Shown here: one piece after another, positions 1 through 44,280 of the stretch
Position numbering within the stretch: the first letter of the stretch is position 1
How the letters are laid out: the number at the start of each line of letters is the position of its first letter
NCBI GenBank assembly: GCA_037442805.1
Contig: JBBIPO010000008.1
Location: 1 to 44,280 of the forward strand
Source of the DNA: Deltaproteobacteria bacterium
GTDB lineage: Bacteria > Myxococcota_A > UBA9042 > DTJE01
DNA: 44,280 nucleotides
Direction of reading: 5' to 3'
Translations under genes and position numbers: made by a program
The notes under the pieces: model-generated
Seen by the model: only the letters and a program-made list of their open reading frames with translations
Databases searched by the model: none
What the model was told of the DNA's origin: nothing

Positions 1-13
1 GATCGGAAGGCAT
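1..13 (-). CDS. 5' end of a CDS running off the left edge (MPSD...)
   Basis: The minus strand reads GGAGG-gtacggcc-ATG CCT TCC GAT. Only 4 codons are visible, so the product is unknown. Confidence 0.35.
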
Positions 14-86
14 GGCCGTACCCTCCATGGCCGCAGGAAGTACACCAGGGCTTGAACCCTGTCCACCAAGATCCACCCGTTTTTCC

Positions 87-115
87 TTGACAAGGCGTCA
101 AAGGTCTTCTATAAG
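87..115 (+). promoter_or_regulatory. sigma70-type promoter for pal-cpoB
   Basis: TTGACA (87-92), 17-bp spacer, TATAAG (110-115). The -35 is part of an inverted repeat TTGAC-N5-GTCAA (87-101). Confidence 0.7.
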
Positions 116-172
116 TCGCGCGTTCATTGCGGTTTGAGGGTTCTGCCCGAACGGTCAACAAGGAGGTGTCTC

Positions 173-949
173 ATGAAGTTCGGCAGGTTGCTGGCGTCGG
201 TGCTGGGGGGGCTGGGGCTGCTGGTCGTTGCCGGGTGCGGTCCGAAGTACCCCAACTGCGAGAAGGACGAGCACTGCAAGGAGCACAACGAGTACTGTGT
301 GATGGGCCTGTGCCGCGAATGCGCCCGCACGGAGCACTGCACGGCGAAGGGCCCGTGCGTCTATTGCGGCCCCGAATACACGTGCGTCAAGCCTCAGGGC
401 AACCCCGGTGACTGCTGCATGTCCGACCTGGATTGCAAGCAGGGCAAGTGCTGGAAACTGGCGGGCCGCGAGGCAGGGACCTGCGCCCAGTGCGGCTCGG
501 ACGCGGACTGCGGCGCCAACATGAAGTGCGTGCAGGGGTCGTGCGTGCCGCAGGGCGAGTGCGACGCGAGCCGGCCCTGCCCGCCCGGCCAGGTGTGCGA
601 GAACGGGGTCTGCGTGGCGGTTCAGTGCAACCTGGACCCGGTGTATTTCGATTTCGACGAGTACGCGATCCGCGCGGACGCCCGCGACACCCTGAACCGC
701 GACTACAACTGCCTGAAGCAGCGCGGCCAGGGCATCGTGATCGAGGGCAACTGCGACGCCCGCGGTTCCGACGAGTACAACCTCGCGCTCGGGACGCGCC
801 GCGCCGAGGCGGTCAAGAAGTTCCTCCAGAACCTCGGGTTCGGCGGCTCGATGACGACGACCTCCTTCGGCGAGGAGAAGGCGAACCAGAACTGCTCGGA
901 CGAGGGGTGCTGGCAGAATGACCGCCGGGCGGACCTGAAGTTCCGGTGA
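173..949 (+). CDS. pal: Pal/OmpA-family peptidoglycan-associated lipoprotein with a Cys-rich repeat linker
   Basis: AGGAGG SD before ATG 173; lipobox VVAG-C; C-terminal OmpA_C motifs VYFDFD, IEGNCDARGSDEYNLALGTRRA, SFGEE, NDRRA; followed by a cpoB-like gene. Confidence 0.9.
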   Translation: MKFGRLLASVLGGLGLLVVAGCGPKYPNCEKDEHCKEHNEYCVMGLCRECARTEHCTAKGPCVYCGPEYTCVKPQGNPGDCCMSDLDCKQGKCWKLAGREAGTCAQCGSDADCGANMKCVQGSCVPQGECDASRPCPPGQVCENGVCVAVQCNLDPVYFDFDEYAIRADARDTLNRDYNCLKQRGQGIVIEGNCDARGSDEYNLALGTRRAEAVKKFLQNLGFGGSMTTTSFGEEKANQNCSDEGCWQNDRRADLKFR

Positions 950-974
950 GCCGGGGCCGGATCGCTGGAGCCTC

Positions 975-1751
975 ATGCCCGTTTCCTCTCGATTCCTCCC
1001 GATCGTCTGTCTCGGTCTCGCGGCGTGCGTGACCATCCCCCGGTTCCGCGAGGTCGAGGACCGCGTGGCGGCCCTCGAGAAGCGAAACGCGGAACTCGAG
1101 CAGGAGCAGCGTCGCGACCAGGAACGGATGCAGCGGTTGCACCGGGACCTCCAGGAGGCGACCGAGGCCCTGCGCGCGGCCACCGCCAACCAGGGCGCGG
1201 ACGTGGAGGGGGTCAAGGGCGAGGTCGCGCGCCTGAAGGGCTCGGACGAGGAGATGAACTACCGCCTGTCCCGGCTCCAGGAGGACATGGACCTCGTCAA
1301 GAAGACGCTCGAAGAGAAACTCGGGATGGTGGTCGTGCGCCTGCCGCCTGGGGTTGGCAACGACCCGGACTCGTGGTTCAAGGCAGGGAAGGCGGCCCTG
1401 GACCGGGGGGACACGAGGACCGCGCGGGGGCTGTTCCAGCGCCTCCTGGACCAGAACCCGGACCATGCGAGGGCCCCGGAGGCCCAGTACGGGATGGGCG
1501 AGGCCTACTTCCGCGACGGGATGCTGCCCCAGGCCATCCGCGAGTACCAGCGGGTCCACGACCGCTACCGGACCGTGAAGGACGCCCCGGTCGGGGCCGC
1601 ACTCCTGCGCATCGCCGAGTGCCTCCAGAAGCGAGGCGAATGCGCCAAGGCCCGCGACGTCCTGCGCTACCTCGTGGACCTCGCCCGCAAATCGCCCGAG
1701 GCCCAGGAGGCCCGCAAGCGCCTCAAGGCCCTGCCCAAGGACTGCAAGTGA
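975..1751 (+). CDS. cpoB: Tol-Pal-associated coiled-coil/TPR protein (CpoB/YbgF-like), lipoprotein
   Basis: Lipobox LAA-C, N-terminal coiled coil, TPR motifs (NPDHARAPEAQYGMGEAYF; ALLRIAECL); directly downstream of pal. Confidence 0.8.
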   Translation: MPVSSRFLPIVCLGLAACVTIPRFREVEDRVAALEKRNAELEQEQRRDQERMQRLHRDLQEATEALRAATANQGADVEGVKGEVARLKGSDEEMNYRLSRLQEDMDLVKKTLEEKLGMVVVRLPPGVGNDPDSWFKAGKAALDRGDTRTARGLFQRLLDQNPDHARAPEAQYGMGEAYFRDGMLPQAIREYQRVHDRYRTVKDAPVGAALLRIAECLQKRGECAKARDVLRYLVDLARKSPEAQEARKRLKALPKDCK

Positions 1752-1769
1752 CCGGGGGTCGGTCCCCGG
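1752..1769. terminator. GC hairpin between convergent genes
   Basis: CCGGGGG-TCGG-TCCCCGG, a 7-bp stem with no U-tract. Confidence 0.3.
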
Positions 1770-1773
1770 AGGG

Positions 1774-2562
1774 TCATGGGGACCGGGGCGGTTCGCCGTC
1801 GAGCCGCCGGGCGATGGCCGTGACCCGGTAGATAGCGGTCAGGACGGACAACAGCGCCACGAACGCGACCACCAGGGCCAGGACCCCCCCCACGTCTGCA
1901 AGGGGCCCGAGGTCCACCTGCCACCGGATCAACGGGTCCAGGATGGCCCCGGCCGCCAGATAGACGATCCGCTCCGGCCGCTGCATGAAGCCGCGGTTGA
2001 AGTCCACCCCGAGCGAGTGGCCCCTCGCCCGCGCGTAACTGACCATGACGGACCCGCCAAGACCGGCGAGGGCCGCGTACAGGAACGGCCCGTCACGCAG
2101 GTAGCCGCACAACCCGATGAAGACGAGGATCTCCCCGGCCCGGTCCAGGGTCGAGTCGAGAAAGGCGCCCCTGGGACTGGCCCGCTGGGTTTCCCGGGCG
2201 AGGCGACCGTCCAGGGAGTCGCAGGCCCCGGACAACAGCAAGACGAAGCCGGCATACGCGGTCTGCGCGGTCGCGAACAGGACTGCCGACAGAAACGCGA
2301 AGACGAGGGAAAGATAGGTCAGTGCGTCCGGGTGCCAGCGGTGCCGGACCAGGAAGGCCACGATGGGCCGAGCCCAGTGGTACCACCACTGGCGGAACAG
2401 GTAGTGCAGGAGGAAGGAATGGTCGCGGGGCGACGGGTCCTTCGGGACCTGGAGGTGCCGGTGGCGCACCCGGAACAGCGCGACCGAGACCGCGACATAC
2501 CCCATGAGGGCCAGGACGAAGGCCACCATCACCATCGCCGCGGTCCGCTGGGTCTCCTGCAT
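1774..2562 (-). CDS. CDP-alcohol phosphatidyltransferase (PgsA/PIP-synthase-like)
   Basis: Family signature DSLDGRLAR...GAFLDSTLDR; SYARAR and RPER motifs; several TM helices. Confidence 0.9.
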   Translation of the reverse strand: MQETQRTAAMVMVAFVLALMGYVAVSVALFRVRHRHLQVPKDPSPRDHSFLLHYLFRQWWYHWARPIVAFLVRHRWHPDALTYLSLVFAFLSAVLFATAQTAYAGFVLLLSGACDSLDGRLARETQRASPRGAFLDSTLDRAGEILVFIGLCGYLRDGPFLYAALAGLGGSVMVSYARARGHSLGVDFNRGFMQRPERIVYLAAGAILDPLIRWQVDLGPLADVGGVLALVVAFVALLSVLTAIYRVTAIARRLDGEPPRSP

Positions 2563-2626
2563 GAGGCACCGACCGCTTGGAAACCGCGGCGATTGTGGAA
2601 CCGCGGCGGCGCGTTGTCAAACGTCG

Positions 2627-2635
2627 TGCTACACT
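2627..2635 (+). promoter_or_regulatory. extended -10 element
   Basis: TG-C-TACACT about 43 bp upstream of the probable TTG start at 2678. Confidence 0.4.
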
Positions 2636-2677
2636 ACGGCCTCGCGCCCCGGGTGCTTGCGGGCCAGGGACGAATCG

Positions 2678-5311
2678 TTGGAACCGATCGTCGTCAAGCC
2701 AGCGCCGGGCCAGGACCGGAAAACCTGGGCCCGACGCATCGTCCTCGTCGCGGCTGCCCTGGTCGCGGCCGGTGTGGTGGCGTCCCTCGTGGGTCCTCCG
2801 CTGCTCGCATGGGCGGCGAGGGCCGTGGTCGAGAAGAAACTCGTCGAGGTCGCCCGTTCCCTGGGCCGAGAGGTCACGCTGCGCGGCGTCTCGTCCGGCC
2901 TGTCCGATGCCCTGGTCCTGGACGGGGTCGAGGTCCGTTCCCGCGATGGCCGACACGCGACCTTGTCGGTCGAGCGGGTCACCCTGGACTTCTCGCCGTG
3001 GGACGCGATGTGGGGACGGCGCGCGCCCTCGCGCGTGGAGGCCACGGGGACGCGGGTCACCCTCCTGCTGGAGGGAGGACGACCCCAAGACGCCTTGGAC
3101 CTGGTCCGGGGACTTCGAGCGCATCTGGCCCGGCCTTCGAGTGCGCGGAGAACCGGGGCGGATGCGGACGCGATCCCGCCCCTGCCGGAACTGCATGTCA
3201 CCGGCGAGGTCGCGGTCCTGAACGGCGACGAGGCGGAACCGGCGGTCCGATTCCTGGATGCGGACCTGGTCGTCCGCCGCGCGAGCGACACGCTCGAAGC
3301 GCGATTCGGGGCCCGGGTCGTCGGACTGGGGTCCGAACCCTCGCGGATCGTGGGTGCGGTGGCGGCACGGTCGCGGCGCGACTTCGATCTGGAGGTCCGG
3401 GCCGGCAGCCCCCTGGAACCCACCGCCCTGACGCGTGACCTCCTCCCGGTCGCGGTGCGGGGGAAGGGGGTCTTTGTGTCCTCGACCCCGCGCCAGACCG
3501 AGGTCCGGCTGGAAGGGGTGGAGATTCCCGAGTTGGCCTCGTTGCAGGGGGTGCCCGTCGTCGGCCGGTTCCTGTCCCACGCGGGTCTCGTGTCCGCGGG
3601 CGAGGTCCGCGCGACCTTTGGCGGCGACGCGGTATTCCTCGCGCGGTCCGGTGGGCCCGGGATCGTGCGCGCCTTGCGGTCGGTTGCGCTGCGTGACGGG
3701 TCGGCCCATCTCGTCCCGGCGACGCCTGGCCTCGGTCCCCTGCGCCTGCGGGGGCTGAACGCCACCCTTCACCGGGACGGGAGCGGGACCACGACGCTGC
3801 GCCTGGACGGGGAGGCGACGGCCGGGCGCATGGGGTTCAGTCGTGTCGAGGGTCAGGCCCGGCTCGACCCGGGCGGCCAGGTCGAGGAGGTCCGGCTGTC
3901 CCTCGTCGGTCCCATCCTGGTCGAGATGGTCTCCGCCATCCATCCGAGGCTCTTGCCGTGGCCAGGCGCGCGGGCAGACCTGACCGTGCTCGCGCGGCGG
4001 GATGGACCACGCTGGGGGGTGACGGGGCACGTGGCGGGCCGGGGACTCACCTACTTCTGGACCAAGGTCTGTCTGGTCCCTGTCACGGACCTGGGATTCG
4101 ACGCGGAGGTGCGGGCCCAGGTGGATTTCGCGGCGGGCGAGGTCTCGGCCCGACTGGACCCATTGCAAGTCGGGCCGGCGCGAATGGCGGTGGACTTCAC
4201 GGTCACCGGCCTGCGCCGCACCCCCCGGTTCGAGGTGGGGCTGACCTTGCCGCGGCAGCCCTGCGACGAGGTGGCCCGGGCGATCCCGCGCGTCCTGATC
4301 CCGCGGCTGGACGGGGCGCGGTTCGAGGGGATGATCGGTCTTCAGGCGCGGTTCGTGGCCGATTTAGAGCGGCCCGAACGCTCTAGCCTGACTGTCGTCC
4401 CGGACGTCGAAGAATGCAGGGCACTGAACCTGGGGCCGCTCGTGGACGTGGAGCGCCTGAATTCCGACCGTTTCATTTTTGAAATAAACGAAAAAGATTA
4501 TGATAAGAAAATCCTGGTCGGCCCTGGCACGAAGGAGTACGTGCCCATCGAGGACATCCCGGTGGTGGTTCAGCAGGCGGCCCTGGCCACGGAGGACATG
4601 GCCTTCTTCCGGCATCAGGGGTTCCGGATCGGGCTCATCAACCGGGCGATCAAACTGAACCTGGGCGAGGGCTGGTACGTCTATGGGGGCAGCACCATCT
4701 CGCAGCAACTGGTCAAGAACCTATTCCTGTCGCGCGAGAAGACCCTTGCCCGCAAACTGGAGGAGGCGATCATCGTCTGGGAGATGGAGCGCCGGGTCGA
4801 GAAGGAGCGCATCCTGGAGCTGTATCTGAACTGCATCGAGTTCGGGCGGCACGTCTACGGGATCCGGGCCGCGGCTCGAACGTACTTCGGAAAGGAGGTT
4901 CAGGACCTGACTCCCATGGACGCCGCGTTCATCATGGCCACCAAGCCCGGGCCCCGGTACGCGCACAAGGTGTATGAAAGTCGCTCGTTCAACGAGTGGT
5001 GGGTCCAGCGGATGAAGGGCATTCTCGATCGCCTGTGGCGCGAGATGCACGTGATTGACGAGCGCGCGGCCCACACCCCCGACCCCTGTCCACCCGGGGG
5101 TCCGCGTGGGCGCTACCTGGTGCCCTGCTTCTACTACCCGGAAGACGGCACCTACGCCCAGCCCGCGGTCGCGCCCGGGACCGAGGTCCCCCCCGGCATG
5201 CCCGAGAACCTCCCGGGCGGCGAGGGTCCTGCCCCAGCCCCGACCGCCCCGGAGGCCACGCCCGCTACCCCTGCAACTCCACGTCCCGATGTCGGGCCTG
5301 GAAGGCGGTGA
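2678..5311 (+). CDS. large monofunctional peptidoglycan transglycosylase (GT51) with N-terminal TM anchor and a long beta-rich (AsmA-like) region
   Basis: GT51 motifs [41 protein letters not shown]; no transpeptidase domain follows. Start uncertain (TTG 2678 chosen). Confidence 0.85.
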
Positions 5312-7538
5312 AGGCAGCGAGGTTGACGATGGCGTCCACATCGGACCCGTGCTGGAGGACGTTGACCGGCCGGTCGAGGCCGATCACGATGGGGCCGATC
5401 ACCGTGGCCCCGCCGAGCCTCGCCAGCAGTTTGTAGCCGATGTTCCCGGCCTCGAGGCTCGGGAAGATGAACACGTTGGCTGGCCCTTTCAGTTCGCAGA
5501 AGGGATAGACCTGGGCCGCGAGGTCCGGGTCCGTGGCCACGTCCACCTGCATCTCGCCGTCCACCATCAGGCCCGGCATGATCTCCTTGGCGAGTCTGGT
5601 GGCCTGGCGCACGCGCGCGGTCTGCGGACAGGGGCTGGATCCGAAGTTCGCGAAGGACAGCATGGCGACGCGCGGCTCGAGCCCCAGGGTGCGCGCGAAT
5701 CGCGCCGTGCCCACCGCGATGCGGGCCAGTTGCTCCGCGGTTGGCTCGATGACGACCGTCGTGTCCGCAAACAGCAGGATGTCGGACTTCACCAGGACCA
5801 GATAGACGCCGAAGACCGGCTCCCCGGCCGCGGCCGGTCCGATGATCTGGAGCGCGGGGCGCATGCTCTCCGCATAGTGCATGGTGCGGCCCGCCACGAC
5901 GCCGTCCGCGTGGCCCTCGCGCAGCATCATCAGGGCGAAGTTCACGGGGTTCAGCATGGCGATGCGGGCCACGGACATCGTGACCCCGCGCCGGCGCCGG
6001 CGCTCGAAGTAGGCGCGGACGTACTGGTCGAAGTAGGGGGACTCGATGGGGTCCAGGACGATCACGCCGTTCAGGTCCAGCTCTTGCTGGCGCTGGACCT
6101 CGGCGATGCGCTCGGGGCGACCGATCAAGATCGGGGTCGCGACCTTGTCGTCGAGCAATCTCTGGGCCGCGCGCAACACGTGCGGGTCGTCGCCCTCGGG
6201 GAACACGATGCGGCTCGGGGCCTCTTTGGCGGCCGTGAAGATCTTTCGCATCACGGTCGAGGACGGGTTGATGCGGCGCTCGAGTTCCGCGCGGTAGGCC
6301 TCCCAGTCGGTGATGGGGCGGCGCGCTACGCCCGTCTCGCACGCGGCCCGGGCCACGGCCGGGGCCTCCCACAGGAGCACGCGGTAATCGAAGGGTTTGG
6401 GGATGATGTAGTCGCGCCCGAAGTGGAAGCGCTGGCCGCCGTAGGCCTTCGCCACCTGGTCCGGGACCTCCTCGCGCGCCAGGGCCGCGAGCGCCCGGGT
6501 CGCGGCCTTCTTCATCTCCTCGTTGATGGCGCGGGCGCGCACGTCCAGGGCTCCGCGGAAGATGAATGGGAACCCGAGCACGTTGTTGACCTGGTTCGGG
6601 TAGTCGGACCGACCGGTCGCCATGATGACGTCGGGGCGCGCGGCCTTGGCGTCGTCGTATGTGATTTCGGGGTCCGGGTTCGCCATGGCGAACAGGATGG
6701 GGTCGCGGGCCATCGCCTGGACCATCTTCGGGGTGACCATCCCCTTGACGGACAGGCCCACGAACACATCCGCGCCCTCCATGGCGTCCGCCAGGGTGCG
6801 CGCCGCGGTCTTGCGCACGAATCGGGCCTTGTACGGGTTCATCCCCTCCTCGCGGCCCTCGTACAGGACTCCCTTGGAATCCACCATCAGGACGTTGGCG
6901 GGGTCCAGGCCGAACGAGATGAAGTGATTGGTGCAGGCGATGGCCGCGGCCCCGGCCCCGCACACGACCAGGCGGACCTTCGAGATGTCCTTGCCCACGA
7001 TCTCGAGAGCGTTCAAAAGCCCGGCCGCCGAGATGATGGCCGTGCCGTGCTGGTCGTCGTGGAAGACCGGGATGTCCAGGAGTTCCTTGAGTTTCTCCTC
7101 GATGTAGAAGCACTCGGGCGCCTTGATGTCTTCGAGGTTGATCCCGCCGAAGGTCGGGGCGATGGCCCGAACGACCTGGATGACGACATCCGGGTCGTGC
7201 GAGTTCACCTCGATATCGAAGACGTCCACGTCCGCGAACCGCTTGAACAGGACACCCTTGCCTTCCATGACCGGCTTGCCGGCCAGGGCCCCGATGTCCC
7301 CGAGCCCCAGGACCGCAGTCCCGTTCGACACCACGGCCACCAGATTGCCCTTTCCCGTGTACACGTAGGCGTCCTCGGGGTTCTTCTGGATGGCGAGGCA
7401 CGGCTCGGCCACACCCGGGGTATAGGCCATGGAGAGGTCGTAGGACGTGACGCACGGCTTGCTCGGGATGACCTCGAGTTTCCCGGGCCGCCACCGGCTG
7501 TGGTATTCGAGTGCGTCTTCCCGTCGGATCTTGCGCAT
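5265..7538 (-). CDS. maeB: NADP-dependent malic enzyme with C-terminal phosphotransacetylase-like domain
   Basis: [71 protein letters not shown]; GGAGG SD before ATG 7538. Confidence 0.97.
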
Positions 7539-7691
7539 CGCGACACCTCCTGGCAGTAGACAGGTCCCGGCGAGCGACGACCACCTGCGACCTCGCCGAC
7601 ACCATGCGCTTCCTCTATCGCCCTGCGGGGAGGCAGTCAAGGCAAACCGGACACGACGTTGTCAACGGGCCGGAATTCGAATCCCCGCCCG

Positions 7692-9551
7692 TCACGCCGC
7701 GTCGGAACGACCCCGGTCCGACACCGCCAGAATGAGGGCCGCGAGGGCCGCGGGGGTCACTCCCTCCAGGCGAGAGGCGGCCCCGAGAGTCGCGGGACGC
7801 AGGGACGACAGGCGTTCGCGCACTTCCAGGGACAGCCCCGCAATCCGGTCGTAGTCCAGGTCCTCGGGCAGGGCCACGGCCTCGGCCTTGTGAAAGCGCT
7901 CGACCTCGCGGCGGGCGTGCTCGAGATACCCCTCGAATCGCACGCGCAAGGTCAGGGCCTCGCGTTCCCCGGGCGCAAGCGCCTGCACCGCCCCGGTCGG
8001 GTCCAGCGGAGCCAGGGCCTCGAGCCCGATCTCGGGGCGCCGCAGCAGGTCGAGCAGGGTGCGGCCTTCCCTCGGCAACGCCAGGGCCAGTCCGACGGCT
8101 GCCGCCTGTGCGGGCGAGACCCGGATCCTCGCCAGGGCCTCGGTCGCCCGCTCGATGCGCTGCCTGCGCGCCTCCAGGGACGCGCGCTCCGCCTCGCCGA
8201 GCAACCCGACCCGCTCCGCGACCGGCCCCAGCCGTTCATGGGCGTTGTCCTCGCGCAGGTGCAGGCGGAACTCGGCCCGCGACGTGAACATCCGGTAGGG
8301 CTCGGTGACCCCGCGCGTGACCAGGTCGTCCACCATGACCCCGAGGTACGCGTCTGCACGTGTCAACGTCACGGGGGGCTCGCCCCGCGCCCGCAAAGCC
8401 GCGTTCGCCCCGGCGAGCAGCCCGAGGGCCGCGGCCTCTTCGTAGCCCGTGGTCCCGAGGACCTGACCGGCCAAATACAGCCCCCGCACCCGGCGCGCCT
8501 GCAAGTCCGGCCCGACCTCGCGCGGGTCCACGAAGTCGTATTCCACGGCGTACCCCGGCCGCGTGACCTCGGCGCGCCGCAACCCCGGGATGGTGCGCAC
8601 GTAGGCGACCTGCACGTCTTGTGGAAGGCTTGTCGAAAGACCATTTGGATAAACTTCATCTGAATCGAGGCCTTCTGGCTCGATGAACACACGGTGCCGG
8701 TCGTGGTGGGCAAAGCGAACGACCTTGTCCTCGATGGAGGGGCAGTAACGCGGCCCCCGCCCCTGGATGCGCCCGGTGAACAGGGGGGCCCGGTGCAGGT
8801 TCGCGCGGATGACCGCGTGCGTGTCCTCGTTCGTATGGGTGATGTGGCAGGGCCGGCGCGGCAAAGACTCGCCGCTCGGCCACAGGGAAAACGGGCCTGC
8901 GCTCGGGTCGTCCGGTTGCAGGGTCATCTCGTCGTAGTCGAGCGACGACGCGAGGAGCCTCGGGGGCGTGCCGGTCTTGAGCCGCCCCACTGGGAATCCG
9001 AGCGCGCGCAGGGAAGCCGACAGGCCACGGGACGGCGGTTCCCCCAGACGTCCACCGGGTCGCGTGTCATCGCCGAAGTGCAAGAGCCCATCCAGGAAGG
9101 TCCCGGTGGTCAGGACCACGCAGCGTGCCTCGACGTCCGTCCCGTCCGCCAGGCGCGCCCCCGCGACCTCGCCGTGCCGGGCCAGGAGCGCGCGGACCTC
9201 GCCCTCGATCACGCGCAGGCCCGGGAGCGAGCCAACCACGCGCTGGAGCCGGGCCTCGTAGCGCTTCCGGTCGCACTGGGCGCGCGTCGCGCGCACCGCG
9301 GGGCCCTTCCGGGTGTTCAGGCGACGGAACTGCAAGGCGGTCGCGTCCGCGTTGCGCGCCATCTCGCCGCCCAGGGCGTCCACCTCGCGCACGAGGTGAC
9401 CCTTCCCGATCCCCCCGATCGCGGGGTTGCAGGACATGCGGCCAATGGCGTCGCGCCGCAGGGTCACTAGCACGACCTCGACACCGAGCCGGGCGGCGGC
9501 GAGTGCCGCCTCGACCCCCGCGTGACCGCCCCCGATCACCAGCACGTCCAC
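7692..9551 (-). CDS. mnmG: tRNA uridine 5-carboxymethylaminomethyl modification enzyme MnmG/GidA
   Basis: [67 protein letters not shown]; GGAG SD before GTG 9551 gives about 619 aa. Confidence 0.97.
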
Positions 9552-9636
9552 GGCATCTTCTCCACGTCGCCGATCATGGCCTGGCAGGGACCCGGCCAGG
9601 ATGAGCGGCCTCCGCGTTTCCGGCCGCGTCGTAAGG

Positions 9637-9664
9637 ATTCTACAGTCAGGCCGCGGCCGCGCAA
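9637..9664 (-). promoter_or_regulatory. putative sigma70 promoter for mnmG
   Basis: The minus strand reads TTGCGC, 16-bp spacer, TAGAAT. Confidence 0.45.
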
Positions 9665-9773
9665 GCGCCAGCATCGCGAAACCCCTTCCCAAAGAACTCG
9701 ACCCGACGATAACCCCGTCCAATGTTCCCTGTACCCGGGGAGTAGGAACAGGGGTGCGGCACGTGCGGGAGCT

Positions 9774-9953
9774 CCCGGGTCGGGCCTCCGGCATCCGGGG
9801 CCCGGGATCCGGGGTCCGGGGTCGGGGGTCCGGGGTCCGGCAGGGACTCCGTGGGGGACACGGACTTCGACACGGACACGGACACGGCCACCGACACCGT
9901 CACGGTCACGGTCACCGACACGGTCACCGTCCCCCGTCACGGTCCCGGTTTCC
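9774..9953 (-). repeat. bipartite tandem-repeat element, copy 1 (about 10 heptamers plus about 16 hexamers)
   Basis: On + strand: (CCGGGGT)-like units 9774-9843, junction CCGGCAGGGACTCC, then G[A/T/C]CAC[G/C] units 9857-9953. It is the reverse complement of copies 2 and 3. Confidence 0.9.
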
Positions 9954-10039
9954 GTGAGGACCACGGGCGTTCCTTACTCCTTGACCGCGCCGAGAGGGTT
10001 CGATAGACAGACACGGGCCCGGTGGGTGAGAGGTGCCAC

Positions 10040-11653
10040 GTGGGCGAGCGACGCAGGCGGTTCCTGTGGGGCGCGTTCGCGGTGTTCGTCGCGGGGACCG
10101 CGCGGGCCGCGGAGCCCGCGCGCGAGGACGGGTCCAGCCCGGCCGTCGCCGAAAATGGGAGCGCCGTGGTGCGCGGGACCTACTGGATTCATGGGACCTA
10201 CACCTCCGACTTCCCCCTCTCCGAGGACGGCGCGTTGTGGCGAGGTCGCACGTGGCCGGACGGCATCCGGGACGGACTCGACGTGGCGCTCGATCACCGC
10301 CTGCGGGTCGAGGCGGAGGCGCGCCTGTCGCGGGCCATCCGTCTGGTCGGCAGCGCCGACCTCGCCGGGTCCCTCGGTGGGGACACGACGGACATCGGGA
10401 AGGATTTCCTCCTGGTGCGGCGGGACCGGTCGCGGTTCTACGACCGCTCCACCGTGCGCGAGGCCTACCTGGAATGGACCTCTTCGGTCGGGGTGTTGCG
10501 GGTGGGTCAGATGACCTCGTCGTGGGGATTGGGGCTCGTCGCGAATGACGGCGCGGACCGGGAGGGCGCGTTCCACGACCCCCTCCTGGGCGACCTCGTC
10601 GAGCGCGTCCTGTTCGTGACGCGACCGCTCCAGGCGTTTTCGGATTCGCACCTGGCGCGCCACGTTCACCTCGGGCTGGGCGGGGACCTCGTGTATCGGG
10701 ATGACCTCGCGTCGCTGATCCAAGGGGACCTGGCCGCGGAGGGGGTCGCGCTCGCGTTCTACGACGGTCCCGTCGTGCGCGGCGGGGACCCGCTGTTCGC
10801 AGGGGTCTATGCGGCCTACCGGTTCCAGCGCGCCGACGACGGGGACCGCCTGAAGGTGGTGGCGCTGGATGCGGCATTCCGGCAGGTCGTCACGCTGGAC
10901 TCGCGCGGGACCGTCTTGACAGTGGAGGGGGAGGGGGTCTTCGCGTTCGGGTCGTTGCGGTTTTCGGACGGAGGCGGCCCGCCTCGGGCGAAGAACGGGG
11001 CGGACATCCGGCAGTGGGGCGCCGTCCTGCGAGCGGAGGTCCACGTCCCGGATGCCGGACTGCGGCCGGGGCTCGAGGCCGGCGTGGCCTCGGGCGACGC
11101 GGACCCGACCGACGACGTGGGCCGGGCATTCCGGTTCGACCCGGACTACCAGGTCGGGATGATCCTCTTCCAGGAGGTCCTGGGCCGCATGAGCGCCCTG
11201 GACCCGGAGCGCGTGTCCGCCCCGGACCTGCTCTACAAGGCCCCGAGCGGCTACAAGATGGCCGCGACCAACGGGGCCGTCACCAACGCGGTGTACCTGT
11301 ATCCGAGGGTGCGTTACTGGCCGTTCCCGGAGGTCGAGGCACAGCTGGCCTTCCTGTGGGCGCGAGGGCTCGCGCCGGTGGGCGGGGCATACCACGCGGC
11401 GGGCCATGGGGGGTATCCGCTTGGATACCGGGTAGACCCGCGGTCCTGGACCCGTGGGAAGTGGACGGAGCGCGACCTCGGGATGGAGGTGGACGCCGGG
11501 ATCGCGTACACGGTGCGATTCGGGGGCCGGGAGCGCCTGCGCCTGGGCGTCCAAGGCGGGTGGTGCCGGCCCGGCGCGGCCTTCCGGGACGCGAACGGGG
11601 ATCGGCTGCCCTCGATCTTCAAGGCGAGGGTGATGGCGGACCTCTCGTGGTAG
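10040..11653 (+). CDS. outer-membrane beta-barrel protein (alginate-export/porin-like)
   Basis: Signal peptide ending ARA; amphipathic beta-strands; REAYLEW...LRVGQM..WGLG motif; C-terminal aromatic beta-signal (ARVMADLSW). Confidence 0.7.
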   Translation: MGERRRRFLWGAFAVFVAGTARAAEPAREDGSSPAVAENGSAVVRGTYWIHGTYTSDFPLSEDGALWRGRTWPDGIRDGLDVALDHRLRVEAEARLSRAIRLVGSADLAGSLGGDTTDIGKDFLLVRRDRSRFYDRSTVREAYLEWTSSVGVLRVGQMTSSWGLGLVANDGADREGAFHDPLLGDLVERVLFVTRPLQAFSDSHLARHVHLGLGGDLVYRDDLASLIQGDLAAEGVALAFYDGPVVRGGDPLFAGVYAAYRFQRADDGDRLKVVALDAAFRQVVTLDSRGTVLTVEGEGVFAFGSLRFSDGGGPPRAKNGADIRQWGAVLRAEVHVPDAGLRPGLEAGVASGDADPTDDVGRAFRFDPDYQVGMILFQEVLGRMSALDPERVSAPDLLYKAPSGYKMAATNGAVTNAVYLYPRVRYWPFPEVEAQLAFLWARGLAPVGGAYHAAGHGGYPLGYRVDPRSWTRGKWTERDLGMEVDAGIAYTVRFGGRERLRLGVQGGWCRPGAAFRDANGDRLPSIFKARVMADLSW

Positions 11654-11776
11654 GTCGCACCGTGGAAGGTCGGGCGTACCATCGTCCCGTGCGTTCACGA
11701 TCCGTGGTATGAATAGCCGTCCCGGCGAGTCGGGGCCGGGACGAGGTTCCAGTCGAAGCACGAGGGGGGAAGCACG

Positions 11777-12898
11777 ATGGCGGACGACCAGAAGACGGAC
11801 GGGACCGAAGGCGCGGGAGGGGCGCGGACCGCCGGCCCCGGAGGAGGGGCCGGACCTTCCCTGGACGAACTGAAGGCGCGGCTCGGGATCGCGACGAAGG
11901 CGCCCACGGCGGCCAAGACCCCGTTGCGCAAGCTTACCCAGGAGGCGGACTTCCAGTTTTCGCTGAACGCGCCGGCCGAGGCCGCGCCGGTCCTGAAGGA
12001 GCCGAGCGAGGTCTCGGCGCTCGTGGTCCAGAAGAAGGGGCTCACGGCGCCGTGGATTGCCGCGTTCACGGTCCTCGCGGTCATCGCGCTGTTCGTGGGG
12101 CTCTTTTTCGGGAAGGTGATGAAGGAACGCGCCATCGAGAACTTCAAGATCAAGGAGGCGGCGTTCATCCTCGAGTATTTCCGCAAGGCGAGGGCCGAGA
12201 AACTGGCGGCCGGGGAGGGGACGACGATCGAGGTCATCAACGCCCACATAGACGACACGCTCGCAGTGTTTGGCGCGCTCCAGAAGGCCGCGACGCCCGA
12301 GGCCCAGGCCGCGGCGGGCCAGCAACTGGAGCAGTATCTCGAGCGCTGCCGCGCCTACCGGGACAAGCAGCCGGTCTTCAGCATCGAGGCGGTGTTCCCG
12401 GGGGTCATCTTCAACCAGGAACTCGCCGCGCAGGTGGTCCGCTACATCGAGGCGGTCCAGAGGCTGTACGACGAGACGGCCCTCTTGGCCCTGGAAGCGG
12501 ATACCCAGCACCGGGTCACGGAGCCCGAAGAGCGGGGCGAGATGATCGAGACGGTGTGGATCGAGCCGATGGAGGAGGGTGGCGAACGGTGGTTCAAGGG
12601 GGTCTTCGTCGCGCGAATGGACCGCGAGAATCCCGTGAAGAAGAACGGGACCGTCGAGTACCCGGTCCTCCCGGTCGGCGCCGAGAAGGGGTTCCTGGTT
12701 TCGACCACGTCGCTCGTGAAGGTGGACGTCTCGCCCATCGCGCACAACAAGTCGGCCCGCTACAAGGCCGCGATCCAGGCGCGCGTCCGGACGCGCCTGG
12801 CCAAGGTCAAGGAGGCGGCGGACCTGGCCGGGTTCTCGGGCCTGGAGGAGCGACTCCAGAAGGTGGCGGGGCGGTCCCCGTTCTTCACGATCTTCTGA
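11777..12898 (+). CDS. hypothetical single-pass membrane protein
   Basis: GAGGGGG SD, strong GC3 codon bias, one TM helix (WIAAFTVLAVIALFVGLFFG), helical C-terminal part. Confidence 0.75.
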   Translation: MADDQKTDGTEGAGGARTAGPGGGAGPSLDELKARLGIATKAPTAAKTPLRKLTQEADFQFSLNAPAEAAPVLKEPSEVSALVVQKKGLTAPWIAAFTVLAVIALFVGLFFGKVMKERAIENFKIKEAAFILEYFRKARAEKLAAGEGTTIEVINAHIDDTLAVFGALQKAATPEAQAAAGQQLEQYLERCRAYRDKQPVFSIEAVFPGVIFNQELAAQVVRYIEAVQRLYDETALLALEADTQHRVTEPEERGEMIETVWIEPMEEGGERWFKGVFVARMDRENPVKKNGTVEYPVLPVGAEKGFLVSTTSLVKVDVSPIAHNKSARYKAAIQARVRTRLAKVKEAADLAGFSGLEERLQKVAGRSPFFTIF

Positions 12899-13577
12899 CG
12901 CGCCGATCGAGGTCCCGGAGCGTCCACACCAGGAAGAGCCACAGAAGGGCCACGATGGGGAGGGTGGCGAAGTACCAGAGCCCACCCTTGTAATTGAGAT
13001 AGTTGTAAAGACCATGATACACGGCGGCGAGGGCGAGTCCCAGGTGGACCGACCAGGACGCGCCGCCCCTTCGCAGGGACTCCCCGAGCCCCCATCCCGA
13101 GAACGCCGCGAAGAGCATGTGCACGAACGGGACCACGGCGGAGCGTCCCAGGTCCGGGCCTCCGGTGGCCCACATCGCGTACCAGTTCTCGGCTGTGGCG
13201 AAGCCGAGTGCGGACGCGGTCGCGAGCACCAGGCAGTCCGAGGGAACGCTCCAAGCCGGCCGCATGGTGGCGACCAGGACCACGGCCGCGAGTTTCGCGC
13301 ATTCCTCGATGGGACCGACCACGGCCAAGAAGAACACGGCGCGCGCGGCGTCGTCCTCGGATGCGCCCGAGACGAGCGGGCGATACACGGCCAGGGTCTC
13401 CAGGTCCTCGAACAGAAAGAAGGTCGCCGCCGCCGCGACCATCCCGAACACGAAGGTCAGCGCCAGAGATGGCCATCCCAGGGCCCCGTGCCGGGTCCGT
13501 CCGCGGATGAAGGCCAGGAACAGACCCGACGGGATGAGGCACGTCAGAAGGGTTCCGGCAAGTTCGGGCCACGTCAT
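12885..13577 (-). CDS. prsW: PrsW-family intramembrane glutamic/metalloprotease
   Basis: Motifs GPIEECAK, ALGFATAEN, VH, YHGLYN; polytopic membrane protein. Confidence 0.85.
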   Translation of the reverse strand: MTWPELAGTLLTCLIPSGLFLAFIRGRTRHGALGWPSLALTFVFGMVAAAATFFLFEDLETLAVYRPLVSGASEDDAARAVFFLAVVGPIEECAKLAAVVLVATMRPAWSVPSDCLVLATASALGFATAENWYAMWATGGPDLGRSAVVPFVHMLFAAFSGWGLGESLRRGGASWSVHLGLALAAVYHGLYNYLNYKGGLWYFATLPIVALLWLFLVWTLRDLDRRVRRS

Positions 13578-13629
13578 GACCCGATTGTCCGGGCGTATCC
13601 CGGCGGACGCAAGGGGACCCCACGCGCAT

Positions 13630-13659
13630 TTGACGAACGGAACCCGAAGGGGATACTCT
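13630..13659 (+). promoter_or_regulatory. putative sigma70 promoter for the kinase gene
   Basis: TTGACG, 18-bp spacer, TACTCT, ending 21 bp before ATG 13681. Confidence 0.45.
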
Positions 13660-13680
13660 ACGCTGTGGGGAACCCAGGCC

Positions 13681-15210
13681 ATGCCCAGAGTCTGCCCCAG
13701 TTGTGGTCGCCGCTTCGACACCCCGGTCGAACGCTGTCCGGATGACGGGTCCCCGACCTTCCTCGTCCGCCGCGAAGAGGACCTGGTCGGCACCACGGTG
13801 GACGGTCGGTTCACCTTGCTCGAGATCCTCGGGATCGGAGGGATGGGGGCCGTCTATCGGGCGCACCAGCACTCGATGGACCGGGACGTGGCCCTGAAAC
13901 TGATGCGGCCAGAGACCGCGGGGGACGAGCAGGCGGTGCGGCGCTTCTTCCGGGAGGCCCGGGCCGCGAGCAAGCTGAATAACCCGCACACGATCACGGT
14001 CTTCGATTTCGGGCAGACCCAGGACGGGATGCTCTACATCGCGATGGAGTTGCTGCGCGGCCGCTCCCTGGCGAAAACGCTGCACGACCTCGGCGCGCCG
14101 ATGGAACCGGCCCGCGCGATCCGGATCGCCGACCAGGTGCTCGACTCGCTGGACGAGGCGCACGCCAACGGGATCCTCCACCGCGACCTCAAGCCGGACA
14201 ACATCTTCCTGCTGGACACGCGCGGCGGCGAGGACTTCGTGAAGGTCCTGGACTTCGGGATCGCGAAAATGCGGGAACCCGGAGGCCAGTCCTTGACCGC
14301 GACAGGCATGGCGTTCGGGACCCCGACCTACATGAGCCCGGAGCAGGCCCAGGCCCGGGACCTGGACGCCAGAAGCGACCTGTACTCGGTCGGGGTCATC
14401 CTGTTCGAGATGCTTGCGGGCAAGCCGCCGTTTCAGGCCGAGACCCCGCTGGCGATGGCCCTCAAGAAGGTCCAGGAGCGCGCGCCCACCGTCTATCACG
14501 TGAACCCGGACGTGCGCATCCCCGAGAGCCTGGAACGACTCCTGGCGAGGCTGCTCGATTCGAACGTGGACGCACGCCCGAAGAGCGCGTCCGAGGTTCG
14601 GGCGCTGCTCGCGGAGGCGGCGAAGGACCAGAGCGCGATCCCCATGCCGTCCGTGGTGATTCGGGAGCGGACGACGGAAGTGGTGCGGGCGGTGCGCGAG
14701 CCGGAGGCGGGGCGGGCCTCGACCCTGGAACCCACGCCCTATCGGGAACGCCCGCCGGTGGAGGTCCCCGCGCCCCGCAAGCACCTGCCCGTCTGGGCCA
14801 TCGTCCTGGCGGCCGTGGCGGGTGTGACCGTGGCCCTCGGGGCGTGGGCGCTGATGACGGGGGGCCCGGAGCCCGTTCCACTGGAACCCTCCCCGGCACC
14901 GACAGTGGCCACGACCCCGACGTCACAGGCCGTCCTGGACACGGGACCGGCACCGCAGGTCGTCGCCGGGACGCCGGATTCCGGTCCCGCGGACCGGGAC
15001 GCGGGGGGCTCCGCGGTCGCCAGTCCACCGCCGCCTCCCGCGGCCCCAGCGCGGGCGGCCGAGGCGCCCCGCCCGAAGTGGCCAGCTGCCGCGCGCTTCG
15101 CGCCGCGGGTCCAGCCGGGGAAGCGGGTGGATTCCGGGATGGATCGCCTGCTGAAATCGGGTCGGGTCCGACCGGTCGAGGACACGATCCGGTTGAAGGG
15201 GACGCGCTGA
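13681..15210 (+). CDS. Hanks-type Ser/Thr protein kinase with N-terminal Cys knuckle and a TM helix
   Basis: GIGGMGAVY, VALK, HRDLKPDN, DFG, GTPTYMSPEQ, SDLYSVG; N-terminal CPSC...CPDDG; TM WAIVLAAVAGVTVALGAWAL; Pro-rich tail. Confidence 0.95.
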   Translation: MPRVCPSCGRRFDTPVERCPDDGSPTFLVRREEDLVGTTVDGRFTLLEILGIGGMGAVYRAHQHSMDRDVALKLMRPETAGDEQAVRRFFREARAASKLNNPHTITVFDFGQTQDGMLYIAMELLRGRSLAKTLHDLGAPMEPARAIRIADQVLDSLDEAHANGILHRDLKPDNIFLLDTRGGEDFVKVLDFGIAKMREPGGQSLTATGMAFGTPTYMSPEQAQARDLDARSDLYSVGVILFEMLAGKPPFQAETPLAMALKKVQERAPTVYHVNPDVRIPESLERLLARLLDSNVDARPKSASEVRALLAEAAKDQSAIPMPSVVIRERTTEVVRAVREPEAGRASTLEPTPYRERPPVEVPAPRKHLPVWAIVLAAVAGVTVALGAWALMTGGPEPVPLEPSPAPTVATTPTSQAVLDTGPAPQVVAGTPDSGPADRDAGGSAVASPPPPPAAPARAAEAPRPKWPAAARFAPRVQPGKRVDSGMDRLLKSGRVRPVEDTIRLKGTR

Positions 15211-15263
15211 GGGGAACCAGGGGCAGGTGCGCTCCGGGACGGCAGGAAACCAGGGGGCACGAC

Positions 15264-15415
15264 ATGGGAAATGGGATACCGGAGACCGGAGACGGGAAAC
15301 GGGTGAGTGGGGAGGCGACGAAGCGCGCGCGAAGCGCCTTCGGACTGCCGCGTCCTGACGCAGCCTGGTCGTGGAAGCGGATTGCCCACGCCCACACCTA
15401 CGCCCACGCCCACGG
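15264..15415 (+). repeat. degenerate heptamer array (7 units) plus GCCCAC hexamer array
   Basis: ATGGGAA ATGGGAT ACCGGAG ACCGGAG ACGGGAA ACGGGTG AGTGGGG (15264-15312) and GCCCAC GCCCAC ACCTAC GCCCAC GCCCAC GG (15384-15415). Confidence 0.75.
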
Positions 15416-16565
15416 TTTCTTGACGGGCGCGGTGATCGTGGCGGTCGTGGCGGCCACGGCGGCGGTCTTGCCCACCCCGGTCGCGGCCCAGACACCGGAC
15501 GCGGAGGTCCAGGCGATCGTGGACCAGGCCACGCGGGACGCGCGCAATCGCCGGTATCCCCAGGCGGTGGATGGGTTCAAGAAGGCGTACGAGAAGACGA
15601 AGGATCCCGCGTACCTATACAACGTCGCCGCGCTGTTGCTGCTGCGGATGCGCGACGCGGCCGGGGCGTGGGACTACGCGATGCGATACCGGGACGAGGC
15701 GCGCACGGACGAGGACCGCCGGGAGGCGGACGACCTGATCGCCCAGGCCGAGGCCGAGTTGCAGAAGACCCACGGGAAGCTCGCCGTGTCCGTCCTGCCG
15801 ACCACTGCGGAGTTGTGGCTCGACGAGGCGACCCCCGAGCATCGCCTGTCCCGGACCACGACGTGGGTGCAGCCGGGTGCGCGCACCGTGATCGCCCGCG
15901 CCCCCGGTTATGCCGAGGCCCGCGCGCCAGTCATCGTGAAGGTCGGTGTGCTGAATGAAGTCTCGATTCGGCTCGTGGCCGAGAAGGCGACCTTGCGGGT
16001 CCTGAGCCGGACGCCACGTTGTCGCGTGCGGGTGGACGACCAGGACCTGGGCGAGGCGCCTGTCGAGGCCTCCCTGGCCAGGGGCAGCCACGTGGTCCGG
16101 GCCGAGGCCGAGGGGTTCAATCCGTTCGAACAGCGAGTGGTCCTCGGCGCTGGTGAATCCCTGGTGGTTCACGCGGACCTGATGCCGCTCGCGCGGGAGG
16201 TCGTGACCACCCCCACGCCCGCGAGGCCCCCCCCGCCACCCGTGCGAGAGACCCCGACCCCTTCCTCCCCGCGCAAGACCTGGGCGTGGGTCGCCATCGG
16301 CGGAGGCGCGGCCCTGCTGGTCACGGGGTCCATCCTGTACGGGGTTGCTTACAAGGAGATGAAGGACGCAGGCAACCTGGCCGACAAGGCCGCCTACGAC
16401 TCCAAGGTGAGTGGGGCCCGCAAGAAGGGGTACGCAGCGTATGGTCTGTGGGGGGTCGGGGCCGCGGCGGTGGCGGCGGGGCTGGTCCTGTACTTCACGG
16501 CCCCGCAAGCCCCGGCCGCGGTGGTCCCGACGCCGACCGGGGTCGCGGCCGTCTGGACGTTCTAA
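15264..16565 (+). CDS. secreted TPR + PEGA-domain protein
   Basis: Signal peptide ending VAA-Q; TPR-like FKKAYE..DPAYLYNVA; PEGA VRVDDQDLGEAP..L.RGSHVVRAEAEG; hydrophobic C-terminal hairpin. Start uncertain (15264, or TTG 15421). Confidence 0.8.
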   Translation: MGNGIPETGDGKRVSGEATKRARSAFGLPRPDAAWSWKRIAHAHTYAHAHGFLTGAVIVAVVAATAAVLPTPVAAQTPDAEVQAIVDQATRDARNRRYPQAVDGFKKAYEKTKDPAYLYNVAALLLLRMRDAAGAWDYAMRYRDEARTDEDRREADDLIAQAEAELQKTHGKLAVSVLPTTAELWLDEATPEHRLSRTTTWVQPGARTVIARAPGYAEARAPVIVKVGVLNEVSIRLVAEKATLRVLSRTPRCRVRVDDQDLGEAPVEASLARGSHVVRAEAEGFNPFEQRVVLGAGESLVVHADLMPLAREVVTTPTPARPPPPPVRETPTPSSPRKTWAWVAIGGGAALLVTGSILYGVAYKEMKDAGNLADKAAYDSKVSGARKKGYAAYGLWGVGAAAVAAGLVLYFTAPQAPAAVVPTPTGVAAVWTF

Positions 16566-16638
16566 CCGTCAGCATTGGAAAAATCTTTATCGAGATGATA
16601 TCGTATTGAAATCATTGAATCCATTCGAAGACCGGGTC

Positions 16639-17925
16639 ATGACCGTGGCCGAGGTGTCGGCCCTGGTCAAGGAGGTCCTCGAAGGGACGTTCCCCCGGGT
16701 CTCGGTGGAGGGCGAGGTCACAGGATTCAAGGTCTCGGGCTCCGGGCACGCCTATTTCGCGCTCACCGAACGCCCCGAGGGCGGCGCAGCGACCCTGACC
16801 CTCGAGTGCGTCCTGTACCGGTTCACCCGGGCCGCGCAGACCGTGGTCATCCAGAATGGACGGCGCATCGTGGCCACGGGTCGGATCTCGTCGTGGGCCG
16901 GCAGCGGGGGCAGCCGCTATCAGCTGGTAGTTCAGGCCGTGCGGGAGGCCGGCGCAGGGGACCTGCTCAGGCGCCTCGAGGAACTCAAGCGCCGCCTGGC
17001 CGCGGAGGGGTTGTTCGATGCGGGCCGCAAGCGTCCCTTGCCGTACTGGCCCCGGCGGATCGGGGTCGTGACCTCCCTGTACGGGGCCGCGATCCGGGAC
17101 ATCGTGCGCACGGTGCTCGCGCGGTTCCCGGCGCGCATCTTGGTCGCCCCGTCCCTGGTCCAGGGGGAAGGGGCGGCGGAGGCCATCGCGGCCGGGATCG
17201 AGGCCCTGAACCGCGTCCCGGACGTGGACGTGATCATCGTGGGGCGGGGCGGGGGCTCGATGGAGGACCTGTGGGCCTTCAACGAGGAGGTCGTGGTCCG
17301 GGCCGTCGTCGCCTCGCGCGTCCCCGTGATCTCGGCGGTCGGGCACACGAGCGACCACGTCCTGAGCGACGACGCCGCGGACGTGTGCGCGGTCACACCG
17401 ACCGCCGCCGGGGAGCGGGTCGTCCCGAACATCGCCGAGATCCGGGCGAACCTGGACGCGGCGGAGGGCAGATTGCAGGAGGCGGCCGCGAGGGCCCTGG
17501 ACCTGGCCGGACGACGCCTCGACGAGGCCGAGGCCCGCCTCGCTCGCGCGGGAAACCGACTGCTGGCGGGTCCGGGCCATGCGCTCGCGCTCCTCGAGGC
17601 CCGGCTGCGCGCGAGACACCCCGCGAGGACCCTGCGCGAGGAGCGGCGCCACCTGGAGCAGACAGCGAGGCGCCTTCAGACCCTGGGACGGCGCCTCCTG
17701 GAACCGGCCCGCCACCGCGTGGACTCTTTGGCCTTGCGCCTGGGCCCCCTCGACCCCTTCGCGCCGCTCGAACGGGGCTATGCCCTGGCCCGGACCCCGG
17801 ATGGACAGGTGGTCTTCCGTCACGACCAGGTCAGGGCGGGCGATGCCCTGGACCTGTGGCTCGGCCAGGGGGCCCTGGACTGCGTGGTCACGGGCGGACG
17901 GCCCGAGCGGGAGCGGCCCCACTGA
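16639..17925 (+). CDS. xseA: exodeoxyribonuclease VII large subunit
   Basis: VEGEV....SGHAYF, EGLFD..RKRPLP, IGVVTS..GAAIRD, VQG..A, GRGGGSMEDLWAFNEE, SAVGH..D, TPTAA, LERGYA. An alternative TTG start lies at 16606. Confidence 0.95.
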   Translation: MTVAEVSALVKEVLEGTFPRVSVEGEVTGFKVSGSGHAYFALTERPEGGAATLTLECVLYRFTRAAQTVVIQNGRRIVATGRISSWAGSGGSRYQLVVQAVREAGAGDLLRRLEELKRRLAAEGLFDAGRKRPLPYWPRRIGVVTSLYGAAIRDIVRTVLARFPARILVAPSLVQGEGAAEAIAAGIEALNRVPDVDVIIVGRGGGSMEDLWAFNEEVVVRAVVASRVPVISAVGHTSDHVLSDDAADVCAVTPTAAGERVVPNIAEIRANLDAAEGRLQEAAARALDLAGRRLDEAEARLARAGNRLLAGPGHALALLEARLRARHPARTLREERRHLEQTARRLQTLGRRLLEPARHRVDSLALRLGPLDPFAPLERGYALARTPDGQVVFRHDQVRAGDALDLWLGQGALDCVVTGGRPERERPH

Positions 17926-19366
17926 CGGGGCGCTCCCACGCCGGGGTGAAGAACTCGCCGGGGCCCAGGTCGAGGGCCCGCGCGCCCCGGCCGTCCCGGG
18001 TCATCACGAAGAGGCGCTTGGGTCCCTGGCGGGTCGAAGTGAAGACAAGGAGGCGACCGTCCGGCGAGAACGAGGGCTCCTCGTCGTCCCAGGGTCCGGC
18101 CGTCAGACGCGACACGAGATTCGTGGCGAGGTCGTACCGCCAGATGGAGAAGCGCCCCCCCTCGCCCCGGCTCTGGTAGGCGATGGAGGACCCGTCGGGG
18201 GACCAGTCGGGGCTCGTGTTGTACGACCCGGGGAGCGGCAGGGGTCTCTGCCCGGACCCGTCCGCTTCCATGACAAAGACGCTGGGACCTCCGAAGCGGT
18301 CCGAGACGAACGCGATCTGGCGACCGTCCGGGGACCACGAGGGGGAGGAATCAATGCCCGGCGCGGTCGTCAGACGGGCGCGGACCTCGCCGGTGCGTGG
18401 GTCGAGCAGAAAGAGGTCCACGTTTCCGTCTAACGCGAGCGTGACGGCCACAGCATCCCCTCCCGGCGAGAAGGACGCTCCGGTGTTGAGGCCCGGACGG
18501 GCCGACAGGACCCGGACGGACGAGTCCGACCGCCCCGCGCGCTCGACCAAGTACAGGTCCGGATTGCCGGAGCGGTAGCCCGTGAAGACCAGGGCCCCGC
18601 CGAACCCCCAGGCCGGCAGGATGGCGAGGACCCCGTCGGCGCTGACCCGGACCGGGGTGGCGGACCCGAATTCGATGAACCACACCTCCTTGGGCACGTT
18701 TGGGGTCGGACGATGCGAGTAGGCGATCCGCGTCCCGAAGACGCCTGGACGCCCGGTGATGCAGGACAACAGCGCGGACACGTACCGGTGGCCGAGGGCC
18801 TCGACCCGGTCGGGCGGGACCACGACGTCCGCGCCGCCGATGCGCAGGGTGTCCCCTTCCTCGGTCAGGTAGGCCCGGAGGCGAACGGCGAGCGCCTGCC
18901 CCGGGGCCGGCGACATCTCGGCGACCACGACGAGATACGCGCCGGCCTCCCTCCAGCCGAGGTAATCGAAGGTCACCTCGTTCATCCATGTCCACCACGC
19001 CGGGGAGGGACGGGTATCGGGCGACAGGACGTAGAACACCCCGGACAGCTCGAGGTCCCGGGCCAGGGTCGCGGCCAGGTGCGCGGCGGGTTCCGCCAGG
19101 TCCCCGCGTGGAGTCAGGTCCAGGGCGAGCGGCCACGCCACCGGGATCAGGGGCATGGGCCCGGCGAAGTCGTAGCCGAACTGGCCGCACCGCGGGTCGT
19201 CGGGCGTGGGGGTCGGGAAGGGGTCGGGGCCCGCCAGGGCGGGGAGGGAGACGGCCACGAGGACCAGCACGAGCGCGTACCAGGGCGGCTCCCGCCTGTG
19301 GGACTGGTCACGGTCGGCGTTCAAGGTCCCGTTCTCGCCCACGCCCACGCCTACGCCCACGCCCAC
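17888..19366 (-). CDS. tolB: TolB-like periplasmic beta-propeller (PD40 repeats)
   Basis: DLELSGVF N-domain, GVFGTRIAY, repeated PSWSPDG/FSPDG, FVSDRFGGP; last gene of tolQRAB. Start uncertain because it lies in a hexamer repeat. Confidence 0.88.
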   Translation of the reverse strand: MGVGVGVGVGENGTLNADRDQSHRREPPWYALVLVLVAVSLPALAGPDPFPTPTPDDPRCGQFGYDFAGPMPLIPVAWPLALDLTPRGDLAEPAAHLAATLARDLELSGVFYVLSPDTRPSPAWWTWMNEVTFDYLGWREAGAYLVVVAEMSPAPGQALAVRLRAYLTEEGDTLRIGGADVVVPPDRVEALGHRYVSALLSCITGRPGVFGTRIAYSHRPTPNVPKEVWFIEFGSATPVRVSADGVLAILPAWGFGGALVFTGYRSGNPDLYLVERAGRSDSSVRVLSARPGLNTGASFSPGGDAVAVTLALDGNVDLFLLDPRTGEVRARLTTAPGIDSSPSWSPDGRQIAFVSDRFGGPSVFVMEADGSGQRPLPLPGSYNTSPDWSPDGSSIAYQSRGEGGRFSIWRYDLATNLVSRLTAGPWDDEEPSFSPDGRLLVFTSTRQGPKRLFVMTRDGRGARALDLGPGEFFTPAWERPVSGAAPARAVRP

Positions 19367-19368
19367 GG
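19337..19368 (+). repeat. GCCCAC hexamer array, 31/32 identical to 15384-15415
   Basis: GCCCAC GCCCAC GCCTAC GCCCAC GCCCAC GG. Confidence 0.85.
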
Positions 19369-19396
19369 GAGCCTTGCGCTGACCCCCCGCAAGAGG

Positions 19397-20290
19397 CTAC
19401 CGGAACAGGGCCCCGTCCAGGTCCACGACCATGCCCCGGCTGTTGATGAACTGGAGGGTGGTCGCGTCCGGGGAAGGAAGGTGGGCCATTCCCCCCGCCC
19501 TGGGGACAAACTGCTGGATCGCCCGCAGGGCCGCGCCGTCGTACGCCCGATTCCCTGACTCGCGCACGACCTCGAACTCGAGGATCTGCCCGGCCTCGTT
19601 CATGCGCGTCACGCGAATGCGCATCGAGAGCCTCTTGAGTTCGGCCTCGCCCAGGAAGGGCGGAACGGTGAAGTGCTGGCGGATCGCGAGCGCCACCTTC
19701 CCGGCATAGACGTTGCCCTGGACCGACTGGAGACCCCCGCCGTACACGCTCCCGTCCGGGGACCCCACGATCCGCTCGAGCGCCGTGGGCCGCTTGCGGG
19801 GGTCGTCGTCCTCGGGCGCCCCCAGGATCGCGGCGAGCGACCGGTCCTTGCGGCGGCGGTCCACCTCGGCCTTCTTCGGCTGCACGTCCATGACCGGGGT
19901 ATCCCGGCGCTCCACGGGGTCGCGCTGGACATTGACCGCTTCCTCGATCTTCTCGGGCTGTTCGTACTTGACCAGTTTCGGCAGTTCCCCCGGGGAGGGC
20001 CGGGCCAGGCCCAGACGCGGGACGATGGCGGCCTCGATCAGGCCCAGGTCTTCGAGCATGTCGTCGGGGCCACGGCGCTTGCGCAACGTGGGGCGATCGG
20101 GGCAGCGAACGTCTCCGCACAGGCGGCGGCTGACCGGGAAGGTCACGGCGTCGAGGTCCGGCGTTCCGGTGGCCGTGGCCAGGACGACCCCGAGCACGAC
20201 ATGGACTCCCGCAGTCAACCCGAAACCGAAGCGCAGGGCCCGGCGGTGGGCGCCGTCGTCCGGCGCGGGTGCCTCAACGACCCCGGTCAC
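19397..20290 (-). CDS. tolA: TolA/TonB-family energy transducer
   Basis: N-terminal TM with His ([10 protein letters not shown]); C-terminal TonB_C-like [14 protein letters not shown]; GTGA overlap with the tolR stop. Confidence 0.75.
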
Positions 20291-20865
20291 GGTCCGGCCT
20301 CCCGAGCCTCCGGCTCCGCGATGAGCCCGAACTTCCCCACGCCCGCCCGCCGCACGCGCGCCATCACCTTCAGGACCATGCCGTACGGGATGGCCCGGTC
20401 CGCGCGCAGGTACATCTCGCGGTCGGTCTTCAACTTCTCGTTCGCGGCAATCTTCTGCTCCAACGCCTGGAGGCACCGCTCGAAGGCCCGGTCCTCGGCC
20501 TCGCCCCAGGCCTTGCGCCTCGACCCCAACGCCTCGCGCAGGTCCGGGGCGAGGTCCAGGCAGGCGAGGACCCGCGTCGGCCCGATGAAGAACTCGGCCT
20601 GGTCGTTGATGGTCATCACGACCTTGCGCTCCTCGGACAGGTTCACGGGCTCCGCGTCGGTTCGTGGGAGGTTCACCGGAACCTTCTGGTCCGCGGGTTC
20701 CCGCTGGACCGTCATCTCCTCGATGCGTTCCTTTTCCTGCTGGACCTGGAGCGTCTCGATGGACGCCGAGATCATGAAGATGATCAGGAGCACCAGCATG
20801 ACGTCCACGAGTGGCGTCACGTTGATGTCCGACACGAGCCCGCGCTGGGGCGCCATTCCCGCCAT
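20287..20865 (-). CDS. tolR: TolR/ExbD
   Basis: [39 protein letters not shown]...RRAGV.KFGL. Confidence 0.92.
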
Positions 20866-20866
20866 G

Positions 20867-21577
20867 TCAATCCCTGAAGAAATGACGTTTCATGATGTTC
20901 AAGAAATCAATCGAAAAGTTCTCCATCTCCACCGTGAAGACCCGGATCCGGCTCTGGAAGTAGTTATAGGCCATCACGGCCGGGATCGCGGCGAGCAGCC
21001 CGATGGCGGTCGCGACCAGGGCCTGGGCGATGTGCGGGGTGACGGTCTCGAGGATGGGGCGGTCCGGCGAGATGTACGCGAAGGCGTTCATGATGCCCCA
21101 GACCGTGCCGAACAGCCCGATGAAGGGTGCGGACGACCCGGTCGTCGCGAGGAAGGGCACCAGGCGCTCCAGAAACGTGGTCTCGTCCTGGATGGAGCGG
21201 CGCAGGGCGCGCTCGATGTTCTCGAAGCCCCCGCCCGAGGGCGATGGGGCCGCTCCGTCGGTCCCCGGGTTGCCGCGCTTCTGGAACCGTCCGAGTTCCG
21301 TATAGGCCGCCCGGAACATCCGGGCCACCGGGCAGCGGGCCAGGTCCCTTGTGGCCTGCAAGACCCCCTCCAGGGATTCCGAGCGCCAGAAGGTGTCCAG
21401 GAACCGCTCGGAGTCGCGGCGGATCCTGCGGAACAGGAACCACTTGTACCCGATGACGAACCAGGAAAACACCGACAGTCCGATCAGCACGAGCAGGACC
21501 GCGAGGACCATCCCCCGCGACTGGACCACCTGCTCGAAGACGTTGATCCCGTATTGCGCTTCCGCTGCGCCAGACAT
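20867..21577 (-). CDS. tolQ: TolQ/ExbB proton channel
   Basis: [48 protein letters not shown]. Confidence 0.95.
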
Positions 21578-21827
21578 CGCCCTTGCTCCCCCGCCTCTGC
21601 AGGCACAACGCTGTTCGAGGATACCATGGCGTGTGCCGCCACCCGAAGTCAACGTCCGGCCCACGTGACAACGGATAGCGCGGATTGCGGATTCCCGTGA
21701 GGGCGGGGACGGGCCAGGGCACCTGGTCCTGCATGATTCCTTGGGGAGAATGCAGTCTTGCGGTGCCTCGGCCCTGATGCAATGCCCAAGCGAATCAGCG
21801 GGATGCGCTCGGACTGACCCACCGCGG

Positions 21828-22598
21828 TCATGCCTTGAAAGTCGCCCACACCGGGGCGTGGTCCGAGGGTCTGTCGCCCTTGCGCTCGTCGCGATCGATC
21901 CCGGCGGCCGTGCAGCGCCGGGCGAGGGGCGGGGTGCAGAGCACGAAGTCAATCCGCAGCCCGGCGTTCCTGGGAAATGAGAAGTTGCGGTAGTCCCACC
22001 AGGAGTAGGCGCGCTCTTGCGGATGGTGCAGCCGGAACGTGTCCACGAGGCCAAGTGCCAGCAAGTCGCGATGGACGGCCCTCAGTTCCGGGTTGTAAAG
22101 GACCGTCCCCTCCCAGGCGGCCGAGTCGTGGCAATCGAGGTCGGACGGCACGATGTTGAAGTCCCCGCAGACCACGAGGGGGGCCTCGGGGACGCCCACT
22201 CGCGCCAGGTAGGCCATGAAACGCCGGAGCCATTCCAGCTTGTAGGCGTAGGAGGAAGTTCCCATGTCGCCCCCGTTCGGCACGTACGCCGACACGACGC
22301 GCACGCCCGCGACCGTCGCGGCCACGACCCGGGCCTGGGGGTCGGGCACCCCATCGTCGAGGCCGGGCAGCGGGTCCGTGGGGTCCTGGTGCGACAGGAT
22401 CGCCACGCCGTTGTAGGTCTTCTGCCCGTGGACCACCGCGTGGTATCCGGCGGCGCGCACGTCGTCGTACGGGAAGGCGTCGTCCGTCCCCTTCAGTTCC
22501 TGAAGGCAGACCACGTCCGGCCGGGTGCGGTCGAGCCACGCGAGCAGGCGAGGAAGCCGGGCCTTGATCGAGTTGACATTCCAGGTGGCCACCGTCAT
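21828..22598 (-). CDS. xth: exodeoxyribonuclease III (AP endonuclease)
   Basis: TWNVNSI, LQELK, YNGVAI, YVPNG, GDFNI, SWWDYR, GLRID, SDHAPV. Confidence 0.97.
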   Translation of the reverse strand: MTVATWNVNSIKARLPRLLAWLDRTRPDVVCLQELKGTDDAFPYDDVRAAGYHAVVHGQKTYNGVAILSHQDPTDPLPGLDDGVPDPQARVVAATVAGVRVVSAYVPNGGDMGTSSYAYKLEWLRRFMAYLARVGVPEAPLVVCGDFNIVPSDLDCHDSAAWEGTVLYNPELRAVHRDLLALGLVDTFRLHHPQERAYSWWDYRNFSFPRNAGLRIDFVLCTPPLARRCTAAGIDRDERKGDRPSDHAPVWATFKA

Positions 22599-22603
22599 GG
22601 GGG

Positions 22604-22613
22604 GATTATAATC
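22604..22613. promoter_or_regulatory. palindromic bidirectional -10 element between divergent xth and macro-domain genes
   Basis: GATTATAATC gives TATAAT on both strands; the minus-strand copy is 6 nt from the xth ATG. Confidence 0.6.
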
Positions 22614-22639
22614 GAGTGCCGGCGCAACGGGGGGCATTC

Positions 22640-23215
22640 ATGAACCGGGAGACCCGACGGATGAGAGTGGCGGGCGCGGACGTGGTGTCGGTCGAGGGAG
22701 ACATCACGATGGAGGTCGTGGACGCCATCGTCAACGCGGCGAACGAGTCCCTGCGACACGGGGGTGGGGTCGCGGGGGCGATCTCGCGGCGCGGCGGTCC
22801 AAGCATCCAGGAGGAGAGCCTGCGTATCGCCCCGGTGCCCACAGGGTCGGCCAGGGCCACGGGGGCCGGAAGGCTCCCCTGCCGGTACGTCATCCACGCG
22901 GTGGGGCCGGTCTGGCGCGGGGGCCAGGCCGGGGAGGAGGGGCTGCTCGCCTCGGCAGCCCGCAGCGCACTTCGGGTTGCGTCCGACCTCGGTTGTCGGA
23001 CCGTCTCGATGCCAGCGATCTCGAGCGGCATCTATGGTTTCCCGGTGGAACGGGCGGCCCGCGTCCTGGTCGGGGCCGTGATCGCCTTCTTGCGGGAGCA
23101 CGAGGGCGGACCCCTGGGCGAGGTCCGCTTCTGCAACCTGGACCCCACGACGGCCCGATGCTTCGACAACATCCTCGATGAGATGGGGCAGGATTCCGGG
23201 ACCAGGGCTCCTTGA
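22640..23215 (+). CDS. macro-domain ADP-ribose-binding/hydrolase protein (YmdB/MacroD-like)
   Basis: GDIT...DAIVNAAN..L.HGGGVAGAI, TGAG.L...YVIHAVGP, PAISSGIYGFP. Confidence 0.93.
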   Translation: MNRETRRMRVAGADVVSVEGDITMEVVDAIVNAANESLRHGGGVAGAISRRGGPSIQEESLRIAPVPTGSARATGAGRLPCRYVIHAVGPVWRGGQAGEEGLLASAARSALRVASDLGCRTVSMPAISSGIYGFPVERAARVLVGAVIAFLREHEGGPLGEVRFCNLDPTTARCFDNILDEMGQDSGTRAP

Positions 23216-23240
23216 CAGGCCGTGGTCCGCTGCGTACCTT
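23212..23240 (+). promoter_or_regulatory. sigma70-type promoter for nifU-nifS
   Basis: TTGACA, 17-bp spacer, TACCTT, ending 28 bp before ATG 23269. Confidence 0.6.
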
Positions 23241-23268
23241 GACGCCCGGGTTCGCGAGAGGTCCAGCC

Positions 23269-24219
23269 ATGGCCTGGGAATACAGCGAGAAGACGAAGGA
23301 ACTCTTCATGAACGCGGTCCAGGGCAAGCCCGGGACCCATCTCGGGGAGGTCCAGGACGCGGACGGCGTGGGCGAGCACGGCTCCATCGTGTGCGGGGAT
23401 GCCATGCGCTTCACCTTCCGTGTGGACCGGCATCCCACGGACCCGCTGAAGGACCGGATCGTGGAGGCGAAGTACCTGACCTTCGGCTGCACCTCGGCCA
23501 TCGCGTCGTCTGAGGCCCTGTGCGCCATCCTCGAAGAGGGCCGCTACACGCCGATCGAGGCCCTGAAGGTGGACAACGCGACGATCGTGAAGTACCTGGG
23601 CGGGTTGCCGTCGCAGAAGATTCACTGCTCGGTCATGGGGGCCGAGGCGCTCCAGGCGGCTGTCTTCGATTGGGCGCGGCGGCGCGGGGTGGACCTGCGA
23701 GAGCTCGGCGTGGACATCCTTCCGCACGAGCAGGAAGAAGGCCGCATCGTGTGCAAGTGCTTCTCGCTGACCGAGCCGTACTTGAAGCGAAAGATCCGGG
23801 AACTGAACCTGCGAACCATCCAGGACATCACGAACGCGACCAAGGCCGGAGGGGCCTGCACCACATGCCACCATGCCCCCGGGGGGCTCCAGGACCTGCT
23901 GGACGAGGTCTGGGGCCGCCAGGACGTACGGTCGCGGGAGGTCGCGCCGCAGCGTCCCCCCTCGGTCGGGGAAGGGGCGGAACTCTCGCCCTACCAGTTC
24001 GCCAAGCGGATCGAGGCCCTGATCGAGGAGTATGTGCGTCCTGGTCTGCGACGAGACGGTGGGGACGTCGAGATCGTGGACATCAAGGACACGCTGGTGT
24101 ACGTGCATCTGCGCGGGGCGTGCGCGGGGTGTGTGGGCGCGGGCATGACCCTCAAGATGATGATCGAGCAGACCCTGAAGGACAAGCTGGACGAGCGCAT
24201 CCGCGTGATCGCGGTCTGA
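23269..24219 (+). CDS. nifU: three-domain Fe-S scaffold NifU
   Basis: IscU domain (CGDAM, FGCTSAIASS, KIHCSVM), Bfd-like CKCF...GGACTTC, Nfu domain DGGDVE...GACAGC. Confidence 0.95.
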   Translation: MAWEYSEKTKELFMNAVQGKPGTHLGEVQDADGVGEHGSIVCGDAMRFTFRVDRHPTDPLKDRIVEAKYLTFGCTSAIASSEALCAILEEGRYTPIEALKVDNATIVKYLGGLPSQKIHCSVMGAEALQAAVFDWARRRGVDLRELGVDILPHEQEEGRIVCKCFSLTEPYLKRKIRELNLRTIQDITNATKAGGACTTCHHAPGGLQDLLDEVWGRQDVRSREVAPQRPPSVGEGAELSPYQFAKRIEALIEEYVRPGLRRDGGDVEIVDIKDTLVYVHLRGACAGCVGAGMTLKMMIEQTLKDKLDERIRVIAV

Positions 24220-24236
24220 GGGGAGCGAGGCGAGAC

Positions 24237-25439
24237 ATGGCGCGACACCTGATCTACCTGGACAACAACGCGACCACGGCCGTGGCGCCCGAGGTTTTCG
24301 AAGCGATGGTGCCCTACCTGACCGAGGTCTATTTCAACCCGTCCTCAATGTACGACGCGGCGCGGGCCGCGGCCGAGGCGGTGGCGAAGGCCCGGCGGGC
24401 CGTGGCGGACTTCCTGGGCATCGGGAGCGCCGAGCAGATCGTGTGGACCTCCTGCGCGACTGAGAGCAACAACACTGCGATCCTCGGGGTGGCGCGGGCC
24501 AATCCGTCGCGGCGGCACATCGTGACGACCGCCGTGGAACACCCGGCCGTGCTGGAGGTGTGCAAGGACCTCCAGCGCGGCGGGTACGAGGTCACGTTCC
24601 TGCCGGTGAACCGGGACGGGATGCTCGACGTGCGGGACTTCATCCGCGTGCTGCGCAAGGATACGCTGCTCGTGACGATCATGCACGCGAACAACGAGAC
24701 GGGCGTGATCTTCCCCGTGGACGAGCTCGCGCGCCTGACCAAGGAGACCGACCCCGCGATCCTCTTCCACACGGACGCGACGCAGTCCGCGGGGAAACTG
24801 CCTCTGAATCTCAAGGGCTCGTTGAGACACGTGGACCTTCTGTCGTTTTCGGGTCACAAGCTGCACGCCCCCAAGGGGATCGGGGTGTTGTTCGTACGCC
24901 GGGGGACGCCCATGAAGCCGCTGCTCATCGGCGGCCACCAGCAGGGGGGGCGCCGGGCCGGGACCGAGAATGTGCCCTACATCGTGGGCATGGCAAGGGC
25001 CTGTACGCTTGCGATGGAACGCCGGTCCGACGAGGAGCGCGTGCGCGCCCTGCGCGACCGGCTCGAGGCGGGTCTGCTCGAGCGCATCCCGTACCTGGAA
25101 ATCAACGGCCGCAACGCCCCGCGCCTGCCGAACACGACCAACGTGGCCGTCCATTACGTCGAGGGCGAGGGGATGCTGTACCAGTTGAGCGCCGAGGGGA
25201 TCTGCGCCTCGTCGGGGTCCGCGTGTACCTCCGGGTCGCTCGAGCCCTCGCATGTGCTCAAGGCCATGAACGTCCCGTTCACGGCGGTCCACGGTTCGAT
25301 CCGGTTCAGCCTGAGCCGCTACAACACGGCCGAGGAAGTGGAACGCGTGCTGGACGTCTTTCCCCGCGTCGTCGCCAATCTGCGCCGCCTGTCACCCTAC
25401 TGGGACAGCGAGCGGAATCGGCCCACGGGTCGCGCCTGA
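24237..25439 (+). CDS. nifS: cysteine desulfurase NifS
   Basis: YLDNNATT, ANNETG, HTDATQ, SGHKLHAPKG, RAGTENV, SSGSACTSGSLEPSHVL. Confidence 0.96.
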   Translation: MARHLIYLDNNATTAVAPEVFEAMVPYLTEVYFNPSSMYDAARAAAEAVAKARRAVADFLGIGSAEQIVWTSCATESNNTAILGVARANPSRRHIVTTAVEHPAVLEVCKDLQRGGYEVTFLPVNRDGMLDVRDFIRVLRKDTLLVTIMHANNETGVIFPVDELARLTKETDPAILFHTDATQSAGKLPLNLKGSLRHVDLLSFSGHKLHAPKGIGVLFVRRGTPMKPLLIGGHQQGGRRAGTENVPYIVGMARACTLAMERRSDEERVRALRDRLEAGLLERIPYLEINGRNAPRLPNTTNVAVHYVEGEGMLYQLSAEGICASSGSACTSGSLEPSHVLKAMNVPFTAVHGSIRFSLSRYNTAEEVERVLDVFPRVVANLRRLSPYWDSERNRPTGRA

Positions 25440-25766
25440 GCCCCTCTCGGGCTTGTCATCGAGAATCGCGTGGATTTCAGGGCGTTCTGGCCCGAGCGGA
25501 ACGTTCTCGAGTTTCATTCGATAGATCGGATTGGTAGGCCGGAGCGTCCGGGCCGGGGCATGCACCGGTGCGGGCGCCACCGTTGGGTGGGGGTGGGCGC
25601 GTCGGCCAAGAGGCCCGGGCGCGGCGGGAGTGGTCTGCCGGATGGCCGGGATCGGTTGCGGGGCTCCGCTGGGGGGCCGGGGGGGAGGGTTGCCGGCATT
25701 GCGCACTTTTCTGGATAACATTCATAACGACTATCTTCAACGATACCGCATGTCATAAAATAATCC

Positions 25767-26186
25767 TTACTCATCATCCCCCGAGGGACGCCGGGCGGCC
25801 TTGACCTGGGCCCTCCGGTGCTTGTCCTCAAGCATCTTCTGTCTAGCTCGCTGGCTTCGCTTGCGCTTCTGCCGCCGGATGCGCGCGGCCTCGCGCTGGC
25901 GGGCGCTTTCCTCGCCGAGGACCTGTTCCTCGATGCGTCCGACCAGGATCTGGCGGGCCAGAAAGCGGTTGAGTGCCTGGGACCTCGATTCCTGGCACTT
26001 GACCATGATCCCGGTCGGCCGGTGCAGCAACTGCACGCACGACGACGTCTTGTTGAGCTTCTGTCCGCCAGGTCCTCCGGACCGGATGAAGGTCTCCTCG
26101 ATGTCCTCCTCGCGCACGCCGAGGCGTTTCATCTTCTCCGCGAGGGCGCGCTGCCTCTCAGGGCTCACGGGGAAGTCCAGTGACAT
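25767..26186 (-). CDS. arfB: ArfB-like ribosome-rescue peptidyl-tRNA hydrolase (RF-1 domain)
   Basis: FIRSGGPGGQKLNKTSSCV, SRSQALNR, basic C-terminal tail. Confidence 0.85.
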   Translation of the reverse strand: MSLDFPVSPERQRALAEKMKRLGVREEDIEETFIRSGGPGGQKLNKTSSCVQLLHRPTGIMVKCQESRSQALNRFLARQILVGRIEEQVLGEESARQREAARIRRQKRKRSQRARQKMLEDKHRRAQVKAARRPSGDDE

Positions 26187-26189
26187 CCC

Positions 26190-28889
26190 TCAGTCCGACC
26201 AGGTGACCATGACCGAATGCGACCCGTCCGGGACTCGGATGCGCAGGGAAGGGACGGCCTCCGCATCGAACCACCATCCCGGATCGGCTCCATCGAGCCC
26301 CCCCGCCGAGGCCGCCGGCGACAAGGCGACACCGTCCATCATCACCGCGTCCGGAGCCGTCGCCACGTCGTACACCTCGAACACAGCCCCGTCCCGGAAC
26401 GCGGTCCCCGCGTCGAATCCGATTCGAAGCGTCAGACCCTCGCGTTCCTGCTCGACATCGGTTCCATCGAAGACGTGAAAGACCGATGGCGCACCCGGGA
26501 ACACACGCACGTACAGGACCCCCGGCGTGGTCGCGTAGGAGTCCACACGGTCGGGTTCCGTCGTCGGCGCCAGCGAGTCAATCGTCGGCCTCAGCATGGG
26601 CACGAGGCCCCCCTCCCTCAGGTACAGGGGCAGTTTGTCGAGAGGCGCCGGCACCGTGGCCTTCCGAGGACCCTCCCACACGGTCCCGTCCCACCAGTCC
26701 ACCCACCGCCCCGCAGGAAATATCACGTCTTTCTCCCGCGCGTTCTGTTCGACCACCGGGGCCACCAGCAGGTCGTCCCCGAAGAAGTACAGGTCCCACG
26801 GGTGCTCGCCCAGGTCCGGCACCTGGAGGCCGAACGGGCGCTGGATGGGTCGTCCCGTTTCCGGAATCTGGAGCGCGTACGTCCACTCGTACGGCCACAG
26901 GCGCAGGTGCAGTCTCGCGTAGGTCCGGTACCAGTCGAGCATCTCCTCGTCGTACCCGTCCGGGCCGCCCGTCTCCCACGGCACGGTGCTCGCCCCGTTC
27001 CCGACCTGCATCACGGACGACAGCGCGGTCTGCTCGAACCACCGCGTGAACAACTCCTTGTCGGGGGGCGCATGGATGTAACCCCCCGTGTCCGCGCCGT
27101 AGAACGGGAAGCCCGACGGGCCGAGCGATAGCCCATAGATCATCGAGGCCGGCAACCCCCCGACCGCCTTCTTGGGGTAGCCGTCCTTCAGGAACTCGTG
27201 GCCATGGGGCCAGAACGTCGCGTCCAGGTCCCCGGGCCAGAGGATCGGGCCGTGAACCTGGTCCCCGGCCGTGGCGGTCCGCGTCAGCAAGAAGCCTCCG
27301 TCGTCGGGCAGCATCTCCGCATAGACGCGGTGGTACCACCACTGGTAACGATGGTGCATCGTGCGGTCATCGCTGCCGTCCGCGAACAGCCACGGCGTGC
27401 GCACCCCGAACGCCCCCAGGACCACCTCCTCCGCATAGGCCAGTTTGTACCCCTCCATCCCCAGGGCCCGATACCCCTCCAGCAACCCCTGCCACCACGC
27501 GTACGCTTGTGGATTCGTGAAATCCACGAGCGGTCCCCACTTGTCGAAGGTCACCCCGATGACTGGTGGAAAGTAGCCGTGTTCCTTGGCGAAATTGTAG
27601 TACGGGCGCGAATCCTCGTCCTTGGGGTCCACGTACGGCGCGTGCCACAGGGCCATGCGGAATCCCAGGGAGTGCGCCCGCGCCACCATCGCCGTAGGGT
27701 CGTCGTAGTCGGACGGTTCGAAGTCGAACGAGTTGACGGCGCTCGCGTAGGGACGGTCGATCCAGTATCCCGACGCGGCCAGGTCATGGTCCCGGATGGC
27801 CTCGAGGTCCGCGATCACCTTGGCCTGGTCCACCCCCTCGTCCCTCCAGACCCAGGGGCCAAGCGCCCAGGACGCGGGCAACCTCGGCGTCCCGGTCACG
27901 TCGTAGTAGTGTTTCGTCACGTCCAGGGGATGGCCGGCCGCGGCCAGGAAGAACACGAGCCCTTCCCGTGTCGCTTCCCCCATCCCCACCGTCACTTCCA
28001 CCAGGTCGTCCTCCTGCGTCGCGACATCGAAGACCATGCCCGCCAGCGAGTCCACGTACAGCCCCCACCCGCGCGTGCCGATCAGGAGCGGAATGCGCAC
28101 GTGCCCCTCGTTGTTCGCGCTCTCCGAATTCAGGTCCACCTCGATCTGCATGGCACGCGTGCGGCCCCGGTGATTGACGTGGTCGTGCCACGCCCCCAGT
28201 CCGTAGAACCCCTCGCTGGCGCTCGCCCTCGCGCGCAGGCGGACGTACGCCAGCGGGGGTCCCCCGGGTTCCGGCGTCAGGCGCACCTCGAAGCGGTCGT
28301 CCGCGTGAACCGCCGCGCTCAGCAACGCCGTCACCCCTTCCGGATATCGGAGCCTCGCCACGACCCGCTCTGGATCCACGGACAGGACCTCGGCGGCCAG
28401 GGGCTCCAGGAACGCGAGCCCGGCGGGAGGGTTCACGAACTCGGTCGCGCCCGAGGCGGGGTACAGGAACCACGGGTCGTAGGACAGGGCCGGATCCAGC
28501 GCATCCACACGGCCCAGCGCAAAGGCGTCGGGATCCAGCCGAAGCAGACGCTCGTCACCCCGCGACAGCGTGAGCTCGGCCGCTCCCGATGCCTTCACCG
28601 TGAACACGACCTCACTCGTGCCGGCCCGCAGGACCACGACCGTCTCCCCTGTCCCATCCGCATCCAGACCCGGGTCCGCAAGTTCCCGGTTGTCTCCCGG
28701 GAACTCCCCCGGCTGTCCCTGGTCCGCCTCCCATACGCCTTCCACGTTCGGTGCCCTCTCGCTCCCCAGGTCCCCCCTGTCCTCGGGTCCCGGAGCGGTT
28801 CCGCCTCCGCACGACGCCAGGATGGCCACATTCGCCAGCATCCATGCGACCTGGTTCCACCCGCTCGCCCGTCCGGTCCCGCAGGACAT
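26190..28889 (-). CDS. glycoside hydrolase family 31 lipoprotein (alpha-xylosidase/glucosidase-like); nucleophile position reads Ala
   Basis: GGAGGG SD; lipobox ILAS-C; FYGLG, WIDRPY, DFTNPQAYAWW, WPGD, SGFPFYGADTGGY, GRPIQRP, FGDDLLVAPV, PLDKLPLY. Confidence 0.9.
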   Translation of the reverse strand: MSCGTGRASGWNQVAWMLANVAILASCGGGTAPGPEDRGDLGSERAPNVEGVWEADQGQPGEFPGDNRELADPGLDADGTGETVVVLRAGTSEVVFTVKASGAAELTLSRGDERLLRLDPDAFALGRVDALDPALSYDPWFLYPASGATEFVNPPAGLAFLEPLAAEVLSVDPERVVARLRYPEGVTALLSAAVHADDRFEVRLTPEPGGPPLAYVRLRARASASEGFYGLGAWHDHVNHRGRTRAMQIEVDLNSESANNEGHVRIPLLIGTRGWGLYVDSLAGMVFDVATQEDDLVEVTVGMGEATREGLVFFLAAAGHPLDVTKHYYDVTGTPRLPASWALGPWVWRDEGVDQAKVIADLEAIRDHDLAASGYWIDRPYASAVNSFDFEPSDYDDPTAMVARAHSLGFRMALWHAPYVDPKDEDSRPYYNFAKEHGYFPPVIGVTFDKWGPLVDFTNPQAYAWWQGLLEGYRALGMEGYKLAYAEEVVLGAFGVRTPWLFADGSDDRTMHHRYQWWYHRVYAEMLPDDGGFLLTRTATAGDQVHGPILWPGDLDATFWPHGHEFLKDGYPKKAVGGLPASMIYGLSLGPSGFPFYGADTGGYIHAPPDKELFTRWFEQTALSSVMQVGNGASTVPWETGGPDGYDEEMLDWYRTYARLHLRLWPYEWTYALQIPETGRPIQRPFGLQVPDLGEHPWDLYFFGDDLLVAPVVEQNAREKDVIFPAGRWVDWWDGTVWEGPRKATVPAPLDKLPLYLREGGLVPMLRPTIDSLAPTTEPDRVDSYATTPGVLYVRVFPGAPSVFHVFDGTDVEQEREGLTLRIGFDAGTAFRDGAVFEVYDVATAPDAVMMDGVALSPAASAGGLDGADPGWWFDAEAVPSLRIRVPDGSHSVMVTWSD

Positions 28890-28997
28890 CGGTTCCCTCC
28901 GTGTCCGCCTCGCAGCAAAGCATCCGGCAGGCGCCCTACGCAGTCAACCGCCCGCACGCGGAGGGTTCAGAGCCGCTGCCAGCGGCAGACCGTCCCC

Positions 28998-29155
28998 GTG
29001 GACCGTGACCGTGTCGGACTCGGTGACCGCGGCCGTGACCGTGGCCGTGTCGGTGTCCGTGTCGGCGACGGTCACCGTGACCGTGGCCATGTCCGCCGCG
29101 GACACCCTGCCGGCCCCGGACCCCAGACGCCGGACCCCGGACCCCGGACGCCCGA
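28998..29155 (+). repeat. bipartite tandem-repeat element, copy 2
   Basis: About 17 [C/G]GTG[A/T/G]C hexamers, junction GGACACCCTGCCGG (29100-29113), then 6 CCCCGGA-like heptamers. Confidence 0.9.
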
Positions 29156-29225
29156 CTCGTGTCCCGGCCGGCGTGGTTTGGGCGTAGGATACGGCTCGCG
29201 GGAGCCCGTCTCGACGGAGCGAGGG

Positions 29226-30539
29226 GTGAAACCGGTCGTGGCCATCGTAGGGCGGCCCAACGTGGGCAAGTCCACACTGTTCAACCGCATCGTGGGCCGT
29301 CGCGCGGCCCTCGTCGCGGACGTGCCCGGCGTGACCCGGGATCGCCACTACGCCGAAGCCGAGCATGCGGGACGCGCTCTCGTGGTCGTGGATACCGGGG
29401 GATTCGATCCGGACGCGCGCGACGGAATACTGGCCCTGATGAAGCGCCAGGTCGCGCTCGCGATCGAGGAAGCGGACGCGCTCGTGGTGGTCGTGGACGG
29501 GCGGGAGGGGCTCACGCCCCTGGACGAGGCCGTGTGGTCCGTGGTTCGCGCCGGATCCAGGCCCGCGTACCTCGCGGTCAACAAAGTGGACCGCCCGGAC
29601 ATGACCCCGCTCTGCGCGGACTTTTTCGGCCTCGGGGTGGGCGAGGTCTTTCCGGTCAGCGCCGAGAACGGCGGGGGCGTGGCGGAGTTGCTGGACCGGC
29701 TCGTCGCGGACCTTGCGGCGCCCGTGGCGGGGGACGAGTCCGACGACGAGTCGGCAGGTCCGGTCCGCATCGCCGTGGTCGGCCGTCCCAACGTGGGCAA
29801 GTCCACGTTCGCCAACGCCCTGCTCGGGCGGGAGCGCTTCCTGACCTCGGACGTGCCGGGGACCACGCGGGACTCGGTGGACGCCCGCCTGCGGCGCGGG
29901 GACCGCGAGTACGTGCTCGTGGACACCGCGGGGATCCGGCGCCGCCGGGCCGTCGAGCCTGGCCTCGAACGGATGAGCGTGGCCCGCGCGGTCCAGGCCA
30001 TGGAGCGCAGCCACGTGGTCGCGTTGGTGATGGACGCCTCGGAGGGGGTGACGGACCAGGACAAGCGGCTCGCGGCGCTCGCGATCGAGCGCGGTCGCGG
30101 GATCATCCTGCTGGTCAACAAGTGGGACCTCGTCGAGAAGGTCCCCAGGGTCGGGGACGAGTACCAGCGCCGCCTGAGGGACGAGATGGCCTTCGCGTCG
30201 TTCGCCCCACGCCTGTTCGTGTCCGCCCGGACCGGTCGCAACGTCGCCCGCTTCTTGCCCCTGGTGGACCGCGTCCACGGCAACCTGTTTCGCCGCATCC
30301 CGACGCACGAGGTCAACCGCTTCTATCGCGAGGTGGTCCAGTCCCACCCGCCCACGGTCTCCGGCACCCGGACGGCACGCATCCGTTACCTGACCCAGGT
30401 CGAGGTCAACCCCCCGACGATCCTCCTGTTCCGGGGTGGCTCCGCCCCGATCAGCCCCTCGTACCTGCGCTTCCTCCAGAACGAGATGCGGGCGCGCTAC
30501 GACTTCGAGGGCGTCCCGATCCGGTTGATCCCGAGGTAA
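29226..30539 (+). CDS. der: ribosome biogenesis GTPase Der (EngA)
   Basis: Two G domains (GRPNVGKS x2, TRD, DTGG/DTAG, NKVD/NKWD) and a KH-like tail (YLTQ..NPPT, SYLRFL.N, FEGVPI). Confidence 0.97.
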   Translation: MKPVVAIVGRPNVGKSTLFNRIVGRRAALVADVPGVTRDRHYAEAEHAGRALVVVDTGGFDPDARDGILALMKRQVALAIEEADALVVVVDGREGLTPLDEAVWSVVRAGSRPAYLAVNKVDRPDMTPLCADFFGLGVGEVFPVSAENGGGVAELLDRLVADLAAPVAGDESDDESAGPVRIAVVGRPNVGKSTFANALLGRERFLTSDVPGTTRDSVDARLRRGDREYVLVDTAGIRRRRAVEPGLERMSVARAVQAMERSHVVALVMDASEGVTDQDKRLAALAIERGRGIILLVNKWDLVEKVPRVGDEYQRRLRDEMAFASFAPRLFVSARTGRNVARFLPLVDRVHGNLFRRIPTHEVNRFYREVVQSHPPTVSGTRTARIRYLTQVEVNPPTILLFRGGSAPISPSYLRFLQNEMRARYDFEGVPIRLIPR

Positions 30540-30593
30540 GGCTCGACGGTCCTGGCGCGGGGACCACCACGATGGGTTCGCCCGGTCGAGACC

Positions 30594-31661
30594 TTACGCG
30601 GGCTCTTGCAGCCCGAGGTCCGCGCGCCGCAACAGGACCGGGCCCGCGTCGAGCGTGCGGATCCAGTAGAGGTCCGCGGGCAAAGCGTTGTAGCGCGGGA
30701 GGTCCTCGGGGAGGGGCTCGCCGAAGGCCATGCGCAGGAGGTAGTAGGGCATGTTGCGTCCCGCGGCCGTGTAGAAGTGGTGGGTCGTCCCGAACCGACC
30801 CGCGTTCAACTCGGTCGGCAGGATGCGACCCTGGCCATCCCCCTTGAAGTCCACGAAGGCGACGCCGTGAAAGTGCGGGTCCACGGCCAAGACCGCGCGG
30901 TGCCCGAGTTCGTTCAGGTCGTCGCGATGAACCGTGTGACACACGGCGGGGGCACCGGTGATCCCGGACGGGCTCACATGCGGGATGACGTACAGGTCTC
31001 GCTGCCGTCCCTGGCTCGTGACCAGGTTGCCGTCGCGGAACAGGCCCATGAACGTCAAATTTTCGCCAGGCAGATATTCAGATGCAATGAACTTACCGAA
31101 TCCGTCGTGAAACGTGATCCAGCCGAGGGCCTCGATGGGCGAGCGGCATGGCAGGGCGGCCATGCCGATGCCCCGGCCCGGGATCCCCGCGCCCCGGAAC
31201 CAGATCGGCCGCGTCGAAATCTCGTCGAAGGCGCGAGAGATGTCCTCCGGCGTTTCGATCAGGAGGGTCTGGGGGACAGGAATGCCGGCCTCCCGCCAGC
31301 GCTGCCAGGTGAGCCACTTGCTGGCGGCGGTTTCCTGGGTCGCAAGCGACGGCACGAACATCGGGGCGCCGATCTCGTCCCGGTGGCGCGTCAGGACCAT
31401 CATCTCGACGCTGGAGTTGGGAAACACGAAGTTGAGCGAGAACCGGGCCACCAGGTCGCGGATCGCGGCGATGTAGGCCCCCTCGTCCGACGCGCGTGGG
31501 ACGCGGGCGCGCTCGTGCGTGAGGGCCAGGTGGATGTAATAGGGGCTCGCGTCGCACCCGACGGTGAAGATGGGCTCCGGGGCCTGCAGGAGGCCGCGGG
31601 TCAGGTTGACCGCGCCGGGGCCGCCGGCGCCGGGGACCAGGACGCGCTTGGGAACGGGCAT
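30594..31661 (-). CDS. ATP-grasp carboxylate-amine ligase (CarB/CPSase-like single module)
   Basis: N-terminal VLVPGAGG, ASKWLT...GIPVPQT, SEYLPG, VDFK, TELNAGRF; GGAGG SD before ATG 31661. Confidence 0.8.
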   Translation of the reverse strand: MPVPKRVLVPGAGGPGAVNLTRGLLQAPEPIFTVGCDASPYYIHLALTHERARVPRASDEGAYIAAIRDLVARFSLNFVFPNSSVEMMVLTRHRDEIGAPMFVPSLATQETAASKWLTWQRWREAGIPVPQTLLIETPEDISRAFDEISTRPIWFRGAGIPGRGIGMAALPCRSPIEALGWITFHDGFGKFIASEYLPGENLTFMGLFRDGNLVTSQGRQRDLYVIPHVSPSGITGAPAVCHTVHRDDLNELGHRAVLAVDPHFHGVAFVDFKGDGQGRILPTELNAGRFGTTHHFYTAAGRNMPYYLLRMAFGEPLPEDLPRYNALPADLYWIRTLDAGPVLLRRADLGLQEPA

Positions 31662-31674
31662 GGACGCCTCCATG

Positions 31675-31905
31675 TCAATACAGTTCAAAATATTTGCAGA
31701 AAACAAACTGACCGGACCGCTCCAGGAAACTGTCCGCGGCCATGAGGGTGTCATTGGGATAGCCGAGCGTGCAGACGGGGGGGGCCTCGGGCGTGGCCCG
31801 CGACCGCGCGTGCACGCAATCGGCGCATCGAAAGCGCAGTCGGAAGGCGTCGCGCTCGCGCCGGAAGCGGGCGACCTGTTCCGGGGTGGCGTCGTAGGGT
31901 TTCAC
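31675..31905 (-). CDS. small 4-Cys protein (76 aa), probably metal-binding
   Basis: GTGA overlap with the upstream stop; CADC...CTLGYP...FCKYFELY. Confidence 0.7.
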   Translation of the reverse strand: MKPYDATPEQVARFRRERDAFRLRFRCADCVHARSRATPEAPPVCTLGYPNDTLMAADSFLERSGQFVFCKYFELY

Positions 31906-32630
31906 GGGACCTCCAGGCACGAGACCCCGGCGGCCCCGAGCAGGCCGCGCAGGGCGTCTGCCTGGGGACCCTGCGCCGCACAGGCCCGGGATGACAGGGA
32001 GCGCGCTTCGCACACACGGGACGCGCGAACGAGGCAGTAGGCCCTGCCAAGGGCCGCCGTGGACGCGGGCGATGTCTCGGGGAGCAAGGCCAGGCAGAGG
32101 TCCGGGCTCCCCAAAGACGCGAACAGCACGCCCGCAGCCACGCGCGCGCTGTCGTCACCCGCCATCGCGGCCTCGAACAGGAGGTCCGCGGCCTCGCGTC
32201 CGCGTCCAGTCAGGCACAGGGAACGGGCCAGGGCATGACGGACCTCGGGGGGCGGCAGGAACCGGTCGTCGCCGGGCACCGCAAGGGGAGGAGAGCGGAA
32301 GAGAATCCGGGAGAGAACGGCCCCGATGCGCCGGGGCTCGCACGTCGCGGTCGAGAACACGGGGGCGAGGTCCGCCCGGACCCGGCCCCAGGCCCTCGCG
32401 AGGTCGCGGGCCGCCTCGCGGTATCTCCCGCGGCCGAACAGGCGCATCCCGTTCGCGTAGGGGCCGGCCTTCGCGTACCGCAGAAGAAACTCGGCGGCCG
32501 GAGCGGGGATGACGGAGCACTCCCCGGGCGGATCGGGGTCGGACGCGGGCGGGTCGGCCGGCCGCGCCGCGGCCCAGGACGTCCACGCGACGAGGGCGAC
32601 CCCGACGACCAGAAGGGACCGGCGGCTCAT
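31902..32630 (-). CDS. secreted hypothetical helical/TPR-like protein
   Basis: Signal peptide MSRRSLLVVGVALVAWTSWAAA; Ala/Leu-rich helices; TATAAT 7 nt upstream. Confidence 0.65.
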   Translation of the reverse strand: MSRRSLLVVGVALVAWTSWAAARPADPPASDPDPPGECSVIPAPAAEFLLRYAKAGPYANGMRLFGRGRYREAARDLARAWGRVRADLAPVFSTATCEPRRIGAVLSRILFRSPPLAVPGDDRFLPPPEVRHALARSLCLTGRGREAADLLFEAAMAGDDSARVAAGVLFASLGSPDLCLALLPETSPASTAALGRAYCLVRASRVCEARSLSSRACAAQGPQADALRGLLGAAGVSCLEVP

Positions 32631-32637
32631 GCCCGGG

Positions 32638-32643
32638 ATTATA
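32638..32643 (-). promoter_or_regulatory. -10 element for a probable leaderless transcript
   Basis: The minus strand reads TATAAT-CCCGGGC-ATG with no SD. Confidence 0.55.
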
Positions 32644-33000
32644 GGCCGAGTCGGCGACGGACCCGTATCCCGCCGAAGTCGGGTGACGAAGCCCCGGGTC
32701 CCGAGCCGTTGTCGGGGCGGTGCGTCGTGGCCCGTCCTCCGAAAGTCGGGGTGGGGCGACGCCCGTCAAGCCCGGGAGCCCGCGCCTCGCGCGGGGACGA
32801 CGCCGGGTTCTCACCCAGTCGTGCAAGGGTGCGCCGCCTCGCGCTGGCGCCCCCTCGTCGAGCGACTCATCTGGCTGGCCGCCCAACCCTGGCTTCGACG
32901 CCTTCGCATCCATCGTTTCCGTGTATTTTCATCTATTCAAACTGTTCGACATGGACGGCCGCGAGTTCCTGGAACTGATGGCACGGACTGCGCTGGCGGG

Positions 33001-33762
33001 TCAGGAGGACGCGCCCCCGTGGGACCGGGCGGCCCAGAGCCTGCGTCGCAACATCCAGGCCAGGATGCGGACGCCGTCGTAGAACGAACGGAACCCGGAC
33101 CGACCGTGCCGCCGCCGATCCCGGGACACGGGGACCTCCACGATTCGCCCGCCGCGCAGGACCACCAGCGTGTTGATGTCGGCCTCGACTTCGTAGCGGA
33201 CCGAGTCCATCCGGTCCGGGTCTACGGCGTCGCGCCACAAGGCCCGGAAACCGGCCTGGGCGTCCGTGATGCGCTGCCCGTACAGGCGGTTGAAGGCCCA
33301 GGTCAAGAACCGGTTGCCCGCGTGGTGCAGACGGGTCACGGCCCCCTCCCGGAACACGCCGAGGAACCGCGACCCGATGACCATGTCCACGTCCGGGGCC
33401 AGGGCCTCGATCAGGCGCGCGGCCTCGGCCGGGTCGTCCTGACCGTCCGCGTCGATCAGGAGCACGATGTCCGCGGTCGCGGCCCGCAACCCTGCCCTCA
33501 CTGCCGCGCCCTTGCCCTGGTGGCGCGGGAGCCGGACCACCCTGGCCCCGGCACCCTTCGCCGCCTCCCCGGTCGCGTCGGCCGAGCCGTCGTCCACGAC
33601 GACGACCTCGACCACGCCGGGGACGTGGGCGAAAAGCCCGCGCACGACCTCCGCGACGGTCCCGGCCTCGTTGAACGCGGCCACCACGCAGGACACCGAA
33701 CGCCCTCCCCGCGCCCCCCCCGCGAAAGTGGCCCCGGTCGTGAGATCCCACTCGAGACTCAT
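33001..33762 (-). CDS. GT2 glycosyltransferase (polyprenol-phosphate hexose synthase/DPM1-like)
   Basis: VAAFNEA, VVDDGSAD, GKGAAVRAG, DADGQ, VIGSRF, TDAQAGFRA; ATGA overlap with the msrA stop. Confidence 0.9.
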   Translation of the reverse strand: MSLEWDLTTGATFAGGARGGRSVSCVVAAFNEAGTVAEVVRGLFAHVPGVVEVVVVDDGSADATGEAAKGAGARVVRLPRHQGKGAAVRAGLRAATADIVLLIDADGQDDPAEAARLIEALAPDVDMVIGSRFLGVFREGAVTRLHHAGNRFLTWAFNRLYGQRITDAQAGFRALWRDAVDPDRMDSVRYEVEADINTLVVLRGGRIVEVPVSRDRRRHGRSGFRSFYDGVRILAWMLRRRLWAARSHGGASS

Positions 33763-34250
33763 CGGTCCTCGAATCGCGCGACCCGGACATGGCACTCGGG
33801 CTCGCCGCCCTTCTTGGCGAACCAGTCCTGGTGGTACTCCTCGGCGCGCCAAAAGCGGCCGGCCGGGGCGATCCGGGTCGCCACGTTCAGGCCTCGTTGT
33901 CGCAACAGCCCGATCAGGCGCTCGACGACCTTCCGCTCCGAGTCGTCCCGCACGAACGCGACCGAACGGTACTGCGGACCCACGTCCGGGCCTTGCCGAT
34001 CCACTTGGGTGGGGTCGTGGACCTCGAAAAAGAGCCGCGCGAGCGCCTCGTACGAGACGACCGTCGGGTCGTACACCACCCGCACCGTCTCCGCGTGACC
34101 GGTCCGGCCCGTGCACACCTGCTCGTAGGTGGGGGCCTCCACGTCGCCGCCCATGTACCCGGACTCCGCCAGGACCACGCCGGGCACTCGCTCGAAGTGG
34201 TACTCGACCCCCCAGAAGCACCCACCCGCGAAGAACGCCTCGAGCAGCAC
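33759..34250 (-). CDS. msrA: peptide methionine sulfoxide reductase MsrA
   Basis: GGCFWG, SGYMGG, TYEQVC.G.TGHAE, HDPTQ..RQGPDVG.QYRS, AEEYHQ. Confidence 0.96.
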   Translation of the reverse strand: MLLEAFFAGGCFWGVEYHFERVPGVVLAESGYMGGDVEAPTYEQVCTGRTGHAETVRVVYDPTVVSYEALARLFFEVHDPTQVDRQGPDVGPQYRSVAFVRDDSERKVVERLIGLLRQRGLNVATRIAPAGRFWRAEEYHQDWFAKKGGEPECHVRVARFEDR

Positions 34251-34253
34251 GGG

Positions 34254-34520
34254 TCATCCTCCAACCGGGCCGAGCCCCTGGCGGGCCTCGCGGGCCGCCC
34301 GGCAGAGCATCTCCCGCGTCTTGTCCGGCGGGACGTTGCGCATCCCCGCCCGGTCGCCCTCGAAACAGGAAAGGCAGCGGTGCTGGCACCGGATCGTGGT
34401 GTGGATCCTCCAGCGCGGCCAGTCCCACGGCAGCGGCTCGGCTTCCGCGTCACGCACGACGTCCAGACCCCGCAAGTCCCCGACCCCAGTGTACCGTTCT
34501 CGGGCGCAGGGCGCGATCAA
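34254..34520 (-). pseudogene. short ORF resembling only the N-terminus of a radical SAM protein
   Basis: IHTTIRCQHRCLSCF (CX3CX2C plus aromatic) at 34365-34388; the stop comes about 36 codons later. Confidence 0.45.
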
Positions 34521-34548
34521 ACGGATGACCGAGGCTTGTCTCGGGCGC

Positions 34549-34578
34549 TTGACGCCGGTTGTTCGGAACCCCTATCCT
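34549..34578 (+). promoter_or_regulatory. putative sigma70 promoter for ubiE/menG
   Basis: TTGACG, 18-bp spacer, TATCCT. Confidence 0.45.
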
Positions 34579-34776
34579 GCTCTCGGCACGGGAGAGTGGT
34601 CGTCGCGGACCTGGGCGGCCGCGCGCGCCTGTTCGAGGCCGGGCCGCGCGGGCCGTATTGGCTCGCGGCGTCGGCGAAGGTCTTGCGGCCCGCCGGGTCG
34701 CGTCGTCGGGCTGCGTGGTCTCCGCGGTGAAGCGGGCCGCGCGGTCCAAGCGCGACCGGTCCCGGCGGAGGCGAAC

Positions 34777-35466
34777 ATGAACCCCATCCGGGCGTTCTAC
34801 CAGGACATCGCACGGACATACGAGGTGGTCAACCACGTGCTGACGCTGGGGCTGGACGTGGTGTGGCGCCGGAAGGCCGCGCGATGGGCCGCCGAAGGCG
34901 GGGGCGGCGCGTGGCTCGACGTATGCAGCGGCACCGGCGAGATGGCGGTCCATCTGCGGGGGTTCGCCCCGCCCGGGACGCGCATCTGCGCTTCGGACTT
35001 CAGTCGCGAGATGCTGGCGATCGCGCGGTCGAAGCCGGAGGCGGCCGGCATCGAGTTCGTGGAGGCCGACGTCACGCGCCTGCCGTTCCGGGACGCCTCG
35101 TTCGACCTGGTCACGATCTCGTTCGCGGTGCGCAACATCGCCGTCACGCCCGAGCATTTCCGGGACGCGCTGCGCGAGTTCCGGCGGGTCCTGAAACCCG
35201 GTGGACGCTACGCAAGCGTCGAGACGAGCCGGCCACGATCCCGCGTGGTGCGGGGGGTGTACGATGCGCTCGTCCGCGCCGCGGTCGGGCCGATCGGACG
35301 GGCGATCTCGGGAGCCCGTGCCCCATACGCCTACCTGTCTCGCTCGATCCCGGAGTTCTTTGCGCCGGACGAGTACGCGGCCATCCTCCGGGAGGTCGGT
35401 TTCTCGCAAGTCGAGGTGCGCCCCCTGACCTTTGGCGTCGTCGCGATCCATCGGGCGGCGAGGTAG
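34777..35466 (+). CDS. ubiE: UbiE/MenG quinone C-methyltransferase
   Basis: IA..YE.VNHVLTLGLD..WR, LDVCSGTGE, DFS..ML, LPF.D.SFD, RVLKPGG, AYLSRSI..F; GGAGG SD. Confidence 0.9.
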   Translation: MNPIRAFYQDIARTYEVVNHVLTLGLDVVWRRKAARWAAEGGGGAWLDVCSGTGEMAVHLRGFAPPGTRICASDFSREMLAIARSKPEAAGIEFVEADVTRLPFRDASFDLVTISFAVRNIAVTPEHFRDALREFRRVLKPGGRYASVETSRPRSRVVRGVYDALVRAAVGPIGRAISGARAPYAYLSRSIPEFFAPDEYAAILREVGFSQVEVRPLTFGVVAIHRAAR

Positions 35467-35468
35467 CC

Positions 35469-35506
35469 CGAGACGCCGAAATCGCCGGCTGCCACGCGGC
35501 GTTTCG
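35469..35506. terminator. hairpin between convergent genes
   Basis: CGAGACGCCG ... CGGCGTTTCG can form a 10-bp stem (one G-U). Confidence 0.3.
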
Positions 35507-35537
35507 ACCCTCTCCGTGGGCCGCCCCGGAACTGCGG

Positions 35538-37691
35538 TCACGGGCCCGCGGGTCCGGCAAGCCCCCGAAGGCGTTCCTTCGCGAGGGTCTCCAGGTCCTG
35601 CCGTCCCGCGAACCCCGCGTATCGGGCGAGGGCCCTCCAAGCCCGCGCGTAGCCCGCGTCGAGCCGGACGGCGCGCTCCAGGCACGCGACCGCGTGGACG
35701 AGGTCCCCCGCGCCCGCGTGCAGGACCCCGAGGTTGTGCCAGGTGCGGGCGTCGTCTGGGTCCAGACCGAGGGCCGCCTCGGTGACGCGGATCGCGTCTG
35801 GGTCCAGGCCGGTCAGGGCGAGGTGCGCGCCGAGGAGCCGCACCCAGGCCCCCAGGAAGGAACGGCCCCAGCGCTCCGCGGAGGACCGCAGGGCCAGGGC
35901 CTGGCGCATCGCCTCGTCCGCGGCCTCCGCCACCCGGACGCGATCCGGGGTCTCCGCGACCCATCGGTACGCGGGGAACCCGGGCACGAGGTGCGATCGC
36001 ACGGCCCGGTCTGCCTCGCCGTCACCGACCTCCACGAAGAGGGGTCCACGACTCGCCAGGGCGGGCCAGAGCGCGACCTGGGCGGCCTCGGCGTCGGCCG
36101 GGTAGTCGGGGCCGAATGCGACGCGCAGGAGGTCGTCATCCGCGACCACGGCGCGCGAAGCCCGCACACGGCGCGCGACCGCGCGGGCATCGGCCAGGTG
36201 GGGCCGGACCAGGACCAGGACGTCGGGTCGCGCGCCCTCCACAGCCTGGGCCGCGATCAGGGCCGCGGAGAGGTCGTCGGAGGAGCTCAGGACGGACGAC
36301 AACGCCGGCGCCTCCTCGAGGAAGCCGGAGATCACCCGCCGCGGCACGGAGACGTCGCGGAGGTCCCTATCCGCCGGGCTCCACGCGAACTGGAACGCCA
36401 GGGCCGCCGCGACCACGCCCCCGATGAGCCAGCGGGTGCGCGTGGCCTGGTGCCACAGCCACACGGTCCCGGCGGCGGCCAGCACGGCCACGACCCAGAA
36501 CAGGGGCACCGAGGTCTGGAGGTCGTACAGGCCCATGGGGTTCACGAGGATCGCGAACGCCACGTCGCACGAGGCGACGGCGACGAGCCCGGCCCCGACC
36601 ACGGGGAGTCCGCGGACCAGGGTCGCGGCGCCCAGAAAGGCCAGGGGCCACACGAGCCCGGACGACCGCCAGAGGATCTCGCCCAGGAGGCGAACTCGGA
36701 CCTCGAGGACCGCACCGCTCACGGTCCCCATCTCCGCGGCGAAGGACCGGCGAATACGCTCGCCAGTGAGGTGCGCGACCAGCGCCTCCCACGAGGAGGG
36801 GTCACCCCAGTTCAGGAGCGGGTCGCGGCCCGCGGCCACGGGGAGGTACACCACGACCATCGCGCCCGTCGCCGCGGCGAGGGCCACGACCGCCAGGACG
36901 CGCGCGCCCAGACGACGGCCCAGGACCAGGGAGCACAGGACCAGAAAGACCATGCCCTCCAGGGGCCAGGTGACGTGCCCCCCTGCCCCGAGCCCCACCA
37001 GGAAGCCACCGGCCACCAGCCACCGGGCGTCCCCCCGCGCCACGGCCATCGTCCCGGCACCGATCGTGGCCGCGAGCCCCGCGGCCGACACCGCGTACAC
37101 CTCGGTGGTGACCGCGTGCAGCCAGGGTCCGGCGGCGGCAAGGAACGCCACGGGCCCGACCAGGAGCGGCGCGAATTCCGGGTGGTCTCCGTCCGGTCGC
37201 CCGTGCCGAAACGCGAGGACGGACACGACCCCCGCCAGGGTCGCGCCGGCCGCCATCGCCAGGGCAGACTCGAGATTGAGCCGGAAGAAGGCGGCTCCCG
37301 CGGGGAGGAGCGTCGCGGCCTTTCCGAGGAGGCAGACGAGGGGGAAGCCCGTTGGGTGAGGGACGCCGAGCCCGTGCGCCGCGGCCCCGACCTCGCCCGC
37401 GTCCTTGACCGTCAGGTCCGGCGCGCACAACCACGCGAGGGTGGCGGCGACGACGACCCAGGCCCATGCGGCGGCGCGCGGCAGCGGGGCGAGGGAACCG
37501 GGCGTGCGACCGCGCCGCCGCAGTCCGGCCTCGACCGCAACGAGCGCGGCCCCGACCACGGTCACACCCACCAGGGCGAGTCCCATCGCCGCGAACCAGC
37601 GGGGCGCTGCGAGCGCGACCAGCGCGACCAGGACGGGAACGACCACGAGGCTCGCGAGGACCTTGGGGGGCAGGGCCGTGAAGGGCCGCAT
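35538..37691 (-). CDS. DUF2723 / TMEM260-like GT-C membrane glycosyltransferase with C-terminal TPR
   Basis: Motif DAGEV..AAHGLGVPHPTGFPL, AVTTEVYA, YLP.....PLLNWGDP, about 12 TM helices, TPR (TWHNLGVLH...CLERAVRLD). Confidence 0.8.
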   Translation of the reverse strand: MRPFTALPPKVLASLVVVPVLVALVALAAPRWFAAMGLALVGVTVVGAALVAVEAGLRRRGRTPGSLAPLPRAAAWAWVVVAATLAWLCAPDLTVKDAGEVGAAAHGLGVPHPTGFPLVCLLGKAATLLPAGAAFFRLNLESALAMAAGATLAGVVSVLAFRHGRPDGDHPEFAPLLVGPVAFLAAAGPWLHAVTTEVYAVSAAGLAATIGAGTMAVARGDARWLVAGGFLVGLGAGGHVTWPLEGMVFLVLCSLVLGRRLGARVLAVVALAAATGAMVVVYLPVAAGRDPLLNWGDPSSWEALVAHLTGERIRRSFAAEMGTVSGAVLEVRVRLLGEILWRSSGLVWPLAFLGAATLVRGLPVVGAGLVAVASCDVAFAILVNPMGLYDLQTSVPLFWVVAVLAAAGTVWLWHQATRTRWLIGGVVAAALAFQFAWSPADRDLRDVSVPRRVISGFLEEAPALSSVLSSSDDLSAALIAAQAVEGARPDVLVLVRPHLADARAVARRVRASRAVVADDDLLRVAFGPDYPADAEAAQVALWPALASRGPLFVEVGDGEADRAVRSHLVPGFPAYRWVAETPDRVRVAEAADEAMRQALALRSSAERWGRSFLGAWVRLLGAHLALTGLDPDAIRVTEAALGLDPDDARTWHNLGVLHAGAGDLVHAVACLERAVRLDAGYARAWRALARYAGFAGRQDLETLAKERLRGLAGPAGP

Positions 37692-37707
37692 GAAAAGGTA
37701 CCGGGCC

Positions 37708-39579
37708 TCATTCGAGGTCGAAATAGAACTCGGCGCCCGGGGCCAAAGACGGCCGGTCCCCCATCGCGCGCACACCTCCGGTCAACAGGACGGAGCCCTC
37801 GAAGATCGAGCCGCGGATGCGGGTCGCCGCGTGTCCGAAACGCGGCTGGCCCAGGAGTCCCCTCCTCTCGACGGCCACGCGATCGCCGTCCAGCGTGAGC
37901 ACCAGGTAGGTGTTCAGCGCCGTGTTGTCGCGCAGTCCCCCGGTGACCAGCACCCTCCGCCCGTCCCTGAGGAGGGTCGCCTGATGGTACACCCGGCGGA
38001 GGTCCGACAGGTCGTCGTTGGACACCACGGATGCCAGATGAATTTCATGATTCTGGAAGTCGAATGTGAAGGCTAGAACCGTCGGATCCCCTCCTTCCGC
38101 CTGTCCGCCGAAGGTCCACACCCGGTTCCCCACCCGGACCGCCACGGCCCCGCTCAGGGCCTTCGGGATGCTCGCGTCCCCCGCGAGGACCGTGATGGTC
38201 TGGCTCGCGGCATCGAAGACCTCCGCGAAGGCCTGGCGCCCGCTGTCCGGTCCGTGGCCCCCGATGACCACATAGCGGGAGCAAAGTCCGGCGGCCTCCT
38301 CGTAACAGACGCCGGCCGGCGCCGCCCGGGGCGTCAGCCCTTCCATCGCGCGGCAGGCGAGGACCTTGTCCGCGGGGTCTTCTTCGGGCAGGGGGTCCGC
38401 GCACGCGAGCGTCCCCCCGGTCTCCAGCACGAACACGAAGGCGCGATCCCCCGGCTGGATCTCGGTGTCGGTCGCCTGGACCATCCCCGGGCGATAGAAG
38501 AAGGCCGGCGTTCCGGCCGGACCCTGAACGAGGGCGGCGACCCCGCCCGTGGCGGCGATGGGCAGGGCGTAGCGGGTCGCGACGTGCCTCGTCGCGTCGA
38601 GGAGGAAGGCGGTGGTCCTCGGCTCCACGGGGCAGGAGCCGGGCGAGGGGCAGGTGCGCTTCTCGGCCCGGAGGGCGGCTAGGACATGCTTGAAGCGGAC
38701 CGCCGGGACTCCTCCGAACAACCCCGCGATGTCCTGGGCTTCGTGCGCGGCCACCGCGGAGCCGGCCAGACCTTCGTCGAGGTTCGCGACAGCGGGGATC
38801 GCGAACAGGGACTTGTTCGCGTCGAACTCCTCCGTCCTGGGCGGGGACGAGGCGGACATCCCGGTCGCGTCCAGCGCGTCGTAGCCGCCGAGCAGCGTCA
38901 CGACCCCACCCGCGACCGACACGGCTGTATGAAAGGCCCGGCCGGCCTCGACGTTCAGGGGGAAGAGCGACGACAGGCGGCAGAATCCGTCGTCGCACAC
39001 CGCCAGGGGATGGACGCGGTACATCCAGCCCCCGGGGCAGTTTTCCGTCGCGTCGCAGGAAACCAGTTCGCGGCAGTAGGCGTCTTCCTCGCAAGGCAGC
39101 CCCGCGCCCGGGGGGTCGAGGTCCGGCCCCGGCAGCGGAAAGGCCGTGACCGCATCGCGGCGGTTCAACTGGATGTAGTAGAAGGCCTCCCCGGTCCCTT
39201 TCGCGGTGATGGACACGTCCCCTCGGACCCCGAGCGCGGACAGCGTCGCGCAGGCCGCGTCCGCGTAGCCCTCGAACACGATGGTATAGCCGCTGCCGAC
39301 CTTGACCCGGTTCAGCTGAAAGGCCAGGCTCGCCGCGAAGCACCCGGACTGAAAATAGGGCGAGTCGTTCGGCCAGTCCTTCGGCGCGCCGTGATAGAGG
39401 CGGATGCGATAATGCGTCACCGCGTTGTCGAGCAGGGGAGACGTCATGACCTGAAGCCGCAGAACGCCCTCGGCGTCCGCATCCGGGCCTTGCAAGACGG
39501 TCCCTGCGTCATCCGCGCAACCCGCCCACGCCCCGATGCACCCGACCAGAACCGCATGAAATACCGCGCGATACCGCAT
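37708..39579 (-). CDS. Kelch-repeat (galactose-oxidase-like propeller) lipoprotein
   Basis: Lipobox AWAG-C; Kelch blades RAFHTA...TLLGG, RVYHQATLL.DG.RVLVTGG, RFGHAAT...VLLTGG; Cys-rich linker. Confidence 0.75.
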   Translation of the reverse strand: MRYRAVFHAVLVGCIGAWAGCADDAGTVLQGPDADAEGVLRLQVMTSPLLDNAVTHYRIRLYHGAPKDWPNDSPYFQSGCFAASLAFQLNRVKVGSGYTIVFEGYADAACATLSALGVRGDVSITAKGTGEAFYYIQLNRRDAVTAFPLPGPDLDPPGAGLPCEEDAYCRELVSCDATENCPGGWMYRVHPLAVCDDGFCRLSSLFPLNVEAGRAFHTAVSVAGGVVTLLGGYDALDATGMSASSPPRTEEFDANKSLFAIPAVANLDEGLAGSAVAAHEAQDIAGLFGGVPAVRFKHVLAALRAEKRTCPSPGSCPVEPRTTAFLLDATRHVATRYALPIAATGGVAALVQGPAGTPAFFYRPGMVQATDTEIQPGDRAFVFVLETGGTLACADPLPEEDPADKVLACRAMEGLTPRAAPAGVCYEEAAGLCSRYVVIGGHGPDSGRQAFAEVFDAASQTITVLAGDASIPKALSGAVAVRVGNRVWTFGGQAEGGDPTVLAFTFDFQNHEIHLASVVSNDDLSDLRRVYHQATLLRDGRRVLVTGGLRDNTALNTYLVLTLDGDRVAVERRGLLGQPRFGHAATRIRGSIFEGSVLLTGGVRAMGDRPSLAPGAEFYFDLE

Positions 39580-39591
39580 GGGCGAACCTCC

Positions 39592-40542
39592 TCAATGAAC
39601 CGGCAGGGACGATGGATACAACGTCACGTCGCGGTCCGCGTAGGCCGGGTCCAGCGTGAACTGGGCCTGGCCACTGGCCGATGACGTCTTCCGGGAGGCC
39701 AGGACGACGGCCGTGGTCCCGGCCCCGATGACCACGGCCCCCACCGCGGTCCAGAACCACCACGTTTCGTAGAACGCGGTCTCCTGTTCCTCGCGTCCCT
39801 TCGTCGGAACGGGCCCGGCGGGGACCGGGACCTCCAGGGGGGTCAGGGTCAGGGCGAGGGCCACGGTCTGTCCCGGTTCCACCTCCACGGCCTGCATCTT
39901 CTCGTCGTAGCCCACGCGCGCGGCCCGGATCACGTAGCGCCCCTTCTTGAGTCTCAGCGTCACGGGCGAGACCCCCACGAAATCGCGGTCCACGTAGACG
40001 TCCGCCCCGGGCGGGGTCGTCTGCACATCCACGCGGGCCAGGACCGACTCGGGCAGGGGTTCCGGCCCCAGGACCTTCTCGAGGGCGAGGACCAGCAGAT
40101 CCGGCACCTTGTCGCGGACCTCCGTGCCACCTTCGGGCGAGCGCGTCTCCTTCGTCCGAACGTCCACGAATCGAATCTGGACCTGGAACCGTCCCTCCGC
40201 CTCAGACACCTCGGAGTACAGGACGGCATCCGCCCCGCGGGCGGCCCCGATCGTCGAGAGGCACTCTGCATCGAGGTCCACGCACTCGGCGTCCACCATC
40301 AGGTCCATGGGGTCCGTGTCGGGAACCGGGAGGACCTCCAGGGTCGGGTACTTGCGCAGTTTCTCGGACACCTGACCGGTCAGGCGGTCCAGTTCCTGGG
40401 GGTCCAGCCGGTTGCTCGTCACGCGGAGGGGAAGGACCTTCGTCCGGGGCCGTTCTTGCGCGCGAAGCCAGGCCGGGACGAGCCCGACGACGGCCACGAC
40501 GGCCACGATCGAAAATCCGCATCGTCCTCGACTCGGTCTCAT
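39592..40542 (-). CDS. secreted PEGA-domain protein
   Basis: Signal peptide; PEGA TTPPGADVYVD.DFVGVSP..L.LKKGRY.I...RVGY; FYETWWFW followed by a TM helix. Confidence 0.85.
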   Translation of the reverse strand: MRPSRGRCGFSIVAVVAVVGLVPAWLRAQERPRTKVLPLRVTSNRLDPQELDRLTGQVSEKLRKYPTLEVLPVPDTDPMDLMVDAECVDLDAECLSTIGAARGADAVLYSEVSEAEGRFQVQIRFVDVRTKETRSPEGGTEVRDKVPDLLVLALEKVLGPEPLPESVLARVDVQTTPPGADVYVDRDFVGVSPVTLRLKKGRYVIRAARVGYDEKMQAVEVEPGQTVALALTLTPLEVPVPAGPVPTKGREEQETAFYETWWFWTAVGAVVIGAGTTAVVLASRKTSSASGQAQFTLDPAYADRDVTLYPSSLPVH

Positions 40543-40572
40543 TGCGAACCCTCAAGGATGAGACTGTCGGGT

Positions 40573-40601
40573 ATAGTAGAGGTGACCTGGCGGGAAGTCA
40601 A
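40573..40601 (-). promoter_or_regulatory. sigma70 promoter for the PEGA-Kelch-DUF2723 operon, overlapping a + strand TATAGT
   Basis: The minus strand reads TTGACT, 17-bp spacer, TACTAT; + strand TATAGT at 40572-40577. Confidence 0.65.
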
Positions 40602-40605
40602 ACCG

Positions 40606-41469
40606 ATGCTCGCGCCAGAGGGGGAGAGACCCGCGAGGACGATCGGGGCTCTGGTCGCGGTGCCGGCGGCGGTCGTGGCCACATGGGGGGTCCTTTGGGG
40701 ACAGGGCTGCGCCTCGGCCACCGCGTACCTGAAGGGTCCGACGCCACCGGCGGCCTTGCCCGACCCGCAGGTGCGCCTCGTGGTCCGGGCGCGCACGGAG
40801 GATGGGACGTGGAGCGCGGGCCGGGAGGCCATCGAGACCCCACAGGGCAGGTGGAGCGAAACGCAGTTGGACGCCGGCGATGCGGGCCTCGAGGTGGCGG
40901 GAACCGTGACCCGCGTCGTCCGGGGCGTGGCCCCGCGCTTCGGATTCCGGTTGGAGGTCGAGACCCCGGAGCGGGGCGCCGTCTTCGAGGTGGCGACGTT
41001 TCGAGAGATGCCGGACCTCGACCTGCGACCGGGCGCGGCCGTGACGGTCGTGGCCCGAACCGAGCGTGGTCGGCTCCGCGCGCTGGTCCGCGATGACACG
41101 GGCGATGTGTTCAGGCTGATCGTGGGGACCGGGGTCCCGGGCCCTGCCGGCGAGGGGGAGTTCGAAGTGAACCTGGCGAGCCGCGAGGCCTACCGGGAGG
41201 TCCAGTCCGGCGGGGACCTGTGCCACCGGACCCTCGTGCACCGGGCCGCGCGCGTGCGGTGGAGACCAGCGGGGGGCGCGGGAGGTGGCGAGGAGGCCAC
41301 GCTCGACCCCGGCGAGACGCGCGTCCTCTGCGAGGAGCGGGGGACGTGTCGCCACGTCGCGCTCGCGGACGCCCGCGAGACGGACGAGCAGGAGTGCGGA
41401 ACCCCCGAGCCGCCGTACTGGGCCCTCTGGTGGTCGCGCGTGCCGGCCGGCACGGCGGTCAAGCCATGA
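40606..41469 (+). CDS. hypothetical lipoprotein/exported protein
   Basis: Hydrophobic N-terminus ending GQG-C; beta-rich; its stop overlaps the next ATG. Confidence 0.6.
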   Translation: MLAPEGERPARTIGALVAVPAAVVATWGVLWGQGCASATAYLKGPTPPAALPDPQVRLVVRARTEDGTWSAGREAIETPQGRWSETQLDAGDAGLEVAGTVTRVVRGVAPRFGFRLEVETPERGAVFEVATFREMPDLDLRPGAAVTVVARTERGRLRALVRDDTGDVFRLIVGTGVPGPAGEGEFEVNLASREAYREVQSGGDLCHRTLVHRAARVRWRPAGGAGGGEEATLDPGETRVLCEERGTCRHVALADARETDEQECGTPEPPYWALWWSRVPAGTAVKP

Positions 41470-43343
41470 CGCCCCCTTGGGGGATCGCTTCCGGGGACGG
41501 TCCCGCCGTTCACGAAGGCGCGCTGTGCGCGCAGGAGCGTGACCGTGGCCGTGACGGAGACAGAGTCCGTGTCCGTGACCGTGTCCGTTATCGTGACGGT
41601 GACCGTGTCGGTGTCCGTGTCCGCCTCGGAGTCCCTTCCGGACCCCGGTCCCCAGATCCCGGTCCCCGGTCCCCGGTCCCCGTGGGGACGCGAGCGCCTG
41701 CTCGCGTAGGGCCGCGCGAGCGCCCGCTCGCGCGCGGTAGCGCCGGCGCCTGCCCGCGCTCCGCCTCATGGCCCTGTCTTTTCGTCCTCGTGACACTGGT
41801 CGCGCCTTCCGCCGCCCTTGCCTACGGCTCGCGGACGCACCGGACCATCACGCATGAGGCCGTCCGGGCGGTCCTGACCTGGCCCGACGAGGAGGTCGCA
41901 TGCCCGGAGGACACCGACCTCGGGGCCTTCCTGCGCTGGCTGCACGGCCAGGTCGCCTCGGCCGGCACCCCGGACGCGGCGGAGTTCCGCCGCCGCTGGC
42001 CCGACGCAGCGGGCTTCGACGCCTTCGAGGCGAAGGGGTTTCTCGACCTCACGCGCGACCCGGGCGTCCGGGTGGCCGGCGTGGATTTCCTGCCGTGCGA
42101 CGACGATGGGACCGCGCTCGGACTGCTGGCGACCGAGTCGGTCCGGCCCGACGACGACGGCCGCAACCTTTGGCGTCTGGCCGTCGGCCCGGACCGCCGG
42201 CCCCTCGCGGGTCCGATCCCCGAGGACCCGATCGCCCTGGACCTGGGCGGGCTCGACGGGCTTGCGTCCCAGGCGCACGCGCACTACCTGCTGGCCGAGA
42301 ACCCGGGCGGGTGGCTCGCGCGGGGGGAGGTCGCGCCCAGGCTCACCGCGTCCCCGCTCGCACTGTGGCGAGACCCCGCCCACTTCGCGGTCGCCACCGC
42401 GGTGCCGGGGGGTCCCTTCTCCCTCGGCGCGGACATGGCGATGGAGCACCTCCTGCTCGCGCTCCTGGCGAGGGCCTGGCCGGACCCCGAGCGCGGGGGA
42501 GCCCACCCTCGCCGACCCCTTCCCGCGGCCAAGCGGTTGTCGCTCGCATTCCTGGGACACGCGCTGCACTACGTCCAGGACGCCTCCGACCCGTTGCACA
42601 CCGTCCAGGTGGGGGACCCGTGCGTGGTGTGGCACGGGATGTCGGGGTTTGTGTGGCGGGCGCTGCTGACCGCAGGGGGGTACACAGGGCCGCTCGCGGC
42701 GGCGACCTCGGCCATCGCGGACACGGTGTCGAACCTGCATCTGTGGACCGAGTCCTTCTGGGACGCGCAGGACGTGGTTCGCGGGAACCAGGGCTGGGCG
42801 CGGGCGTGGGGCGCGGTGGCGGCAGCCGGGCGCGGCGACCTCCAGGGGGCGTTGCTCGCGGCCTGGCGGGCCGCCGAGGCCGTCCGCCCGTGGGGACCTG
42901 CCCTCTACGACGCCGCCTGTCGGGCCGTGTCACCGAGGGTTCTCGAGTACGGGGAGGTCCTGAAAGACGGGGCGTTCGACGCGGAGGCCCTCCTGGACGA
43001 CGCGGAAGCCGGCCGGGAGGTGGCGCGCATTGGACAGGAGGCCGCCCTGGTCGCCCTGGCCGAGAGCGTCGCCCTGGTCCGGGCCTATGTGGTCCTGGCC
43101 CCGCGCATGGACGACCCCGACACGAGGCGCGAGGTCGCGGCCCTTCTGGCGACCCGGGTGCGGGCCATCGCCCAGCGCGAGGCCCGCCTGGCCGCGTGGA
43201 CGAAGGACCACCCGGACGGCGTGCCGCCGCAGGGGGAGCCGGTCCGGATCCCCGCGGTCCTGGTGCTGGAGGCCGTCGCGGTCTTGCTCGTGGCCTGGTG
43301 GGCCGGTCGCCAGGTCCGCCGGTCGCACCGCCCGTCCTTGTGA
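41466..43343 (+). CDS. zinc phospholipase C/P1-nuclease-fold protein, exported, with C-terminal TM anchor
   Basis: Signal peptide ALA-YGSRTH; LGHALHYVQDASDPLHT and NLH..E zinc-ligand motifs; C-terminal TM plus basic tail. Start is either ATG 41466 (ATGA coupling) or GTG 41682. Confidence 0.7.
   Translation: MTPPWGIASGDGPAVHEGALCAQERDRGRDGDRVRVRDRVRYRDGDRVGVRVRLGVPSGPRSPDPGPRSPVPVGTRAPARVGPRERPLARGSAGACPRSASWPCLFVLVTLVAPSAALAYGSRTHRTITHEAVRAVLTWPDEEVACPEDTDLGAFLRWLHGQVASAGTPDAAEFRRRWPDAAGFDAFEAKGFLDLTRDPGVRVAGVDFLPCDDDGTALGLLATESVRPDDDGRNLWRLAVGPDRRPLAGPIPEDPIALDLGGLDGLASQAHAHYLLAENPGGWLARGEVAPRLTASPLALWRDPAHFAVATAVPGGPFSLGADMAMEHLLLALLARAWPDPERGGAHPRRPLPAAKRLSLAFLGHALHYVQDASDPLHTVQVGDPCVVWHGMSGFVWRALLTAGGYTGPLAAATSAIADTVSNLHLWTESFWDAQDVVRGNQGWARAWGAVAAAGRGDLQGALLAAWRAAEAVRPWGPALYDAACRAVSPRVLEYGEVLKDGAFDAEALLDDAEAGREVARIGQEAALVALAESVALVRAYVVLAPRMDDPDTRREVAALLATRVRAIAQREARLAAWTKDHPDGVPPQGEPVRIPAVLVLEAVAVLLVAWWAGRQVRRSHRPSL
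41538..41683 (+). repeat. bipartite tandem-repeat element, copy 3
   Basis: 16 CGTGAC/CGTGTC-type hexamers 41538-41633, junction GGAGTCCCTTCCGG (41628-41641), then 6 [A/T]CCCCGG heptamers. Confidence 0.9.
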
Positions 43344-43351
43344 CCTCGGGG

Positions 43352-44176
43352 TCACTCCCCAGGCCGCCACCCGCGCTGGAGCAGGGACGCCACGTCCATC
43401 GTGACGGCCACGGCCGAGTGGATCGCCACGCCGCCCCAGATCGTGTTCGTGCGCAGGGACAGCACCCCGAGCACCGTGCCGGCCAGGATGGCGGCCAGGG
43501 CCTCCGCCATGGGTTTCTGGAAGTGGATCATGCAGTAGGGCACGACCATCGCGAACACGGCCATGGCACCCAGGCGCTCCTTCATCGCGTGGACCAGGTA
43601 TCCGCGGAAGAAGAATTCCAGGGCAAAGAATTGCAGACAATAGAAACATTCCCAGATCAGAAGGTCGAGGAGGCCGTCCGGGTCGTGATAGAACGGATAC
43701 GTGGCCTGGAACGCGCGGGTGTACGAGACCCCGGCGACCGCCACAACGACGGGCACGAACAGGACGACGTACGTCGGGAGATGCCGCACGAACCCGCGCG
43801 GGGACAGCCCGTACGCAACCAGAGGCTCCCGGAAGACCCCGCGGACCAGGGCCGCGGGGATGACGAAATAGAAGCACAGGCACCCGAGGGACCAGGCCAC
43901 GTGCCGGTACAGGGGCGCGAGGTCGAGCAGCCGTTCTTTCAACGGGCCGTCCGGTAGTCCGGAGGCCGCCTCCAGAAAGGCCCGGGCCACGCGCCCCTGG
44001 AACTCGCCGCTCAGGACCAGGAAGTTCATCAGGGTCAGCAGGACCGCGGCCGAGACCAGGGCGAACACGGCCTTGAACGCGGGGCGTCGCGGCCCGGACG
44101 GCGGCCCCGCCTGGAGCCGGTCCAGGGCCTCGAATGGCTCCCGGACCAGGAGGACGCGATAGGCTTCCCGCCACAT
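43352..44176 (-). CDS. CPBP (Abi/CAAX, myxosortase-like) intramembrane protease
   Basis: ALEFFFRG, MIHFQKP..E, IWGGVAIH motifs; polytopic. Confidence 0.85.
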   Translation of the reverse strand: MWREAYRVLLVREPFEALDRLQAGPPSGPRRPAFKAVFALVSAAVLLTLMNFLVLSGEFQGRVARAFLEAASGLPDGPLKERLLDLAPLYRHVAWSLGCLCFYFVIPAALVRGVFREPLVAYGLSPRGFVRHLPTYVVLFVPVVVAVAGVSYTRAFQATYPFYHDPDGLLDLLIWECFYCLQFFALEFFFRGYLVHAMKERLGAMAVFAMVVPYCMIHFQKPMAEALAAILAGTVLGVLSLRTNTIWGGVAIHSAVAVTMDVASLLQRGWRPGE

Positions 44177-44184
44177 CGCGGCGC

Positions 44185-44193
44185 AGTGTAGCA
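44185..44193 (-). promoter_or_regulatory. extended -10 element, probable leaderless start
   Basis: The minus strand reads TG-C-TACACT, 8 nt before ATG 44176, with no SD. Confidence 0.45.
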
Positions 44194-44280
44194 TCGTTTC
44201 CGACGCGACTCCGTGTCTTGTGGGTCCCCCTGGGGACGCGAGCGCGAGGAAGGGCTGCGTCTTGAAGTCCCATTTGAAGA

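Follow-up and report, generated by a model that had tools for sequence, protein, structure and literature searches.

Cyanobacterial STRRs are heptamer repeats, and the intervening sequences (IVSs) of 23S rRNA are excised by RNase III. We know of no microsatellite-type modules described for BIMEs, and to our knowledge the large 'four helix bundle protein' family has no known role outside diversity-generating retroelements (DGRs). TAACTGA heptamer direct repeats are found between genes in Beggiatoaceae, Cyanobacteria and Bacteroidetes (MacGregor 2015, PMC4679880). As described there, they form 169 sets in one Beggiatoaceae genome and sit a few nucleotides upstream of start codons, and the origin and spreading mechanism of the scattered heptamer arrays of cyanobacteria and Beggiatoaceae have no known explanation. 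The BrickBuilt element of Porphyromonas gingivalis is reported to occur in 19 copies that have small inverted-repeat ends and one kind of unit, 23 nt long (PMC4596501), and PF05635 is given as the Avd family in PMC10053308.

The DNA studied here (the window) is the whole 44,280-nt stretch of Deltaproteobacteria bacterium assembly GCA_037442805.1, contig JBBIPO010000008.1, positions 1 to 44,280. The genome to which it belongs (G000) is a 3.6-Mb draft, 94% complete; G001 is a species of the same genus. TIGR02232 (myxo_disulf_rpt), a model with no match in any of 14 control genomes, is present in G000 and bears indirectly on its taxonomy. Three bipartite hexamer and heptamer elements had been noticed in the window in a preliminary description, and the letters, the TRF arrays and the bounds obtained with an nhmmer profile built from the three copies located them as first noted. 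Copy 1 (9761-9946, minus strand) lies between mnmG (GIDA, 7692-9551, minus strand) and a gene at 10022-11653 (plus strand). In minus-strand order it has hexamers from 9946 to about 9865, a junction at about 9864-9841, heptamers at 9840-9787 and then a tail; a unit walk gave 12 hexamers and 10 heptamers, and TRF a period-6 array at 9856-9927 (12 copies) and a period-7 array at 9794-9840 (6.7 copies). Copy 2 (28984-29164, plus strand), between a GH31 gene (26190-28841, minus strand) and der (29226-30539, plus strand), consists of hexamers at 28988-29085 (16.2 copies by TRF), a variant junction and heptamers at 29110-29154 (6.4 copies). Its junction is two letters off the 22-mer consensus and lacks one letter, so that it is not counted by a substitution-only junction scan. 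Copy 3 (41529-41699, plus strand) is flanked by the co-directional genes 40582-41469 and 41790-43343 and has hexamers at 41538-41623 (14.3 copies by TRF, 14 by unit walk), a junction at 41624-41649 and heptamers at 41638-41682 (6.4 copies by TRF, 6 by unit walk). The initial figure of about 16 hexamers per element holds as an upper end, the unit walks of copies 1 and 3 falling below it, and the window contains three copies of the bipartite family rather than the 'three or four' first supposed. Two of the downstream genes, mnmG and der, had been named correctly; the third, called a nuclease, is the gene at 41790-43343, which has no Pfam match at 1e-5. Rfam covariance models gave no matches across the window at gathering thresholds.

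The expected dispersed family with many copies genome-wide was borne out. In G000 nhmmer found 252 matches at E<1e-3, with the junction present in 168, and the junction 22-mer (up to two mismatches) occurs at 139 sites, compared with none for the reversed pattern. A 15-mer core of the junction (up to two substitutions) gave 249 sites versus 40 for the reversed control, and 168 of these 249 fall within same-strand nhmmer matches. The family comprises about 170-250 intergenic copies in G000; its nhmmer matches span 25,987 bp, and the noncoding part of these, 23,733 bp, makes up ~6% of the 376,491 noncoding bp of the genome. A four-unit heptamer pattern matched 301 times in G000 and 535 times in G001, with no matches in reversed controls.

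The consensus plan of the element is (GTGWCC)n followed by a fixed junction and (CCCCGGA)n. A junction lies just upstream of 108 of the 131 strict heptamer arrays (at least three units) in G000 and within 70 nt downstream of 114 of the 150 strict hexamer arrays. Untruncated copies (148 of the 168) have a median of 8 hexamers (0-19) and 5 heptamers (0-10) and a median length of ~100 nt. No near-identical copies were found (the best pair has 92% identity over 75 nt, median 71%), which gives no hint of a recent burst of copy-and-paste. The heptamer count is without a period of three (50/50/48 over residue classes in the 148 copies), and 157 of the 168 junction-bearing copies lie outside called genes with 11 within them, which indicates that the element is non-coding. 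Each of the three window copies was folded as RNA on both strands, giving z = -0.5 to -1.45 relative to shuffles, and inverted termini were not seen in element copies, in agreement with the original remark that there are no terminal inverted repeats. A junction hairpin was considered and rejected: although 118 of 160 copies would allow U at -10 to pair with A or G at -2, the 159 junction regions examined showed no pairing covariation. The exclusion of CRISPR also stood, the 6- and 7-nt units running head to tail with no spacers, whereas CRISPR arrays have 24-48-nt repeats and unique spacers.

The bipartite family is confined to one genus and shows rapid sequence turnover. The junction was not found in 40 relatives; a search of 185,579 species genomes returned only three chance matches, all of them lacking arrays, and one of JGI metagenome contigs returned no stretches. 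Among element matches in other genomes of the class, the two that were read (G029 and G038) proved to be hexamer arrays in lipoprotein-like ORFs and not the element. The G001 elements have the same plan and heptamer as those of G000 and differ in hexamer and junction. Copies have been gained or lost between close relatives, as anticipated for a mobile element. Two orthologous sites are empty in G001, one with a 29-nt spacer versus 165 nt at G000:C7:18533-18634 and the other with ~18 nt versus a ~230-nt block at G000 C25:24682-24791, and the 371 nt around copy 3 in the window correspond to 110 nt in a metagenome contig of ~91% identity. Among four sequence runs compared with the window, all consisting of contigs, this was the one informative spanning contig, and none bridged the site of copy 2. 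No target-site duplication was readable at the two empty sites, whose flanking spacers have diverged, which makes this a weak negative. A 1-kb segment with a DnaJ-like gene, located between inverted element copies, is inverted in G001 relative to G000. The genes flanking the three window copies are on other contigs or in other synteny in G001, as is the C18 four-helix-bundle locus described below.

Copies enclosing an ORF, four-helix-bundle genes among the suggested kinds, were looked for and found. All four PF05635 genes of G000 adjoin arrays. Three have the bipartite element within 60 nt of the stop codon, compared with 73 of 2787 G000 genes (P = 7e-5), and the fourth, G000:C305, is bracketed by inverted hexamer arrays of the (GCCCAC)n family, which is also represented in the window (15384-15414, with a second array of this type at 19336-19367, both by TRF). 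The C18 gene is assigned to TIGR02436 (42.6 bits, cut-off 24) and matches PDB 2GSC; it has direct element copies on both sides, and the similarity of these two copies ranks 53 of 12,720 pairs. Ten genes lie between two copies, and the four that were profiled are an MnmA-like gene, a ClC channel, an IgGFc-binding-like protein and the four-helix-bundle gene. Almost every copy, including all three in the window, is ORF-less, and BLAST found no widespread remnants of four-helix-bundle genes or of their leader beside ORF-less copies. Since only three copies adjoin such a gene, we file the elements as derivatives or flanks of cassettes and not as cassettes.

An array of period 5-9 within 150 nt after the stop codon (TRF) was present at 28 of 44 PF05635 loci versus 198 of 2787 G000 genes (7.1%); the corresponding binomial P of ~1e-21 is overstated, as the loci outside G000 and G001 were hand-picked (two of them because hexamer matches lay close by), paralogues lack independence and only G000 supplied the background rate. 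Array-positive loci numbered 3/4 in G000, 1/3 in G001, 9/13 in G020, 7/16 in other genomes of the class and 8/8 on cyanobacterial and Gemmatirosa plasmids, and the remaining 16 of the 44 loci had no TRF array. The Gemmatirosa plasmid loci belong to Gemmatimonadota. At all eight plasmid loci an array is positioned between 20 nt inside the 3′-end of the ORF and 79 nt past the stop codon, and in five of them a second array lies up to 6 nt before the start codon. In cyanobacterial plasmids the PF05635 gene and the arrays that bracket it sit in tight operons otherwise free of junk, one example being a locus between cas6 and cas4. Seven chosen cassettes with inverted arms, among them G000:C305, were folded, and in all seven the MFE structure has 24-52 bp between the 5′ and 3′ arrays. 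The focal family is arranged in direct chains, so this stem-forming model does not apply to it. Rfam gave no matches at E<=0.1 in 11 cassette loci. No paper linking the PF05635 family to such arrays was found in a full-text search, the scope of which leaves out most subscription journals, so that a prior description is possible.

The observations are thus the abundance of the elements, the coupling of their arrays, the presence/absence differences, the inversion, the statistical link to four-helix-bundle genes and a bracket architecture that recurs across phyla. Arrays beside four-helix-bundle genes here and in distant phyla suggest a previously undescribed selfish gene cassette. The explanation we favor, at a probability of roughly one half, is that the elements are ORF-less, array-type flanks of a selfish cassette with one gene, coding for a small Avd-like four-helix-bundle protein, and that these flanks were amplified in one genus. 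The cassette gene (PF05635/TIGR02436) belongs to the family that also occurs inside 23S rRNA intervening sequences, and in many lineages it is bracketed by tandem arrays with a lineage-specific 6-8-nt unit. Inverted arms are predicted to pair in the transcript, so that the ORF is looped out much as it is in an rRNA IVS. In the present genus the flank would have turned bipartite and multiplied to its current copy number, mostly as solo elements or head-to-tail chains that are often joined to REP-like hairpins. The arrays may serve the cassette as its cis-acting ends or as binding sites. Solo copies could result from trans-mobilisation or, as with solo LTRs, from recombination between direct copies on either side, and unit number would shift by unequal recombination rather than by simple one-unit slippage. 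This mobilisation mechanism we infer. Counterpoints to the cassette explanation are that there are four four-helix-bundle genes for some 170-250 elements, with no widespread gene remnants; that the focal family forms direct chains; that near-identical copies and a readable target-site duplication are missing; that 16 of the 44 PF05635 loci have no TRF array; and that hexamer arrays elsewhere in the class are in some cases part of lipoprotein-like ORFs, so not all are non-coding. As a tentative extension, which we consider possible at rather less than even odds, PF05635/TIGR02436 genes with 6-8-nt arrays may form a widespread undescribed class of mobile cassettes, with the arrays as putative recognition sites or ends for the protein, and with both the orphan heptamer arrays of cyanobacteria and Beggiatoaceae and the bipartite elements described here as ORF-less offspring.

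It is unlikely that the elements are instead a host-tolerated or domesticated mosaic repeat of REP/BIME type that has no true connection with four-helix-bundle genes, owes its spread to recombination or to a transposase not seen here and, if active, serves as a structural or mRNA 3′-end element. Such a repeat would be high-copy and intergenic and would form fixed-orientation chains with GC hairpins and other modules, and this is what was found. A REP-like GC-hairpin module (41683-41760, plus strand), one of a k-mer family of 97 copies, is chained to the 3′-end of copy 3, and the same module adjoins many other copies in the same relative orientation. Members of the focal family up to 400 nt apart form 39 direct pairs versus one inverted pair. 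Within 70 nt of 148 copies, 54 of 59 R1, B, Q2 and D modules have the plus orientation relative to the element, a result to be taken qualitatively given noisy controls for such short GC-rich motifs. Neighboring modules look palindromic, on the basis of reading alone. In the window the mosaic system has a second array family as well, a (GGGAAAC)n-type heptamer array (15266-15303, TRF), after which comes a reversed copy of the 'GACAAGGC...CAGTCCGAAGGCGCGC' module (~15304-15375).

Placement among genes also bears on this alternative. All three window copies had been said to point into a downstream gene. Genome-wide, once 63 copies at contig edges and 11 within called genes are set aside, 94 of the 168 remain that are flanked by called genes on either side; the downstream gene was co-oriented in 42 of these and opposed in 52. 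A supposed preference for divergent promoter regions likewise disappeared: with corrected ends, the 93 copies lying between two genes were distributed as 57 co-directional, 12 convergent and 24 divergent, the expectation from intergenic bp being 57.5, 10.6 and 24.9. Within co-directional regions the element was antisense in 39 cases and sense in 18 (p = 0.0075; by region 31 versus 16, p = 0.04), and the heptamer end was at a median of 44 nt from a gene 3′-end, both of which would suit a REP/BIME-like element. To a facing 5′ gene end the median distance was 131.5 nt for the heptamer end of the element and 162 nt for its hexamer end. The judgment that the elements do not fit REP stands in part. 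They are not palindromic, and a search of G000 and G001 for a RAYT-type transposase with PF01797, the one model used, found none, in line with the earlier remark that no transposase is nearby; the model matches 6 of 14 control genomes, but in a draft genome such a gene could be missed. The elements are, however, chained to REP-like hairpins in a BIME-mosaic-like manner. A REP/BIME-like origin also leaves unexplained the adjacency to three of four PF05635 genes and the cross-phylum brackets.

We give little credence to neutral microsatellite-like DNA, generated by replication slippage in permissive intergenic space, with small, horizontally acquired genes landing in the same junk-rich spots. 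The wide range of unit numbers, the agreement of intergenic placement with the bp expectation and the many copies at contig ends could be explained in this way. However, the ~35-nt junction is conserved to at least 80% per site across 160 copies and the two arrays are obligately coupled. Hexamer positions 1, 3 and 5 are 93-96% fixed, while position 4 is free except that C is avoided. Identical adjacent hexamers are rarer than in shuffled arrays (5.1% versus 8.8%, z = -4.6), the opposite of what one-unit slippage predicts, and the plasmid arrays bracket their gene in tight operons such as that of cas6 and cas4, where no other junk is present.

A role of the heptamer complement, (GGGGTCC)n, as a G-quadruplex or i-motif that regulates transcription or replication appears quite improbable. 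Element matches, at ~6% of non-coding DNA, contain 83 of the 291 non-coding G3x4 motifs, and neighboring genes tend to have the G-rich strand as their sense strand. The motif (at least four runs of at least three G, loops up to 7 nt) is no general property of the family, as it occurs in only 54 of 148 complete copies (G4x4 in 13), and the hexamer half and junction are without G-runs.

It is very unlikely that a reverse transcriptase (RT) writes the arrays by reiterative copying of a short RNA template, in a telomerase- or DRT-like way and perhaps with an Avd-like cofactor as in DGRs. The assignment of PF05635 to the Avd family (PMC10053308) would suit such a cofactor, and the one RT of G000, which has a C-terminal MutS_I domain, shares a contig with five element matches. 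This RT was rejected as the spreading enzyme because its element adjacency is seen in G000 only, its G001 orthologue having no adjacent element; inspection of the flanks of all 44 four-helix-bundle loci revealed no adjacent RT, and adjacent units are non-identical. Finally, relics or parts of coding low-complexity lipoprotein linkers, (V/D-T)n and P/G-rich, are hardly credible: hexamer arrays (G029, G038) and heptamer-like arrays (G038) do lie in lipoprotein-like ORFs and hexamer degeneracy is codon-like on both strands, but the heptamer count is uniform modulo 3, nearly all copies lie outside called genes and hairpin modules come after them.

The link between arrays and PF05635 gives a testable explanation to both the orphan heptamer arrays and the four-helix-bundle family, and it offers candidates for a trans-acting protein and a cis site, together with a predicted RNA stem. 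The elements of this genus, besides their share of non-coding DNA, break assemblies and mark rearrangement points, and they matter for binning, annotation and the reading of promoter regions there.

Compared with known systems, the family resembles the STRR and TAACTGA repeats in its many intergenic sets of tandem heptamers, its patchy lineages and the absence of a known spreading mechanism (PMC4679880, in part). It differs in pairing a hexamer with a heptamer array through a fixed junction and in its degenerate units; also, unlike the TAACTGA repeats, it is not located just upstream of start codons, its placement being random-looking. The searched passages of PMC4679880 make no mention of four-helix-bundle or IVS genes. 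With REP/BIME mosaics and their RAYTs (Nunvar 2010, PMC2817692, in part) the elements share high-copy intergenic modules in fixed relative orientation and adjacent GC hairpins, and are distinguished from them by the lack of a palindrome and of a RAYT in G000 and G001. Like the BrickBuilt MITE (PMC4596501, in part), they are species-specific and intergenic, with a spacer-less tandem array and leader and tail parts, but they are built from two arrays, one of 6-nt and one of 7-nt units, lack inverted ends and have ~10 times as many copies. They differ from MITEs in general in that no inverted termini were seen. With PF01797 the one transposase model searched, the only genes sharing the element ends are three of the four PF05635 genes. 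The 23S rRNA IVS with its S23p/PF05635 ORF and the DGR Avd (PMC10053308, in part) have their protein family in common with the cassettes described here. As in the IVS, predicted end pairing encloses the ORF in 7/7 chosen inverted-arm cassettes; by contrast, the cassettes are free-standing between ordinary genes, their arms are 6-8-nt tandem arrays, and most arrays of this genus are direct repeats without an ORF.

Inspection of the three window elements (copy 1 at 9761-9946 on the minus strand, copy 2 at 28984-29164 and copy 3 at 41529-41699, both on the plus strand) bore out the plan assigned to them in the preliminary description: in each copy, from 5′ to 3′, degenerate hexamers are followed by a conserved junction and then by degenerate heptamers. 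TRF detected arrays at all three sites, with 12-16 copies of period 6 and 6.4-6.7 copies of period 7. The element is abundant. An nhmmer profile built from the three copies found 252 matches at E<1e-3 in the draft genome containing the window (G000; 3.61 Mb, 315 contigs, 69.5% G+C), which confirms the predicted dispersed, many-copy family; at least 252 must be read here, because many matches sit at contig ends. The junction 22-mer, with up to two mismatches, occurs 139 times in G000 and not once as a reversed control, i.e. well above chance, and its 15-mer core 249 times vs 40 for the control, 168 of the 249 lying inside nhmmer matches on the same strand. The core consensus from 160 aligned copies is CCGTG-W-CCGCC-N-CGGAGTC[C/A]CTGCCGGACCCCGGA, with most positions conserved at 90% or more. 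The two arrays are coupled: the junction lies just upstream of 108 of the 131 strict heptamer arrays and no more than 70 nt downstream of 114 of the 150 strict hexamer arrays. The 148 untruncated copies (20 of the 168 touch a contig end and were excluded) have median counts of 8 for hexamers and 5 for heptamers. The matches span 25,987 bp, of which 23,733 bp fall within the 376,491 bp of G000 left non-coding by a codon-usage gene caller. With TIGR02232 repeats present, the organism probably belongs to Myxococcota.

The family is restricted to one genus, within which its sequence has changed. Searches for the junction were negative in 40 relatives, the other species of the genus (G001) among them, in JGI metagenome contigs and, save three chance matches lacking arrays, in one genome each of 185,579 species. 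G001 has elements of the same plan, often in tandem: their hexamers are of (CAGTGW)n type, their junction differs and is longer, and their (CCCCGGA)n heptamers are shared with G000. A four-heptamer pattern was counted 301 times in G000, 535 in G001 and 21 in G038, where the site inspected is coding, and 7 times in G020, which is from another family of the same order; the reversed control gave 0 in all four. The remaining 103 class genomes have no more than two occurrences each. In G020 a related mosaic combines (GRCCGT)n hexamers with hairpins and (CCCGAYS)n heptamers.

Comparison with G001 revealed turnover at individual sites. Two G000 copies have orthologous sites spanned by G001 contigs, and both are empty there: at C7:18533-18634 the G001 spacer is 29 nt vs 165 nt in G000, and at C25:24682-24791 about 18 nt vs a block of ~230 nt (module, element and hairpin). 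Around copy 3 the window has 371 nt where a metagenome contig of ~91% identity has 110 nt. A 1-kb DnaJ/CbpA-like gene (C25:12377-13306) with inverted copies on either side is inverted in G001 (G000:C25:12207-13634 vs G001:C212:14036-15461), and of the two G001 boundaries one carries a G001-type element and the other a heptamer remnant. The best pair of copies is 92% identical over 75 nt and the median similarity is 71%; there are no near-identical pairs and thus no sign of a recent burst. Separately, both ends of G001 contig C40 (L046; 1-700 and 5800-6000) are AT-rich, unlike the rest of the contig, and by their composition look like chimeric assembly or foreign DNA.

Copies enclosing an ORF, envisaged at the outset, do exist in G000. 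Ten genes are flanked on both sides; four of these were scanned, and one, on contig C18, belongs to PF05635/TIGR02436, the Avd-like four-helix-bundle (23S-rRNA-IVS-protein) family. Its 120-aa product scores 42.6 bits against TIGR02436 'four helix bundle protein' (cut-off 24) and matches PDB 2GSC with E = 2.8e-4; 2GSC is the family representative aligned with the DGR accessory protein Avd in PMC10053308. There are four PF05635 matches in G000, and arrays adjoin all four. On C18 and C143 a reverse-complemented element (heptamers, junction, hexamers) directly follows the stop codon, on C112 a forward element begins ~15 nt after it, and on C305 the gene lies between inverted (GTGGGC)n and (GCCCAC)n arrays. 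Of the 4 PF05635 genes, 3 have an element within 60 nt downstream, vs 73 of 2787 called genes (binomial P = 7e-5). The copies on either side of the C18 gene rank 53rd in similarity among 12,720 pairs.

Arrays bracket genes of this family across phyla. PF05635 genes are present in 45 of 107 class genomes. Flanks were inspected for 3 of 3 matches in G001, 13 of 18 in G020, 16 genes from ten other class genomes (the class genomes being chosen by hand, two of them for nearby hexamer matches) and 8 of 33 plasmid records obtained with tblastn, which are mostly from Nostoc, Calothrix and Trichormus, with Riemerella and Gemmatirosa in addition. With one TRF setting, an array of period 5-9 and at least 3 copies was located no further than 150 nt past the stop codon at 28 of 44 loci (G000 3/4, G001 1/3, G020 9/13, other class genomes 7/16, plasmids 8/8) vs 198 of 2787 (7.1%) for all G000 genes; TRF overlooks degenerate arrays visible by eye, such as that on C112. 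The nominal P of ~1e-21 is overstated, since paralogues are not independent, loci were hand-chosen and the background comes from one genome.

In the plasmids the array starts between 20 nt inside the 3′ end of the ORF and 79 nt past the stop codon, and at 5 of 8 loci another array ends no more than 6 nt before the start codon. Units differ from lineage to lineage (e.g. TCAGAAT, TCAGGAG, TCTGCCC, AAAAGCT, CTGTCAC, AGGAGATA and CTCCTGCC). The plasmid genes often occupy a tight operon gap, cas6/cas4 or cas10/cmr3; cassettes in CRISPR-Cas operons were seen in Pseudanabaena pPg_01 (L098), Anabaena sp. 90 pANA02 (L099) and Picosynechococcus (L100). In all 7 MFE folds of whole inverted-arm cassettes, calculated without a shuffle control, 24-52 bp form between the first and last 70 nt, as follows from the arrays being inverted. 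The rRNA intervening sequences with a PF05635 ORF have this architecture, with paired arms around the reading frame. In many class genomes, drawn from several families, PF05635 genes are preceded at ~50-120 nt by a GC-rich leader (loci L070-L093 and G000:C18:8780-8950) whose outer hairpin is CAAGGGC...GCCCTTG; Rfam gave no match to it at E<=0.1. The 'GACAAGGC...CAGTCCGAAGGCGCGC' module that precedes many G000 elements bears a loose likeness to the left half of this leader.

The account best supported by these data takes the bipartite elements to be array flanks, without an ORF, of four-helix-bundle cassettes. Within one genus such flanks would have undergone amplification and homogenisation, and they may now act as substrates when segments are deleted, duplicated or inverted. 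The four-helix-bundle protein would recognise the arrays, and solo copies could be products of trans-mobilisation or of recombination between direct copies at the flanks. Several observations speak against this account: there are four genes vs about 170-250 copies, no widespread gene remnants were found beside solo copies, the focal family is direct and not inverted, none of the copies is young, and no target-site duplication was readable at the two empty sites, whose flanks have diverged.

The first rival is a REP/BIME-like mosaic with no link to a gene. The element is indeed one module of a mosaic. The hexamers are often directly preceded by a REP-type triple GC hairpin, the 'GACAAGGC...CAGTCCGAAGGCGCGC' module or a (GTTTCCC)n array, and the heptamers are often followed by the same GC hairpins or by two other modules. 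Neighbouring modules R1, B, Q2 and D share the element's orientation in 54 of 59 matches, and whole elements form head-to-tail chains (of neighbours up to 400 nt apart, 39 are direct and 1 is inverted). RAYT (PF01797) was not found in G000 or G001, and a mosaic of this kind leaves the association with PF05635 genes unexplained. A k-mer census of G000 showed several other abundant families, including (GCCCAC)n arrays, whose top 14-mer count is 139; further array families in the window, at 15266-15414 and 19336-19367, have as their unit the heptamer GGGAAAC or the hexamer GCCCAC. Other non-coding families in the census are 'CGCAATCCGCGC...GCGCGGATTGC' hairpins, with about 94 copies, and a 'AGGCACCGATGAGACCCGCATGG...' unit of 56 nt, with about 79, and G000 is unusually rich in repeats for 3.6 Mb.

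Placement relative to genes could be scored for 94 of the 168 copies (63 are at contig edges and 11 inside genes). With the element's own orientation as reference, flanking genes are '--' for 40, '-+' for 24, '++' for 18 and '+-' for 12, so that the downstream gene runs with the element in 42 cases and against it in 52; the proposal that elements point into the downstream gene therefore does not hold genome-wide. Nor does a preference for divergent promoters: for 93 between-gene copies, with expectations from intergenic base pairs, we counted 24 divergent (24.9 expected), 57 co-directional (57.5) and 12 convergent (10.6). The sole bias is within co-directional regions, 39 antisense vs 18 sense (p = 0.0075), or 31 vs 16 when counted by region (p = 0.04). 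The label 'nuclease' given to the window gene at 41790-43343 could not be confirmed; neither this gene nor the other element-adjoining genes at 10022-11653 and 40582-41469 had a Pfam match at 1e-5.

The next rival is neutral slippage. In the hexamer G1-T2-G3-N4-C5-C6, positions 1, 3 and 5 are fixed at 93-96%, position 4 can be T, A or G but seldom C, and position 6 is C or G; the heptamer is C-C-G/C-G-A-Y-S. Neighbouring hexamers match each other exactly in 5.1% of cases vs 8.8% in internally shuffled arrays (z = -4.6), the opposite of what one-unit slippage predicts. As for G4 elements, the canonical G3x4 quadruplex motif is present on the G-rich strand of only 54 of 148 copies. Neither strand folds better than shuffled sequences (z = -0.5 to -1.45), mutual information in the junction reflects loss of register only, with no base pairing seen, and an Rfam search of the window gave no match. 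Writing of the arrays by a reverse transcriptase finds a candidate in G000:C235:1151-2752 (L045), the only such gene found in G000 (RVT_1 54 bits, C-terminal MutS_I 33 bits; best PADLOC/NCBIfam matches generic RT or group-II-like), whose 4.6-kb contig has five element matches; as a partner it was rejected, the G001 orthologue having no adjoining element. Coding relics are suggested by the codon-like degeneracy of the hexamers, but the element is non-coding, since heptamer counts modulo three (50/50/48) have no period of three and only 11 of 168 copies lie within called genes. Elsewhere in the class, long hexamer arrays (L013, G029:C105; L014, G038:C206) and 21-nt-periodic heptamer-like arrays (L062, G038:C114) lie within lipoprotein-like ORFs right after the signal-peptide cysteine and encode linkers of (D/V-T)n and PDPGPPT type; these DNA motifs therefore also serve as coding low-complexity sequence.

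As to the derivation from four-helix-bundle cassettes, full-text searches, by which subscription journals are mostly uncovered, found no literature tying PF05635/TIGR02436 genes to such arrays, and a term search of the accessible text of PMC4679880 gave no such link. Among the closest described systems are the heptamer direct repeats of cyanobacteria and Beggiatoaceae (PMC4679880; bioRxiv 10.1101/2022.06.06.494920), the BrickBuilt MITE with its internal minisatellite (PMC4596501), REP/BIME with RAYT (PMC2817692) and species-specific repeats in general (PMC3372372); as far as the accessible portions of these papers go, none has the hexamer-junction-heptamer plan. We rate the element as belonging with the interspersed tandem-array repeats, and the cassette hypothesis is a bolder reading than this.
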